Part shown: positions 1-64,000 of the stretch, piece by piece
How positions within the stretch are numbered: position 1 is the first letter of the stretch
Layout: the number at the start of each line of letters is the position of its first letter
DNA from: Squalus acanthias
Lineage: Eukaryota
Length of the DNA stretch: 64,000 nucleotides
Reading direction: 5' to 3'
Assembly: GCA_030390025.1 (NCBI GenBank)
Contig: CM059431.1
Location: 99,016,001-99,080,000 of the forward strand
The notes under the pieces: generated by a model
The model's input: the letters and a program-made list of their open reading frames with translations, nothing else
The model's database searches: none
What the model was told of the DNA's origin: nothing
Position numbers and translations under genes: made by a program

Positions 1-7
1 GAACAAG
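1..7 (+). CDS. USF3: 3' end of the penultimate coding exon of USF3
   Basis: Window opens GAA CAA G|gtaagc (strong donor). Phase 1 matches the acceptor at 2525/2526 and gives E-Q-G-E-E-I-V-R-L, matching the ...EQAEEIKKL... junction I recall for vertebrate USF3. Confidence 0.8.
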
Positions 8-54
8 GTAAGCATGTGATGCAATTATTGTGTAATCACTTCCATTGCTGTAGC

Positions 55-235
55 CAAGTCTCACACCATCCCGACTTGGACTTATATCGTCGCTGGGTCA
101 AAATCCTGGAACTCCCTCCCTAACAGCACTGTGGGAGTACCTTCAACACACGGACTGCAGCGGTTCAAGAAGGCGGTTCACCACCACCTTCTCAAGGGCA
201 ATTAGGGATTCCCAGCGACGCCCACATCCCGGGAA
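55..235 (+). mobile_element. Short 3' tail of the 30779-34675 LINE family
   Basis: gtcgctgggtcaaaatcctggaactccc...aagggcaattaggga. Confidence 0.8.
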
Positions 236-654
236 TTTTTTTTTAAACTTAGGTCCAGCATAAGCATAACTTTCAGTTTCCATCAGTAACTTGTTTTCTC
301 TTTCCCCTGTCCTACTTTGTTCATGCTGCTTTGTATGCAACAGAATGGTTAAGGTTTTGACAGAGAATATCATCATAGTTAAGTATGAACCGAACCATTC
401 CTGGGGCCTGTGCCTTACTGGTGTCGACGGAGCCCCACAGTCCCCTGTGCTCAACACAGGGCGAGCAGTACGTGAGAGCAAACACGATCAGCAGAGACAA
501 GGCATGGGAGCAAACACGATCAGCAGAGACAAGGCATGGGAGTAAACACGTTCATCACAAAACAACTGAGATCATGTTTAATTGAGACTGTCCAGAATTA
601 TTATTTTTTTTAAAGAGTGAAAGACTGTTGAAATTCTGTGTATTTGAAGGATAC

Positions 655-970
655 ACAGTGGGGGGAGTTCAAAACGAGGGGCCATAAATATAAGACAGTC
701 ACTAATAAATCCAATAGGGAATTCAGGAGAAACTTCTTTACCCAAAGAGTGGTGAGAATGTGCAACTCGCTACAACATGGAGTGGGTGAGGCGAATAGCA
801 TAGATGCCTTTAAGGGGAAGCTACATTAGTACGAGGGAGAAAAGAATAGAAGGATATGTTGATAGGGTGAGATGAACTAGGGTTGCAAGAGGCTCGTGTG
901 GAGCATAAACACCGGTATGGACCAGTTGGGCCAAATGGCCTGTTTCTGTGCTGTATATTCTATGTAATTC
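655..970 (+). mobile_element. CR1 3' fragment
   Basis: TRGHKYK...RRNFFTQRVVRM; typical tail. Confidence 0.8.
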
Positions 971-1921
971 TGTGGACAGAGCAGACGGCAGTAGGAGATG
1001 GGCCTCTGACTTGATGGGAGGGGTAACGAGAGAGTGCGCGCTCTCGCACGCTACTGCCCAACTGTACAACAAAAAGAAAGAAATCAGCAAAGGCTGAAAG
1101 TCCATAACAACCTGGTCATCCACTTCCGTGCATCTCCTCATTTCCCCCAGATTATCAAGATCCTATCAAAACTCTTGAGGAACAGGTTGCAGGTATTTTG
1201 AATGCTTAGCCCTACTGGAGGAACATTTCCATTAGCTGCCAGATCAGATAGGATGGACCTCCCAGTGTGTCGCTATGAGAGGAGTGATGAGAATTGCCTT
1301 CCACTGCCAGTGACTTGGATCGAGACTGGTCTGCTGGCATTCAGTCCAAAGGTTTTCTTGCACAACCCTGCATGATTCTGACCCTGCCACTGGTGTGAAG
1401 ATACTCTGTGTAGCTCAGCAGCTTGCTTTGCCTGTTCCAAAGAAGAAATAAAGAGTGTAGCGGTGAATAGTGTGTCCTCTGTGTGGTTCTTTTTATTTCA
1501 AGGAATGCTGGAAGAGGAGGATGGTTTGAGTGACTAGATCTTTTGAACAGCTTACATCAGCATTAAGTTGAAAGGCAGTGGGTGGCCTTTATTTTGTTTC
1601 ACCATTTGATTTGAAACACAGCATAAACATACGGTTACTTTAAACCTATGAAAGCAATAGGAATGTCATGGGGCGTTGGCTGAAGAACTTCTTTCATGAC
1701 AGGATGAAGAACTGAAGGCACCTTCATGTAGGAAGGGGGAAGACGCCTTTGCAGTGACAGGCATCCATGTCATTTTTGCTTTGTTGGATGGGCAACCTAC
1801 CCATGGTATATTGAGAATATTAAAAATGATTAAGTATTGGGAAGGTTAACTCTTAACACCTTTCTGCAAGAGCATCTTGTGCTGGTCAGTTATGGAAGCT
1901 CTTGTCATTGTCCAAGGCATA

Positions 1922-2352
1922 AAGAAAGAAAGACTGGCATTTCTACAGCGCCTTTCACGACCACCGGACGTCCCAAAGCGCTTTACAGCCAATTAAGTAC
2001 TTTTGACGTGTAGTCGCTGTTGTAATGTAGAAATGCGGCAGCCAATTTGCACACAGCAAGATCCCACAAACAGCAATGTGATAACCAGATAATCTGTTTT
2101 TGTGATGTTGATTGAAGGATAAATATTGGCCAAGGCACCGGGGATAACTCACCTGCTCTTCTTCGAAATAGTGCCATAGGATCTTTTGCGTCCACCTGAG
2201 AGAGCAGACGGGACCTCGGTTTAACGCCTCATCCAAAAGACGGCACCTCCGACAGTGCAGCGCTCCCTCAGCACTGCACTGGAGTGTCAGCCTAGATTTT
2301 TGTGCTCAAGTCTCTGGAGTGGGACTTGAACCCACAACCTTCTGACTCAGGA
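1922..2352 (-). mobile_element. Deu-domain SINE in the USF3 intron
   Basis: Reverse complement of the 20334-20780 family with an (aaag)n tail at 1922. Confidence 0.88.
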
Positions 2353-2525
2353 CTACACCACATCCTTGGTTTTAAACTACAGAAATTGCAAAGTGGGTAA
2401 GAATTTATCTTGGAGGAATGAGGTGCAATTTGGAAGAAAGGACAAAACATAACATATGGGAGACCGGGCTTAAATAGATTTAAAGGCTGATTTGTTTCTA
2501 ATTAAATTTTTGTTTGATTCTGCAG

Positions 2526-5500
2526 GTGAAGAGATTGTAAGACTACGAAAGCAGCTGGATGAGCTACAGAAAGAAAATGACCGTTTTGCGGAATTACTGA
2601 AAGCCAATGACATCTGCTTGCATGATGACCCTACGATTCACTGGAAGAGGAAACTCAAGAGTACAAAAGTTACAATGGTGATTTCTTCCAACCAAATGCA
2701 AGATGATTTACTAGTCTACACAAATGGAAATCAATGGAATGGGAATTGCCAACAGGCTGCAGTGCAGAGTTCACCAGAGCAGGCTCTGAGCACCCTGAAG
2801 AACAATACACCAGAAACATGTCTTGATATAATGGTGCCAGTGGCAATGCCTGACATTTGCCCATTAGCAAATGGGGCCCAACTTCAGACACAGAGCTCAC
2901 AGCAGGAAGTCCCCGAATGTCTCCCTGCAACTGGACCTTCTCTGAGCACTGTTCAGTGTACCACCAGCAGCAGCCCTGTACAGAGTGTGTTGAATGTTTC
3001 CACTAACAGTTCTGGACAAGTGGTTCTTCAGTGCCCCCTCAGCAGTTGTGCATCAACCCCTTTAGCCTGTCCCACAAGCACCCCCGCACAAACTGTACTG
3101 GAATGTTCCACGGGCATGTTTGGACGGAATATTTTGGAAGCTGATAATGGACGTCTTCCACAGAATGTTCTTGACATTTCTTCCAGTACTTGCTTTGCTT
3201 TGCCGTTGCACTCGCAGCAGATAGGTACACCGTGCACAGGTGTGGAGAGCCCCAGTGGGATGGCACAACAACCAGTTTTGGGGTCGTCATCTGCGAGCAG
3301 CCAGAGCCCTGAGTTGAGATTAACAAGGTTGCCCGTTACTGAATGCTTACAAAACATGTTGGCGTCAGACATTTGCCAAAGAACACCTGTGTCATTTGAC
3401 GGTCTTGTCACTGCGTCACCATCTTTCAAAGTTGGGGCAATGTCTCACGGAGGTGCGATGTCTTCTTGCCCAGTGGCTAGCTCGTGGACAGTCTCCTGCC
3501 CAGCTTCTACCTACGCCTGCACTTCTGACTCAAACAGTGTTAGTACTTTCACACGCATGACTTCCGCAGGTAACACACGGACAACGTGGACTACGTTACA
3601 GCTGGCAGGCAACACTGTGCACCCTGTCAGCCAGGTGGGCTGTAGTATCTTGCCAGCGCCATTAAGTGAAAATGTGAACGGCAGAAATACTTTCCCTGTT
3701 TCTGAAAATGGCCAGCCGCTTAATAATGTAACTGTCGTTCCCTCGGCTTCAACAGCATTGCACGGAGTTTCCTTCTGTTCCGCTTACAGGCAACACAAGC
3801 AACAGGTGGCAGTTACCGTGCAGCCCCCCGTGCAACCTTTGCCCTTGCAGCCAGTTCTAGCGCAGCCGCAAATTCCAGTTCAGCCAGCCGCCAAGATGGT
3901 CTCGTTGCTCCCTCCCTTGCAAGTGATTCAGATGGCCCGCCCTCCGGGGTCGTCCGTCTCCTCCGCTCCAAACAATCAGAATCTAATCATCCTCCAGTCT
4001 GCTAATCCCACCTCACCAGCCGTGGTGAGAGGGGCCATCAACAGCCAGGCACCGGGCCAGCAAATTGTGATCATACAAGCTGCCAGTCAGAACGCAGTCT
4101 CGGTAGTCCCGGCTCAAACGAATAATAGGTTACCGACCCTCGACTCCAATCAAGCGGTGTGCAGCAGCAGTAACGCACAGAGCACACCAAGCATTCAAAC
4201 GGTGGGAGGGAAGCACCTTGTCCACATATTGCCACGGCCAGTTTCTTCATCAGCTTCCACGAGCTCACAGTCTTTTGCTGTAACGGGATCAGGTCAGCAG
4301 CAGCAGACCATCTCTGTCAATGGCCAGTTGTTTGCTCTGCAGCCAGTGAAGCAGTCGGGGGCCTCCAGCCAGAGCACCATGCAGATTATTCAGCCAACAA
4401 CCAGTGCAGACCCGAACACCAACGTAGCCCTTAATGCTTTCGGCGCATTGACGAACCTCAGTCAAAGTATCTCGCAGATGGCAGGGCAGGGGGGCTTACA
4501 GTTGGGCAGCTGCCACGCGGCCAATCCTTCAGCAGCCGCTAATGGACAGATTATCGGCGCCAGCAGCTCTGCATCTGACACCTCGGCGACCAGTACAAGC
4601 ACAGATATTTCAAGGACTTCACTGAGTTCATCGATGTGGCACACGACCAGCCCGTGCTCCCTAAAACCGCCCCTCGGTGCGCCCCCGAGCTGTAAAACTA
4701 AAAAGCTGCAGAAGAAACCCCTTTCTGCAAAGCAAGGGGTCACGAGAAAGGCCACGTGTATTGGGAACAAATCGAAGGCAGCCGGCAATTGCGTTGAATA
4801 TACCAGATCTAACAAAGATAATCCATCGCAGTTGTTAACCGGTGACGAGCAGGTTTCATCAGCCAAGGGATTGACAATATCCCAACCGTCATCACTGTCT
4901 CAGATCCCAACTTTAGTGACAGCGACAGTGACCACTTCTGTCGCTTCACAGGAGGTGATAGACAGGCAGCAATCAGTGCCCAAATTGTCTCAAACTGTAC
5001 TAACGCCGTGTTTAACAGAGCCAGCATTGGCTGAATCGGTGTCTCGAGAGCAGCCCGACATACTGGCAGAGGTATCAGTTACATCAGTTCTAGCTGCACC
5101 ATTGGCACCCCCTTCATCTCGGGGTGAATTGACTAAAAGTGTTTCATATGTACCTTCCTCCCCATGTGTAATCACAGACATAACGATACCAGCTCCTCCA
5201 TCATCCCCGTACTGTTCAAACGTGCCTCTTCAAGTATCCGGAGCGTTTTCAATGGACAAAGGCAGTAACTTAGTTGAGTTGCAAACTGTCGTAGCAAATG
5301 TTTGCAGCTCACCTGGGATAACCAGTGTTTCTGCACAGTTGGAATCTCTGGCAGCCGCGCAGCACCAAGGCAGTGGAAGTGACAAAGAAAGGGGTCAAGA
5401 CTGGCACAAAGGACGGTTAGAAATGGACAAGTTTGCAACGACTAAAGAAATTAGCAATCAAGATGGCGGTAGCATGATGCGCGGAGTCACGCAGAGTGAC

Positions 5501-8500
5501 AAAGCAACATCAAGCGAGAAGAGCTTGCTGTCATTTATGAAAGACTCCTGCACTGGCGACGAGTTGTGCGTCGACAGTTCCAGGGAGACCTCGTCTAGCA
5601 TGTTGTTTTATGAAAAGGGTGAACCCCAGAAGGACATTTTCTTGGCGAGCACGGAGGCTGAAAACGCCGCGCAGCACCAGTTGTGCAACCCAGATCAGGA
5701 GGGCATAGGAGGTTCCTTGATTGTCCACCGGCAGACCGAGTCACCCATGTCCACCAGCTCCGGGAGCAGCCGTGGCTTCTCTGTCGCCTCCATGCTGCCA
5801 GACACCACCCGGGAAGATGCTTCCTGCATCAGCACGATGACCAGCACGTTTAATAACTACAGTTTATCCGAGCACAACGACATAGTGGCCCTTGCTGCTC
5901 GAGCAATCTTCGAACATGAAAGTCCAGGGAAAGTTTTGAGCTCAGACGTTACTGTATGCAATGTTCAGTCTAAAGCTCAGAAAGTCCCATTTACAGACAA
6001 AGAAGCGAGTCCAAGTCAACAGTCAGTTAAAAGCCTTGGTGTTAAAGAGAGCAGTCAAAATTTGATAGCAATTGAAGGACAAGCCCAACGATTGGTACCA
6101 CTGGACACTAATGCAACAGGAACGTCTGTAAATAAGAGTTCAACTTCTGTCGTAAAAGAAATATCAAATATGCCACTGATTTGTACGTCTTCTGTCTCTG
6201 CTAACCTGAGTGTCATTAACCTTGCATGCCATACCGAAGCCAACCAAATTCATGCCTGCTCACCGGGTCAGACCCAACTTGTCGAGCAACTTCCAGTCGG
6301 CGCTACAGCTGACCTATCGAGCAGATCCGCTTCGTACACAGAGCAGGCTTCTCAACCCGCCCTGTTGGCAGAATATTCTCACGAGCAGCTAAATTCCGTG
6401 AAGGGGAGCACGCAGGCTTCTCTAGTTCTGGAGCCACATTTGAAGCAAGGCAGCGATATCCGAAAAGATGCGACAAAACGGACTGGGCCAGACGACCACC
6501 TAATCTCGACAGCAAAGAGGCAAAAACAGTGCCAGGCCACAGCCATGAGACTTGAAGGGAAGTCAGAAATAAGTACAGTACCCGAACATATTTCCGAGTG
6601 CGGCCAAACATTTATCGGTCAGTTGCCAACAAATTCTTCGAGTTCGTTAGTTGCGGGTGGCAATCCAGGACACACAGATAGTCTCACCACCTTATTCCCA
6701 CCAACTAACCTCCTGAGCTCTAATGCTGTTGAAACTTTAAGGCCAACTGAAGCTCATTGCAACGTTCAGCCACGCATCCAAGAACCACAGGGACAACAAA
6801 GCAGCCAGCAACTGCAGCAGCACGTGGTGCCCCAGCAGAATGTCTCCTCGCAAACGGGGCTTAATAGCCACGCGTATTACAAGCACCATCAGGGGCAGAT
6901 ACGAGATAGGCACTTATACCAGCTTCAGCATCACCTTTCGCACAGTGAGAGCCCAGTCCAACCACAGGCTCACAGTGCTCAGCAGCCCCATGCTGCACAG
7001 CAAGATGTTCAAATGCAGAAGAAACGAGGCCTTATGCGAGGGAGCCAAGCGCCCCAATTGCCGATGCAGCAAAAGCAACACCCTAGTGGGAATGGCCAAG
7101 GGCGACATAAAGGGAATCACCACCATCATCACCACCACCACCACCATCAGCAGCATCAGCAACAACTGCAGCAGCAATTGCCACATCCGCATTTTGGGAA
7201 TTCGCATCAAGATAAAAGGTGTGATAATTCTGTAACCAATAGAAATCACAGCAGCCATGCACAGAGCCTCCGCGGCCAGGATCTGATGCACCAACAGCAG
7301 CAAGATAATGGTAGAAGTGGTCAACAAGGATCCGGTGTCTCTTCAGAACAGGTATCTGGGCAGTCTCGCATCCAGAGATTGATGACCTCGCGGTCATTGG
7401 AGCAACAGATGGCTTCCAAAGCCAGCTCCGTGTCACGGGCGTCAGACATGCAATGCACCTCCCACAGGCAAGAAAGGAACAGAATTTCCAGTTATTCTGC
7501 CGAGGCGCTTATCGGAAAAGCACCTTCAAATGCCGACTCACGAATGGTGATGGCAATGCAGAGCCCTAGGACTAATCTGGAGCAGTCTGAAATGCGGACC
7601 TATCTTGATTTATCAATGAACAAAAACCTGCCTGTGCATAGTTTGCAGGCTAAGTTGTCACTAGACCATTGTATGAATTCCGATGTTCAAAGCCTTCCCG
7701 ACTGTCCTCCTTTTAAGGTGAGTGTGACAACCCAGGGAGTTGGCACTTTTGAGGTGCAATCATCGAGGGGCAGCGAGATGGTCAATAGTATGGCAACGCA
7801 CAGAGGAATGCAGTCGCATGGCTTCAGGTTGGGACAGGCTGCGGGGGCTGAAAGGCAGGCAAGGCTGCCTTATTTGCCGATGCAAGGGATCGCATCAGGA
7901 AGTGGAGTTTCTTTAAGAGAGAATGAAGGTTCCTGCCATCAGAGCTTTATGCAAAGTCTACTGCCTCCACTAAGCGAGCAGATAAGTGGAAACCAAAGGT
8001 CGGAGCATCCAAGGAACTCTCAGTGTGTCCCACCAGCAAGCATCGAGTACAGTTGCCCGCCTATAAGAGAGGGCGTTCACATTAGAAGAGATGGCGAGAT
8101 GCAAAACCGCGAAAGTTGTGACATGACTTTAGGTGCACTCAGTTCCAGAAACAGCTCGTTAAGCATCTCCTACTCAAATCCTTCCTCTGTAGCAGAGATC
8201 CAGGGCCGAAACACAAGCCCAAATGTACCAGCGCAGAAGAACTCCCTGAGAATGAATGAAAGTCAAGGAAATAAGTGCCATCCAAACTCGCAGGTTTCTT
8301 CCAACATGCACGGAGCGGTTAGACCGGTGATGACTCATGCCGCGGTATCCCACGGTGGGAACGAGCAGGGCCACTCGATTCAGCAGCCCACTTCCTCGGT
8401 TAGCCAGCGAGCACGCCATCCAGCCCAGGATGGATCGGCTTTGAAGATGCGGCAGACTGATCGCCCTCGCTCTGGGAACCACAGAAGCGGGAACGTTTTT

Positions 8501-9241
8501 GAGCACAGCCTACAGTTGCCCCTGACGTCCAGTAGCGGTATGATCCTCGGCCGCCAGCAGCCCGCGACTGCTCGGACAGGAAGCATTGTGCGTTTCATGA
8601 CTGAGGGGCAACAGGTACCCAACGATAATTTAGCCCCCGACCAGCACTCGCTGTCTCAGAACTTTGGATTCCCTTTCATACCGGAAAGTAGTATGAACCC
8701 TCCAATTAATGCTAACCCATCGTTTATCCCCCCTGTAACTCAACCGGGTGCAAACCGTACTCCGACTCTCATACCAGTGGAGCCGCAGAATCCCCTGCCC
8801 TCGTTTTACCCTCCGTACTCTCCAGCTCATCCCAACCTTTCTAATGACCTCTCCATCCCCTACTTTTCCAATCAGATCTTCACCAGCCCAAGCACGGACA
8901 AGACCAACGCCGGAGGACTCAACAACCCATTCGGCTCCATTTTATCTCCGCCTCGGCCGGTTGGCTTCCCACAGCCGAGCTTCCCCCTTCTCTCCGACAT
9001 CCCGGCCAGGCCGATGGGCAACGCTTCCAGCATCACCCCGCACCTGTCCAACTTCAACCTAACCACTCTCTTCCCCGAAATCGCCACCGCTCCCCTTGCC
9101 CCGGACAGCTCGGCCATGCCCATGTCACCTTTGTTGCCTTTAACCAACCCGGCTCTTTCCGACGCCTCCAAGCAACACTCGAACAGATCTGCTCACAATA
9201 TAAGCCACATACTGGGCCACGATGGCAGCTCCGCCGTGTAG
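2526..9241 (+). CDS. USF3: Terminal coding exon (6716 nt) of bHLH-ZIP factor USF3/KIAA2018
   Basis: Acceptor ttttgtttgattctgcag|GT at 2525/2526; open to TAG 9239-9241. EEIVRLRKQLDELQKENDRFAELLKANDICLHDDPTIHWK, TTWTTLQLAGNTV, GGKHLVHILPRP, His/Gln tract and C-terminal HNISHILGHDGSSAV are characteristic of USF3. Confidence 0.95.
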
Positions 9242-11114
9242 AACTAAACGCTGCTTGACATTCCACCTTTGTTTTCCAGTTGCACGTGCTATACTGAATG
9301 GTCAGAATGGAGTTCCGATCTGTTTCCCGAGTGGGTGTTATTTGTGCAGCTATAAAGCCCAAAAGTCCGAAACCCCGCCACCCCGTAAACGATCTTTAGT
9401 TTGTCTCCTTCAGCAGACGTTACTTTGACATATACAAGATACTTTTTCTTTGGTACCGTTTGTGGAGCGATCTTGGGGCGTTGAGGTGAGTGAATGGGAC
9501 AGGAGGAAGAACGATGGATGTGTGATAACAGGTGCCAACTACTGGTCACCTGCCATCACTGCTGCAAAGAATATTCACGTGCTACGTCACGTGCTGTTCG
9601 CAAGGACACAGTTTCCAGAAACTGCAGGCAGAATAAAGTGTCTTGTATATACTGTATTAGTATATAGGTTTGCAATATAATATTAATGGTTCAAGGCATT
9701 CATAGGACTGAATAAGCATTAAAATGTAAATATGTGGGGGGAAAAATAGCACACCATTACAGCAGCAAATATTTTTGGGTTTGATGTTAACCATTGTTTT
9801 GAGCACAGAGTACTGTTATTATTTTTGTGACTTGTTGCTTTGCCTGTGTAACAGAGCAAAGTATAGGAGGAAGACGTGGTATTGACGTGAGCTTTCGACA
9901 TTTTCATTAATGACCCAAATATAAACCTTTTGAGGTACAATTGCTTTCTTGATAGGATAAATCTCTTAATGAATTAAGCCTATTAGATCAAATTTGCCTG
10001 AGTAAATTTGGTTAATTAGACAATCGATTGTTCCCCCCGCCCCCCATGTATTTAAAATTCTTAGTACAAGTAAGGCTGTCATTAACTCAACTTTTAAGGC
10101 GAAGGATAGACAGAGGGGAGGCATTTAAATTGGGAATTTATTTCATGGATGAAGGGGCTGAATAATTTGAGTGTTGTATAAAATATTTAAATAAAAATTC
10201 AAGTTAATTTCCATATAAATGTATTTTAATTTGAGTGCTGAAGGTGATTTAATACCTTCTGTGTTTTAATGGGAAGTGGCTCCCATCCCTCTCCACAGGG
10301 ACCTGTCTGAAATTTATCTTGAGCAGGGATTAAAGTTAGAAATGATGGGCTTTACAGCTAACCATAAACTTCAGTTCATCACAGGGTCAGTTTCTATCTG
10401 CTTGACTCACTGGCACTTTATAGATTATGACAATATAAATCGATTGCACCGTTCTCCGTATGCTGCGTTACCAGGGGGGGACGGCGCTCCACTTGGGTTA
10501 CGCTCCACAGATGGCCACTTGTGCATTTGAATTCTTGGACTATTTATGGTACCTCGAGTACCTTAGACCTTGAAGCTTGAATCAGAGGACGGAATGTTGC
10601 AATAAGTTATCATGTTCTCCTTTCACCTCTGGCTCTAGGCTTGAATCTCTGCTGGAGCGATGATTGCCGTCCATTCCCTTAATTTCAAGGCTTCCAAGTG
10701 GAATAAGTTTGGGACCTTCTCAACCCGGTTTATAGTGCACGCATCAAACTGCACGATTGGCAGTCCCGCTTGATTAGGCCAGAAGGACGGCTGGTATGCG
10801 TAGTGTTAAAAGCATTCGGCTGCTACTTCAAATGGTGCTAGTCTGAAGTTGGGGTTAAATCACCATTGTTTAGGGGCCGTGTCTGACCTGGGAGTGCTGG
10901 TTGTTTTAAAAAAAAATAGAAAAGGTTCTGTTTATCAGCATTGTGTGCAAAGAAATTCGCTTAGAAATACAAATGTTAAAGTAGCCTGTGACACAGGTAC
11001 ATTGTTTTCAGAGTGTTGACCCAGATAGTTCTGCTGTTGAATAATATATGCAAATGAGAGACTATTAAATGATAAATTTAATCTACAGTCTCGTTCTTCA
11101 CCAGTATCAGAAAC

Positions 11115-11792
11115 GACAATAAAAACAGAAAATGCTGGAAACACTCGACAGGTCAGGCAGCATCTGTAGAAAAAGACACAGAGTTAACGTTTCAGGTCGA
11201 TGACCCTTCGTCAGAACTGGAAAAAGTTGGAGATGGGACAGGTTTTTAAGCAAATGTAGGGGCAGGGAAAGGGGGGAGGGGAGGAAAGAACAAAAGGGAA
11301 GGTCTGTGATAGGATGGAAGGCAGGAGAGATTAAGAGACAAAAGGGATGATGGTGCAAGGCAAAAGGAGATGGTAATGGGACAAGTAAAGAAACAAAAGA
11401 TGGCTCGAGATGAAGTGTAAATGGCGATGGCAGGATGATCAACAGCTGCCATTTGAGAGAGAGAAAAAAAATGATAGGGGCCGAGGTTATGATCTGAAAT
11501 TGTTGAACTCGATGTTGAGTCCAGAAGGCTGTAAAGTGCCTAATCGAAAGATGAGGTGCTGTTCCTTGAGCTTCATTGGAACAGTGTAAGAGGCAGAGGA
11601 CAGAGAGGTCAGAGTGGGAGTGGAGCGGGGAAATAAAGTGACAGGCGACCGGAAGCTCGGGGTCACCCTTACGGACTGAACGGAGGTGTTCCGCAAAGCG
11701 GTCACCCAATCTGCGTTTGGTCTCCCCAGTGTAGAGGAGACCGCATCGCAAGCAGCGAATACAGTATACTAAATTGCAAGAAGTACAAGTAA
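11115..11792 (-). mobile_element. Penelope-like element 3' fragment (GIY-YIG C-terminus plus pLTR)
   Basis: RCGLLYTGETKRRLGDRFAEHLRSV...PVACHF and, after a frameshift, KLKEQHLIFRLGTLQPSGLNIEF. Confidence 0.88.
11182..11218 (-). ncRNA. Minimal type I hammerhead ribozyme motif in a Penelope pLTR
   Basis: AGUU-CUGACGA-A-GGGUC[AUC]GACCU-GAAA-CG-UU-AACU. Confidence 0.7.
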
Positions 11793-12939
11793 ACTAAAAT
11801 GAATTGGAGGGAGGCCCTTTCCTCATCAGTGATTTGCTAACCAAATCGCATTCTCAGAAATTGCATGTTTCAGAAACTACATTTGGCTTTTGCTTTCCTT
11901 ACAGAAATCTTAGTTTATCAAATTAGATTTATCTTTTGCACAGAACACTATCAAATCGGTATGACTCTGATCAGACATCTGTTACACAGGCAAGCTTTTG
12001 TGTTTGTCCTCGTCCTTTTATCCAGCCTGCTGGTTGGTTTGTATAAACACCTGGTAAGGTAAACTGAGAGTGAGCAAATGCAGGAGCAGCAGTTTACGGT
12101 TCCTGTGCCTTGCTGTGAGACTTGGAGCCACTGTTAAAAACTAAAAAAATAAATAAAATTGCACCTACCTCCATTTATTGGGCAAATGTAATATAATGTA
12201 TTGTACAGATTATTATGCAGATTTTTTTTCTAAAATAAAACACTGACATTTTGTTCATATTGCATATATTATTTGGACGGAAAAAAAAGCACTGCTAGGT
12301 TTCAAAAGAATCTCTCGTCTATTATATATTAAAATCGGTAACTGCATTCCATTGCAATACCGGTTATGCCTGTAGGTGGTGCTGTCAGCTAACGTTACGT
12401 GATTGCCTAACTCATTATTGGTGCCTCTACAGGAATTTTGCCCTCTGGAACTCACAGCTAAGCGTGGCCTGCACAGAAAGGTAAAATTCAGGGCCTCCTG
12501 AAAATCCATTAAAACCAAGACCACTTAGAGCCTGTAAAATCAGGGACTTGTAAAATCAAAACGTTCTAAAATCCATAAAACCTGGCTTCTAAAGCAAAAA
12601 AATCTGGACCTCTTCACAATCAAATCCTTAATAAAATCCAGATCTCTCCCTGCTGCGCTTGTTTCCCCTTTCCCCCCTGTGCTAATATAGTTTCCTTGTT
12701 GCCTTTGCACCTCCCCCTGCCCCCATTGATGCGATTTTCTTGCTCTTCCACTTCCTTCCCCAGCTCCCCACCCCAGCCTCTTGACCTGAATTCTGCCCTG
12801 TATTGATATTTGGATGAAGTTACTCTTTTAATAAAAATGAATTAGAGGAGGCCCTTTCCTCATCAGTGATTTGGTAACCAAATCGCATTCTCAGAAATTG
12901 CATGTTTCAAAGTCGCACGTTCTGTGATTTGGATTGTTC

Positions 12940-13270
12940 ATAGAACATAGAACCATACAGCGCAGAAGGAGGCCATTCGGCCCATCGTGCCTGTGCCGGC
13001 TCTTTGAAAGAGCTCTCCAATTAGTCCCAATCACCTGCTCTTTCCCCGCAGCCCTGCAAATTTCTCCTTTTCAAGTATTTATCCAATTCCCTTTTGAAAG
13101 TTACTATTGAATCTGCTTCCCTTTCAGGCAGTGCATTGCAGATCATAGCAACTCGCTGCGTTTAAAAAAAAAAAAAAATTGCTCTTCTGGACTTTTTGGC
13201 AATTATTTTAATGACCCTCCTGTAAGTGGAAACAGTTGCTCTCTCTCTACTCTATCAAAAAACCCTCGTA
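12940..13270 (-). mobile_element. CR1 3' fragment
   Basis: Reverse complement of the family at 25400-25720. Confidence 0.8.
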
Positions 13271-13419
13271 ATCTCGATGACTTTAAAGGGGGCCACGGGC
13301 TTCGAGGATTTCCTAATTCTGACAGTTTAAGAAAGCTGATAGTTGATACCCAGGATAGTTGAACATTGGTTGTGTGCATGTGTATTCAGACCCCTTTTAC
13401 AGTTAGTACCCCATCCTGA

Positions 13420-13803
13420 CTGACCTACATTGGATCCCTGTTCCCCAATCCATTAAATTTATAATCCTCATCTTAAATCCTACCATGGTCTAGACCTCCC
13501 CTCCTCCAGTCTTCAATCCTCATGCGCACCTTTTAGTCCTCAGCCTCTGGCCTTTTCTGTTGCATCCCCTTCTCCCGTCATCCCACCATTGGTGGTAGAG
13601 CTTTTCAGCTGCCTCATTCCTATTGCGTGGACCACCCTCCCAGAGCAATTCCCTCTTCTCTCTCCGCCTTTAAGAACCCATCTGTTGGACTAAACCTTCG
13701 TCACTTCTCATAACTTGCACTGTGGCTCAATCCCTAGTCCTTTCCCCCTTTGTGAAGCACCTTGGGACTTTGTACGTGAAAGGGCCTATATAAATACAAG
13801 TTA
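13420..13803 (+). mobile_element. Old degenerate L2 3' fragment
   Basis: ccaccattggtggtagagcttttcagctg...ctatataaatacaagtt. Confidence 0.6.
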
Positions 13804-14106
13804 AGCTCAGAAACGCCGCCAGTAATTTACTCACTGATATCGATGACACTCCAACTTGGAACAAAAATAGCAGTGAACAGGGAAAATGGACGCTAGGTTC
13901 ATTCTAATTAATTTAAAAATCTTCATTAGACTAATTATTACAAATCAACAAATCACAAATGGGAACCGGAAAATGGCCAGATGTAACAATTAAATAAGCT
14001 GCAATAAAAAAAAATTTTTATAAAAGAAAATTATATTGTGGTTTGCACATTGAAAGTAGTGGGATACTCGACACAGCATGTACAGGAAAGGCACATTGAA
14101 CCTAGC

Positions 14107-14335
14107 ACAAAAACAAAATACTGCGGATGCTGGAAATCTGAAATAAAAACAGAAACTGCTGGAAATACTCAGCAGGTCAGGGAGCATCTGTGCAGAGAGA
14201 AACAGAGTTCACGTCTCAGGTCGATGAAAGGTCATTGAATCTAATGGTCATCGACCTGAAACGTTAACTCTGTTTCTCTCTGCACAGATGCTCCCTGACC
14301 TGCTGAGTATTTCCAGCATTTTCTGTTTTTATTTT
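14107..14335. mobile_element. Palindromic pair of Penelope-like pLTR ends
   Basis: ~14141-14227 and ~14249-14334 are near-perfect inverted repeats of the terminus seen at 11117-11203. Confidence 0.85.
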
Positions 14336-16599
14336 ACATTGAATCTAGTGGCATAATGAACCTGGCACGTACAGGAGGGCACATTGAAACTAGTGTCAAG
14401 GCATGTACAGGACTTGAACCCACAACCTTCTGGCTCAGAGGCAATTAGTGCTACCCACTGAGCCACGGCTGACAAACGCAAGTGTCATCAAATGTTAGGT
14501 CATCATTCGAGTGTGTAGAGGTTTTTATTTTCAATGGTTTTTGTGTTTTCTTTTTAAGATTAAGCTATCGGAGATGGTAAACGATTGAGGGATGGTAGTG
14601 CTGGGGAATGGAACACTTTCCACTTCAGGCACCCAGTGTCAGCAGCAGACACTCCCAGGTCAGGTACAACACGGTAAAGCTCCCTCTACTCTGTCCCAGC
14701 AATGTGCCTCAACCTACTGAACCAATGTGTATTTTATTCCCGATATCCCCTCCCCATCCTCAGTCGGCCTGTCTGAGTGACGTCTCCAAACTAAGGGCAG
14801 CCTTGCGCTGTGGCCCGGGACTGGCTAAACTCCTCTCACGTTGGACCCTGAGAGCCAGCAGGCAGAGGAGACTTCAGTGCTATCAGTCTGGGATTAGAAC
14901 GTAGGTCTCCAGAGATGAAAGGCCCGAGGCTCACCTTCTGTATAGCTCTAAAGAGCTTATTTATCACCCTATGGGTTACGGACTAAAAGCAGGGGGTGTG
15001 TGGCACTGAGCACGACTGCTCTTTCAAAGAGCCAGCACAGGCACGATGGGCCGAATGGCCTCCTTCTGCGCTGTAAGTTTCTATGATTCTATGCAACTCG
15101 TGCTGCACTGTTACTGAACATAACAGTGTTGCACAACCAGACTTGGACTGACCAGGTTATTTATATTTTAAATCTCTACCACCACCCCTGTAACTTTAAC
15201 TACCCATTAGATCTTTTACACATTTTGTGTATCAAATGCCACCATCTCTTGTGAAAGAGTCTGGCCAGTTATACCATGAGGAGAGTTTAGCACCTATTAT
15301 CGACGTAATAGTGCTCATGGTCACACTTTGACTTTTGCAACCGATGCTGGCCATGTCCGTGTAAGCTTGTAGTTTAATACATGTATACATTGCAAAACCG
15401 CCGGACCTGAGCTGCATTACTTCAGTTCAAAACCAACGCCTTGTTCCTTTAAAAGTTTTTTGAGAGAGATTTTTGACAGCTTGAATAGTTTAAAAATAGA
15501 AACCCTTCGCAAATGTGCTGCAGAATTAGAGCGCGCACACTTGCCTTGACACCAAATCGTACCTGCTTCCTTGTATGTTACTAGTTAGAAGTAGTATTCC
15601 TTTCGTCTGGTTTGCGTAGCTTCCTAAAAAGTGAAGTCGTCCTATTCCTTTAACCTAAAATATTTCTTGCTTTAAAAAAAATGAACTTTAAATATTCCCA
15701 AAGTAACTTGCTCATGTCAGTAATTGAAAGGTGACGGATTACGCCATTATTACCTATACTAATCTAATAAAAACATAACCGGTGCAAGATGATGGTGCAG
15801 TGTGTAAGTACGGACTATAATATAACCAATCATCTAAGGTAGGTATTCAGTTTGGAGATATTTGATATTTGCAAAATATACAGAGCTATAAAATGGGTTA
15901 AACGCTTTCAAAAATATATTTTCTTAGGTGATGTTTTTGTGACATTCTGATTATTTTTTTGAATGTAATGCTGTTCAGACAGGGGACGACTTCATTAAAG
16001 TCTGCTTCAAAGGGCTTTGTATATCATTTAACCCTCACACTTTTCACAGTAGGAACTGCCAGCGACTGCGATCTTTTACTTAAGTGCTTCGCTAATTTTT
16101 GTAAATCCTTCCATCGGACAGTGCGAGTTTAAAGAGAAGTCAGTTAAGATGCCAGGAAATTGAAAATTGTGTGTGTGTGTGTGGGTTTTCTGTGCGTTGA
16201 ACTGTATTGACATCTGCACAATTGTACAGTGACGCTTTCGGAGAGTGGCTGATGCACACCATGCCTTTGTTGTGAGGTCTGAAGCTCCAGCACTGAAGAC
16301 CCTGTGATGTATAATGGATGGTCACTACTCTCCATTTCAATCAGGTTGTAAATATATTTAAAAATTTCTAGACAAGTGATATACTTGATTCTGTATGCAT
16401 TTAATTATATTAATTTTATTGGGAATATTTCTAATGTTTTTGCACATACTTGTGAATAAATGATTGATTTGGTTATAAATGGACATTCATTTTGTTGTTG
16501 TGCTGACCAGGGATTTCATTAGATATTTCCAGTTTAAAACTGGGTGTCCCAGCGACCTCAGCAGAGAAACAAATTTGCACCTCAGAAATAAACCCCAGT

Positions 16600-16970
16600 G
16601 CTTTGCATTTTTTTATGGCCTTGTTAACCTGCGTCGCTACTGTTAGTGATTTGTGTATCTATACCCCGAGATCTCTTTGCTCCTCTACCCCATTCAGACT
16701 CTTCATTTCCAAGGCGTATGTGGCCTCCTTATTCCTCCTACCAAAATACGCCACCTCACACTTAACCATATTGAAATTCATTTGCCATTTACACACCTTA
16801 ATGTAAATGGTGAACAACTGTGGTCCCAGCACCGATCCTTGTGGAACACCACATCCCACCTTTTACCAGTCTGAGTAACTACCTTTAACCCCGACTATTA
16901 ACTATACCCCCCACAAATTTGGCGTCATCTGCAAGTTTTGAAATTATACTTCCGATTCCTGAGTCCAAAT
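16600..16970 (-). mobile_element. Rearranged CR1 RT fragment
   Basis: [17 protein letters not shown] and KCEVAYFG...QRDLGV with a deletion between them. Confidence 0.75.
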
Positions 16971-17498
16971 CATTTTCAGGAGGCACAACTAATAAAAGAA
17001 TTGAAACATATAAAGCCTGATTTCGACAGAACCAAGAGGAAACTTAAGACAAAAATCATGATGTTATTACCAGGGTTTATCAGACACTCTGTTCCCTGCG
17101 GTGCCCACCGGTCGGGGAAGGCCCCAAGCGTACTGGTGGGCACCGCATGCTCCCTTTCCAGGGCCACCTGGGCACGGACAAGACTGCAGAAGAGAGGCAG
17201 GCAGCCAGAGCGACCCCACCCCCTGGGACTGTGTCCATCCTGGTCCCATGAATGGCCACCTTGACCAGGCCCAGGAGTAGACCCACGGGAAGGTCCTCCG
17301 ACTTGCCCCTCCCCTCCCCTCCGCACTGTGGCCAAAGATCAGGAGTGTCGAGATGAACTGGAGCCAGAGATTGAAGAGCAGCCCCCTCAAATAACTGAGT
17401 ATATTTTCAGACTCACGCCCTTTCACATTGTACAGGGAGCCCAGAAACACACACCCTTCTCCTTGAAATGTTCAACCAACACACAAAATCAGTAATTC

Positions 17499-17830
17499 AA
17501 CAACAACTTGCATTTATACAGCGCCTTTAATGTAGTAAAATGTCTCGAGGCGCTTCACAGGAGTGTATTCGGACACCATTTGACACCGAACCATATAAGG
17601 AGATATTAGGACAGCTGACCCAAAAGCTTTGTCAAAGAGGGAGGTTTTAAGGAGCATCTTAAAGGAGGAAAGAGAGGTGGAGAGGTTTAGGGAGGGAATT
17701 CCAGAGCTTAGGGCCCAGGCAGCTGAAGGCACGACCACCAATGGTGGAGTGACGGAAATTGGGGATACACAAGAGGCCAGAATTGGAGGAGCGCAGAGAT
17801 CTCGGAGGGCTGGAGGAAGCTCCATAGGTG
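17499..17830 (-). mobile_element. L2 3' fragment
   Basis: PRSLRSSNSGLL...GGRAFSCLGPKLWNSLP. Confidence 0.85.
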
Positions 17831-18529
17831 GGGATTCCCTCCATTCCACAGGGCTAAATGAAACAGTCGCCCATGATTCACTGAGTAGTCCAGCTCTCCA
17901 TTATTCAGTGAGAAGGTGTATCCTTGTGTTAGAGTGAAATGCATCCACTTCTACGACAAACATGTGTAAAGCATCTATGGGAGAAAGGCCAATTCAAACA
18001 GGTGGTGCACGGCCTCTGCTTGATACCGAGAAAATACCAAACCATCTTCCCCTTCCTGGAGAACCATTGGGTGTAATCACCCCCCAATAAAAGGGGCTAA
18101 CAGCAGCATATTGGCCACAATGCCCACTCGGAAGGGGGACACGATGCAGAATGCCTGAACCACCATGGTACTCGATGCTACCCAAGCTCTGCCAACACAC
18201 TCAATGCCCATCTGTAAGATATTACTGTATAGGTGGAGTCTTCTCTGCCCTGAACCTAGTTCTGTGCAGCTACACTTACCCCAACTCCCCCCCCCCACCC
18301 CATCCTGACATCTTTGATGTTATCCAGCTGGGGGTTGAATGGGTGTTTTGCCCTATTTCTGATATCATCATTAATGAATCTCAAATCAATGGTACTTTAG
18401 TATGTTAAAATTATTTCTTGACTTCTCACTGAGACCTACATCTTCCGGATACAGCTTTATGGCATCAGAATGAATTGCACTAAAATTTGACGACACGTTT
18501 CCACAATTGCATTTTCTGCAACATGCATG

Positions 18530-18857
18530 CCCGAGATCTCTGCGCTCCTCCAATTCTGGCCTCTTGCGCATCCCCGATTTCCATCGCTCTACCATTGGTG
18601 GTCGTGCCTTCAGCTGCCTGGGCCCTAAGCTCTGGAATTCCCTCCCTAAACCTCTCCACCTCTCTCTCCTCCTTTAAGACGCCCCTTAAAATGTACCTCT
18701 TTGACCAAGCTTTTGGTCGCCTGCCCTAATATCTCCCTCCTTTGGTTCAGCGTTTGTTTGATAACGCTGAGCCAAAGGAGGGAGATATTAGGACAGTGGA
18801 GCACCTTGGGCCGTTCTACTGCGTTAAAGGCGCTATATAAATGCAAGCTGTTGTTGT
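18530..18857 (+). mobile_element. L2 3' fragment
   Basis: Inverted copy of the 17499-17830 family, with an internal foldback at ~18727-18791. Confidence 0.85.
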
Positions 18858-19249
18858 AATGCGCATAAAGGACGGTGCGGCGGCATGAAAATTTTATTTC
18901 CCATACGAGAAAGAAGGAATATGGAGTAAGTTTCTCGCTGTTTGCACCGATTTCTGTTTGTTTAACGCTGGATTTTATGGCTCAGGAAATTTCAGTGTAA
19001 AGTCGCCAGTTAGGCCGTTTCAGGAAATTCCGGGTTGTTGAGTCTTCTCCTTCACGAGCCTGACATCTAATTGAAGTAACGGCGAGTGAGCACTAGGGGG
19101 CAATGTCTACGTTTCTACAATGTGAAGGACCGGAGCATGTTGTGAAACTTGGCCAAAGCTGAATTATATTTCTGTTTTCGGTTTGCTATTTCTGTTTTCG
19201 GTTTGCCATTCCCGTGCACCGTCAGGATTTCAGTTCGCATTACCATTCA

Positions 19250-19562
19250 CGTCTTTTCGGATGAGACGTTGAACTGTCTCAGGCGAACTTTAAAGATCCC
19301 ATGGCACTATTTCGAAGAAGAGCAGGGGGAGTTCTCCCTGGTGTCCTGGGGCCAATATTTATCCCTCAACCAGCATCACTAAAAAACAGATTATCTGGTC
19401 ATTATCACATTGCTGTTTGTGGGAGCTTGCTGTGTGCAAATTGGCTGCCACGTTTCCTACATTACAACAGTGACTCCACTTCAAAAAGTACTTCATTGGC
19501 TGTAAAGCGCTTTGGGACGTCCTGAGGTCATGAAAGGTGCTGTAGAAATGCAAGTTCTTTCG
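19250..19562 (+). mobile_element. 5'-truncated Deu-domain SINE
   Basis: Matches the 3' two-thirds of the family. Confidence 0.85.
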
Positions 19563-20333
19563 TTCTTACTACACTATCTGGGTGTCCATTCCTTGTGTTG
19601 ATCCCTTTGTGCGAAGAGAAATTTGCTGGCATGGATCCTAAATTTCCCTTTTACTAGTTTGAACCCGTGTCCTCTCGTACTACTCCGGCATTTAATGCAA
19701 AGTAATTTTCCAGATTTGCCTGTTCCACACTGTGCACTTTGTGAAACTGATATTTATGGACTGAGGCATTTTTAGTTACATTTTCAAACCTCCAGAGCAA
19801 TACCAATTTCTGGATATTTAACCGTGTTTAACACGTCAGACTTACGGTTGTGAACCAGTGAGGAAATGGCCTGAGGATTTGAAGATTAAGCGCGCAGGAT
19901 AGATTTTCTACTTTTTAAAGTAACTTTACACATTCATTTGTGTCAAGGTGACCTTTTCACACAGGTCGGGAGAGGTGCAGTTGGGTCTCTGTCAAAATGA
20001 TTCTGTTCACACCTCAGTGTAACAGCTCGTGCAGCTTTGGCTACAACCAATGGTTGGTGAATTGTGATACAAATGCAGTTGTGTGCAGTGATGAAGATAA
20101 TACAGACTAGCCATGGATATGCTCGTAGTTTCACAGAATGAGATGAGTTTTTGCAGCAATTTTTGCAATGCGGGAAGCTTTAGAAGGAAAGTACTGAACT
20201 AGCCGGTGGGCAGCAGTGAATGCTCACCGTGGCCAAACCTGTCTCTCTGATATCGGCACAGGACAAATACCATTGGTGACATGAGCTGCCCAGAATAGAC
20301 ATTTAGAAGGTTCAAAGTACATCATAAGGGTCT

Positions 20334-20780
20334 GCCGTTGCTCAGTGGGCAGCACTCTCACCTCTGAGTCAGAAGGTTGTGGGTTCAAGTCCCACTCCAG
20401 AGACTTGAGCACAAAATCTAGGCTGACACTCCCAGTGCAGTGCTGAGGGAGCGCTGCACTGTCGGAGGTGCCGTCTTTCGGATGAGACGTTAAACCGAGG
20501 CCCCGTCTGCGCTCTCAGGTGGATGTAAAAGATCCCAGGGCACTATTTCGAAGAAGAGCAGGGGAGGAGTTCTCCCCGGTGTCCTGGCCAATATTTATCC
20601 CTCAATCAACATAACAAAAAAACAGATTATCTGGTCATTATCACATTGCTGTTTGTGGGAGCTTGCTGTGCGCAAATTGGCTGCCACGTTTCCTACATTA
20701 CAACAGTGACTACACTTCAAAAAGTACTTCATTGGCTGTAAAGCGCTTTGAGACATCCTGAGGCTGTGAAAGGCGCTGTA
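20334..20780 (+). mobile_element. Near full-length tRNA-derived Deu-domain SINE (SacSINE1-like), unexpanded
   Basis: A/B boxes; central gtcggaggtgccgtctttcggatgagacgttaaaccgagg resembles the Deu domain; L2-like tail. Confidence 0.88.
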
Positions 20781-21131
20781 GGAAACTCGTTTAAACGGCA
20801 CCTAAATATCCGGAATTCTCTAATAACCGGCAGAATTCATACTCCGAAAACTACAGTATACAGTCGTTTATAAGTTTTGTTTTACTGTTAAGTAATTAAA
20901 GAGTTATGGATTACCCTCAACTGGCATTACTGTACTTAATCAAGCATCTTCCACCATCCATTTAACACAACATTCTGTAGGGGAGTACCCAATTATACTG
21001 CACATTTCTTGATTTTTTAATTTTTGTTTGTTAAAAATAGCCTCGGTAGATATACCTCTCCGTTATCCGGAATTTTTAATCAACCGGCACCATCCCGGTC
21101 CCGTCAGTGCCGGATACCAAAGAGTTTCCTG
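20780..21131. mobile_element. Possible Tc1/mariner-pogo type MITE
   Basis: Inverted ends AGGAAACTC (20780-20788) and GAGTTTCCT (21122-21130), TA to the right, repeated internal tatccggaatt...aaccggca; the SINE tail stops here. Confidence 0.45.
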
Positions 21132-21473
21132 TATATAAATTATTTTTTGTTGCAACAAGACCAAACGTTACTGATCTTTGTAAGTATTTATGACCAATCT
21201 CTATCGGCGCAGTTTAATCAAAACCTCTGCTGAATGTTGAATCCAGATCTTAGTGACCAAATAAAGTACAAGCTCCAGTTTTAGCACTAATTTAGATCAT
21301 AAATAATTTAAGTACAGATTTTTAAGTACAGTTTTCTACGGTTCTATTTCTAATTTCTCATGAATTTGTCTCCATTCTTGGGCTACGTTAAAATATTCCA
21401 TGTGCAATAATGATATCGGACTGTACCAAATTAATCTCTTGTGTGGATTTTTAAATCGATTATATTAACTGTA

Positions 21474-21920
21474 GAAGAAAGAACTTGCATTTCTCCAGCG
21501 CCTTTCACGGCTACCGGACGTCTCAAAGCGCTTCACAGCCAGTGAAGTATTTTTGGAGTGTAGTCACTGTTGTAATGTAGGAAACGCCGCAGCCAATTTG
21601 CACACAGCAAGCTCCCACAAACAGCAATGTGATAATGACCAGATAATCTGTTTTTAGTGATGTTGGTTGAGGGATAAATATTGGCCCCAGGACACCGGGG
21701 AAAACTCCCCTGGCTCTTCTTCGAAATAGTGGCCGTGGGATCTTTTACGTCCACCTGAGAGCAGATGGGGCCTCGGTTTAACGTCTCAACCGAAAGACGG
21801 CACCTCCGACAGCGCCGCGCTCCCTCAGCCTAGATTATGGACTCAAGTCGTTGCAGTGGGGGCTCGCGCACCCACGACTCTTCTGACTCAGAGGCGAGAG
21901 CGCTACCCACTGAGCCACGG
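21474..21920 (-). mobile_element. Deu-domain SINE with a small internal deletion
   Basis: Family match on minus; head at 21860-21920. Confidence 0.85.
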
Positions 21921-22310
21921 ATGTAACACACAATATCTGAAAATGTTGTGCTCAACTTGCAAACATACCTGCTACATTTCAGTTGCTGCTGTCTCGACCT
22001 CAAGCGCCTTGTATGTTGAGGTAAATTAACCACAGGACCTGTATGCTAAAAAATCAATTTATGCTAGCTCCCCTAAAGTAAAAAACAATCCCCTTAAACA
22101 ACAACGCAACTTTGACAAGCAAGCTTTGTACAGCCTGATACTTACAGCGTCCATTAAAGGAAAGCATCGGAGCTGTAGATCTGTTTGTTGCATGGCTTTC
22201 GGTGAAACTGGCATCGCACTGGCGTGCAAATGGACAGACCTTTGCAGCATTCAGCAAACAAAGCGTTAATAACGAGTTCCGATCGCCTACCTGTGAGGCG
22301 GTGCAACCAG

Positions 22311-23016
22311 ACACAGCCACCAGAGCACAGAGTTACCTGCAGACACACAGGCCAGAGCACAGAGTTACCTGCAGACACACAGGCCAGAGCACAGAGTTAC
22401 CTGCAGACACACAGGCCAGAGCACAGGGTTACCTGCAGACACACAGGCCAGAGCACAGAGTTACCTGCAGACACACAGGCCAGAGCACAGAGTTACCTGC
22501 AGACACACAGGCCAGAGCACAGGGTTACCTGCAGACACACAGGCCAGAGCACAGGGTTACCTGCAGACACACAGGCCAGAGCACAGGGTTACCTGCAGAC
22601 ACACAGGCCAGAGCACAGAGTTACCTGCAGACACACAGGCCAGAGCACAGGGTTACCTGCAGACACACAGGCCAGAGCACAGGGTTACCTGCAGACACAC
22701 AGGCCAGAGCACAGAGTTACCTGCAGACACACAGGCCAGAGCACAGAGTTACCTGCAGACACACAGGCCAGAGCACAGAGTTACCTGCAGACACACAGGC
22801 CAGAGCACAGGGTTACCTGCAGACACACAGGCCAGAGCACAGAGTTACCTGCAGACACACAGGCCAGAGCTACCTGCAGACACACAGGCCAGAGCACAGA
22901 GTTACCTGCAGACACACAGGCCAGAGCACAGGGTTACCTGCAGACACACAGGCCAGAGCACAGAGTTACCTGCAGACACGGTCACCAGAGCACAGAGTTA
23001 CCTGCAGACACATAGG
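22311..23016. repeat. Minisatellite, 32-bp unit, about 22 copies
   Basis: Unit gccagagcacag(a/g)gttacctgcagacacacag; one shortened unit near 22863. Confidence 0.97.
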
Positions 23017-23159
23017 CCTAGAAACGTGAGGCAGCCGCGAGAGTTGCCGGCGTCACCGCGGCCTCGGGTTGACCGGCCGCTGAAAATGGACGAAGCGGTA
23101 GAAGAGAAACATTTACGCTGGGGACTAAATATTATTTGCCCAGCGCTGACTCACTGTGT

Positions 23160-23646
23160 AACATAGAAACATAGAAAATTAGGAGCACGAGTAGGCCATT
23201 CGGCCCTTCGAGCCTGCTCCACCATTCAATATGATCACAGCTGATCCTCTATCTCAATACCATATTCCCCCTCTCTCCCCATACCCCTTGATGCCTTTTG
23301 TGTCTAGAAATCTATCTATCTCCTTCTTAAATATATTCAGTGACTGGGCCTCCACAGCCTTCTGTGGTAGAGAATTCCACAGGTTCACCACCCTCTGATG
23401 AAGAAATTTCTCCTCATCTCAGTCCTAAATGTCCTACCCTGTGTTCTGAGACTGTGATCCCTCGTTCTAGAACCCCCAGCCAGGGGAAACATCTTCCCTG
23501 CTTCCAGTCTGTCTAGCCCTGTCAGAATTTTAGACGTTTCAATGAGATCCCCTCTCATTCTTCTAAACTCTAGTGAATACAGGCCTAGTCGACCCAATCT
23601 CTCCTCACACGGCAGTCCTGCCATCCCAGGAATCAGTCTGGTGAAC
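23160..23646 (-). mobile_element. CR1 3' fragment
   Basis: FTRLIPGM...LGLYSLEFRRMRGDLIE; catagaaa tail repeats. Confidence 0.88.
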
Positions 23647-23944
23647 TGAATCACCCTCCTGGTGACGTTTGTGCAGGCATCGGAGGTGAGGTTGGTGCCC
23701 AGAAGCGACGTTCCATCTTCCAACAACCTGTGGAAGTGAGGCAATCAAGTCGCTAGGCATTGTGGGATATTAAAAGGTCAATGCCTTCTGCACTAATTAA
23801 AATAAAGTAAAAAAATGAATTTTTCAACCCTTACTGATTTTTTAGAAAAAATATTTTAAAAATTCCCAATGGGAGTCTTCAGCTCTTAAAGCTGAATTTC
23901 CTTCCACACCTCAAAAAATGGGAAAAGTGCCTCAGAACTAACAC

Positions 23945-25045
23945 AAATGGCTCAGCAAGCGAGGGAAGGGGCACCCAGGGTCTCACACACAGCTTAGTGC
24001 AGGGGGTCAACACGGCAAGAGAGGTCCTCTACCCACAGGGGCCAGGAGGCCCTCCAGAAAGAACGATGTGGGACCACATCACCGAGGCCGTCACTGCCAG
24101 CAGTGTCGCCCTCACCACCTGGCTCCAGTGCCCAAAGAAGCTTCATGACCTCAGACCACTGGTCAAGGTCAGTGAATGCATCTTCAAAACCTGTCTCCTA
24201 CCAACTGCACCACGAGCCTCACACACTGCTCAATGCACGACTTCTGTGCCCTCCCCCCCATCACCCAATCACTCACCTACCAACAATCTGTACCAATCAT
24301 GAGGCACACCTCCCATTTCTAGCTCCACCCCACCCCCTTGGAGGAGACGGTGCTGGCCATTCTTGGCAGAGGCATGGTTGAGCCATTGGCCAGCGGCGGG
24401 GCTGAAAGGATAAAAGATGCTGGTATCCTCATACGTTATCCAGCCTCTCGCATGCACCTCTTGGTTTCCCACCCTCCCCTCACCACAACTCCACCCTTGT
24501 GCTTTCCTCATTTCACACGTCCAAGAAATGCAGCTTGCCCAGCCAGTGGGTGACCAAGAAGAGGGAGAGGAGAGCGAAGAAGTAGAAGAAGAAACACCGT
24601 CACTCAATTTCACATTCCCAGCCACCAGCTCCTCAAGGTCGCCCTTCAAGGCCATTTGCAGTGACCCCCCACTGAAAGTCAGCAGCCTTCCACCAGCCAT
24701 GCTGCAGCCACTGGGGTCGCACTGCGTGACATCAGTAGGATAGGCAAGACACTCACTAAGAGAATGCATAAGGGTGATGAGTTGATTTCTTGATGTCATA
24801 TTGGATGGATAGATGTATAAAGTTGGATTGGAATGTTTGCTTTGTGGTGACTTTTATTTCAGCATTGTGGCCAAGAGGACGCTGTGATGGCCAGTAACAG
24901 AGGGGAGATAAGGTGTGGGACTAATGTTGAAAGTGGAATTGGGGTTGTGGTCACTGGTACTGCAGGTGGACGATTCCATCCCGGATATCCCGACCAGAAA
25001 GGGGCTGTCTGGGTTGCATCCTTCCTTCTGCTTCCTCCTCTTCGG
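23945..25045 (+). mobile_element. Degenerate Harbinger remnant: Myb/SANT-like gene on plus, probable transposase C-terminus on minus
   Basis: LVQGVNTAREVLYP...MWDHITEAVTASSVALTTWLQCPKKLHDL resembles Myb/SANT-like domains; minus 25043-24951 reads EEEEAEGRMQPRQPLSGRDIRDGIVHLQYQ*. Confidence 0.6.
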
Positions 25046-25149
25046 CCCAAATCCTGTGAATTAATTTTAAAAAAAGCAGGCCTATTGCACATGTTGTTCA
25101 AATCAATGTAGGTGATTACGTGACTTTTTTTTAAAAAATTCAAGTACGG

Positions 25150-25720
25150 AGGTTATTCTAAACCTTTATAAATCACTGGTTAGGCCTCAGCTGGGGTATT
25201 GTGTCCAATTCTGGGCACCGCACTTTAGGAAGGATGTCAAGGCCTTGGAGAGGGTACAGAGGAGATTTACTAGAATGGCACCAGGGATGAGGGACTTCAG
25301 TTATGTGGAGAAGCTGGGATTGTTCTCCTTAGAGCAGAGAAGGTTAAGGGGAAATTTAATAGAGGTGTTCAAAATTATGAGGGGTTTTGATAGAGTAAAT
25401 GAGGAGAAACTGTTTCCAGTGGCAGGAGGGTCGGTAACCAGAGGACACAGATTTAAGGTGATTGGCAAAAGAACCAGAGGGGAGATGAGGAGAAATGTTT
25501 TTCTACGCAGCGAGTTGTTGTGATCTGGAATGCGCTGCCTGAAAGGGGCGGTGGAAGCAGATTCAATAGTAACTTTCAAAAGGTAATTGGATAAATACTT
25601 GAAAAGGAAAAATTTGCAGGGCTACGGGGGAAGAGCAGGGGGAGTGGGACTAATTGGAGAGCTCTTTCCAAGATGGGCCGAATGGCCTCCTTCTGTACTG
25701 TGGGATTTTATGATTCTATG
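25150..25720 (+). mobile_element. CR1 3' fragment
   Basis: ERVQRRFTRM...LGLFSLEQRRLRG; attctatg tail. Confidence 0.88.
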
Positions 25721-26139
25721 AACACCACTTTTTTAATCATTAGGGTTCCAGATACCTCAATGATCAATTAAAAATGAACGAAATAAATATTTCCAGGTTA
25801 AAGATTTCCAGGGATGCACAGGTGTTCCATAAGGAATCCATCACTCTGGGAGTTTGAGAAGCCTTAATTTAACATTGATTATGTTTTTCCCTTTCAGAGC
25901 CTTACTTACCTTTGTTTCCAGTTCTGAAGAAGAAAAATGTAAGCAAGGCCCTTAATACGGTTGGAAGTAAATAAGCCTAATCCTTTGTAATTGGAATAAC
26001 GGTTGTTCCTTCCCCACTTCTCTTTCATTTCAACCGTACTAAGGGGTTCACTTCTCTTTATTTCCATTTCTCAACCCAAAGCATTCACTTTTCTTCCCAG
26101 TGCATTTCTACCATTTCTTCTTTTTATTTAACCGCCACA

Positions 26140-26885
26140 CAGGCCAGACAATGACTATCTCCAACAAGCGAGAGTCTAACCACCTCCCCTTGACATTCAA
26201 TGGCATTACCATCAACATCCTGGGGGTCACCATTGGCCAGAAACTTAACTGGACCAGCTACATAAATACTGTGGCTACAAGAGCAGGTCAGAGGCTAGGT
26301 ATTCTGCGGTGAATGTCTCACCTCCTGACTCCCCAAAGCCTTTCCACCATCTACAAGGCACAAGTAAGGAGTGTGATGGAATACTCTCCACTTGCCTGGA
26401 TGAGTGCAGCTCCAACAACACTCAAGAAGCTCGACACCATCCAGGACAAAGCAGCCCGTTTGATTGGCACCCCACCCACCACCTTAAACATTCACTCCCT
26501 CCACCACCGGTGTACCGTGGCTGCAGTGTGTACCATCTACAAGATGCACTGCAGCAACTCGCCAAGGCTTCTTCGGCAGCACCTTCCAAACCTGCGACCT
26601 CTTCCACCTAGAAGGACCAGGGCAGCAGGCGCATGGGAACACCACCACCTCCAAGTTCCCTCCAAGTCACACACCATCATGTCTTGGAAATATATCGGCC
26701 GATCCTTCATCGTCGCTGGGTCAAAATCCTGGAACTCCCTCCCTAACAGCGCTGTGGGAGTACCTTCACTACACGGACTGCAGCGGTTCAAGAAGGCGGC
26801 TCACCACCACCTTCTCAAGGGGCAATTAGGGATGGGCAATAAATTCTGGCCTCGCCAGCGACGCCCGCATCCCGAGAATGAATAA
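26140..26885 (+). mobile_element. 3' fragment of the 30779-34675 LINE family
   Basis: IYKAQVRSVMEYSPLAW...; same tail. Confidence 0.88.
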
Positions 26886-27619
26886 AACAAAATTACTGTG
26901 AGCACGACACAGTTGACAGAACAGAATTCTCGATAACAGGATAAGTACTGATTTCAAAATAACTGATATGTCTCGAGCCAGTTTATATATAGACGCCAGG
27001 TGGTTTGGCTTAATGCCAAATGAGCTCGGCATAAGTGTGAAAGGAAAGTTAGTAGGTGGTGTAGGAAGAAGTTAGTTAGCAGGTTGTAAAGGGCAAGTTA
27101 ACCAGGATACTCTCAGTTGCTCGTCTATCGGGAGCTTTCCGGTTCCCATTGGGTTAGACATAAGGTCGCCAACTTGGGTTGGGCATATTCCTGGAGGTTT
27201 CATCACCTGACCTCCCGCCTCCAACCAATCCCAATCTATCAGCCTATTTTCCCATCTCCACAATGTTTATATCTCATAAACGAAAGTGTTCAAAGAACGC
27301 CCCCAACAATTTTTCTCCTGGGATTTGCTCGCTGCAGTTAATCTTCAATTCCTGGAGACTCCAGGGCAATCCTGGAGGGTTGGCAACCCTCATTAGATAC
27401 TACCTCCAAGTCTATTTTTTTTGTTTTACAGATACTGATGGGCCGTATCTTAGAAAAATATTTTTCTCTTTTCTTTAATTTCAGAATTCCCGTATTTGAT
27501 TTTTTTTCCTGCAGATATTCTTTGAAATATTTTACAACTTGTACTGCGGCTCCCCAATGCAAACCTGATGTCCTCCATCTCCATTTAGTCAGTGCAAGTA
27601 TCAGTTCTTCAACAAGTTA

Positions 27620-28085
27620 GAACGGTACCAGGGAGGAAGGACTTCAGTGATGTGGAGAGACTGGAGAAGCTGGGGTTGTTCTCCTTCGAGCAGAGGTTAA
27701 GGGGAGATTTAATAGAGGTGTTCAAAATCATGAATGGTTTCGATAGAGTAAATAAGGAGAAACTGTTTCCAGTGGCAGGAGGGTCGATAACCAGAGGACA
27801 CAGATTTAAGGTAATTGGCAAAAGAACCAGAGGGGAGATGAGGGAAAATCTTTTTACGCAGCGAGTTGTTGTGATCTGGAATGCGCTGCCTGAAAGGGCG
27901 GTGGAAGCAGATTCAATAGTAACTTTCAAAAGAGAATTGGATAAATACTTAAAGAGAAAAGCATTGCAGGGCTATGGGGAAAGAGCAGGGGTGAGTGGGA
28001 CTAATTGGAGAGCTCTTTCAAAGAGTCAGCACAGGCACATGGTCTGAATGGTCTCCTTCTGTGCTGTGAGATTCTATGATTCTAA
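27620..28085 (+). mobile_element. CR1 3' fragment
   Basis: RLEKLGLFSF...FKRELDKYL. Confidence 0.88.
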
Positions 28086-28259
28086 GTCCTTAATTACCTG
28101 ATTACTGCAAATTCATGAGAACTATTTTTCAAATTTGATTTGTAACCAGCATGGTCAATATGTCCCATCAAACGCCGGTCCCATATAGGCCAATACAAGG
28201 TGTCGCCGAAAGCTCAACAAGCTTATCCAGTGAGTAATTGAACCATTTGGACCATGACT

Positions 28260-28580
28260 CCGACAGGCCCTCCCAAACCCGTGACCTCTACCACCTAGAA
28301 GGACAAGGGCAGCAGGCGCATGGGAACACCACCACCTCCAAGTTTCAGTGCAAGTCACACAAACCATCCTGACTTGGAAATATATCGTCCATTCCTTCAT
28401 CGTCGCTGGGCCTAAATCCTGGAACTCCCTCCCTAACAGCACTGTGGGAGCACCTTCACCACACGGACTGCAGCGGTTCAAGAAGACGGCTCACCACCAC
28501 CTTCTCAAGGGCAATTAGGGATGGGCATTAAATGCCGGCCATGCCAGTGATGGCCACATCCCAGGAACAAATAAATAAAA
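28260..28580 (+). mobile_element. 3' tail of the 30779-34675 LINE family
   Basis: Matches 34380-34670. Confidence 0.85.
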
Positions 28581-28783
28581 AAGGAAGATCCCAGGTTAAT
28601 TCCCAAGCTGTGATGAGATGCTGTGGGGGTGCACTGCTCCCGAGTTGGGGAGGGGAAAATGAGAGAAAGTTCGGAGCCCTGCTGCAAGGACATGTGTATG
28701 GATGCCAGGGGAATTATCTATGGTACCTCATGTAGTCCAATACCCCATGTCAAGGATCACACATGATTGATGCCCACTTGAAA

Positions 28784-29952
28784 GAAATAAGTTGCATTTT
28801 ATAGCTCCTTTAATGACCTCAGAACGTCCCAAAGTGCTTTGCAGCCAATTAACTATTTTTGAAGTGTAGTCGCTGTTGTAATGCAGGAAACATGGCAGCC
28901 AATTTGCACACAGCAAACTTCCACAAACAGCAATGTGATAATGACCAGATCATTTGTTTTAGTGATATTGGACATTGGGGAGAACTCCCCTGCTCTTCTT
29001 CGAAATAGTGCCATGGGATCTTTTACATCCACCTGAGAGGGCAGACAGTACTGCACCTCTGACAGAGTGGCGCTCCCTCAGTACTGCCCCTCCGACAGTG
29101 CGGCGCTCCCTCAGTACTGCCCCTCCGACAGTGCGGCGCTCCCTCAGTACTGCCCCTCCGACAGTGCGGCGCTCCCTCAGTACTGCCCCTCCGACAGTGC
29201 GGCGCTCCCTCAGTACTACCCCTCCGACAGTGCGGCGCTCCCTCAGTACTGCCCCTCCGACAGTGCGGCGCTCCCTCAGTACTGCCCCTCCGACAGTGCG
29301 GCGCTCCCTCAGTACTGCCCCTCCGACAGTGCGGCGCTCCCTCAGTACTGACCCTCCGACAGTGCGGCGCTCCCTCAGTACTGCCCCTCCGACAGTGCGG
29401 CGCTCCCTCAGTACTGACCCTCCGACAGTGCGGCGCTCCCTCAGTACTGACCCTCCGACAGTGCGGCGCTCCCTCAGTACTGACCCTCCGACAGTGCGGC
29501 GCTCCCTCAGTACTGCCCCTCCGACAGTGCGGCGCTCCCTCAGTACTGCCCCTCCGACAGTGCGGCGCTCCCTCAGTACTGCCCATCCGACAGTGCGGCG
29601 CTCCCTCAGTACTGCCCCTCCGACAGTGCGGCACTCCCTCAGTACTGCCCCTCCGACAGTGCAGCGCTCCCTCAGTACTGCCCCTCCGACAGTGCAGCGC
29701 TCCCTCAGTACTGCCCCTCCGACAGTGCAGCCCTCCCTCAGTACTGCCCCTCCGACAGTGCGGCGCTCCCTCAGTACTGCCCCTCCGACAGTGCGGCGCT
29801 CCCTCAGTACTGCCCCTCCGACAGTGCGGCGCTCCCTCAGTACTGTCCCTCCGACAGTGGAGCACTCCCTCAGTACTGCACTGGGAGTGTCAGCCTGTAT
29901 TTTGTACTTAAGTCTCTGGAGCGGACGCGAACCCACGACTTTCTGACTCAAG
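28784..29952 (-). mobile_element. tRNA-derived Deu-domain SINE with internal 33-bp minisatellite (~25 copies, 29045-29880)
   Basis: SINE head (to 29952) and tail (from 28784) flank the array; same family as 20334-20780. Confidence 0.9.
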
Positions 29953-30778
29953 AGGCACATTATGTCACCTTGTAAATATGTAATGTTTCTCCACCTCTGT
30001 CTAGATGGGCCATCTGGGGTCAGACGGGGAATGCCTGGAACTTGCAAACCAGTTAAAAAAACGTGTGATGCACCTGCAAAGAAACAATCTCTATCGACGC
30101 TCCCACCGCCATTTCTCAGCTGAACATAGTTTTCCCGTAAGCGTGGCGGATGGCAGATAAACTGTGGTTTGTGGCTGACGCCACAGTCACTAAAGTAGTT
30201 GTTTGAGGCAATTGTACACAACACAAGAATCAGGTGCAGGAGTCGGCCATTCGGCCCCTCGAGCCTGCTCCACCATTCAATAAGATCCTGGCGATCTTCG
30301 ACCTCAACTCCACTTTCCCGCCCGATCTCCATATCCCCCGATTCCCCGAGAGTCCAAAAATCTATCGATCTCAGCCTTGACTGTAACAACTTTCCGCCTG
30401 GCACTTTATTTATCAAGCATCTGTGCGTCCCGGCACTCTGATTGACAGGGGGGGACCGGGGGAGTGGGGTGAAAGTTTACTTTGTGTTCGCCCAGACCGT
30501 GGAGAGGGTAAGTGGAGTTTGCAACCATATCCCGGATAAGGGCTAGTTGGATAGCTCTACCATAGAGCCGGCACAGGCACGATGGTCCGAATGGCCTCCT
30601 GTGCTGTATCATACTATGATTCTATAACAGCACGAATACAGATATTCTGTTCGAACCATTTACACCTCCTCTGGAAATCTGGAAAACTCTCCCCCAAAAA
30701 GCTGCTGTGGCTGGGGGTCAATTGAAAATGTCAAAACTGAGATCGAGAGATATATGTTCGGCAAGGGTATTAAGGGAA

Positions 30779-33700
30779 TGGTAGCATAGTGGTGATGTCA
30801 CTGGACTAGTACTCCAGAGGCCTGGACTAATGATCCAGAGACGTGAGTTCAAATCCCACCACGGCAGCTGGGGAATTTAAATTCAGTTAATTAAATAAAT
30901 CTGGAATAAAAAGCTAGAATCAGTAATGGTGACCATGAAACTATCGGATTGTCGTAAAAACCCATCTGGTTCACTAATGTCTTTAGAGAAGGAAATCTGC
31001 AGTCGTTACCTGGTCTGGCCTATATGTGACTCCAGACCCAAGCAATGTGGTTGATTGTTAACTGCCCCCTGAAATGTAACAAACCGCTACGAAACACAAT
31101 AATAAGAATGAAACCGGACGGACCACTTGGCACCGGCTACAGACACGGCAACGGCATACCCAGCCCAGTCGACCATGCAAAGTCCTCCTCACCAACATCT
31201 GGGGACTTGTGCCAAAATTGGGAGAGCTGTCCCACAGACTAGTCAAGCAACAGCCTGACATAGTCATACTCACAGAATCACACCTTTCAGCTAATGTCTC
31301 AAACTCCTCCATCACCATCCCTGGGTATGTCCTGTCCCATTGGCAGGACAGACCCACCAGGGGTGGCTATACAGTTGGGAAGGAGTGACCCTGGGAGTCC
31401 TCAACATTGACTCTGGACCCCATGAAGTCTCATGGCTTCAGGCCAAGCATGGGTAAGGAATCCTCCTGCTGATTACCACCTACCACCCTCCCTCAGCTGA
31501 TGAATCAGCACTCTGCCATGTTGAACACCACTTGGAAGAAGCACTGAGTAGCAAGGGCACAGAATGTACTCTGGGTGGGGGACTTTGAAGTCCATCACCA
31601 AGAGTGGCTCGGTAGCACCACTACTGACCGAGCTGCCCTGAAGGACATAACTGCCAGTCTGGGCCTGCGACAGGTGGTGAGAGAACCAACACGAGGGAAA
31701 AACCTACTTGACCTCGTCCTCACTAATCTACCTGTCGCAGATACATCTGTCCATGATAGTATTGGTAGCAGTGATCACCGCACAGTCATTGTGGAGATGA
31801 AGTCCCGTCTTCACACTGAGGACACCCTCCATCGTTTTGTGTGACACTACCACCGTACTAAATGGGATAGATTCAGAACAGATCTAGCAGCTCAGAACTG
31901 GGCATCCATGAGGCACTGAGGGGCAGCAGCAGCAGCAGAATTGTATTCCACCGCAATCTGTAACCTCGTGGCCCGGCATATCCCTCACTCTACCATTAAC
32001 ATCAAGCCAGGGGACCAACCCTGGTTCAATAAGGAGTGTAGAAGAGCATGCCCGGAGCAGCACCAGGCGTACTTAAAAATGAGGTGCCAACCTGGGGAAG
32101 CTGCAACACAGGACCACGTGCATGCTAAAAAGCGGAAGCAGCATGCTATAGACAGAGCTTAGTGATCCCACAATCAACGGATCAGATCAAAGCTCTGCAG
32201 TCCTGCCACATCCAGTTGTGAATGGTGATGGACCATTAAACAACTAACGGGAGGAGGAGGCTCCATGAATATCCCCATCCTCAATGATGGTGGAGCCCAG
32301 CACGTGAGTGCAAAAGACAAGGCTGAAGCATTTAGCAACCATCTTCAGCCAGAAGTACCGAATGGATGATCCATACCGGCCTACTCCTGAGGTCCCCACC
32401 ATCACAGAAGCCAGTCTTCAGCCAATTCGATTCATTCCACATGATATCAAGAAACAGCTGAGCGCATTGGATACAGCAAAGGCTGTGGGCCCCGACAACA
32501 TCCCGGCTGTCGTGCTGAAAATTTGTGCTCCAGAACTAGCCGTGCCTCTAGCCAAGCTGTTCCAGTACAGCTACAACACTGGCATCTACCCAACAATGTG
32601 GAAAACTGCCCAAGTATGTCCTGTCCACAAAAAGCAGGACAAATCCAATCCGGCCAATTACTGCCCCATCAGTCTACTTTCAATCATCAGCAAAGTGATG
32701 GAAGGTGTCGTCGACAGTGCTATCAAGCGACACTTACTCACCAATAACCTGCTCACTGATGCCCAGCTTGGGATCTGCCAAGACCACTCAGCTCCAGACC
32801 TCATTACAGCCTTGGTCCAAACATGGACAAAGGAGCTGAATTCCAGAGGTGAGGTGAGAGGGACTGCCCTTGACATCAAAGCAGCATTTGACCGAGTGTG
32901 GCATCAAGGAGCCTCTAGTAAAACTGAAGTCAATGGGAATCGGGGGGAAAACTCTCCACTGGCTGGAGTCATACCTAGCACAAAGGAAGATGGTTGGAGG
33001 TCAATCATCACAGCCCCGGACATCGCTGCAGGTGTTCCTCAGGGCAGTGTCCTAGGCCCAACCATCTTCAACTGCTTCATCAATGACCTTCCCTCCAACA
33101 TAAGGTCAGAAATGGGGATGTTCGCCGATGACTGCACAGTGTTCAGTGCCATTCACAACTCATAGAGTCATGCAGTCATAACGGCACAGAAGGAGGCCAT
33201 TCGGCCCATTGAGTCCGTGCCGGCTCTCTGTGGAGCAATCCAGTCAGTCCCATTCTCCCGCTCTATCCCCGTAGCCCTGCAAGTTTATTTCCCTCAAGTG
33301 CCTATCCAGTCTCCCTTGAAAACATTGAGTGTCTCCGCTTCCACCACTTCCGTCGGCAGCGAGTTCCAGGTCCTCACCCTCGCTGCATAAAAAAGTTTTT
33401 CCTCTCATCCCCCCTGTATCTCTTGCCCAAAACCTTAAATCTGTGTCCCCTAGTCCTTGTACCATCAACTAGTGGGAACAGCCTTTCCCTGTCTAGCCTA
33501 TCCAAATCCGTCATAATCTTGTACACCTCTATCAAATCACTCCTTAACCTCCTTTGCTCTAATGAAAACAAATCCAGCTTCTCCAACCTGTCCTTGTAGC
33601 TAAGATCCCCCAACCCCAGAACCATGCTGGTAAATCTCCTCTGCACTCTCTCAAGGGCCTTCACATCCTTCCTAAAGTGTGGTGACCAGAACTGGACGCA

Positions 33701-34675
33701 ATACTCCAGTTGTGGCCTAACCAGTGCTTTATAAAGGTTCAGCATAACTTCTCTCCTTTTGTACTCAATACCTCTATTTATTAAGCCCAAGATCCCATAT
33801 GCTTTGCTAACCACTCTCTCAATATGTCCCACCACCTTCAGGGACCTATGCACATTAACTCCCAGATCCCTCTGTCCCTGCGCACTCTGTAAAACTGTGT
33901 CATTAAGTGTATATTGCCTCTCCCTCTTCCTTCTGCCAAAATGCATCACCTCACACTTCTCAGATAATGAAGCAGTCCATGCCTGCGTGCAACAAGACCT
34001 GAACGACATTCAGGCTTGGGCTGATAAGTGGCAGGTAACATTTGTGCCACACAAGTGCCAGGCAATGACTATCTCCAACAAGAGCAGGTCAGAGGCTAGG
34101 TATTCTCTGGCGAGTGTCTCACTCCTGACTCCCCAAAGCCTTTCCACCATCTACAAGGCACAAGTAAGGAGTGTGATGGAATACTCTCCACTTGCCTGGA
34201 TGAATGCAGCTACAACACTCAAGAAGCGCGACATCATCCAGGACAAAGCAGCCCTCTTGATTGGCAGCCCATCCACCACCTTAAACATTCACTCCCTCCA
34301 CCACCGGCGCACCGTGGCTGCAGTGTGTACCATCTACAAGATGCAATGCAGCAACTCGCCAAGGCTTCTTTGGCAGCACCTCCCAAACCCGCAACCTCTA
34401 CCACCTAGAAGGACAAGGGCAGCAGGCGCATGGGAACACCACCACCTCCAAGTTCCCCACCATCCTGACTTGGAAGTATATCGCCGATCCTTCATCGTCG
34501 CTGGGTCAAAATCCTGGAACTCCCTCCCTAACAGCACTGTGGGAGCACCTTCACCAAACGGACTGCAGCGGTTCAAGAAGGCGGCTCACCACCACCTTCT
34601 CAAGGGCAATTAGGGATGGGCAAAAAATGCCGGCCTTGCCAGTGACACCCAGATCCCATGAACGAATAAAAAAAA
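30779..34675 (+). mobile_element. Degenerate near full-length non-LTR retrotransposon (APE endonuclease + RT; clade uncertain) with a tRNA-like 5' head
   Basis: EN motifs NIWGL..PDIVILTESHL, GDF, LLDLVL, SDH; RT motifs [26 protein letters not shown]; tail aagggcaattagggatggg plus A-rich end; frameshifts and stops. Confidence 0.9.
33161..33958 (-). mobile_element. CR1 3' fragment nested inside the LINE above
   Basis: [33 protein letters not shown]; host RT stops at ...AIHNS and resumes at SDNEAVH. Confidence 0.9.
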
Positions 34676-34756
34676 GCAAGGCGAGTCAAGGGGCGGAATA
34701 GCCTCCTTTTGCTCCTAATTCAACCATCAGTCGAGCGTCAACATATTAACTCTCTT

Positions 34757-35273
34757 CAACAACAATTTGCGTTTATACAGCGCCTTTAACGTAATAAAAC
34801 ATCCCAAGGTGCTTCACAGAAGTGTTAACAGACAAAATTTGACACCGAGCCACATAAGGAGATATTAGGGCAGGTGACCAAAAGCTTGGTCAAAGAGGGA
34901 GGTTTTAAGGCGCGTCTTAAAGGAGGAGAGAGAGGCGGAGAGGTTTAGGGAGGGAATTCCAGAGCTGGGGGCCCAGGCGGCTGAAGGCACGGCCGCCAAT
35001 GGTAGAGCGATTATAATCAGGGATGCTCAATAGGTGGGAATTGGAGGAGCGCAGAGATCTGGGAGGGTTGTGGGGCTGGAGGAGGTTACAGAGATAGGGA
35101 TGGGGGCGAGGAGGTTACAGAGATAGGGAGGGTTGTGGGGCTGGAGGAGGTTACAGAGATAGGGATGGGGGTGAGGAGGTTACAGAGATAGGAGGGTTGT
35201 GGGGCTGGAAGAGGTTACAGAGATAGGGAGGGGGGCGAGGCCATGGAGGGATTTGAAAACAAGGATGAGAATT
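34757..35273 (-). mobile_element. L2 3' fragment with a local tandem expansion (~35060-35230)
   Basis: Same family as 54495-55110; gaggttacagagataggga occurs about five times. Confidence 0.85.
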
Positions 35274-35317
35274 CGTCGGGCTTCATTCAAAACAAGGCCA
35301 ATAATTTTTCCATAAAC

Positions 35318-35990
35318 AGGCGGTCAAGAAGGCAAACGGTATGCTGGCCTTCATAGCAAAAGGGTTGGAATACAGGAACAGGGATACCTTGCTGCAGCTG
35401 TACAGGGCACTGGTGAGACCACACCTCGAGTACTGTGTACAGTTTTGGTCACCTCATCTGAGGAAAGATGTTCTTGCCATGGAGGGGGTGCAGCGGCGAT
35501 TCACCAGGCTGATACCAGGAATGGCGGGATTGACCTATGAGGAGAGACTATGTAGTTTAGGGATGTACACACTGGAGTTTAGAAGATTGAGAGGGGACCT
35601 CATAGAAGTGTATAAAATTCTGACAGGTCTAGACAGACTAGATGCAGAAGGAATGTTTCCCTTGGCGGGTGAGAACAGAACTAGAGGACATAATTTAAGG
35701 ATAAGGGCTAAACCATTTAGGACAGAAATGAGGGGGAATTTCTTCACTCAGAGGGTGGTGAACCTGTGGAACTCATTGCCACAGAGGGCAGTGTACGCCA
35801 GCTCATTAAATATATTTAAGAGGGAATTAGATATATTTCTACAGGCAAAAGGGGTTAAGGGTTACGGAGAGAAGGCGGGGACGGGATACTGAATTGGAGG
35901 ATCAGCCATGATCTCATTAAATGGCGGAGCAGGCTCGAAGGGCCGGATGGCCTACTCCTGCTCCTATCTTCTATGTATCTATGTATCTAT
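35318..35990 (+). mobile_element. CR1 3' fragment with an uninterrupted reading frame
   Basis: 183-aa ORF 35341-35892; ctatgtat tail repeats. Confidence 0.9.
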
Positions 35991-37075
35991 GGCCTCTCTG
36001 CTGGTTGGTGTATCAGCCTCGGCTAAGTAAAATCTTCTGCTTGGAGCAGGCTCATTCTCAACAGCAATGCAGTCCTTGAAGGAAAATGCTGAGGATGAGC
36101 GATCGTGGGCCCATTCTGCAGTTGGAGAGCTGTGGCAGGGATCCGTACTCCCCACTGGGAGCCCCACATCGCAGAACCACAATCATCATCTGTGCAGGGA
36201 GAGCCATTATTGAAGCAGCATAGTTTACCAACACTCTCTCCACTTTTAACACAAATACTGTCAGCCTCCTGAACCATTCTGCAAAGAAAAGATTTGCAGG
36301 GCTACGGGGATAGAGCAGGGGGGAGTGGGACTAATTGGAGAGCTCTTTCAAAGAGCCGGCACAGGCACGATGGGCCGAATGGCCTCCTTGTGTGCTGTGC
36401 GATTCTACGCGAGCTATTCTGGGAAGACCCACAAAAATGACTTCTAATTAACACAATGTAATTCCTTGCTCTCAATATTTATCCATTTAATATTATTCAT
36501 TCAAAATATTTGTTTTAAAATGCATTTGTTAAATAATTATTCTGTAAGAAGTTCAATTTTAGTACAGGCTAATGAAAATCATTCTTCTTGTAACAAATTG
36601 TTTACATTTTACAAAAATCAAAATCACATGTTAAGAAGTCCCATGTATATTCATCGCCTAATTTAATTATAAAAACATAAAATATATAAACAGCCTCTGA
36701 CATGAGTCATTATTCCTGTGAAAGCAGTGTCCTGTGCTCTGCCAATTCGACTCTTTGTCGTGTCAAGTGACCTGAAGCCAGTGTAGTAAAATGTTGACCT
36801 CTTTTGCTCAGCATTAGAATGGGTAGAAGTGACAGAAAGGCAACAATTGCACTCTTCATGACCAAATCTGCCCTTTGACAACAGGCCCCATTAACCGGAA
36901 GCTCTGGAGAATCGTCCTTGATAGATCCTGAATTAGGAATAAGGTGACGCACGGAGTGAAACACCCGGCGAAATAGTTAGGATGCTCAGAGGCAGCATAA
37001 GTCCGAAAAAGTAGCAGAAAAGGGTGTCATTCTCCTCCGGTGCCTTCTCTTTGTTTTTGAAAAGAAACATTCATT

Positions 37076-37345
37076 TTAATGTTTAATATTGATGGCAGCG
37101 TATTCCGTGCCTTCTTCGTGAGGGAGAATGACTGATGGTTTACTGCTTAACATGGATTCGTTCAATGAAGCATAAATAATTGTATCGTGCGGCGTTGTGT
37201 CGGAGGGGCGAACATTACGCTTGTGGTTTGCAGGGGAATTGCAATTGTTAACAGTTAAAGAATTCGGAATGGTGGAGCCAAGGCCTTCGGAACATTCATT
37301 CGCATTTTCATAGATTGTAGGTTTTCCATTAATTTCAGTCATAGC
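37076..37345 (-). CDS. BTLA: BTLA-like gene, terminal exon with YxN, ITIM and ITSM
   Basis: ttctttcatgttaag|GCT ATG ACT...; TIYEN (YEN 37304-37312), IIYASL (37163-37180), TEYAAI (37091-37108), stop TAA 37076-37078. Same motif order as mammalian BTLA (IYDN, IVYASLN, TEYASI). Confidence 0.85.
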   Translation of the reverse strand, partial: AMTEINGKPTIYENANECSEGLGSTIPNSLTVNNCNSPANHKRNVRPSDTTPHDTIIYASLNESMLSSKPSVILPHEEGTEYAAINIKH

Positions 37346-37494
37346 CTTAACATGAAAGAAAGAAGCAATGAGTTTTAATGAAGATATATAAATATCTCTC
37401 TCTCTATATATATATATAGCACAATGAAACAGTGCAGAATGAGAATTGTTAACTTGAATAATAAATGCTTGGTTTCAAACAGGCGGAATAAGAA

Positions 37495-38067
37495 GAAATA
37501 AAAACAGAAAATGCTGGGAATACTCAGTAGGTCGGGCAGCATCTGTGGAGAGAGAAATAGAGTTAACGTTTCATCTTGATGACCTTTTGTCAGAACTGGA
37601 AAAAGTTAGCGATGTAACAAGTGCAAGAGCAGGGAAAGAGGGGAGGGGAGGAAAGAACAAAAGGGAAGGTCTGTGATAGGGTGGAAGGCAGGAGAGGTTA
37701 AATGACAAAAGGGAGGATGGTGCGAGGCAAAAGGAGATGGTAATGGGACAAGTGAAGAAACAAAAGATGGGTCTAGAGGAGGTGTAAATGGGAATGGCAG
37801 AATCATCAACAGCTGCCATGTGAAAAAATAGGGGCAGAGGTTATGATCTGAAATTGTTGAACTCGATGTTAAGTCCAGAAGGCTGTAAAGTGCCTAATCG
37901 AAAGATGAGGTGCTGTTCCTCGAGCTTATGTAAGCTGACGAAAGGTCATCGACCTGAAACGTTGACTCTGTTTCTCTCTCCACAGATGCTGCCTGACCTG
38001 CTGCGTGTTTCCAGCATCTTTTGTTTTTATTTCAGAAGTCCAGCATCCGCAGTATTTTGCTTTTGTG
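37495..38067 (-). mobile_element. Penelope-like 3' fragment (minus, 37495-37927) joined to an inverted pLTR (plus, 37935-38067)
   Basis: Closely similar to 11115-11575; the right end is the reverse complement of the left end. Confidence 0.85.
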
Positions 38068-38314
38068 TTGGAGTACTGTAATAAGAAAGGTTTGCTGTTG
38101 GTACTAAAAGCACGTTATATATATCTCAGACGCCCCAAATGTTTCAGAAAGTGTGCGGAATGGTTAAGAAAATCGTCTTCTTCTCCAGGTGGGAGTGGCA
38201 GCTAGGGACAGGAGGAGGCCATTCAGCCCCTCCAACCTGTTCCGCCATTCAATTAGATCATGGCTGATCTGTACCTCAACTCCATTTACCCGCCTTGCTT
38301 CCGTAACTTGTGTC

Positions 38315-40062
38315 AGCCGTGGCTCAATGGGCAGCACCCTCGCCGCTGAGTCAGAAGGTTGTGGGTTCAAGTCCCACTCCAGAGACTTGAGCACAAAATC
38401 TAGGCTGACACTCCAGTGCAGTACTGAGGGAGAGCCGCACTGTCGGAGGTGCAGTACTGAGGGAGCACCGCACTGTTGGACGGGCGGTACTGAGGGAGCG
38501 CCGCACTGTCGGAGGGGCGGTACTGAGGGAGCGCCGCACTGTCGGAGGGGCAGTACTGAGGGAGCGCCGCACTGTCGGAGGGGCAGTACTGAGGGAGTGC
38601 CGCACTGTCGGAGGGGCAGTACTGAGGGAGCGCCGCACTGTCGGAGGGGCAGTGCTGAGGGAGCGCCGCACTGTCGGAGGGGCAGTACTGAGGGAGCGCT
38701 GCACTGTCGGAGGGGCAGTACTGAGGGAGTGCTGCACTGTCGGAGGAGCAGTACTGAGGGAGTGCTGCACTGTCGGAGGGGCAGTACTGAGCGAGCGCTG
38801 CACTGTCAGAGGGGCAGTACTGAGGGAGTGTTACACTGTCGGAGGAGCAGTACTGAGGGAGTGCTGCACTGTCGGAGGGGCAGTACTGAGGGAGCGCTGC
38901 GCTGTTGGAGGGGCAGTACTGAGGGAGCGCTGCACTGTCGGAGGGGCAGTACTGAGGGAGCGCCGCACTGTCGGAGGGGCAGTACTGAGGGAGTGCCGCA
39001 CTGTCGGAGGGGCAGTACTGAGGGAGCGCCGCACTGTCGGAGGGGCAGTGCTGAGGGAGCGCCGCACTGTCGGAGGGGCAGTACTGAGGGAGCGCTGCAC
39101 TGTCGGAGGGGCAGTACTGAGGGAGCGCCGCACTATCAGAGGGGCAGTACTGAGGGAGCGCTGCGCTGTCGGAGGGGCAGTACTGAGCGAGCGCTGCACT
39201 GTCGGAGGGGCAGTACTGAGGGAGTGTTACACTGTCGGAGGAGCAGTACTGAGGGAGTGCTGCACTGTCGGAGGGGCAGTACTGAGGGAGCGCTGCGCTG
39301 TTGGAGGGGCAGTACTGAGGGAGCGCTGCACTATCAGAGGGGCAGTACTGAGGGAGCGCTGCGCTGTCGGAGGGGCAGTACTGAGCGAGCGCTGCACTGT
39401 CGGTGGGGCAGTACTGAGGGAGTGTTACACTGTCGGAGGAGCAGTACTGAGGGAGCGCTGCGCTGTCGGAGGGGCAGTACTGAGGGAGTGTTACACTGTC
39501 GGAGGGTCAGTACTGAGGGAGCGCTGCACTGTCGGAGGGGCAGTACTGAGGAAGCGCTGCGCTGTTGGAGGGGCAGTACTGAGGGAGCGCTGCACTGTCG
39601 GAGGGGCAGTACTGAGGGAGCGCCGCACTGTCGGAGGGGCAGTACTGAGGGAGTGTTACACTGTCAGAGGGGCAGTACTGAGGGAGCACTGCACTGTCAG
39701 AGAGGCAGTACTGAGGGAGTGCTGCACTGTCGGAGGTGCCGTCTTTCGGGTGAGACGTTAAATCGAGGCCCCGTCTGCCCTCTGAGATGGACGTAAAAAA
39801 TACCATGGCACTAATTCAAAGAGGAGCAGGGGAGTTATCCCTGGTATCCTGGCAAATATTTATCCCTCAATCAACATCACTAAATGGATTATCTGATCAT
39901 TATCATGTTGCTGTATGTGGGAGCTTGCTGTGCGCAAATTATCTGCTGCGTTTCCCACATTCCAACAGTAACTCCACTTCAGAAAAGTGCTTCATTTGCT
40001 GTAAAGCACTTTGGGACGTCCTGAGGCTGTGAAAGCCGCTATGTTAATACAAGTCTTTCTTT
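38315..40062 (+). mobile_element. Full-length Deu-domain SINE with internal 33-bp minisatellite (~40 copies, ~38418-39736)
   Basis: A box tggctcaatgg, B box ggttcaagtcc, array of gcagtactgagggagcgccgcactgtcggaggg, then gtgccgtctttcgggtgagacgttaaa and a (tctt)n tail. Confidence 0.92.
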
Positions 40063-40400
40063 CTATCCCTCTTAATACCCTTACTCAACAATCTCAATTT
40101 TGACATTTTCAATTGACACCCCCCAGCCTCAACAGCTTTTTGGGGGAGAGAGTTCCAGATTTCCACTAGCCTTTGTGTGAAGATGGTAAAGAATATTCAA
40201 TGGAAAGAAGATTGTCCAACCCATCAGGGACACTGTATCCCAGGAGTGGATACACGTCGCACCAGGTACCTCTGCTAAACGTTCCAACAAGGCAATAACC
40301 CATGAAGTTTCTGCCGAAGGAAATCCAGTAAAACTAGAAAGAAACATCACCAGACATTTCATTCAACACGGCTGTGTGCCTATTGCAGAAGAGATTCTTA

Positions 40401-41192
40401 GGGCTGGATTTTCAATGACCCGTGGAGTCGGGTTTGGAGGCGTGTGAGGGGTTAAAGTTGCAGATTCGGGGGTCCCGACCCCATCCCGACTCCATTCCGC
40501 CTCCACGCAATTTTGACAAAATCGGTCGCGGGGTTCCCGACTCCGTCCCGCCTCCAAGAGGCGGGAGAGGCCATTAAAGCCCTTAACAAGCCCTAAATTG
40601 GCTCTGTAATGCCATTTTGAAATGTTTTAGCTAGTTTAACCCTTTTCCGACGTGAAATACGCCTGATGTGAAACACGCCAGTGAAACCTGGCGGGAGCAC
40701 AAGTGGATAGCTGACTATCAGCTGCAGGTCGACTATTACAACGGAGATGTGATGAAGGTAGTAGTAGTAGTATTAGGTGTGAAAGTCGCCTCTGATGCTG
40801 CTGCATTGAATGTCTTCAGAGACTGCCTGGGAGAACTTGGTTGCAAAAAAAATTCTCTCACGCTCTCTCTCGCTCTCTCTCGCTCTCTCTCGCTCTCACG
40901 CTCTCTCTCTCTCTCTCTCTCTCTGATGCTGCTCATTTTGCATCCAGGTCCTCTCACAGCAAAGGCCAGGCAATCTCTGAGGCCAGGCAGTCTCTGACCT
41001 GCAATGATGACATCATCAGAGGCGACTTTCAGACTGAAACCACTAATTGGTTCATGGGTTCCCACATGCTGGAACTCAATTGCCCAATTAAGTGAAAATT
41101 GCATCAATCTCCCACATCCAATTGCAGTCGGGTGGATAACACGAAATGCGGATGACACGACCCCAACCCGCCCCAGTATCAAAATCCAGCCC
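40401..41192. mobile_element. Non-autonomous PIF/Harbinger DNA transposon (792 bp)
   Basis: Perfect 12-bp TIRs GGGCTGGATTTT/AAAATCCAGCCC; TTA duplicated at 40398-40400 and 41193-41195; internal (CT)n at ~40853-40924. Confidence 0.88.
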
Positions 41193-41309
41193 TTAATGTC
41201 ACCAAAAGAAATGCAGCCACTGGCACACTGTGGGATTGTTGACCTCCAGTATCCACCCTCAACCCAACAACCATCCTTCGGTTTTGGTGTGCAGATATTT
41301 GCAAAGAAA

Positions 41310-41485
41310 GAAAAGGAAAGAAAACGCATTTCTCCAGCGCCTTTCACCGCCTCAGGACATCCCAAAGCGCTTCACAGCCAATGAAGTATTTTTAAATTGG
41401 AGTCACTGTTGTAATGTAGGAAACGCGGCCGCCAATTTGTGCACAGCAAGCTCCCACTAACAGGAATGACCAGATAGTCTGTTTT
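41310..41485 (-). mobile_element. SINE 3' tail fragment
   Basis: Family match; a separate head fragment lies at ~41640-41712. Confidence 0.75.
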
Positions 41486-41724
41486 CGTGATGTACGTTGC
41501 CTATAAGCAACATTAGCCAGACTGCTGGCTATTTCCTTGGCCATTTGACAGCCTCATGCTTGGTTTTGGTTTGAATCTGCTTACTTTTCCAGGTGGGAGG
41601 CAGGGGGTTCGGGAGGGCGAAGCTGAAAGCACAGAAGTGGAGTCCCTGGAGTGGGATGTGACTCCCCGACAACTTTCTGACTCAGAGGTGAGAGTGTTAA
41701 CAAATGAGCCGAGGCAGACATGAG

Positions 41725-44700
41725 CCACCCACTCTAATCCCACTCTACCCCTCACTCCCCGCACCCTTTAATATCCCACCCACTCTAATCCCACTCTCCT
41801 CCTCACTCCCCGCACCCTTTAATATCCCACCCAGTCCAATCCCACACTCCTGCTCACTCCCCATACCCTTTAATATCCCACCCAGTCTAATCCCACTCTC
41901 CCGCTCACTCCCTGTACACTTTAATATCCCACCCAGTCTAATCCCACTCTCCTGCTCACTCCCCATACACTTTAATATCCCACCCAGTCTAATCCCACTC
42001 TCCCGCTCACTCCCCGTACACTTTAATATCCCACCCAGTCTAATCCCACTCTCCTGCTCACTCCCCATACACTTTAATATCCCACCCACTCTAATCCCAC
42101 TCTCCCGCTCACTCCCCGTACCCTTTAATATCCCACCCAGTCTAATCCCACTCTACCCCACACTCCCCGTACCCTTTAATATCCCACCCAGTCTAATCCC
42201 ACTCTACCCCACACTCCCCGTACCCTTTAATATCCCACCCAGTCTAATCCCACTCTCCCCCTCACTCCCCGTACCCTTTAATATCCCACACAGTCTAATC
42301 CCACTCTCTCCCTCACTCCCCACACCCTTTAATATCCCACCCAGTCTAATCCCACTCTCCCGCTCACTCCCCGTATACTTTAATATCCCACCCAGTCTAA
42401 TCCCACTCTCCCCCTCACTCCCCGTATACTTTAATATCCCACCCACTCTAATCCCACTCTACCCCTCACTCCCTGCACCCTTTAATATCCCACCCAGTCT
42501 AATCCCACTCTACCCCACACTCCCCGTACCCTTTAATATCCCACCCAGTCTAATGCCACTCTACCCCTCACTCCCCGTACCCTTTAATATCCCACCCAGT
42601 CTAATCCCACTCTCCCCCTCACTCCCCGTATACTTTAATATCCCACCCACTCTAATCCCACTCTACCCCTCACTCCCCGCACCCTTTAATATCCCACCCA
42701 GTCTAATCCCACTCTCCCCACCACTCCCCGTACCCTTTAATATCCCACCCAGTCTAATCTCACTCTCCCCCTCACTCCCCGTACCCTTTAATATCCCACC
42801 CAGTCTAATCCCACCCTCCCCCCCACTCCCCGTACTCTTTAATATCCCACCCAGTCTAATCCCACTCTCCCCCTCACTCCCCATACCCTTTAATATCACA
42901 ACCAGTCTATTCCCACTCTCCCCCTCACTCCCCGTACACTTTAATATCAGACCCAGTCTAATCCCACTCTCCAGCTCACTCCCCATACCCATTAATATCC
43001 CACCCAGTCTAGTCCCACTCTCCCCCTCACTCCCTGTACACTTTAATATCTCACCCAGTCTAATCGCACGCTCCCCCTCACTCCGCGCACCCTTTAATAT
43101 CCCACCCAGTCTAATCCCACTCTCCCCTCACTCCCCGTACCCTTTAATAACCCACCCAGTCTAATCCCACTTTCCCACTCACTCCCCGAAATTTTTAATA
43201 TCCCACCAAGTCTAATCTAGCTCTCCCGCTCACTCCCCGTACCCTTTAATATCCCACCCAGTCTAATCCCACTCTCCTGCTCACTCCCCGTACCCTTTAA
43301 TATCCCACCCAGTCTAATCTCACTCTCCCCTTCACTCCCCAAACCCTTTAATATCCCACCCAGTCTAATCCCACACTCCTGCTCACTCCCCGTACCCTTT
43401 AATATCCCACACAGTCTAATCCCACTCTCTCCCTCACTCCCCACACCCTTTAATATCCCACCCAGTCTAATCCCACTCTCCCCCTCACTCCCCGTATCCT
43501 TTAATATCCCACCCAGTCTAATCCCACTCTCCCCCTCACTCCCCGTATCCTTTAATATCCCACCCAGTCTAATCCCACTCTCCCCCTCACTCCCCGTGTC
43601 CTTTAATTTCCCACCCAGTCTAATCCCACTCTCCCCCTCTCACCGTACCCTTTAATATCCCACCAGTCTAATCCGACTCTCCCCCTCACTCCCCGTACCC
43701 TTTAATATCCCACCCACTCTAATCCCACTCTCCCCCTCACTCCCCGTACCCTTTAATATCCCACCCAGTCTAATCCCACTCTCCCCCTCACTCCCCGTAT
43801 CCTTTAATTTCCCACCCAGTCTAATCCCACTCTCCCCCTCTCACCGTACCCTTTAATATCCCACCAGTCTAATCCCACTCTCCCCCTCACTCCCCGTACC
43901 CTTTAATATCCCACCCAGTCTAATCCCACTCTCCCCTCACTCCCCGTACCCTTTAATAACCCACCCAGTCTAATCCCACTTTCCCACTCACTCCCCGAAA
44001 TTTTTAATATCCCACCAAGTCTAATCTAGCTCTCCCGCTCACTCCCCGTACCCTTTAATATCCCACCCAGTCTAATCCCACTCTCCTGCTCACTCCCCGT
44101 ACCCTTTAATATCCCACCCAGTCTAATCTCACTCTCCCCTTCACTCCCCAAACCCTTTAATATCCCACCCAGTCTAATCCCACTCTCCTGCTCACTCCCC
44201 GTACCCTTTAATATCCCACCCAGTCTAATCCCACTCTCTCCCTCACTCCCCACACCCTTTAATATCCCACCCAGTCTAATCCCACTCTCCCCCTCACTCC
44301 CCGTATCCTTTAATATCCCACCCAGTCTAATCCCACTCTCCCCCTCACTCCCCGTATCCTTTAATATCCCACCCAGTCTAATCCCACTCTCCCCCTCACT
44401 CCCCGTGTCCTTTAATTTCCCACCCAGTCTAATCCCACTCTCCCCCTCTCACCGTACCCTTTAATATCCCACCAGTCTAATCCCACTCTCCCCCTCACTC
44501 CCCGTACCCTTTAATATCCCACCCACTCTAATCCCACTCTCCCCCTCACTCCCCGTACCCTTTAATATCCCACTCAGTCTAATCCCACTCTCCCCCTCAC
44601 TCCCCGTATCCTTTAATTTCCCACCCAGTCTAATCCCACTCTCCCCCTCTCACCGTAACCTTTAATATCCCACCAGTCTAATCCCACTCTCCCCCTCACT

Positions 44701-47700
44701 CCCCGTACCCTTTAATATCCCACCCACTCTAATCCCACTCTCCCCCTCACTCCCCGTACCCTTTAATATCCCACCCACTCTAATCGCACTCTACCCCTCA
44801 CTCCCCATACACTTTAATATCCCATCCAGTCTAATCCCACTCTCCCCCTACTCCCTGTAACCTTTAATATCTCACCCAGTCTAATCCCACTCTCCTGCTC
44901 TCTCCGCGCACCCTTTAATATCCCATCCAGTCTAATCCCACTCTCCCCCTCACTCCCCGTACCCTTTACTATCTCACCCAGTTGAATCCCACTCTCCCCT
45001 CACTCCCAATACCCTTTAATATCTCACCCAGTCTAATCCCACTCTCCCCCTCACTCCCTGTACCCTTTAATATCTCACCCAGTCTAATCCCACTCTCCTG
45101 TTCACTCCGCGCACCCTTTAATATCCCATCCAGTCTAATCCCACTCTCCCCCTCACATCCTGCACCCTTTAATATCTCACCCAGTCTAATCACACCCTCC
45201 CCCTCACTCCACGCACCCTTTAATATCGCACCCAGTCTAATCCCACTCTACCCCTCACTCCCCGTACCCTTTAATATCTCACCCAGTTTAAACCCACTCT
45301 CCCCTCACTCCCCGTACCCTTTAATATCCCACCCAGTCGAATCCCACTCTCCCGCTCACTCCCCGAACTCTTTAATATCCCACCAATTCTAATCTCACTC
45401 TCCCCCTCACTCCCCGTACCCTATAATATCCCACCCAGTCTAATCCCACTCTCCCCCTCACTCCGCGTACCCTTTAATATCCCACCCAGTCTAATCCCAC
45501 TCTCCCGCTCACTCCCCGTACCCTTTAATATCCCACCCAGTCTAATCCCACTCTCCTGCTCACTCCCCACACTCTTTCATATCCCACCCAGTCTAATCCC
45601 ACTCTCTCCCTCACTCCCCACACCCTTTAATATCCCACCCAGTCTAATCCTACTCTCCTGCTCACTCCCCATACCCTTTAATATCCCACCCAGTCTAATC
45701 CCACTCTCCCCATCACTCCCCAAATTCTTTAATATCCCACCCAGTCTAATCTCACTCTCCTGCTCACTCCCCGTAACCTTTAATATCCCACCCAGTCTAA
45801 TCCCACTCTCTCCCTCACTCCCCACACCCTTTAATATCCCACCCAGTCTAATCCGACTCTATCGCTCACTCCCCGCACCCTTTAATATCCCACCCAGTCT
45901 AATTCCACTCTCCTGCTCACTCCCCGCACCCTTTAATATCCCACCCAGTCTAATCCCACTCTACCCCTCACTCCCCGTACCCTTTAATATCGCACCCATT
46001 CTAATCCCACTCTCCCCCTCACTCCCCGTACCCTTTAATATCCCACCCAGTCTAATCCCACTCTCCCCCTCACTCCCCATACCCTTTAATATCCCACCCA
46101 GTCTAATCCCACTCTCCCTCTCGCTCTCTCTATCCTTTAATAACCCACCCAGTCTAATCCAACTCTCCCGCTCACTCCCCGTACCCTTTCATATCCCACC
46201 CAGTCTAATCCCACTCTCTCCCTCACTCCCCACACCCTTTAATATCCCACCCAGTCTAATCCTACTCTCCTGCTCACTCCCCATACCCTTTAATATCCCA
46301 CCCAGTCTAATCCCACTCTCCCCTTCACTCCCCAAATTCTTTAATATCCCACCCAGTCTAATCTCACTCTCCTGCTCACTCCCCATACCCTTTAATATCC
46401 CACCCAGTCTAATCCCACTCTCCCCCTCACTCCCCGTACCCTTTAATATCCCACCCACTCTAATCCCACTCTACCCCTCACTCCCCATACACTTTAATAT
46501 CCCACCCAGTCTAATCCCACTCTCCAGTTCACTCCCCATACCCATTAATATCCCACCCAGTCTAATCCCACTCTCCCCCTCACTCCCTGTACCCTTTAAT
46601 ATCTCACCCAGTCTAATCCCACTCTCCTGCTCTCTCCGCGCACCCTTTAATATCCCATCCAGTCTAATCCCACTCTCCCCCTCACTCCCCGTACCCTTTA
46701 CTATCTCACCCAGTTGAATCCCACTCTCCCCTCACTCCCAATACCCATTAATATCCCACCCAGTCTAATCCCAGTATCCCCCTCACATCCTGTACCCTTT
46801 AATATCTCACCCAGTCTAATCACACCCTCCCCCTCACTCCGCGCACCCTTTAATATCGCACCCAGTCTAATCCCACTCTACCCCTCACTCCCCGTACCCT
46901 TTAATATCTCACCCAGTTTAAACCCACTCTCCCCTCACTCCCCGTACCCTTTAATATCCCACCCAGTCGAATCCCACTCTCCCGCTCACTCCCCGAACTC
47001 TTTAATATCCCACCAATTCTAATCTCACTCTCCCCCTCACTCCTCGTACCCTTTAATATCCCACCCAGTCTAATCCCACTCTCCCCCTCACTCCGCGTAC
47101 CCTTTAATATCCCACCCAGTCTAATCCCACTCTCCCGCTCACTCCCCGTACCCTTTAATATCCCACCCAGTCTAATCCGACTCTATCGCTCACTCCCCGC
47201 ACCCTTTAATATCCCACCCAGTCTAATTCCACTCTCCTGCTCACTCCCCGCACCCTTTAATATCCCACCCAGTCTAATCCCACTCTCCTGCTCACTCCCC
47301 GCACCCTTTAATATCCCACCCAGTCTAATCCCACTCTACCCCTCACTCCCCGTACCCTTTAATATCGCACCCATTCTAATCCCACTCTCCCCCTCACTCC
47401 CCGTACCCTTTAATATCCCACCCAGTCTAATCCCACTCTCCCCCTCACTCCCCATACCCTTTAATATCCCACCCAGTCTAATCCCACTCTCCCTCTCGCT
47501 CTCCCTATCCTTTAATAACCCACCCAGTCTAATCCAACTCTCCCGCTCACTCCCCGTACCCTTTCATATCCCACCCAGTCTAATCCCACTCTCTCCCTCA
47601 CTCCCCACACCCTTTAATATCCCACCCAGTCTAATCCTACTCTCCTGCTCACTCCCCATACCCTTTAATATCCCACCCAGTCTAATCCCACTCTCCCCTT

Positions 47701-50700
47701 CACTCCCCAAATTCTTTAATATCCCACCCAGTCTAATCTCACTCTCCTGCTCACTCCCCATACCCTTTAATATCCCACCCACTCTAATCCCACTCTACCC
47801 CTCACTCCCCATGCACTTTAATATCCCACCCAGTCTAATCCCACTCTCCCCCTCACTCCCCGTACCCTTTAATATCCCACCCACTCTAATCCCACTCTAC
47901 CCCTCACTCCCCATACACTTTAATATCCCACCCAGTCTAATCCCACTCTCCAGTTCACTCCCCATACCCATTAATATCCCACCCAGTCTAATCCCACTCT
48001 CCCCCTCACTCCCTGTACCCTTTAATATCTCACCCAGTCTAATCCCACTCTCCTGCTCTCTCCGCGCACCCTTTAGTATCCCATCCAGTCTAATCCCACT
48101 CTCCCCCTCACTCCCCGTACCCTTTACTATCTCACCCAGTTGAATCCCACTCTCCCCTCACTCCCAATACCCATTAATATCCCACCCAGTCTAATCCCAG
48201 TCTCCCCCTCACTCCCTGTAACCTTTAATATCTCACCCAGTCTAATCGCACCCTCCCCCTCACTCCGCGCACCCTTTAATATCCCACCCAGTCTAATCCC
48301 ACTCTCCCGCTCACTCCCCGTACCCTTTAATATCTCACCCAGTTTAAACCCACTCTCCCCTCACTCCCCGTACCCTTTAATATCCCACCCAGTCGAATCC
48401 CACTCTCCCGCTCACTCCCCGAACCCTTTAATATCCCACCCAGTCTAATCTCACTCTCCCCTCACTCCCCGTACCCTTTAATATCCCACCCAGTCTAATC
48501 CCACTCTCCCCCTCACTCCGCGTACCCTTTAATATCCCACCCAGTCTAATCCCACTCTCCCTCTCGCTCTCCCTATCCTTTAATAACCCACCCAGTCTAA
48601 TCCCACTCTCCCGCTCACTCCCCGTACCCTTTAATATCCCACCCAGTCTAATCCCACTCTCCTGCTCACTCCCCACACCCTTTCATATCCCACCCAGTCT
48701 AATCCCACTCTCTCCCTCACTCCCCACACCCTTTAATATCCCACCCAGTCTAATCCCACTCTCCTGCTCACTCCCCGTACCCTTTAATATCCCACCCAGT
48801 CTAATCCCACTCTCCCCATCACTCCCCAAATTCTTTAATATCCCACCCAGTCTAATCTCACTCTCCTGCTCACTCCCCGTAACCTTTAATATCCCACCCA
48901 GTCTAATCCCACTCTCTCCCTCACTCCCCACACCCTTTAATATCCCACCCAGTCTAATCCGACTCTATCGCTCACTCCCCGCACCCTTTAATATCCCACC
49001 CAGTCTAATCCCACTCTATCGCTCACTCCCTGTACCCTTTAATATCCCACCCAGTCTAATCCCTCTCTCCCCCTCACTCCCCACACCCTTTAATATCCCA
49101 CCCAGTCTAATCCCACTCTACCCCTCACTCCCCGTACCCTTTAATATCGCACCCATTCTAATCCCACTCTCCCCCTCACTCCCCGTACCCTTTAATATCC
49201 CACCCAGTCTAATCCCACTCTCCCCCTCACTCCGCGTACCCTTTAATATCCCACCCAGTCTAATCCCACTCTCCCTCTCGCTCTCCCTATCCTTTAATAA
49301 CCCACCCAGTCTAATCCCACTCTCCCGCTCACTCCCCGTACCCTTTAATATCCCACCCAGTCTAATCCCACTCTCCTGCTCACTCCCCACACCCTTTCAT
49401 ATCCCACCCAGTCTAATCCCACTCTCCCGCTCACTCCCCGTACCCTTTAATATCCCACCCAGTCTAATCCCACTCTCCTGCTCACTCCCCACACCCTTTC
49501 ATATCCCACCCAGTCTAATCCCACTCTCTCCCTCACTCCCCACACCCTTTAATATCCCACCCAGTCTAATCCCACTCTCCCGCTCACTCCCCGTACCCTT
49601 TAATATCCCACCCAGTCTAATCCCACTCTCCCCATCACTCCCCAAATTCTTTAATATCCCACCCAGTCTAATCTCACTCTCCTGCTCACTCCCCGTAACC
49701 TTTAATATCCCACCCAGTCTAATCCCACTCTCTCCCTCACTCCCCACACCCTTTAATATCCCACCCAGTCTAATCCGACTCTATCGCTCACTCCCCGCAC
49801 CCTTTAATATCCCACCCAGTCTAATCCCACTCTATCGCTCACTCCCTGTACACTTTAATATCCCACCCAGTCTAATCCCACTCTACCCCTCACTCCCCGT
49901 ACCCTTTAATATCGCACCCATTCTAATCCCACTATCCCCCTCACTCCCCGTACCCTTTAATATCCCACCCAGTCTAATCCCACTCTCCCCCTCACTCCGC
50001 GTACCCTTTAATATCCCACCCAGTCTAATCCCACTCTCCCTCTCGCTCTCCCTATCCTTTAATAACCCACCCAGTCTAATCCCACTCTCCCGCTCACTCC
50101 CCGTACCCTTTAATATCCCACCCAGTCTAATCCCACTCTCCTGCTCACTCCCCACACCCTTTCATATCCCACCCAGTCTAATCCCACTCTCTCCCTCACT
50201 CCCCACACCCTTTAATATCCCACCCAGTCTAATCCTACTCTCCTGCTCACTCCCCATACCCTTTAATATCCCACCCAGTCTAATCCCACTCTTCCCATCA
50301 CTCCCCAAATTCTTTAATATCCCACCCAGTCTAATCCCACTCTCTCCCTCACTCCCCACACCCTTTAATATCCCACCCAGTCTAATCCGACTCTATCGCT
50401 CACTCCCCGCACCCTTTAATATCCCACCCAGTCTAATCCCACTCTCTCCCTCACTCCCCACACCCTTTAATATCCCACCCAGTCTAATCCGACTCTATCG
50501 CTCACTCCCTGTACACTTTAATATCCCACCCAGTCTAATCCCACTCTACCCCTCACTCCCCGTACCCTTTAATATCGCACCCATTCTAATCCCACTCTCC
50601 CCCTCACTCCCCGTGCCCTTTAATATCCCACCCAGTCTAATTCCACTCTCCTGCTCACTCCCCGCACCCTTTAATATCCCACCCAGTCTAATCCCACTCT

Positions 50701-51692
50701 CCGCCTCACTCCCCATACCCTTTAATATCCCACCCAGTCTAATCCGTCTCTATCGCTCACTCCCCGCACCCTTTAATATCCCACCCAGTCTAATTCCTCT
50801 CTCCTGCTCACTCCCCGCACCCTTTAATATCCCACCCAGTCTAATCCCACTCTATCGCTCACTCCCTGTACACTTTAATATCCCACCCAGTCTAATCCCA
50901 CTCTACCCCTCACTCCCCGTACCCTTTAATATCGCACCCATTCTAATCCCACTCTCCCCCTCACTCCCCGTACCCTTTAATATCCCACCCAGTCTAATCC
51001 CACACTCCCGCTCACTCCTTGTACCCTTTAATATCCCACCCAGTCTAATCCCACTCTCCTGCTCGATCCCCAGACCCTTTAATATCCCACCCAGTCTAAT
51101 CCCACTCTCCAGCTCACTCCCTGTACCCTTTAATATCCCACCCAGTCTAATCCCACTCTCCTGCTCGATCCACAGACCCTTTAATATCCCACCCAGTCTA
51201 ATCCCACTCTCCCGCTCACTCCCCGTACCCTTTAATATCCCACCCAGTGTAACCCCACTCTCCTGCTCGATCCACAGACCCTTTAATATCCCACCCAGTC
51301 TAATCCCACTCTCCTGCTCACTCCCCGTTCTGTTTAATATCCCACCCAGTGTAATCCCACTCTCCCCCTCACTCCCCGTACCCTTTAATATCCCACCCAG
51401 TCTAATCCCACCCTCCCCCTCACTCCCCGTACACTTTAATATCCCACCCAGTCTAATCCCACTCTCCCCCTCCCTCCCTGTACCCTTTAATATCCCACCC
51501 AGTCTAATCCCACTCTCCTGCTCGATCCGCAGACCCTTTAATATCCCTCCCAGTCTAATCCCACTCTCCCGCTCACTCCCTGTACCCTTTAATATCCCAC
51601 CCAGTCTAATCCCACTCTCCTGCTCACTCCCCGTTCTGTTTAATAGCCCACCCAGTCTAATCCCACTCTCCTGCTCGCTCTCTGTACCCTTT
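41725..51692. repeat. ~10 kb tandem array, 51-bp unit, about 195 copies
   Basis: Consensus cccacccagtctaatcccactctccccctcactccccgtaccctttaatat; explains the 17-aa periodic ORFs. Confidence 0.98.
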
Positions 51693-51935
51693 AAGATTCC
51701 AGTTTTTCAAGCAACTATTTCATTCTCTTTTAAAATAATTTCAGGTTTCTGTATCAGCCATGGTTTGTGGCCAAGATCTCCACATTCTAACCACCCTGAG
51801 TGCAAAGACATTTTTTTAAAAACGTCCCCTTCAATTCTTGTGATTATCTTCAGTTTGTGCCGTCATCTCAGTGGACACAATCTATCATTATATTCATCTT
51901 ATCAGAACCCTTCATAATCTTGAAGACCTCTAAAG
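51693..51935 (-). mobile_element. Old CR1 3' fragment that runs directly into the 51-bp array
   Basis: Minus strand EVFKIMKG near 51930 and FKRE*NSCLKNWNLKGYRERAGEWD* across the array boundary. Confidence 0.8.
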
Positions 51936-52539
51936 ACTTCATAACCTTGACTGCTCCAAAGTGGACCCGAAATTCTCAACTGGCTCTTCAGAGGCCGCTG
52001 TGTAAATCAGTCTAATTCTGCTTGTAGTTTTCGCCAAAACAACTAAGACTGTGAATAAAGGCTGAAGTAAGTATCTAAGTGGCTGCGCACTATCATAAAA
52101 CACCTGATAGCTGCACTGTCTCAGTCTCTGAACCTCTCTCAGTTCTCTGCCTCAGATCTACAGCGATGGAACTGGAAACAAATTAAAAAAAATATTATTT
52201 AAATTATTAATAGTCATGATATAATAGCAGTAACGGACGAGGTTTTGGCGTGTGAGAGCCCCTATCTGCACCTGGCTTTGTCTTAGGCTAGAATTCTTTT
52301 GTAGTTTTCTAAGGCCTGTACTGGTCTCACACTTTCTGAATCATTATTGCCTCAGTACCTGTGCAGTCGAAGGGAATATCTCACACTGAGCCATCAATGC
52401 AAGGTACATGGTGCATGTATATCATGTTCCACCTCGCATGCAAGAGTTACTTAAGATCAACTCTAATAGGATCAAACCCAATTTAAGATGATGTGCAAAA
52501 CCATTTGCTCGATAGTTCCCTTCCCATACTATTATTTTT

Positions 52540-53035
52540 TACATCGAATCTACAGCACAGAAACAGGCCATTCGGCCCAACTGGTCCGTGCCGGTGTTTC
52601 TGCTCCACACGAGCCTCCTCCCACCCCTCTTCATCTCACCCCATCAACATATCCTTCTATTCCTTTCTCCCTCATGTGTTTATCCAGCTTCCCCTTAAAT
52701 GCATCTTTGCTATTCTCCTCAACCACTCCCTGTGGTAGCAAGTTCCACATTCTCACCACTCTCTAGGTAAAGAAGTTTCTCCTGAATTCACTTTTGGATT
52801 TATTAGTGACTATCTCATATTTATGGCCCTAGTTTTGGTCTCTCCCACAAGTGGAAACATCTTCTCTATGTCTACCCTATCAAAACCTTTCAATTTTAAA
52901 GAGCTCTATCGGGTCGCCCCTCAGCCTTCTCTTTTCTAGAGAAAAGAGCCCCAGCCTGTTCAGTCTTCCCTGAGAGTTATAACCGCTCAGTTCTGTTATC
53001 ATCCTTGGAAATCTTTTTTGCACCTTCTCCAATGC
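52540..53035 (-). mobile_element. CR1 3' fragment
   Basis: Reverse complement of the 655-970 subfamily. Confidence 0.8.
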
Positions 53036-53723
53036 ATAATTTTAATGGAATAGGACAATAATTCATCTATCAAGGTACCATTGCTCTAACGTAATTATGA
53101 GGTGGCTTGCCAAGAGAGGTCATGGAGGTGAGTCAACCCCTCAGTTGTAGCCCCATCTCCAACCCACACTCCCTTGAAGTGTGTCTCCCCAGTGGAAGCA
53201 CAGGATTGTTCAATTATACGTTATTATACGAGTCCTTATACGTAAAGCTCGAATGTTTTATTTGTGAAGATCTTGAGACGAAAGAACTTTCATTGCACAA
53301 GCAGCACCAGTCAATGGGAGTTAAACTCCTCTCCCTTTCTTGGGGACTCACAGGAACGCACACCTTCACTCTCTGTTTCTCCTGGAAGGTGAGGTGTGTT
53401 GAGCTGCGCTAAAGGTGAGAGCTGAGCGGCCAGATGGAATTGGAGACATGAGGTGTGGTGAGTGTAGCGAGCTCGGGAGGAACGGGTGACTTTGGACCTC
53501 TGGTTCCCAAAGCTCTCCCCCACTGGGGGTTTTCCTCGCCTCATGTCTGGGTCTGTTGTAGACTCATTGATAGAGATTGATCGCTGTGATTGGTCAACAA
53601 CTCCATTATCGTTGTTGATCGGGCCCATGATCCACCTCCCGACAGTTCTGGCCTGTTGGGGAAGTCCTCACTGCGACCCCTTCCCCCACTCAGGCCTCCG
53701 GCTAATATAACAGATCGGATCCT

Positions 53724-53876
53724 GATGACACCATCAGGACCCGATGACATCATCAGTAGCCGACGACATCATCAGACCCTGATGACATCATCGGTATTCA
53801 ACAACATCATCAGGATCTGACGACATCATCAGGACCCGATGACATCATCGGTATCCGATGACATCATCAGGACCCG
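53724..53876. repeat. 19-bp tandem repeat, about 8 copies
   Basis: Unit gatgacatcatcaggaccc with variants. Confidence 0.85.
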
Positions 53877-54494
53877 ATCTGCATATTTAAAGGACCCCGC
53901 TTCATCCCATTTGCCTGCTCAAAAGAGCAGGTTAACATCATGACGTGATGGTGGGATGGCGGTGGTATCACAGGAGGTAAGTCGCTGCCTTTATTTTAAC
54001 TTTCCCCCCGGCCTGGTTTCCATCAGGCGAAGGGGAGGGGGAGGCGGTGGGGTAATTAAAATCGGGACCTATAAAACCCCGTGCTCCCCGTAACAATGTC
54101 CAACTAAAGTGCATTGAAGGAAGTGAGTCAGGATTGGAGCCCTTCCTTTCGGAGGGTGGGTCCAACTCTGTTTCACCTTGGAGTCAGTTTGGACCTTAGC
54201 CCCCCACCCCTGCCGATTCACACTCTGCAATTTCAGCATCGGGCGTGAAGCCGAATGGGCCTCTCGCTGGGGCTGAACCTGCAGAGCAAACGCAACCCCG
54301 AGAATATTTGGGGCGAAAACTTCGAGCTGTGATAAACGAGGCAGACGAAGCCGATGAAATTAAACACCTTGAGTGAGACTGAATAAAAAATCACTCGGTG
54401 GGAATATTAAACCCGCCCGCACAAACTGCTCCAAAAACTCAAGCTGGCTATGAGAATGGAAGATCTGTTGCGGAGTTTGGGTTTGGTGCATGTA

Positions 54495-55110
54495 CAACAA
54501 CATCAACTGCTTGCATTTATATAGCGCCTTTAATGTTGTAAAACATCCCAAGATGCTTCACAAGGAGTGTAACCAGACAACTTGTGACACCAAGCCACAT
54601 AAGGAGATATTAGGACAGCAGATCAAAAAGAGGAGAGAGAGGTAGAGAGGCGGAGAGGTTTAGGGAGGGAATTCCAGAGCTTGGGGCCGAGGCAGCTGAA
54701 GGCGCGGCCCCCAATGGTGGAGCGATTAAAATCGGGGATGTGCAAGAGTCCAGAATTGGAGGAGCGCAGAGATCTCGGGGGATTGTAGGGCTGGAGGAGG
54801 TTACAGAGATAGGGAGGGGCGAGGCCATGGAGGGATTTGAAGACAAGGATGAGAATTTTAAAATCGAGGTGTTGCCGGACCGGGAGCCAATGTAGGTCAG
54901 CGAGCACAGGGGTGATGGGTGAACGGGACTTGGTGCGAGTTAGGACACGGGGCAGCAGAGTTTTGGATGAGCTGAAGTTTATGTAGGGTGGAAGGTGGGA
55001 GGCCGGCCAGGAGTGCGTTGGAGGTAACAAAAGGCATGGATGAGGGTTTCATCAGCAGATGGACTGAGGCAGGGGCGGAGACGGGCGATGTTACGGAGGT
55101 GGAATTAGGC
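54495..55110 (-). mobile_element. L2-clade LINE 3' fragment
   Basis: PITPVLADLHWLPVRQHLDFKILILVFKSLHGLAPPYL...GGRAFS...LWNSLP; tail ggcgctatataaatgcaag+(ttg)n. Confidence 0.88.
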
Positions 55111-55224
55111 AGTCTAAGAGTAGGAAATAGCATCAAGACACCTTTAGGAGGAAAAGTCCTTGGGGGGACATTTTGACTTTAGCTGATAGCCACCAATAGA
55201 AACTAAAATAGGGAGAGGTGTTTA

Positions 55225-56410
55225 AGGGCCCTGATGAGACCACACCTGGAGTACTGTGTACAGTTTTGGTCTCCTTACCTAAGGAAGGACATACTTGCCA
55301 TAGAGGGAGTGCAATGAAGGTTCACCAGACTGATTCCTGGGATGGGGGGATTGTCCTATGAGGAGAGATTGAGTAGACTAGGCCTATATTCTCTGGAGTT
55401 TAGAAGAATGAGAGGTGATCTCATTGAAACATACAAAATTCTTACAGGACTTGACAGGGTAGATGCAGGGCGGATGTTTTCCCTGGCTGGGGAGTCTCGA
55501 ACCAGGGTCACAGTATCAGAATAAGGGGTCGGCCATTTAAGACTGAGATGAGGAGAAATTTCTTCACTCAGAGGGTGGTGAATCTTTGTGGAATTCTCTA
55601 CCCCAGAGGGCTGTGGAGATTCAATCGTTGAGTATATTCAAGGCTGAGATCGGTAGATTTTTGGATATTAAGGGAATCAAGGGATATGGAGATAGTGTAG
55701 GAAAGTGGAGTTGAGGTAGAAGATCAGCCATGATCTTATTGAATGGCGGAGCAGGCTCGAGGGGCCGAATGGCCGACTCCTGCTCCTAATTCTTATGTTC
55801 TTACGTTTTTAACGGGAGGCAGAGCTGATATCACATATTTGACATTATTATTTAAAGCCAAAATGACCCGCTTGTGATCTCTCCCTTTTTGAGGGCTTAA
55901 TTCTAAACCTTTATTAATCACTGATTCGGCCTCAGCTGGAGTATTGAACGGTCCCAGGGATGAGGGACTTCAGTTACGTGGAGAGACTGGAGAAGCTGGG
56001 GTTGTTCTCCTTAGAGCAGAGAAGGTTAAGGGGAGATTTAATAGAGGTGTTCAAAATCATGAAGGGTTTTGCTGGAATAAATAAGGAGAAACTGTGTCCA
56101 GTGGCAGGAGGGTCGGTAACCAGAGGACACAGATTGAAGGTCATTGGCAAAAGAACCAGAGGGGAGATGAGGAGAATTTATTTTATGCAGCGAGTTGTTG
56201 TGATCTGGAATGCGCTGCCTGAAAGGGCGGTGGAAGCAGATTCAATAGTAACTTTCAAAAGGGAATTGGATAAATACTTGAAAAGGAAAAATTTGCAGGG
56301 CTATGGGGAGAGAGCAGGGGGGAGTGGGACTAATTGGAGAGCTCTTTCAAAGAGCCGGCACAGGCACGATGGGCCGAATGGCCTCCTCCTGTGCTGTATC
56401 ATTCTCTGAT
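55225..56410 (+). mobile_element. Two tandem CR1 3' fragments (~55225-55803 and ~55900-56410)
   Basis: ORFs 55342-55524 and 55960-56409 are CR1 ORF2 C-termini with different tails. Confidence 0.85.
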
Positions 56411-56515
56411 TCAATGCATGGAGCACAGCAGCAGAAGGAGGAAGAAATACATTGCTTTGACTTTCAAATCTACGTTCTCTAGAATCACTGATATAATGAA
56501 AACGTCCAGACTTAC

Positions 56516-56568
56516 ATGGCACTCGTTCCTTCGACAGGTTTCACCAGGTTGTATGCTTTCTAGGGGTT
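56516..56568 (-). CDS. BTLA: BTLA-like gene, juxtamembrane cytoplasmic exon (53 nt, phase 1-0), EPLESIQPGETCRRNECH
   Basis: catttttctag|AACCCC...TGCCAT|gtaagt; 113-nt intron after the TM exon; supplies exactly the phase change needed to join the terminal exon. Confidence 0.8.
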
Positions 56569-56681
56569 CTAGAAAAATGTTGGAAAGGCCGGTTATGCAT
56601 CAATGCAAGAGGAAGCATAATTGAAAATAAGGTTTTTATTAAATGAAAATGGAGGCAATGCCGATTGCGCTGGAGTCTCAC

Positions 56682-56822
56682 CCTTAAAGTTTCTGATGCA
56701 AAAATATGTGATCATGACAAGAAATAGAACGGCACCCACTATTCCCACGACAATAATACTGTAAAAAATCCAATCCGGGGTACTGTTAGTCGTAAAATTC
56801 ATTGTGGCGGTTGCTGCAGTCA
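56682..56822 (-). CDS. BTLA: BTLA-like gene, transmembrane exon (141 nt, phase 1-1)
   Basis: tgttttgtgttttgcag|TG...AAG G|gtgaga; encodes VTAATATMNFTTNSTPDWIFYSIIVVGIVGAVLFLVMITYFCIRNFK (Thr-rich stalk, hydrophobic helix, Cys, basic stop-transfer). Confidence 0.85.
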
Positions 56823-56857
56823 CTGCAAAACACAAAACATACAGAGTTTATAGCACG

Positions 56858-57212
56858 GCAGGGTCGATGCTGAGAGGATGTTTCCCCCTGGCTGGAGAGT
56901 CTAGAACCGGGGGTCATAGTCTCAGGATAAGGGGTCGGCCATTTAGGACTGAGATGATGAGGAATTTCTTCACTCAGAGGGTGGTGAATCTTTGGAATTC
57001 TCTACCCCAGAGGGCTGTGGATGCTGAGTCTTTGAGTATATTCAAGACCGAGATCAATAGATTTTTGGACTCTCGGGGAATCAAGGGGATATGGGGACAG
57101 TGCAGGAAAGTGGAGATGAGGTCGAAGATCAGCCATGATCTTATTGAATGGCGGAGCAGGCTCAAGGGGCCGAATGGCCGACACCATGCTCCTAGTTCTT
57201 ATGTTCTTATGT
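56858..57212 (+). mobile_element. CR1 3' fragment ~35 bp from the TM exon acceptor
   Basis: FPLAGESRT...NFFTQRVVNLWNSLP; ttcttatg tail. Confidence 0.85.
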
Positions 57213-57282
57213 ACGTGTTGAGCAGAAATGCATTCTGCCCCCCCCCCCCGCCAACCATGTTATCATTTTCAAACATCGTCAC

Positions 57283-57592
57283 AAAGAAAGACTTGCATTT
57301 CTACAGCGCCTTTCACGACCTCAGGACGTCCCAAAGCATTTCACAGCCAATGAAGTACTTTTTGAAGTGTAGTCACTGTTGTAAGGTAGGAAACGCGGCA
57401 GCCAATTTGCGCACAGCAAGATCCCACAAACAGCAATGTGATAATCGACCGGATAATCTGTTTAAGGGATGCTGGTTGAGGGATAAATATCGGCCAGGAC
57501 ACCGGGGAGAACTCCCCTGCTCTTCTTTGAAACAGTGCCCGTGGGATCTTTTATGTCCACCTGAATGGGCAGACGGGGCCTCGGTTTAACGG
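57283..57592 (-). mobile_element. 5'-truncated Deu-domain SINE
   Basis: Family match on minus. Confidence 0.85.
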
Positions 57593-57999
57593 CTAAATTC
57601 TGATAAGAAACCATTCCCCTTAATCTTGATTTAGGTGTGCAGTTTCAGTCCTGGAAATAAAAGAGAGTAAGTGTTGGAAATCGGGACTCACCCATCTGGT
57701 GTCTGATCTGAGCTCCCAGTGGGTGAAGCTGCCTGCAGGCTCCACACATCTTACTCTTAAATGTAAGCTTGTAGCCAACAGACTGGCAGAGATTCCAACA
57801 TCTGAATGCTCAACATAGTCTACACTTCCTGGGTGCACTAGTGTTTAATCAAGGGGTAGCCTGTTCAAAATAAATGGGTTTAATCTGGTACCAAACACAC
57901 TGGCAGTAAAGTAATGGGAGCGCAGTCCGTGTTTGTAGGTGAAGTTTACCAATCAGAACTTCTACCCAAGACATTCAATCAAAATGACTCAACCTTTGA

Positions 58000-58222
58000 A
58001 CCATGCCATCCTGACTTGGAAATATATCGGCCAATCCCTCATCGTCGTTGGGTCAAAATCCTGGAACTCCCTCCCTAACAGCGCTGTGGGAGCACCTTCA
58101 CCACACGGACTGCAGCGGTTCAAGGCGGCGGCTCACCACCACCTTCTCAAAGGGCAATTAGGGATGGGCAATAAATGCCGGCCTCGCCAGTGACGCCCAC
58201 ATCCCGAGAATGAATTTGAAAA
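58000..58222 (+). mobile_element. 3' tail of the 30779-34675 LINE family
   Basis: Matches 34460-34670. Confidence 0.8.
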
Positions 58223-58627
58223 ATCATGGATAATTTATTTTTCCCTTCAATTGCTCCCCTCCTCTTCTGAAGATGGTGATACATCCTGGAGAACAACTCC
58301 AATTAGCTCCACCAAGCTCCCAACACCTCTCGCAATTGTCCATTCTTCATTTGTGAAGGTCAGCTTCTGTTCAGCCATCAGAGAATTGGCAGCTGAACCC
58401 ACTGCACAAGGAGGCTTTCCTGTTGTCACAAAGGGGTCATATTTACAAACTAAGGGCATAAAAACAAAAGAGGAAATGCAGGAGGAACATTTTTACTGAA
58501 AGGGTGGTGAGGATGTGGAACAGATTCTGGCACAGGTGGTGGAACATGAAATCTCAATGGGTTTCAAGAAGGACAAAATTGAGAGGTCGCACAACACCAG
58601 GTTATAGTCCAACAGTTTTATTTGAAA

Positions 58628-58669
58628 TCACAAGCTTTCGGAGCTATCGATTGCTCCTTCCTCAGGTGA
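58628..58669 (-). ncRNA. Minimal type I hammerhead ribozyme motif in a presumed second Penelope-like pLTR (~58585-58672)
   Basis: UCAC-CUGAGGA-A-GGAGC[AAUCGAUA]GCUCC-GAAA-GC-UU-GUGA: core boxes, stem I and stem II all present. Confidence 0.7.
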
Positions 58670-58929
58670 AGTAAATTAGATACAGAATCGCCAAAGCATA
58701 TATAGATAGAGAACAAAGCATGTGTACCTTACAATTGCAGACCACTAAATTAAATCATCCTGACTATCTGCCGAGGTGTGATAAAGTTAATCAAGTCAGC
58801 CAGGAAGGTACCACATCAAAGACATTTCAAGAAGGAACCAGACAGGTTCTGGTCAATAAATGGGATTCAGGATTATTAGAAATGTGCCAAGGGAACACCG
58901 TGGTTAGAAAATAATGCTTCAAAAATAAT

Positions 58930-60250
58930 AATAGGATTGGGCAGAGTCAACACGGATTTATGAAAGGGAAATCGTGTTTGACAAATCTGTTAGAGATTTT
59001 TGAGGTTGTAACTAGCAGAATAGATAAGGGGGAACCAGTGGATGTGGTGTATTTGGATTTTCAGAAGGCATACGATAAGGTGCCACACAAGAGGCTATTA
59101 AACAAAATTAGGGCTCCTGGGATTGGGGGTAATATACTAGCATGGATTGAGGATTGGTTAACGGACAGAAAACAGAGAGTAGGAATAAACGGGTCATTTT
59201 CGGGTTGGCAGGCTGGAACTAGTGGGGTTACCACAAGGATCAGTGCTTGGGCCTCAGCTATTCACAATCTATATCAATGATTTGGATGAGGGGACCAAAT
59301 GTGATATATCCAAGTTTGCTGATGATACAAAGCTAGGTTAGAATGTAAGTTGTGAGGAGGATTCAAGGAGGCTTCAAGGGGATATAGACAGGCTAAGTGA
59401 GCGGGCAAGAACATGGCAAATGGATATAATGTGGAGAAATGTGAAGTTATCCACTTTGGTAGGAAAAATAGAAAAGCAGAGTATTTTTTAAATGGTGAGA
59501 GATTGGGAAATGTTGGTGTTCAGAGGGACCTGAGTGTCCTTGTACACGAATTGCTGAAAGTTAACATGCAAGTACAGCAAGCAATTAGGAAAGCAAATGG
59601 TATGTTGGCCTTTATTACAAGAGGATTTGAGTATAAGAGTAAAGATGTCTTACTGCAATTATATAGGGCCCTGGTGAGACCACACCTGGAGTATTGTGTA
59701 CAGTTTTGGTCTCCTTACCTAAGGAAGGATATACTTGCCATAGAGGGAGTGCAACGAAGGTTCACCAGACTGGTTCCTGGGATGGGGGGGATTGTCCTAT
59801 GAGGAGAGATTGAATAGACTAGGCCTATATTCTCTAGAGTTTAGAAGAATGAGAGGTGATCTCATTGAAACATATCGAATTCTTACAGGGCTTGACAGGG
59901 TAGATGCAGGGAGGATGTTTCCCCTGGCTGGGGAGTCTAGAACCAGGGGTCACAGTCTCAGAATGAGGGGTCGGCCATTCAGGACTGAGATGAGGAGAAA
60001 TTTCTTCACTCAGAGGGTGGTGAATCTTTGGAATTCTCTACCCCAGAGGGCTGTGGAGGCTCAGTCGTTGAGTATATTCAAGACAGAGATCGATAGATTT
60101 TTGAATATTACGGGAATCAAGGGATATGGGGATAGTGCAAGAAAGTGGAGATGAGGTAGAAGATCAGCCATGATCTTATTGAATGGCGGAGCAGGCTTGA
60201 GGGGCCGAATGGCCGACTCCTGCTCCTATTTCTTATGTTCTTATGTTCTT
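58930..60250 (+). mobile_element. CR1 RT to 3' end fragment with frameshifts
   Basis: [41 protein letters not shown]; ttcttatg tail. Confidence 0.92.
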
Positions 60251-60867
60251 AGATGGGCCGAAGGTCTTCTCCTGCCTGAAACTGGTACTATGGCTGCATA
60301 TCATATATTGTAAAGTGTCTGCTCTTTCGTTCTTAGTGGATTTATGTGCAAAAAAAGCAAACCAGTATCCTTCCCAAAGAGGGTGATGATGATAGTTATA
60401 TTCTCTCCTTCTTCCCAGATGGGTATGGTCTCTTTTGGTTCTTGTGAATTATGTTAGCCAGCTGGCTAAGGTGCTAAAACATCAAACCCTGTGTTTTGTT
60501 GGTGTTCATGGGATGGAATCCTGCAGATTGACCTCATCCCTCAGATTCGGCGTCAGGAACTGTTTGCAGGGAGCTTTCCCATGACATTCGCAGCAAAGTG
60601 ATATTGATATTATTTTATAAATTCGTAAAAATTAGTGTGGCTCCTTTGGAGAGAATCTAGTCTGAGGCTCCCTCACACACAGCATAACTCTATAAGCAGA
60701 ATTTCAAGGTGTGAGAATGTTGAGGTGTTACCTTGTAAAGGAGCAACAGATCGACCTCCGCTAATGTTGAGATCTTTTCTTTCTTGAACTGTTTGAACCC
60801 CTTGCCCTTACAACGAGGCTAAGTTTCCCCACACCTCCCACCGTGGTAAATCTTAAGATCCTATCGG

Positions 60868-61460
60868 AACATAGGCTATTCAGCCCCTCGAGCCTGTTCC
60901 ACCATTCAATGAGATCATGGCTGATCTGTATCTCAACTCCATCTACTCGCCTTAGTTCCGTAACCCTTAATACTCTTACCCAACAAAAATCTATCGATCT
61001 CAGTTTTGAAATTTTCAATCGACCCCCCCAGTCTCAACAGCTTTTTAGGGAGGAGAGTTCCAGATTTCCGCTACCCTTTGTGTGAAGAAGTGCTTCCTGA
61101 CATCACCCCTGAACGGCCTGGCTCTAATTTTAAGGTGACGCCCCCTTGTTCTGGACTCCCCCCACCAGAGGAAATAGTTTCTCTCTCTCCACCCGATCGA
61201 ATCCTTTAATCACCTTAAACACCTCGATTAGATCACCCCTTAATCTTCTATACTTGAGGGAATACAAGCCCAGTCTGTGCAACCTGTCCTCATAATTTAA
61301 CCCTTTTAGCTCCGGTGTCATTCTGGTGAATCTGCGCTCCCCCCCACTCCAAGGCCAATATATCCTTCCTGAGGTGTGGGGCCCAGAACTGAACACAGTG
61401 TCCAGATGGGGTCTGACCAGAGCTTTATATAAACTGCAACATAACTTCCACCCCTTTGAG
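60868..61460 (-). mobile_element. CR1 3' fragment
   Basis: LYKALVRPHL...LGLYSLKYRRLRGDLIEVFK. Confidence 0.85.
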
Positions 61461-61787
61461 ATAAAAACTAACACCTCAAGGAATTCTACCATTTCTGGTT
61501 ACAATGGATTATTGTTCTCATGTTGCTAAGCAACAGAACACACAGCCAATAGCAATGGAGACAGCGTCTAGTGTTGATGACAGCATCGATTGCGGTGAAG
61601 ATCATTGTAACTTGATTGATGTCTCATTTCATGAGAATCCTGATTGTTTAGAGTAAGGGATGTGTAACGAGTAAGCAATTCATATGCTTCTTACTGGAAA
61701 CGCGCTGTAGGTTGTATTGACTTAGCACAGAAGAAAAAAACACAAGTACCAGTTGTTGCCACTAAGAAAAAACAGCTAAGGACTCAC

Positions 61788-61823
61788 CAGTGGTGCTGTT
61801 CCCATCAAAGTGCCCCGTTGATT
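61788..61823 (-). CDS. BTLA: BTLA-like gene, 36-nt stalk micro-exon (phase 1-1), (E)STGHFDGNSTT
   Basis: Minus strand tttatctatttctctag|AATCAACG...ACCACTG|gtgagtc: good pyrimidine tract, consensus donor, in frame with the TM exon, N-glycosylation sequon NST. Confidence 0.65.
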
Positions 61824-62073
61824 CTAGAGAAATAGATAAATGTAGATTCAAACACATTATCTTGAATTGTGGGATATGATATGGCCTTTTTCACCTCTAC
61901 CACTGTGCAGACCTGCATCGACCTGATCCCCAACCCCTGAACACAAAAACCAGATCAGCAAGTCGGCCAAAAGAAACACTTAGACAGCACAGCAACACCT
62001 GGAGTTAATCAGGGGTTACGGAAGTCCACTAATATATATATGAACCGAAGATGCTGATTCTGAATTCACTTTA

Positions 62074-62790
62074 CAGCCCGTCCACCACCTTAAACATTCA
62101 CTCCCTCCCGTCTGCTCTCTCAGGGGGAACGTAAAAGATCCCATGGCACTATTTTAAAGAAGAGCGGGCGGGGGGGGAGTTCTCCCCGGTATCCTGGGGC
62201 CAATATTTATCCCTCAATCAACATAACAAAAACAGATTATCTGGTCATTGTCACATTGCTGTTTGTGGGAGCTTGCTGTGCGCAAATTGGCTGGCGCGTT
62301 TCCTACATTACAACAGTGACTACACTTCAAAAGTACTTCATTGGCTGTAAAGCGCTTTGAGACGTCCGGTGGTCGTGAAAGGCGCTATATAAATGCAAGT
62401 CTTTCTTTCTTCTTTCTTTCTTTCCACCACCGGTGCACCGTGGCTGCAGTGTGTACCATCTACAAGATGCACAGCAGCAACTCGCCAAGGCTTCTTTGGC
62501 AGCACCTCCCAAACCCGCGACCTCTACCACCTGGAAGGACAAGGGCAGCAGGTGCATGGGAACAGCACCACCTCCAAGTTCCCCTCCAACCTGACTTAGA
62601 AATATATCGGCCGTTCCTTCATCGTCGCTGGGTCAAAATCCTGGAACTCCCTCCCTAACAGCACTGTGGGAGCACCTTCACCACACGGACTGCAGCGGTT
62701 CAAGAAGGCGGCTCACCACCACCTTCTCAAGGGCAACTAGGGATGGGCAATAAATGCCGGCCTTGCCAGCGACGCCCACATCCTGAAGAA
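62074..62790 (+). mobile_element. LINE 3' fragment (30779-34675 family) interrupted by a 5'-truncated SINE at ~62109-62423
   Basis: cattcactccctcc | SINE | tccaccaccggtgc rejoins to the sequence seen intact at 26490-26510. Confidence 0.85.
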
Positions 62791-63530
62791 TTATTAAAAC
62801 AAAAAAAATCTCACCCTTGCACCAGAAAGTTTGCCCGAAGTAAAGAGCATGGATACGGACTTAAAGGGCCCAAATTTTAGATCCTTTGATGATATATCTG
62901 AACCTTTAAGAATCTAAATTAATCTGGACCCTTGTCCATAGTTACTTTAATATTCTGTGGCTGTGACCGGTTATCATGCGAGTATCACTCATTGTGATAT
63001 CATCGGGCTTAGCGTCAAATAAAGAATCCATTCTGATGTAACAATTAGTGGATAGAAATACAGGAAGAGAAGCAAGAAAAAGGCAGATTCTGAGTAACAC
63101 TCTATTGAAATAGAAACGTTACAAGGAGGGGGGAGTAGCCCTTTTAATTTCCGCTCCCCGCCCCTGCCATGTGGAGCAACGTGTCATGTCCCGCCTTCAT
63201 TGGCAGCCACCTGGAGTCTTTCTAGTTTCTAGCCTCAATACTGAAGAAAAACTCTCAGCTGATGTGTGAGTAAATGTCTCTCTGCCTGGCAGCACTGGAC
63301 AAGGCAGAAGCCTTCAAGGGTCCAGAGGCCAATACTGGTGCTGGCAGCATTTTCAAGATCATCTGATCCTTACTCAAGTCAGCACGATGTCACTGCAACA
63401 GAAATGACATGGGTGTTTCCCCCTCAGTATCCAGGAGTGATCCTTCTTTAGAATAGTCGAACAAACATATGAAGGCTTCATTTTGCCGCAAGGCCATTTG
63501 TCCCAATGCAGCTCTTCTGCTCACAGTTTC

Positions 63531-64000: not shown

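What the first reader, a model, noticed from the sequence alone, without database searches (positions are those of the whole stretch)
37076..61823. Four-exon BTLA-like checkpoint receptor hidden among repeats, tail-to-tail with USF3
Seen: four minus-strand exons with canonical, phase-compatible splice sites assemble to (E)STGHFDGNSTT-VTAATATMNFTTNSTPDWIFYSIIVVGIVGAVLFLVMITYFCIRNFK-EPLESIQPGETCRRNECH-AMTEINGKPTIYEN...TIIYASLNES...EGTEYAAINIKH*. Established: the Grb2-type YxN, ITIM, ITSM order is the BTLA signature, and human BTLA and USF3 both map to 3q13.2. Inference: a cartilaginous-fish BTLA orthologue, with small exons that automated annotation could miss.
Basis: partly seen in the sequence, partly recalled or inferred. 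Interest (0 to 1): 0.7.

Follow-up and report, generated by a model that had tools for sequence, protein, structure and literature searches.

The report
Shark BTLA immune brake gene
This is the back two-thirds of a shark's gene for BTLA, a known receptor that damps lymphocyte activation; it is real and spliced as proposed, but the same gene is already annotated in many other sharks and rays.

Summary
Confirmed, and ordinary. The four minus-strand exons have AG/GT ends and join into one open frame. The last exon alone finds 12 shark and ray proteins at 63-79% identity, 8 of 12 already named BTLA or BTLA-like. Their profile ranks solved BTLA domains first in the PDB and reaches BTLA of sturgeon, coelacanth, frogs, reptiles and a vole. 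The tail has YxN, ITIM and ITSM at BTLA spacing. The neighbour is USF3, on the same chromosome in 11 of 11 elasmobranchs checked. Corrections: the gene probably has six exons, since leader and Ig lie beyond the window; it is not hidden from annotation; human BTLA's neighbour is CD200. Small extras: the 36-nt exon is an optional stalk exon, half of the relatives read YENM, and tail-less paralogues exist. Five paper searches showed no study of shark BTLA.

The parts
61788..61823 (-). Exon A, 36 nt, phase 1-1: optional 12-residue stalk exon with one N-glycosylation sequon
   Evidence: AG/GT ends; joint to exon B in 4 of 4 runs; equals the exact 12-residue difference between isoforms X1 and X2 in 3 of 3 species tested
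56682..56822 (-). Exon B, 141 nt: Thr-rich stalk and transmembrane helix (about 56757-56695)
   Evidence: 36 of 47 residues identical to P0001; best 21-residue hydropathy 2.86; covered by contigs in 4 of 4 runs
56516..56568 (-). Exon C, 53 nt: membrane-proximal cytoplasmic segment
   Evidence: 14 of 18 residues identical to P0001; joint to exon B in 4 of 4 runs
37076..37345 (-). Exon D, coding part, 89 residues and stop: signalling tail
   Evidence: 70 of 89 identical to P0001; E 2e-32
37301..37312 (-). YENA, Grb2/GADS-type YxNx motif
   Evidence: consensus from PMC11599192
37163..37180 (-). IIYASL, ITIM
   Evidence: consensus from PMC12151841; invariant in 15 of 15 relatives of alignment A3 at IIYASL
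37091..37108 (-). TEYAAI, ITSM; its Tyr lies 24 residues after the ITIM Tyr and 7 before the end
   Evidence: human Y257 and Y282 of 289 give 25 and 7
36467..37075 (-). Probable 3' UTR, with ATTAAA at 36491-36486 as likely poly(A) signal
   Evidence: hexamer; contig lengths imply 3' ends at 36484 and 36467 for X1 and X2 if C joins D directly; inference
37346..56515 (-). Last intron, 19,170 nt, 77% repeated within the window, holding a 10-kb array of a 51-bp unit (41725-51701) and a 33-bp array (38418-39736)
2526..9241 (+). Last coding exon of USF3, the convergent neighbour; its stop lies about 27.8 kb from the BTLA stop
   Evidence: best hits are named USF3, 86-92% identity in sharks; 83-86% over the whole exon

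Best explanation
The four exons are the 3' part of the elasmobranch BTLA gene: an optional stalk exon, a stalk-plus-transmembrane exon, a short cytoplasmic exon and the tail exon. Leader and Ig exon lie beyond base 64000. The product is a type I membrane receptor of about 300 residues with one Ig domain. Most likely mechanism, by analogy with mammals: ligand binding (probably the TNF-receptor-family protein HVEM) leads to phosphorylation of the ITIM and ITSM tyrosines, which together dock the tandem SH2 domains of SHP-1 or SHP-2 and damp T- and B-cell receptor signalling; the YxN site binds Grb2 and gives a weaker survival signal. Skipping the 36-nt exon shortens the stalk by 12 residues. Shown: exon structure, two of three joints, homology, motifs and spacing, neighbour. 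Inferred: third joint, the upstream exons, lymphocyte expression, phosphatase binding (about 0.85), HVEM as ligand (about 0.65).
For: Exon D hits 12 chondrichthyan proteins, 8 of 12 named BTLA or BTLA-like; the joined frame is 126 of 165 identical to P0001 and collinear with it, with no room for a further exon. Profile A1 ranks five BTLA structures first among 58 PDB matches, best E 5e-16, against 9e-7 for CD160; no PD-1, SIGLEC, CD300 or PECAM row is listed; a single sequence gives the same order. The six BTLA cysteines (PMC5464627) are all listed in 9 of 11 relatives; one showed five because of my cut-off and the skate has four. Of 20 hits looked up, 12 are named BTLA or BTLA-like, from sturgeon to vole. 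ITIM-to-ITSM distance is 24 here and 23-28 in the 26 of 32 proteins that have both. Joints A>B and B>C in 4 of 4 runs. Same chromosome as USF3 in 11 of 11 elasmobranchs and in the alligator; consecutive accessions in 3 of 6 species. Mechanism in mammals: PMC10795259, PMC6449624, PMC8043046 (passages).
Against: The Ig exon of this very gene was not seen, so all ectodomain evidence comes from relatives. The runs are only guessed to be RNA, have no tissue on record, and differ from the window in exon B (3 extra letters, 4-5 substitutions), so they may be other individuals or species. Identity of sawshark BTLA to bony-vertebrate BTLA is only 18-27%, and the word-index search with the profile reached no bony vertebrate. 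Accessions of BTLA and USF3 are about 1,100-1,250 apart in 3 of 6 species. The Ig tree had no outgroup and its bootstrap had not settled. No binding or signalling was tested.
Confidence: 0.93

Rival explanations
1. It is BTLA by descent but uses another ligand or has a different output in sharks, for example PD-L1 binding, or mainly a Grb2/PI3K survival signal, with ligand work shared among chondrichthyan paralogues.
For: Ig identity to bony-vertebrate BTLA is low. All 14 chondrichthyan Ig domains in the tree, 3 of them from paralogues without ITIM/ITSM, form one branch (100/99). A paper title names a PD-L1/BTLA axis in zebrafish (seen only as a reference entry). 9 of 18 relatives read YENM.
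Against: ITIM and ITSM are nearly invariant across sharks and rays. The cysteine frame is kept, and BTLA-HVEM contacts are mostly main-chain (PMC5464627), which tolerates sequence drift. A BTLA-HVEM axis is reported in zebrafish (passage in PMC8043046).
Confidence: 0.2
2. It belongs to another ITIM/ITSM receptor family (PD-1, SIGLEC, CD300, PECAM, TIGIT, CD28H) and the BTLA names in databases are propagated errors.
For: ITIM followed by ITSM also occurs in PD-1; YxN tails occur in CD28H; 4 of 12 close relatives have no BTLA name.
Against: The PDB ranking does not rest on shark annotation and puts BTLA first. None of 20 hits looked up carries such a name (20 of 150 listed). Motif spacing and the 7-residue end match human BTLA.
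Confidence: 0.02
3. The window's copy is a remnant or truncated form without an Ig exon, or ends after exon C, like three database models that lack the tail.
For: No Ig exon in the window. Models of whale shark, a numbfish and elephant shark lack exon D. Exon B of the window is one codon shorter than in the laid runs.
Against: All four frames are open and all splice sites intact. Runs found by exon D and its UTR hold contigs with 757-932 letters after exon B and 386-598 before it, which fits a whole mRNA. The whale shark model reads on into intron-like sequence at the exon C donor, which points to a modelling error.
Confidence: 0.03

Closest known systems
Elasmobranch BTLA models in RefSeq/UniRef (P0001 Pristiophorus japonicus; P0143/P0002 Heptranchias perlo; P0146/P0006 Heterodontus francisci; P0003 Cetorhinus maximus)
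   Same: Same exon units, same three tyrosine motifs, same optional 12-residue stalk exon, same link to USF3; 58-76% identity over the 165 residues compared for full-tail sharks.
   Different: Another species: best identity 76-79%, no identical protein listed. Exon B is one residue shorter than in most relatives. ITSM is preceded by Gly where the relatives have Asp.
Human BTLA (CD272)
   Same: Type I receptor, one Ig domain, tail with Grb2 site, ITIM, ITSM; tyrosine spacing 25 against 24 here; 7 residues after the last Tyr in both; six-cysteine Ig domain in relatives.
   Different: Human has 5 exons; the shark gene probably has 6, the extra one being the 36-nt stalk exon. Human neighbour is CD200, here USF3. 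The shark tail has three tyrosines; several bony-vertebrate tails have a second YxN-type site.
CD160
   Same: Related Ig domain (E 9e-7 to profile A1); shares the ligand HVEM in mammals.
   Different: Ranks far below BTLA; lacks an ITIM/ITSM tail (recalled, not from a call).
PD-1
   Same: ITIM then ITSM with Glu before the Tyr; present in sharks (PMC12151841).
   Different: Not among the PDB matches of profile A1; CD28-family Ig domain and other ligands (recalled).

Membership tests
BTLA | Cytoplasmic tail with Grb2-type YxN, ITIM and ITSM in that order | tested here: met
   YENA, IIYASL, TEYAAI in exon D; definition from PMC10795259
BTLA | ITIM-ITSM tyrosine spacing near 25, ITSM close to the C terminus | tested here: met
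   24 and 7 residues here; 23-28 in 26 of 32 proteins examined, the other 6 lack the pair; human 25 and 7
BTLA | Type I topology with one transmembrane helix after a stalk | tested here: met
   One 21-residue stretch of mean hydropathy 2.86 in exon B
BTLA | Single Ig domain with three disulphides, closest to solved BTLA | tested here: inconclusive
   Exon outside the window. Met in the orthologues: top five PDB rows are BTLA; six Cys in 9 of 11 as printed
BTLA | Homology to named bony-vertebrate BTLA over the full length | tested here: met
   Profile A3 of relatives: 12 of 20 looked-up hits named BTLA or BTLA-like, E 1e-33 to 3e-17; alignment
BTLA | Linkage to the human 3q13 gene block | tested here: met
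Human BTLA 3q13.2; USF3 only placed within 3q13.13-q21.2. One marker only
BTLA | Spliced transcript | tested here: met
   Two of three joints in 4 of 4 runs, two studies, RNA guessed
BTLA | Expression in lymphocytes and lymphoid organs | not testable with these tools
   No library or tissue on record for the runs
BTLA | Binds HVEM | not tested
   No shark HVEM sequence in hand and the Ig exon lies outside the window
BTLA | Recruits SHP-1/SHP-2 and inhibits antigen-receptor signalling | not testable with these tools
   Needs a cell assay
PD-1, SIGLEC, CD300, PECAM | Ectodomain closest to these families | tested here: not met
   None among 58 PDB matches of the relatives' profile or 20 named look-ups

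The most novel reading that the evidence does not exclude
Cartilaginous fishes run a small BTLA system of their own: a signalling receptor whose first tyrosine site is often YENM, a CD28-like double site for Grb2 and PI3K; an optional stalk exon that sets the receptor's height and so the balance of cis and trans HVEM binding; and tail-less one- and two-Ig paralogues on other chromosomes, kept from chimaera to sharks, that act as decoys or fill the role of CD160. BTLA would then have begun as a two-way switch with direct PI3K coupling.
Probability: 0.2. Interest if true: 0.45.

Novelty: new member of a known kind. Interest (0 to 1): 0.17.

Why it matters
Modestly. It adds one species to a gene that databases already name in many sharks and rays. 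It does show BTLA, with its whole signalling tail, in the oldest lineage with T and B cells, as was recently shown for PD-1 and LAG-3 (titles and abstracts). Five searches of the open library showed no paper on shark BTLA, and a 2026 survey still lists BTLA as mammal-specific (PMC13262535, Table 1), so a short comparative note would be useful. The nearly invariant tail marks which residues around the ITIM and ITSM matter.

Tried and rejected
No whole genome is held for this window, so the Ig and leader exons could not be fetched. Pfam gave nothing above cut-off for exon D, exon B or the USF3 exon. The Atlas gave no usable hit for the last 400 residues of USF3; USF3 was then identified by protein search. 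The word-index search with profile A1 returned 22 proteins, all chondrichthyan; bony vertebrates appeared only in the full HMMER scan. No run is on record as RNA: no RNA holder listed. Joint 56516>37345 stays unlaid. Skipping of exon A in the laid runs can be neither shown nor excluded, as tables 5, 7 and 8 were cut. No Ig or leader exon in the window: after exons D, B and C the next profile match has E 3.1. Extra exon in the 19-kb intron: rejected, since relatives run straight from C to D and contig lengths fit. The Ig tree dropped 4 of 32 proteins that my pattern missed (P0166, P0168, P0186, P0206), took only the first domain of P0019, and had no outgroup; it cannot give order of events. A paper search for HVEM-contact residues gave 0 papers, then 1, so contact residues were not scored. 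The bacterial promoter scan does not apply to this DNA and was ignored. No fold or complex was predicted: the Ig exon is outside the window and no shark HVEM was in hand. Supplements of the papers were not read; those of PMC11599192, PMC12151841 and PMC13262535 may list shark BTLA. Bernard et al. 2007 on 'multiple BTLAs' was seen only as a reference entry and may cover cartilaginous fish.
Full report
Observation. Each follows an AG, the first three are followed by GT, the phases fit, and the join gives 166 residues ending in TAA. Exon B holds one hydrophobic helix. Exon D holds YENA, IIYASL and TEYAAI, and is the only one of 3600 six-frame segments of the window with these three motif types in order. 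The surroundings are repeat-rich: 46% of the window and 77% of the last intron match other parts of the window, and a 51-bp unit repeated 196 times fills 41725-51701.

Splicing. A search with exon D and its downstream region listed 18 runs from 5 studies; none is on record as RNA, 14 are guessed RNA. I laid 4 of the 18 (two studies, organisms A and B) on 56420-61990. In each, one contig skips 56823-61787 and 56569-56681 exactly, with CT..AC ends on the + strand, that is GT..AG on the minus strand. These contigs have 386-598 letters before exon B and 757-932 after it. If exon C joins exon D directly, the two longest end at 36484 and 36467, beside an ATTAAA at 36491. Upstream of exon A they hold 350-562 letters; the sawshark protein needs 427 for leader and Ig domain. 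The contigs differ from the window in exon B by 3 extra letters and 4-5 substitutions, so they may come from other individuals or species.

Identity. Exon D alone finds 12 proteins, all from sharks and rays, at 63-79% identity; 8 of 12 are named BTLA or BTLA-like, 4 uncharacterized. The joined frame is 126 of 165 identical to the sawshark protein and collinear with it. To avoid leaning on those names I searched the PDB with their profile: the first five of 58 matches are BTLA domains (best E 5e-16), CD160 comes at 9e-7, and PD-1, SIGLEC, CD300 and PECAM are absent; one sequence alone gives the same top five. Human BTLA has six cysteines in three disulphides (PMC5464627, passages); all six are printed for 9 of 11 relatives, five for one because of my cut-off, four for the skate. 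A full HMMER scan with a 15-sequence profile listed 150 proteins; of 20 looked up, 12 are named BTLA or BTLA-like (sturgeon, bowfin, gar, coelacanth, five amphibians, alligator, lizard, vole), and the other 8 are hypothetical, uncharacterized, unnamed or carry unrelated labels. Identity to bony-vertebrate BTLA is only 18-27%, but Ig cysteines, ITIM Tyr and ITSM Glu-Tyr are invariant in 25 of 25 aligned. The ITIM-ITSM distance is 24 here, 23-28 in the 26 of 32 proteins with both motifs, and 25 in human, where 7 residues follow the last Tyr as here (PMC10795259, passages).

Gene structure. Leader and Ig exon are not in the window, so the gene probably has six exons against five in human; the count of upstream exons is inferred. 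The 36-nt exon is optional in relatives: isoforms X1 and X2 differ by exactly these 12 residues in 3 of 3 species tested, 6 of 12 proteins lack them, and a spadefoot toad has a 10-residue insert at the same place. It carries a sequon here and in 7 of 16 relatives. Whether it is skipped in this species was not shown.

Neighbourhood. The long + strand frame ending at 9241 is USF3 (86-92% identity to shark USF3 in the region searched; 83-86% overall). Of 143 frames of 75 aa or more outside tandem arrays, 135 were scanned; 84 lie between the two stops and 3 of these hit Pfam, all retroelement domains. BTLA and USF3 share a contig length in 11 of 11 elasmobranchs where both were listed with one, and in the alligator; species with only one of the two listed were left out. 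Their accessions are consecutive in horn shark and two skates, and about 1,100-1,250 apart in three other sharks (3 of 6), a weak proxy for adjacency. In human, BTLA is at 3q13.2 with CD200 beside it; USF3 was placed only within 3q13.13-q21.2, and its band and a distance of about 1.2 Mb are recalled.

Mechanism. [quoted passage not shown] The near-invariance of both distal motifs makes the same brake likely here. The Glu before the ITSM Tyr argues against a true SAP switch, by the reasoning given for PD-1 (PMC12151841 section 21); that is my inference. The ligand is least certain. Nothing on binding or signalling was tested.

Extras. The first tyrosine site reads YENM in 9 of 18 relatives, YENT in 4, YENA in 3, other in 2; YxNM fits both Grb2 and PI3K consensus, as in CD28 (PMC11599192, passages). 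The window has YENA. Five chondrichthyan proteins have BTLA-type Ig domains but no ITIM/ITSM pair, on contigs of other lengths than the BTLA of the same species in 5 of 5; the three that entered the tree sit on one branch with shark BTLA (100/99, unrooted, rough). They lie outside the window.

Novelty. The gene is already annotated as BTLA in many sharks and rays, so this is a new species member. Annotation is imperfect: three models lack the tail exon. Five searches of the open library (listings seen) showed no paper on shark BTLA; subscription papers, among them Bernard et al. 2007, and supplements were not seen. One 2026 survey lists BTLA as mammal-specific (PMC13262535 section 8, part 1), which these hits contradict. 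Verdict: real, correctly read, ordinary; interest 0.17.

Noticed in passing
window 56776-56786 (exon B): All four laid runs carry 3 extra letters and 3 shared substitutions here (a fourth in organism B), while organism A holds about 0.9 of the words of exon D and its UTR. Allele, other species or assembly error in the stalk.
   Followed up: no
window 37301-37312 and relatives: The site reads YENA here but YENM in 9 of 18 relatives, a possible double Grb2/PI3K site.
   Followed up: partly
P0019, P0166, P0168, P0022, P0177 (outside the window): Chondrichthyan proteins with BTLA-type Ig domains and no ITIM/ITSM pair: two-Ig forms with a hydrophobic end (catshark, whale shark, elephant shark) and one-Ig membrane forms (epaulette shark, sevengill shark). 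All uncharacterized in the sources.
   Followed up: partly
P0017, P0020, P0021: Models of whale shark, a numbfish and elephant shark stop without the tail exon; the whale shark model reads on at the exon C donor into sequence like the window's intron.
   Followed up: partly
window 41725-51701: 196 copies of a 51-bp unit inside the last intron, with GC skew near -0.83.
   Followed up: no
window 29046-29879, 38418-39736, 63645-63996, 22320-23018: Three arrays of a related 33-bp unit and one of a 32-bp unit give long spurious open frames.
   Followed up: no
window 23838-24853: Frames that recall a decayed Harbinger-type Myb/SANT gene (recalled likeness); no Pfam hit.
   Followed up: partly
window 11110-11793, 31548-33162, 58915-59277: Retroelement remains: a weak GIY-YIG hit, an endonuclease and two reverse transcriptase pieces.
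   Followed up: no
P0203, P0176: A turtle protein labelled MORN repeat-containing protein 4 and a frog protein labelled DCC-like align as BTLA-type proteins; likely mislabels.
   Followed up: no
window 1-7: End of the preceding USF3 exon with a GT donor; it joins in phase 1 to the exon at 2526 and matches the shark USF3 protein there.
   Followed up: partly

What the first reader, a model, noticed from the sequence alone, without database searches (positions are those of the whole stretch)
41725..51935. 10 kb satellite grown in place from the last codons of a CR1 LINE ORF2
Seen: on minus, a decayed CR1 (51935-51693) reads FKRE*NSCLKNWNLKGYRERAGEWD*, and its last codons are the first unit of the array. 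Later units read KGYGE*(A/G)GEWD*. Other CR1 copies here end NLQGYGDRAGEWD* (33244-33468) or KRELDKYLKRKNLQGYGERAG (56270-56320). Inference: a 51-bp slice spanning the CR1 stop codon was amplified ~195-fold with its parent still attached, a visible birth record of a satellite. It makes up about half of the 19.2 kb last intron of the BTLA-like gene.
Basis: partly seen in the sequence, partly recalled or inferred. Interest (0 to 1): 0.8.

Follow-up and report, generated by a model that had tools for sequence, protein, structure and literature searches.

The report
CR1-tail satellite array in BTLA intron
A 10-kb run of 51-base repeats copied from the tail end of a jumping gene sits in an immune-gene intron of a shark, but the same repeat is very abundant elsewhere in this and related genomes, so it is one array of an old satellite family, not a one-off record of a satellite's birth.

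Summary
Window 41725-51701 is a 51-bp x 196 tandem array. In minus-strand sense it follows, in register, a decayed 5'-truncated CR1-like LINE 3' end at about 51990-51702. The unit is homologous to the LINE slice that spans the ORF2 stop. The array fills 52% of the 19,170-bp last intron of a BTLA-like gene.

The LINE/unit-1 junction is real: a single-copy contig covers it in two samples. About 60% of the units lie in multi-unit blocks duplicated locally at 97-99.7% identity, so much of the length did grow in place.

It is not a unique birth record, for three reasons:
- Contigs at least 90% like the units carry about 750-2,400 times the sequence mass this array could supply. They are tandem in two other organisms as well.
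- The rest of the LINE 3' UTR is missing at the far end, where the array abuts a SINE-like repeat.
- Units near the LINE are not more LINE-like than the others.

This is a new member of a known kind, a LINE-tail-derived satellite, of modest interest.

The parts
41725..51701 (-). Tandem array of 196 units of 51 bp, G-rich in minus sense. Consensus: AAAGGGTACGGGGAGTGAGGGGGAGAGTGGGATTAGACTGGGTGGGATATT.
   Evidence: TRF; motif scan; unit list and consensus; unit distance matrix.
51702..51990 (-). Decayed, 5'-truncated 3' end of a CR1-like LINE (end of ORF2, with several stops and frameshifts). It runs in register into unit 1.
   Evidence: Alignment A2 with six other LINE tails; BLAST HSP 51959-51869; translation.
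51642..51692 (-). Unit 1 carries the LINE's last codons (KGYRERAGEWD*). It ends GGGCTATT where 175 of 182 full-length units have GGGATATT. TTAAA occurs both just before it and at its end.
44650..50320 (-). Central part of the array (roughly units 28-168), made largely of blocks of 5-16 units that recur at 97.3-99.7% identity at lags of 4-77 units (8 of the 18 listed runs at 14-32 units). This is the part that grew recently in place. Coordinates are approximate.
41304..41719 (-). SINE-like dispersed repeat whose intact 5' head directly follows the last unit (junction ...GAGTGGGTGG CTCA TGTCTGCC...). It ends in (TTTC)n. No LINE 3' UTR remainder lies before or after it.
   Evidence: Alignments A1 and A3; BLAST copies in the window; flank test. 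No tRNA by ARAGORN or Rfam.
37346..56515 (-). Last intron (19,170 bp) of the BTLA-like gene. The array is in the gene's sense orientation and makes up 52% of the intron.
56516..56572 (-). Small penultimate exon (LEPLESIQPGETCRRNECH) followed by a gtaagt donor.
   Evidence: BLOSUM scan with the corresponding peptides of P0005, P0007 and P0009. Score 78 against a next best of 24.
37079..37345 (-). Coding part of the last exon: cytoplasmic tail with TIYENA, IIYASL and TEYAAI motifs.
   Evidence: Translation. 12 of 27 candidates at E <= 1e-3, 8 of those 12 named BTLA or BTLA-like, best 79% identity.
56682..56800 (-). Transmembrane exon (...WIFYSIIVVGIVGAVLFLVMITYFCIRNFK), donor AAGG|GTGAGA. The 5' limit of the exon was not determined.

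Best explanation
This is one intronic array of an old, very abundant satellite family. The family's 51-bp monomer was cut from the tail of a CR1-like LINE, from the last ORF2 codons through the stop into the first ~20 nt of the 3' UTR.

At this locus the array is fused in register to a decayed LINE copy of the parental type.

The array has been here long enough for its two edges (units 1-27 and 169-195) to hold unique, diverged monomers. The centre was lengthened recently and locally by duplication of blocks of 5-16 monomers, through unequal exchange or replication slippage.

What is shown:
- the monomer is homologous to the LINE tail;
- the LINE/unit-1 junction is real;
- local block duplication took place;
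- array-like sequence carries a large mass, and is tandem, in this and other organisms.

What is inferred:
- The founding 51-bp duplication used the TTAAA present both before GGGTAC and at the unit's end.
- My odds for how the first units came to stand here are:
  - about 50% that they expanded from this LINE copy's own slice or a short internal repeat it carried, with a later event removing the rest of the LINE 3' UTR (for example a SINE insertion with target-site deletion);
  - about 30% that they were copied in from a pre-existing array by break repair using the LINE tail as homology;
  - the remainder other or unknown.

No function is implied. The array behaves as neutral, probably methylated DNA: the single CpG is lost by transition in 76 of 182 units. 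It places at least 78 canonical G-quadruplex motifs on the sense strand of the host intron.
For: - Array anatomy.
- LINE collinearity through unit 1: alignment A2. The unit aligns at the stop region in 6 of 6 LINE tails, with 0, 1, 2, 0, 33 and 0 of 500 shuffles reaching the score.
- Junction: a contig covers 51651-51925 at depth 10.2 (X1) and 8.9 (X2). The unique flank has depth 13.1 and 9.9.
- Family abundance: array bins have mean depth 96,743, 88,902, 317,689 and 267,751 in X1, X2, X19 and X6, against a baseline of 10-13. That is 746-2,395 times what this 9,977-bp array can supply.
- Tandem arrangement elsewhere: contigs of 84-94 bp lie wholly on the array, 5 in X6 and 1 in X19, although the unique flank 51960-52463 has little or no cover in those runs.
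- Spread across organisms: 10 coded organisms in 11 studies hold 0.21-0.58 of the sampled words.
- Local growth: 122 of 195 units lie in recurrent blocks of 5 or more units. Examples are units 137-152 ~ 153-168 at 99.26% and 77-86 ~ 104-113 at 99.61%. Mean monomer difference is 5.56 of 51 overall and 5.43 between neighbours.
- CpG decay at unit positions 9 and 10: C to T in 56 and G to A in 20 of 182 units.
- Precedents, from passages of two reviews: PMC9659126 lists the chicken HinfI/SCR1 repeat from the CR1 3' UTR plus partial ORF2, and the cetacean satellite from the L1 3' end. PMC12628747 covers satellites from LINE UTRs and expansion of short internal TE arrays.
Against: - The depth figures are sums of contig k-mer depths. 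The tool warns that they are not copy numbers, so the Mb estimates are order-of-magnitude only.
- Only contigs of four runs were laid, and no other locus of the family was seen directly. Whether other arrays also abut LINE tails is therefore unknown.
- No whole genome is held for this window.
- The window's own LINE copies are only 58-64% identical to the parental fragment. They are poor proxies for the ancestral state, so the missing gradient is weak evidence.
- The in-situ version needs an extra deletion to explain the missing LINE 3' UTR. The templated version needs long ectopic copying.
- A protein-level search with an ORF spanning the junction found nothing.
Confidence: 0.7

Rival explanations
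1. The satellite was born here: this LINE copy's 51-bp slice was duplicated in place, and all or most copies of the unit descend from this locus. On this reading the locus is a preserved birth record.
For: - The LINE-to-unit-1 continuity is in register.
- TTAAA occurs at both ends of the slice.
- Unit 1 ends GGGCTATT and the last partial unit ends GGCTCA. Both carry a C where 175 of 182 units have A, so both edges may keep a parental state.
- The edges are old and the centre is young, as expected for in-place growth.
Against: - Array-like contigs exceed what this array can supply by about 750-2,400 fold. They are tandem in two other organisms whose runs barely cover the unique flank.
- The LINE 3' UTR remainder is missing at the distal end.
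- Proximal units are not more LINE-like: p = 0.40, and unit 1 scores 15.2 against 16.2 for the consensus unit.
Confidence: 0.08
2. Homology-templated seeding. A break in or beside the LINE tail was repaired by invading a pre-existing array of the LINE-derived satellite elsewhere. Some monomers were copied (SDSA, BIR or a template switch) and the end was joined to the SINE-like repeat. Local block duplication then lengthened the array.
For: - It explains in one event a junction that is in register on the LINE side and abrupt on the other side, together with the loss of the LINE 3' UTR remainder.
- The family is abundant elsewhere.
- Adjacent monomers are as diverged as distant ones, as if already-diverged monomers had been copied in.
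- The distal junction reads GTGG+CTCA, giving GTGGCTCA. That motif recurs in the consensus head of the SINE-like repeat 12 nt further on, which is compatible with microhomology joining.
- Interlocus conversion and eccDNA reintegration at microhomology have been proposed for Drosophila euchromatic satellites (PMC7403614, passages read).
Against: - No donor array was seen.
- Homology between the unit and LINE tails in this window is only about 80-85% over 34-40 nt.
- The old, unique edge monomers (units 1-27 and 169-195) fit long residence as well as they fit import.
- The microhomology argument rests on 4-8 nt.
Confidence: 0.25
3. TE-borne array. A LINE subfamily or composite element carries the 51-bp repeats as part of its body and spreads them by transposition. 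On this reading the LINE fragment plus array arrived together.
For: - The LINE-fragment bins 51708-51959 have 11-1,585 times the baseline depth in all four runs, so sequences at least 90% like this 'decayed' fragment exist elsewhere.
- In the same window a 33-bp slice of the SINE-like repeat forms arrays inside three separate copies of that repeat.
- Expansion of short internal TE arrays is a known route (PMC12628747).
Against: - No LINE tail (hairpin or octamer repeats) follows the array, and retrotransposition would need one.
- A 10-kb array behind a 300-bp 5'-truncated body is too long to have been reverse-transcribed as it now stands.
- Part of the depth over the LINE fragment may come from short conserved LINE stretches, since 8% of X1 contigs lay only partly on the stretch.
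Confidence: 0.1
4. Assembly artefact: collapsed or mis-joined repeats created the array or its junction.
For: Long tandem arrays are error-prone in assemblies, and no long read was available to span this one.
Against: - The proximal junction is present in single-copy contigs of two samples.
- The array has an irregular, non-periodic pattern of variants and block duplications, with 50-bp and 48-bp units. This is unlike a simple assembler loop.
Confidence: 0.03

Closest known systems
Chicken HinfI (SCR1) tandem repeat containing a CR1 3' UTR and partial ORF2 (Li & Leung 2006, as listed in Table 1 of review PMC9659126; passages read)
   Same: A tandem repeat whose unit includes the end of ORF2 and the 3' UTR of a CR1-family LINE.
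   Different: The original paper was not read, so its unit size and structure cannot be compared. Here the unit is only 51 bp and spans just the stop-codon slice. A decayed parental LINE copy is attached in register.
Common cetacean satellite derived from the L1 3' end, and other LINE-derived satellites (PROsat, Pvc20) listed in PMC9659126
   Same: An abundant satellite, shared across a clade, whose monomer is homologous to a LINE 3' portion.
   Different: The LINE clade differs (L1 against CR1-like), and so do the monomer length and the host lineage. No array-parent junction is described in the passages I read.
Expansion of short internal tandem repeats of TEs into satellites (Ogre 3' UTR to PisTR-A; Helitron/Helentron central repeats), in reviews PMC9659126 and PMC12628747
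   Same: A TE-internal slice becomes a long array. In this same window, the 33-bp arrays inside three copies of a SINE-like repeat show this mode.
   Different: No LINE copy in this window carries two or more units of the slice: 6 of 6 aligned tails are single-copy. An internal starter array in the parental LINE is therefore not shown.
Spread of euchromatic satellites to new loci by microhomology, interlocus conversion or eccDNA (Rsp-like / 1.688 in the Drosophila simulans clade; PMC7403614, passages read)
   Same: It is a model for how a satellite can land next to homologous sequence at a new euchromatic site, with one homologous junction.
   Different: There the landing pads are arrays of another satellite. 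Here the landing pad would be the satellite's own parental TE. That was not demonstrated here.

Membership tests
TE-derived (LINE 3'-end-derived) satellite DNA | Head-to-tail array of a defined monomer | tested here: met
   TRF: period 51, 196.1 copies, 89% matches. 181 of 195 spacings are exactly 51 bp.
TE-derived (LINE 3'-end-derived) satellite DNA | Monomer homologous to a segment of a transposable element | tested here: met
   The unit aligns to the ORF2-stop region in 6 of 6 LINE tails, and 0, 1, 2, 0, 33 and 0 of 500 shuffles reach the score. The context is collinear.
TE-derived (LINE 3'-end-derived) satellite DNA | High copy number, present beyond a single locus | tested here: inconclusive
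   Summed contig depth on array bins is about 7,400-23,700 times the single-copy baseline in 4 of 4 runs, and tandem contigs occur in other organisms. This strongly suggests high copy number. However, depth sums are not copy numbers and no second locus was seen directly. No genome is held.
Satellite born and grown in place from the adjoining TE copy ('birth record') | Parental TE sequence continues in register on both sides of the array | tested here: not met
   The proximal side is met. On the distal side the last unit abuts a SINE-like repeat. No LINE 3' UTR remainder lies before or after it: of 16 tails tested, 15 are not above shuffles and one reaches 2 of 200.
Satellite born and grown in place from the adjoining TE copy ('birth record') | Unit confined to this locus, or all other copies derived from it | tested here: not met
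   Array-like contigs carry 746-2,395 times the mass of this array, and they are tandem in organisms B and H. Whether the other copies derive from this locus was not testable.
Satellite born and grown in place from the adjoining TE copy ('birth record') | Units next to the parent keep more parental states than distant units | tested here: not met
   Units 1-14 against the rest give Mann-Whitney p = 0.40. Spearman rho is 0.06, p = 0.41. The test is weak because the reference LINE copies are distant.
Satellite born and grown in place from the adjoining TE copy ('birth record') | Evidence of local duplication events within the array | tested here: met
   There are 18 diagonal runs of 5-16 units at 97.3-99.7% identity, and 122 of 195 units lie in such blocks.
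CR1-clade LINE (for the parental fragment) | End of ORF2 collinear with other LINE copies (FKRELD...GYG...* C-terminus) | tested here: met
   Alignment A2; translation ...FKRE*NSCLKNWNLKGYRERAGEWD*.
CR1-clade LINE (for the parental fragment) | 3' UTR ending in octamer repeats of the ATTCTRTG type and no poly-A. This defining feature is recalled, not taken from a call. | tested here: not met
   Other LINE copies of the window end in ATTCTATG-like repeats. The parental fragment has lost everything beyond the first ~20 nt of its 3' UTR, so the feature is absent here by truncation.
CR1-clade LINE (for the parental fragment) | Reverse transcriptase and endonuclease placed in the CR1 clade by phylogeny | not tested
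   The only result is a generic RVT_1 hit on other LINE copies: 32308-33162, E 6e-21, and 58915-59277. 'CR1-like' therefore rests on the tail.
BTLA (host gene) | Cytoplasmic tail homologous to annotated BTLA, with YxN, ITIM-like and ITSM-like tyrosine motifs. The motif names are recalled. | tested here: met
   Residues 44-132 of P0003 gave 12 of 27 candidates at E <= 1e-3. 8 of those 12 are named BTLA or BTLA-like by their sources. The best hit is 79% identical, E 2e-32. TIYENA, IIYASL and TEYAAI are present.
BTLA (host gene) | Extracellular Ig domain | tested here: inconclusive
   No Ig family was found among 142 ORFs of 55 aa or more from 33-64 kb at E <= 0.01. The exon may lie beyond the window's end or in a shorter ORF.

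The most novel reading that the evidence does not exclude
The satellite uses copies of its own parental LINE as landing pads. Arrays of this CR1-tail-derived satellite are seeded at new euchromatic sites by break repair, which pairs a LINE tail with a distant array. This leaves one junction in register and one abrupt junction, as seen here. If general, the hundreds of thousands of LINE and SINE tails in a shark genome would form a dispersed set of entry points for a Mb-scale satellite, including introns of immune genes.
Probability: 0.2. Interest if true: 0.6.

Novelty: new member of a known kind. Interest (0 to 1): 0.3.

Why it matters
Satellites cut from transposable elements are well documented. 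It is less common to see an array still joined in register to a copy of its parental element, so this locus is a clean teaching example of the link between a LINE tail and a satellite.

Its wider value is as a pointer:
- The read data suggest that this 51-bp unit is a major satellite of a group of sharks, tens of Mb-equivalents in some.
- My five paper searches turned up no description of a shark satellite like this one.
- A genome-wide census of its arrays and their flanks could show whether such satellites arise repeatedly at LINE tails or spread to them.

For the host gene, the array doubles the last intron of a BTLA-like checkpoint receptor. It also puts a long G-rich, G-quadruplex-prone tract on the sense strand. 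That could affect elongation or splicing, but nothing here shows an effect.

Tried and rejected
- Whole-genome search of the window's assembly: none is held.
- Earlier notes of this scan, by sequence and by genome: nothing.
- Protein search with the 155-aa ORF that spans the array/LINE junction on the plus strand, meant to find other copies of the junction: 8,000 candidates were scored and none reached E <= 1e-3. This is uninformative because the query is low-complexity.
- BLAST self-comparison of the array returned only the identity hit. I replaced it with a unit-by-unit distance matrix.
- LINE 3' UTR remainder beyond the SINE-like repeat: my by-eye resemblance (AAAT...CGAAGG...ATGG) did not survive shuffling. 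For 15 of 16 tails, 10 or more of 200 shuffles reached the observed score; for one tail, 2 of 200 did.
- The AAACAGAAC start of units 2 and 8 as a relic of the LINE 3' UTR: the ordinary AAAGGGTAC start aligns about as well to the LINE's CAAAGAGCC. I dropped it as evidence. This was a by-eye comparison, not a separate test.
- The 29/65-bp array at 35052-35240 as a second expansion of the same LINE slice: it belongs to a different dispersed repeat.
- 'tRNA-derived SINE' for the distal repeat: ARAGORN finds no tRNA in the window, and Rfam finds nothing at gathering score in 36-57 kb. I call it SINE-like only.
- Pfam on 142 ORFs gave no Ig domain. The ESM Atlas look-up of the BTLA tail gave a best score of 0.87 for an unnamed cluster, below the level that counts.
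- Parrot paper PMC8854603: I recalled a CR1-derived satellite there, but the passages read show none.
- Shark karyotype paper PMC11406177: it describes only an unrelated 46-bp Y-linked satellite.
- Runs X19 and X6 give little or no cover of the unique flank 51960-52463.
They may reflect the abundant LINE at 52464-53051 and not the array.

Full report
**1. What is there**

TRF reports one array at 41725-51701 with period 51, 196.1 copies, 89% matches, no indels and score 15376. A 22-nt motif of the unit, allowing up to 3 mismatches, occurs 193 times. All hits are on the minus strand and all lie inside 41724-51668; shuffles give none. Anchoring on an 18-nt core gives 196 units. Of the 195 spacings, 181 are 51 bp, 10 are 50 bp and 4 are 48 bp.

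In minus-strand sense the consensus unit is AAAGGGTACGGGGAGTGAGGGGGAGAGTGGGATTAGACTGGGTGGGATATT. That strand is 47.7% G.

**2. The proximal flank is a LINE tail, in register**

Read on the minus strand, 52010-51640 aligns collinearly with six other LINE 3' ends of the window: 55940+, 27620+, 25273+, 33616-, 13171- and 36280+. The alignment runs from about 330 nt before the ORF2 stop straight through unit 1 (alignment A2).

The fragment is badly decayed:
- It has several stops and frame shifts, and its translation ends ...NYFKRE*NSCLKNWNLKGYRERAGEWD*.
- It is only 58-64% identical to the window's copies over 143-357 columns.
- The best single BLAST HSP is 71.6% over 95 bp, E 4e-6.

Taken alone, the consensus unit aligns to the same place in 6 of 6 LINE tails, at about 80-85% over 34-40 nt. 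The number of 500 shuffled units that reach the score is 0, 1, 2, 0, 33 and 0.

The other copies end in ATTCTATG-like octamer repeats. From memory, that is the CR1-type tail. I did not place the reverse transcriptase phylogenetically, so 'CR1-like' rests on the tail.

The slice that became the unit starts at the codons K-G-Y and ends about 20 nt past the stop. TTAAA stands both directly before it (aatcTTAAAgggtac) and at its end (gctaTTAAAcag). That is a plausible microhomology for the founding duplication. This is inference.

**3. The distal flank is not the LINE**

In-place growth predicts that the rest of the LINE 3' UTR (about 85 nt, ...AGAGCCGGCACAGGCACGATGGGCCGAATGGCC...) follows the last unit. 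It does not.

- Unit 196 ends ...GAGTGGGTGG, followed by CTCA, and then the intact 5' head of a SINE-like dispersed repeat begins (alignment A1).
- That repeat runs to about 41304 and ends in (TTTC)n (alignment A3).
- The flank beyond it shows no LINE remainder. Against 16 LINE/SINE tails of the window, 15 score no better than shuffles and one reaches 2 of 200.
- ARAGORN and Rfam find no tRNA there, so I call the repeat SINE-like only.

**4. Is the unit confined to this locus? No**

No genome is held for the window, so I used public runs. The stretch 50700-53200 comprises 1 kb of array, the LINE fragment, unique flank and an abundant LINE. It is held at 0.53-0.58 of sampled words by runs of one coded organism (A), and at 0.21-0.38 by nine other organisms. 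In total this is 24 runs from 11 studies.

I laid contigs of X1 and X2 (organism A, two samples), X19 (organism H) and X6 (organism B) at 90% likeness or better.

(a) The junction is real.
- The unique flank 51960-52463 has depth 13.1 in X1 and 9.9 in X2.
- One 283-bp contig covers 51651-51925, that is most of unit 1 plus the LINE fragment. Its depth is 10.2 and 8.9, with 0 other letters and one 8-bp insertion.
- The LINE/unit-1 junction therefore exists as single-copy DNA in two samples.

(b) Array-like sequence is far more abundant than this array can supply.
- The twelve array bins have summed depths of 5,322-317,539 (X1), 6,786-189,483 (X2), 67,654-667,498 (X19) and 43,286-653,453 (X6).
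- Converted with the single-copy baselines, this is 7.4, 9.1, 23.9 and 23.7 Mb-equivalents, or 746-2,395 times the 9,977 bp here.
- The tool warns that such sums are not copy numbers, so I use them as orders of magnitude. An excess of three orders cannot come from this array.

(c) The unit is tandem in other organisms.
- In X6 five contigs of 84-92 bp, and in X19 one of 94 bp, lie wholly on the array with 7-9 differences.
- They therefore cross unit junctions, so the unit is tandem in those organisms too.

(d) The LINE-fragment bins 51708-51959 have 11-1,585 times the baseline in all four runs. Relatives of this 'decayed' fragment therefore exist elsewhere. I cannot tell whether they sit next to arrays.

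**5. Internal structure of the array**

Monomers differ on average at 5.56 of 51 positions. Neighbours differ by 5.43, so there is no neighbour effect.

Superimposed on this are 18 diagonal runs of 5-16 units that recur at 97.3-99.7% identity, at lags of 4-77 units (8 of the 18 runs at 14-32 units). Examples:
- units 137-152 ~ 153-168, 99.26%;
- units 77-86 ~ 104-113, 99.61%;
- units 36-44 ~ 52-60, 99.56%.

In all, 122 of 195 units lie in such blocks. Units 1-27 and 169-195 do not. The centre has thus been lengthened recently and locally by block duplication, between older and unique edges. That is the part of 'grown in place' that is shown.

Units near the LINE are not more LINE-like than the rest:
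- units 1-14 against the others give Mann-Whitney p = 0.40;
- Spearman rho is 0.06;
- unit 1 scores 15.2 against 16.2 for the consensus unit.

This test is weak because the reference LINEs are distant. The unit's single CpG has decayed by transition in 76 of 182 full-length units, as expected for old, methylated, neutral DNA.

**6. Host gene**

The array lies in sense orientation in a gene on the minus strand.
- The ORF at 56596-56847(-) encodes a stalk and transmembrane segment.
- A small exon at 56516-56572(-) encodes LEPLESIQPGETCRRNECH and is followed by gtaagt. It was found by scanning with the matching peptides of three annotated shark proteins, with score 78 against a next best of 24.
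- The last exon begins at 37345 and encodes a tail with TIYENA, IIYASL and TEYAAI.
- That tail finds 12 of 27 candidates at E <= 1e-3. Of those 12, 8 are named BTLA or BTLA-like by their sources. The best is 79% identical, E 2e-32.
- The last intron is 37346-56515, 19,170 bp, and the array is 52% of it.
- No Ig exon was found in the window.
- The array puts 78 non-overlapping canonical G-quadruplex motifs on the sense strand and none on the other strand. Any effect on the gene is speculation.

**7. Reading**

The best-supported account has three parts.
- The monomer was cut from a CR1-like LINE tail.
- The family is old, very abundant and shared among related species.
- This array is one member, fused in register to a LINE copy of the parental type, and was lengthened in place by block duplication.

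How the first units came to stand here is open.
- An in-situ start from this copy's own slice needs a second event to remove the LINE's remaining UTR. A SINE insertion with target-site deletion would do that and would explain the intact SINE head at the junction.
- Import from a pre-existing array, by break repair that used the LINE tail as homology, explains the one in-register junction, the one abrupt junction and the missing UTR in a single event. Such spread has been proposed for Drosophila euchromatic satellites (PMC7403614, passages read).

I put these at roughly 50% and 30%. The strict first-reader version, with this locus as the birth site of the family, gets about 8%.

**8. Comparison with what is known**

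TE-to-satellite conversion is well documented. From the passages I read:
- Review PMC9659126 lists the chicken HinfI/SCR1 repeat (CR1 3' UTR plus partial ORF2), the cetacean satellite (L1 3' end) and others.
- PMC12628747 notes satellites from LINE untranslated regions and from expansion of short internal TE arrays.

Five searches for a shark satellite of this kind found none. The one shark paper with satellite data describes an unrelated 46-bp Y-linked unit (PMC11406177, passages). Supplements were not consulted.

The finding is therefore a new member of a known kind. It is a neat locus and a useful lead to a probably major shark satellite, but it is not a unique birth record.

Noticed in passing
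window 29046-29879, 38418-39736, 63645-63996: Three arrays (25, 40 and 10.7 copies) of a 33-bp unit, each lying inside a separate copy of the same SINE-like dispersed repeat. For 38418-39736 the repeat's head (38311-38387) and tail (39908-40040) flank the array. So a second TE-internal slice has expanded in this 64-kb window, at several copies.
   Followed up: partly
window 2474-9238 (+): An uninterrupted 2,255-codon reading frame with no Pfam hit. It is rich in S, Q, L and P, starts with a leucine-zipper-like stretch (EEIVRLRKQLDELQKENDRFAELL) and contains a run of 10 His. It looks like a genuine giant coding exon. From memory it resembles the large last exon of USF3, which in human lies in the same chromosome band as BTLA. 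That was not tested.
   Followed up: partly
window 41715-41735 (minus sense): The distal junction reads ...GGGTGG CTCA TGTCTGCC.... The unit's GTGG plus CTCA gives GTGGCTCA, the motif that the SINE-like repeat's consensus carries 12 nt further on. The copy itself has TCGGCTCA there. This may be a microhomology or templated joint.
   Followed up: no
window 51863 and 51957: Contigs of both samples of the best-holding organism carry the same 8-bp (after 51863) and 5-bp (after 51957) insertions, plus 6-7 shared substitutions in about 570-600 bp of unique flank. The window's source therefore differs by about 1% from both samples at this locus.
   Followed up: no
window 52464-53051 (minus): The 3' end of another LINE subfamily (...AFKGKLDKHMREKGIEGYVDGVR*) with summed contig depths in the millions in all four runs. 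It is among the most abundant repeats of these genomes. The window holds 16 LINE/SINE tails with the GATGGGCCGAATGGCC motif at up to 2 mismatches.
   Followed up: no
window 22320-23018 and 35052-35240: Two further tandem arrays. One has a 32-bp unit x 22 copies at 94% matches. The other has a 29/65-bp unit x 3-5 copies inside yet another dispersed repeat. Their origins were not examined beyond reading 35052-35240.
   Followed up: partly

What the first reader, a model, noticed from the sequence alone, without database searches (positions are those of the whole stretch)
41725..51935. 10 kb satellite grown in place from the last codons of a CR1 LINE ORF2
Seen: on minus, a decayed CR1 (51935-51693) reads FKRE*NSCLKNWNLKGYRERAGEWD*, and its last codons are the first unit of the array. 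Later units read KGYGE*(A/G)GEWD*. Other CR1 copies here end NLQGYGDRAGEWD* (33244-33468) or KRELDKYLKRKNLQGYGERAG (56270-56320). Inference: a 51-bp slice spanning the CR1 stop codon was amplified ~195-fold with its parent still attached, a visible birth record of a satellite. It makes up about half of the 19.2 kb last intron of the BTLA-like gene.
Basis: partly seen in the sequence, partly recalled or inferred. Interest (0 to 1): 0.8.

Follow-up and report, generated by a model that had tools for sequence, protein, structure and literature searches.

The report
CR1-derived 51-bp satellite array
A 10-kb run of 196 copies of a 51-base piece taken from the tail end of a jumping gene (a CR1-type LINE) sits inside an old copy of that gene, but the same repeat occurs at many other places in this genome and in other species' data, so this is one outpost of a dispersed repeat family and not its birthplace.

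Summary
Window 41725-51701 holds 196 gap-free 51-bp units. On the minus strand the first unit is the end of a decayed, 5'-truncated CR1-type LINE copy (51992-51648). It covers the last 13 codons, the TAG stop (51659-51657) and 9 nt beyond. The far edge also runs on into 7 nt of LINE tail before a SINE.

The "birth record" reading fails:
- The unit-to-unit junction occurs 13,912 times genome-wide; 142 of these are in the window.
- 23 other arrays have the same or nearly the same consensus, and all share the same derived junction base.
- At least 5 other loci have their array in register inside different old LINE copies.
- Two runs labelled as other organisms hold the unit.
- The LINE flanks are about 16-24% diverged, while units are about 3-8% from a consensus shared by all arrays.

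Growth was local: most variant unit types are private and lie in multi-unit duplicated blocks. How the array entered this copy is unresolved. Either it was copied in from another array-bearing LINE copy, or this copy arrived with a few units that were later overwritten. Satellites derived from LINE 3' ends are already known. Array length is not validated by reads, and the BTLA-intron claim is not verified.

The parts
51648..51992 (-). Old, 5'-truncated CR1-type LINE 3' fragment. Its last 51 nt (51698-51648) are the first unit of the array.
   Evidence: nhmmer with a profile of 24 array-free family copies gives model positions 43-407, E 8.1e-76. It is 83.8% identical to the family consensus over 235 upstream positions. 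Its terminal branch is 0.18 substitutions per site. Genome search with the flank gives 840 first-look candidates, 40 scored at 70-78% identity.
51657..51659 (-). TAG stop codon of the decayed LINE ORF2 frame, inside the first unit.
   Evidence: Translation ...NLKGYRERAGEWD* and coordinates; sequence.
41725..51701 (-). Array of 196 contiguous 51-bp units. The sense strand (G-rich) is the window minus strand. Window 47876-47826 (minus) reads exactly the consensus GATATTAAAGGGTACGGGGAGTGAGGGGGAGAGTGGGATTAGACTGGGTGG.
   Evidence: TRF; unit parses. The sense strand has G 4755 and C 458 of 9977 bases, and 78 of 196 units hold a canonical G-quadruplex motif, with none on the other strand. Block duplications are visible, e.g. 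rows 65-85 ~ 93-112, 138-153 ~ 158-169, and the motif of rows 16-20 recurring at 23-27, 36-39, 51-55, 86-90, 113-116.
41718..41724 (-). Seven nt (CTCATGT) that continue the LINE tail directly after the last unit.
   Evidence: nhmmer hit 41774-41718 = model positions 358-414. Locus L025 has the same continuation, and so does the family consensus.
41310..41717 (-). tRNA-type SINE copy that starts right after the 7-nt LINE tail remnant. The rest of the LINE tail is not found beyond it.
   Evidence: Sequence. I judged it by eye against the SINE copies printed and did not align it with a tool; the end coordinate is approximate. No further profile hit for model positions 415-486 lies nearby.

Best explanation
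The 10-kb block is one local array of a dispersed, G-rich 51-bp satellite (minisatellite-type) family. The family's unit was cut, once, from the 3' end of an old CR1-type LINE subfamily: the last 13 codons of ORF2, the stop, and 9 nt of 3' UTR.

At this locus the array lies in register inside an old, 5'-truncated copy of that LINE. The copy's own end forms the first unit, and 7 nt of LINE tail follow the last unit.

Shown:
- the anatomy;
- genome-wide spread of the family;
- one consensus and one derived junction shared by all arrays examined;
- host LINE copies that are old and independent;
- local growth by duplication of multi-unit blocks, probably through unequal exchange or replication slippage.

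Inferred: the array interior does not descend from this copy's own codons. It comes from the family-wide pool through exchange between loci.

My preferred path (about 45%) is ectopic gene conversion or recombination between LINE 3' ends, with an array-bearing copy as donor and this resident copy as recipient. The alternative path (about 30%) is that this LINE copy arrived by retrotransposition already carrying a few units, whose interior was later overwritten by exchange with other arrays.

I see no evidence of a cellular function. The G-quadruplex motif gained by the satellite version of the unit may promote instability, but that is speculation.
For: (1) Array and junctions.

(2) Unit homology. 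The profile of 24 array-free copies matches units at positions 357-407, and no copy has a second unit. The LINE consensus differs from the satellite consensus only at unit positions 1, 15, 22, 26, 27 and 46.

(3) Genome-wide family. There are 13,912 junction hits against 0 for the control, 142 of them in the window. A 6-unit query finds arrays at 92-95% identity on many contigs.

(4) Single origin. The consensus of 23 other arrays is identical or differs at 1-2 of the sites 14, 15, 26, 27 and, in one 8-unit array, 49. All arrays share G after GGTGG at the junction.

(5) Recurrent in-register hosts.
- An upstream LINE continuation is seen at 7 of 20 junctions (WIN, L021, L024, L025, L031, L032, L037).
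- A downstream LINE tail is seen at 8 of 20 (L021, L024, L025, L030, WIN; weaker at L028 and two arrays in L036).
- In a separate sample from contig C1, 2 of 3 independent loci are in register upstream and 3 of 4 downstream.
- The 5' truncation points differ (model positions 3, 43, 82, 218, 243, 303, 305, 308, 341), so these are separate LINE insertions.

(6) Age discordance. Host flanks are 76-84% identical to the family consensus and 62-77% to each other, with terminal branches of 0.17-0.29. Units differ from their own array's consensus by 1.4-5.6 of 51 nt (1.4-4.3 in arrays of 12 or more units).

(7) Hybrid first unit, in 7 in-register loci compared with 24 array-free copies:
- positions 37-51 differ from the LINE consensus at 4/98 against 70/336 (P 2.7e-5);
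- positions 1-36 differ at 30/217 against 168/744 (P 0.0055);
- G at position 46 is found in 7/7 against 2/24 (P 1.4e-5).

(8) Local growth. Block duplications are visible, and 136 of 156 units with 2 or more differences have no exact match in 29 other arrays. Two segmentally duplicated loci have flanks 99.6-99.8% identical, yet each array pair differs by 6 units.

(9) Other organisms. Contigs of runs X6 and X12, which carry two other organism labels, lie on the unit part of the stretch; 463 and 36 contigs respectively are at least 99% alike.
Against: - The last unit is satellite-like to its very end and abuts an old LINE tail exactly in register at WIN, L021, L024, L025 and L030. A simple conversion or crossover model predicts resident sequence at the right end of the last unit.
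- A short, old copy (L067: about 3 diverged units plus a LINE tail, with the LINE state at position 46 in the last unit) shows that LINE 3' ends carrying a few units do exist. This favours the alternative path.
- G at position 46 in all first units could simply mark a LINE sublineage; array-free copies L062 and L063 also have it.
- The tree of flanks is an unresolved star. A clade of array-bearing flanks is neither supported nor rejected (p-AU 0.30; 0.12 with L062 and L063 added).
- The junction samples are not random: they are the top-scoring hits and the first-listed hits on one contig.
- Flank identities use a consensus built from the array-free copies themselves, which flatters those copies.
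- No empty orthologous or allelic site was seen.
- The 10-kb length rests on the assembly alone.
Confidence: 0.7

Rival explanations
1. The satellite was born here: a 51-bp slice of this very CR1 copy was amplified in place, and every other array in the genome descends from this locus.
For: The LINE copy is attached in register on both sides. Its own unit shares C at position 15 and G at position 46 with the satellite. Units 2-14, next to the LINE, carry more LINE-like states (C22, CA at 26-27) than the interior. Most variant types are private to this array.
Against: - The window holds only 142 of 13,912 junction hits, and larger arrays exist: 17 kb on a 24-kb contig, L039 plus L040.
- At least five other loci have the same in-register architecture inside different old LINE copies. 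Nothing singles this one out.
- The copy's private C at position 4 is in none of the other 195 units. Its A16 and A18 are not the array's majority states.
- Proximal units of one type carry T at position 15, the LINE-ancestral state, which this copy's own unit lacks.
- Even the first inter-unit junction already has the derived G shared by all arrays.
- The unit is present in runs with two other organism labels.
Confidence: 0.06
2. Pure retrotransposition. A CR1 sublineage acquired the tandem duplication in its 3' end and scattered copies carrying a few units. Each array, including this one, then expanded only from its own units, with no exchange between loci. The identical consensus would reflect early expansion plus mutation bias or constraint on the G-rich unit.
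For: In-register flanks on both sides and varied 5' truncation points are what retrotransposition gives. L067 is an old 5'-truncated 3-unit copy with a tail. G46 marks all first units and two array-free copies. A clade of array-bearing flanks is not rejected. Three 33-bp arrays sit in the same way inside SINE copies in this window.
Against: - With flanks 16-24% diverged and units coalescing at about 3-8%, purely local descent predicts several locus-specific substitutions in each array's consensus. Across the 24 arrays whose consensus was computed, 0-3 were seen, confined to sites 14, 15, 26 and 27 apart from position 49 in one 8-unit array.
- The right third of the first unit and the whole last unit are much less diverged than the adjoining LINE sequence.
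- None of 24 array-free copies has two units.
- Array-bearing flanks are no closer to each other (62-77%) than random pairs (mean 75.6%).
Confidence: 0.15
3. Assembly artefact. The array's length, or its junction with the LINE, was produced by mis-assembly of a repeat.
For: Array length cannot be checked with the contig-level data available. Contigs of two runs carry 8 extra letters behind 51863, so the assembly is not letter-perfect here.
Against: - The same 283-letter contig in runs from two samples bridges the LINE flank and the first unit without substitutions.
- The array has an ordered internal structure of diverged blocks, not a collapsed or expanded identical repeat.
- Both edges are in register with LINE sequence, as at other loci.
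Confidence: 0.03

Closest known systems
Chicken HinfI tandem repeat with an embedded CR1 element (Li and Leung 2006). I saw it only as cited in passages and a table of the review PMC9659126.
   Same: It is a tandem repeat whose unit holds the 3' UTR and a partial ORF2 of a CR1 LINE, so it is a satellite built from a CR1 3' end.
   Different: Here the unit is only 51 bp and spans the stop codon. The arrays lie in register inside many separate old CR1 copies, and the family is dispersed at many, mostly chromosome-terminal, loci. I did not read the original paper, so no finer comparison is made.
Common cetacean satellite derived from the 3' end of L1, and other LINE-ORF2-derived satellites (PROsat, Pvc20) listed in PMC9659126 (passages and table only).
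   Same: A satellite monomer that is homologous to a LINE 3' terminal part.
   Different: The LINE clade is different (L1), and those satellites are not described there as embedded in register in dispersed LINE copies.
G-rich vertebrate minisatellites that cluster near chromosome ends and change length by unequal exchange or gene conversion (recalled, not searched).
   Same: - Unit length is 51 bp and arrays range from about 0.1 to more than 17 kb.
- Strand asymmetry is strong: G 47.7%, C 4.6%.
- 17 of 22 placed arrays lie within 8.3 Mb of a contig end, in a non-random sample.
- Length changes fast: 6 units at about 0.25% flank divergence.
   Different: This is one family of thousands of units with a traceable LINE origin. 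The window's own array lies about 60 Mb from either end of its 159.8-Mb contig.
Spread of euchromatic satellite blocks to new loci by recombination or extrachromosomal circles, as proposed for Drosophila 1.688 and Rsp-like repeats (recalled, not searched).
   Same: Young, homogeneous satellite blocks are found at many dispersed loci, which implies DNA-level movement between loci.
   Different: Here about 40% of the junctions examined lie in register inside old copies of the parent LINE. That would make long TE homology, not microhomology, the guide. No circles or donor-recipient pairs were observed.

Membership tests
CR1-type LINE (the parent of the unit) | A 3' end with a hairpin followed by the 8-bp microsatellite ATTCTRTG (definition read in passages of PMC8665684). 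| tested here: met
   The consensus of 24 family copies ends ...CATTCTATGATTCTAT. The 79-nt tail folds with a GGGCC/GGCC-centred hairpin at -23.7 kcal/mol. No shuffle control was run for the fold.
CR1-type LINE (the parent of the unit) | Endonuclease and reverse transcriptase domains upstream in the same element. | tested here: inconclusive
   Met for the related, younger and very abundant family whose 3' 480 nt match the same profile. In L047, Exo_endo_phos_2 (weak) and RVT_1 lie upstream of the C-terminal motif. In the window, Exo_endo_phos_2 is at 31548-31841, and RVT_1 is at 32308-33162 and 58915-59277, followed by profile hits. For the old subfamily that gave rise to the unit, only the 3' 486 nt were studied.
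CR1-type LINE (the parent of the unit) | The RT groups with the CR1 clade and not with L2, Rex1 or other clades. | not testable with these tools
   No reference library of LINE clades was on hand, and no phylogeny was made.
TE-derived satellite DNA | The monomer is homologous to an internal segment of a dispersed TE, and arrays occur at more than one locus. | tested here: met
   Units match profile positions 357-407 of the LINE 3' end. Arrays are found on at least 20 contigs.
   The parent's C at unit position 4 is in 0 of 195 other units. A16 and A18 are minority states, and some proximal units carry T15, which the parent lacks.
   The window holds 142 of 13,912 junction hits. Other arrays sit in register in other LINE copies. 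The unit is present in runs with two other organism labels. Derivation of the other arrays from this one was not tested by a unit phylogeny.
LINE with a variable tandem repeat in its 3' end, spread by retrotransposition | Array-bearing copies form a sublineage of the LINE family, and their flanks are as young as their repeats. | tested here: inconclusive
   The flanks are old. A clade is neither supported nor rejected (p-AU 0.30). G46 is in 7/7 first units against 2/24 array-free copies. One old 3-unit copy exists, L067.

The most novel reading that the evidence does not exclude
Old, diverged CR1 copies serve as homology landing pads for a younger satellite that was born from the same CR1 family. 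Arrays would be copied in register into resident single-unit LINE 3' ends by ectopic gene conversion or recombination. The hundreds of thousands of dispersed LINE tails would then form a ready-made network of insertion sites through which a satellite can colonise a genome. The 33-bp arrays that sit in register in three SINE copies in the same window may follow the same rule.
Probability: 0.3. Interest if true: 0.65.

Novelty: new member of a known kind. Interest (0 to 1): 0.38.

Why it matters
Satellites that arise from transposable elements are well documented. What is seldom visible is how they reach new loci. In this family the parent LINE is still recognisable at both edges of many arrays, and the host copies are clearly older than the arrays they hold. 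This makes it possible to test whether satellites travel with the retrotransposon or are copied between its dispersed copies by recombination. For the window itself the finding is ordinary: a large intronic or intergenic minisatellite-type array with no sign of function.

Tried and rejected
- **BTLA-like gene.** A Pfam scan of 139 ORFs of 75 aa or more outside the arrays found no Ig-type domain, only LINE domains and sub-threshold hits. An earlier scan of 9 long ORFs gave the same result. The gene claim stays unverified, not refuted.
- **Read support beyond the first unit.**
  - No contig listed bridges the first-to-second-unit junction or the array.
  - Bins 51938-52126 had no cover in any of the 4 runs. 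The tool warns that holes prove nothing.
- **Parent's own unit as a LINE sublineage marker.** A genome pattern search gave 24 hits at up to 2 mismatches, mostly satellite units, and was uninformative.
- **Rest of this LINE copy's tail beyond the SINE.** No profile hit was found.
- **Tree of LINE flanks.** It is an unresolved star, with 0 of 26 inner branches well supported.
- **Independent recurrent birth at each LINE copy.** I rejected this because all arrays share the derived junction base and one consensus.
- **Segmental duplication of one ancestral LINE-plus-array locus.** I rejected this as a general explanation because the LINE truncation points and flanks differ. It does apply to the C1 pairs L068/L070 and L069/L071.
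- **Earlier notes of this scan.** Nothing was found by place, sequence or words.
- **Literature.**
  - No paper in the held library prints four 15-letter words of the unit.
  - Searches on shark or elasmobranch satellites found no 51-bp CR1-derived satellite in the passages I read of PMC11406177 and 10.1101/2025.06.08.657570.
  - Supplements were not searched, so a prior description there cannot be excluded.
- **More distant arrays.** L073 and L074 added diversity but no decision: an older, more heterogeneous array and a roughly 35-bp deletion derivative.

Full report
**1.

Tandem Repeats Finder reports one array at 41725-51701: period 51, 196.1 copies, 89% matches, no indels. A fuzzy parse finds 196 units with no spacer between any of the 195 neighbour pairs. 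A wrap-around alignment gives a mean of 3.34 differences per unit from the array's own consensus. Window 47876-47826 on the minus strand reads exactly that consensus: GATATTAAAGGGTACGGGGAGTGAGGGGGAGAGTGGGATTAGACTGGGTGG (row 77).

The minus strand of 51657-51935 ends ...FKRE*NSCLKNWNLKGYRERAGEWD*. The stop codon is at 51659-51657, inside the first unit.

**2. The flank is a LINE 3' end, and both array edges are in register with it**

The 299 nt next to the array (51702-52000, minus) match an old interspersed family. There were 840 first-look candidates, of which 40 were scored at 70-78% identity. The homology of those copies runs on through the first unit, to about 51650.

I aligned 26 array-free copies. 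I dropped 2 whose 3' parts did not align and built a 486-position profile from the remaining 24. Every one of the 24 has exactly one copy of the unit-homologous segment, at profile positions 357-407. It is followed by a tail that ends ...CATTCTATGATTCTAT.

On the window the profile gives two hits at the array edges:
- 51992-51648, positions 43-407, E 8e-76;
- 41774-41718, positions 358-414.

So the last unit is followed by CTCATGT, the next 7 nt of the LINE. A tRNA-type SINE begins immediately after it (SINE identity judged by eye against the copies). The rest of the tail is not found. The array is therefore an internal expansion within one 5'-truncated LINE copy.

**3. Is the LINE a CR1?**

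The family's tail has the two 3' features that define CR1 in the passages I read of PMC8665684:
- a predicted hairpin, -23.7 kcal/mol for the 79-nt tail, with no shuffle control;
- about two copies of the octamer ATTCTRTG.

A related, younger and hugely abundant family gave 832,316 first-look candidates. It matches the same profile over about 480 nt and has endonuclease and RVT_1 domains upstream. I made no RT phylogeny, so "CR1-type" is supported by the 3' structure only.

**4. The satellite is not confined to this locus**

- Six units of the window find arrays at 92-95% identity on many contigs: 1075 first-look candidates, 40 scored.
- The 28-nt unit-to-unit junction, allowing one mismatch, occurs 13,912 times in the 3.71-Gb genome against 0 for the reversed control. 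The window holds 142 of these, about 1%.
- If other arrays are detected at the window's rate (142 of 195 junctions), the family has roughly 19,000 units, or about 1 Mb. This is a rough extrapolation.
- One 24-kb contig is about 17 kb of this satellite (L039 and L040).
- Of 22 arrays on large contigs, 17 lie within 8.3 Mb of a contig end. This sample is not random. The window's array is about 60 Mb from either end.
- Contigs from runs labelled as two other organisms (X6, X12) lie on the unit part of the stretch; 463 and 36 of them are at least 99% alike. I did not try to identify the organisms.

**5. Single origin**

The consensus was computed for 23 other arrays. It is identical to the window's or differs at 1-2 of the hypervariable sites 14, 15, 26 and 27, plus position 49 in one 8-unit array. 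With six further arrays, 29 other arrays (1598 units) were used to compare unit types. Two of those sites are CpG positions in common variants.

The LINE consensus differs from the satellite consensus at unit positions 1, 15, 22, 26, 27 and 46. Joining the LINE's unit end (GGTGG) to its unit start would give A at position 1. Every array has G there, including the very first junction in the window. Independent births at each LINE copy are therefore unlikely.

**6. The in-register LINE host recurs**

| Sample | Upstream LINE continuation | Downstream LINE tail |
|---|---|---|
| Loci fetched | 7 of 20 junctions: WIN, L021, L024, L025, L031, L032, L037 (2 more have only 5-10 nt) | 8 of 20 junctions: L021, L024, L025, L030, WIN; weaker at L028 and two arrays in L036 |
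| First-listed arrays on contig C1, independent loci only | 2 of 3 | 3 of 4 |

L068/L070 and L069/L071 are segmental duplicates and are counted once each. Both sides are in register at WIN, L021, L024, L025 and L068/L070, and weakly at L069/L071.

The LINE fragments start at different profile positions (3, 43, 82, 218, 243, 303, 305, 308, 341). They are therefore separate insertions, not copies of one locus. The remaining arrays abut unrelated sequence. In L026 and L038 the same 3' end of another TE precedes an array three times.

**7. Hosts are older than their arrays**

| Measure | Array-bearing flanks | Array-free copies |
|---|---|---|
| Identity of upstream flank to LINE consensus | 76-84% | 71-90% (all but one 81-90%) |
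| Pairwise identity | 62-77% | mean 75.6% |
| Terminal branch, substitutions per site | 0.17-0.29 | median of all end branches 0.16 |

The tree is an unresolved star. Holding the array-bearing flanks together is not rejected (p-AU 0.30).

Units differ from their own array's consensus by only 1.4-5.6 of 51 nt (1.4-4.3 in arrays of 12 or more units), and those consensus sequences are the same at all loci. Under purely local descent, the lineage leading to each array's most recent common unit should have gathered several locus-specific substitutions. None is seen outside the hypervariable sites, apart from position 49 in one 8-unit array. So the array interiors share ancestry more recently than their host LINE copies were inserted. 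Some transfer of sequence between loci is needed.

**8. The edges**

The first, LINE-owned unit is a hybrid. I compared 7 in-register loci with 24 array-free copies:

| Part of first unit | In-register loci | Array-free copies | Fisher P |
|---|---|---|---|
| Positions 1-36, differences from LINE consensus | 30/217 | 168/744 | 0.0055 |
| Positions 37-51, differences from LINE consensus | 4/98 | 70/336 | 2.7e-5 |
| G at position 46 | 7/7 | 2/24 | 1.4e-5 |

In most loci the second unit is already consensus-like. The window (6 differences), L025 (5) and L069 (10) are exceptions. At the other edge the last unit is satellite-like to its end and meets an old LINE tail exactly in register.

This asymmetry is not explained by either simple model:
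- A LINE that carried the repeat when it inserted predicts an old right end in the last unit. That is seen only in the short old copy L067.
- A single-crossover insertion of a satellite circle also predicts resident sequence there.

Ectopic gene conversion between LINE 3' ends, with an array-bearing donor, fits best. It remains an inference. The small numbers and the alignment of units to the satellite consensus are caveats.

**9. Growth in place is real**

The window's array is built from duplicated multi-unit blocks:
- rows 65-85 ~ 93-112 ~ 125-135;
- rows 138-153 ~ 158-169;
- a 4-5-unit motif that recurs six times.

A 306-bp stretch is 100% identical to another one 1375 bp away. Of 156 units with two or more differences from the consensus, only 20 have an exact match among 1598 units of 29 other arrays. 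The shared types involve almost only sites 14, 15 and 26-28. Units 2-14, next to the LINE, are the most LINE-like, with C22 and CA at 26-27.

Two segmentally duplicated loci on contig C1 have flanks with 5 mismatches in 2015 nt. Their arrays nevertheless differ by 6 units each, so length changes quickly.

**10. A possible driver**

The satellite consensus contains a canonical G-quadruplex motif. The LINE version of the unit lacks it. In the window, 78 of 196 units have the motif on the G-rich strand and none on the other strand. This is a sequence observation only. No structure or instability was tested.

**11. Comparison with what is known**

The review PMC9659126 (passages and table) lists satellites derived from LINE 3' ends: the chicken HinfI repeat with a CR1 3' UTR and partial ORF2, and the common cetacean satellite from the L1 3' end. 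The kind is therefore known.

I found no description of this 51-bp unit. Four 15-letter words of it occur in no held paper. The shark papers I looked at do not mention it in the passages found. Supplements were not searched.

**12. Verdict**

The unit's origin in a CR1-type 3' end spanning the stop codon is confirmed, and in-place growth is confirmed. The "visible birth record" is not. This is one array of a dispersed, multi-species family, and its interior is younger than the LINE copy that hosts it.

The point of some interest is the recurrent, in-register residence of young arrays inside old copies of the parent LINE. The 33-bp arrays inside three SINE copies in the same window parallel it.

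Two things remain unverified: array length, because only contig-level data were available, and the BTLA-intron statement.

Noticed in passing
window 29046-29879, 38418-39736, 63645-63996: Three arrays of a 33-bp unit (25, 40 and at least 10.7 copies; the last runs to the window end). Each sits in register inside a tRNA-type SINE copy, with the SINE 5' part before the array and the SINE continuation after it. Single-unit versions occur at 20437-20469 and 2245-2277. The architecture is the same as that of the 51-bp array in the LINE.
   Followed up: partly
window 2474-9241 (+): A 2255-aa open frame with no Pfam hit. It is rich in S, Q, L and P and begins with a coiled-coil-like stretch. It looks like one giant coding exon of an unidentified gene.
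   Followed up: partly
window 51863: Contigs of two runs from two samples carry 8 extra letters behind this position compared with the window. This is an indel polymorphism or a small assembly error inside the LINE fragment (table 4).
   Followed up: no
L068/L070 and L069/L071 (contig C1, about 1.80/1.82 Mb and 2.44/2.46 Mb): A segmental duplication carries two LINE-embedded 51-bp arrays. The flanks are 99.6-99.8% identical, but each array pair differs by 6 units (1046 vs 1353 bp; 941 vs 635 bp).
   Followed up: yes
L026:1240-4946, L038:381-4415, L038:5165-5609: The same 3' end of another repeat, ending ...cctaagaagaggaGGGATTA, precedes a 51-bp array three times. This suggests a composite unit that is itself duplicated.
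   Followed up: no
L073:703-985: A roughly 35-bp deletion derivative of the unit is repeated three times next to two LINE-like full units and a LINE tail.
   Followed up: no
window 31548-35981 (+): A long LINE copy of the younger related family. Exo_endo_phos_2 is at 31548-31841, RVT_1 at 32308-33162, and the 3' end at 35498-35981. It is apparently interrupted by a minus-strand LINE fragment at 33178-33636.
   Followed up: no
window 22320-23018: A 32-bp tandem array of 22 copies at 94% matches, of unknown origin.
   Followed up: no
window 11110-11793 (-): A weak, sub-threshold GIY-YIG hit in a 228-aa open frame (E 7.9e-4, 20.1 bits against a cutoff of 22.6).
   Followed up: no
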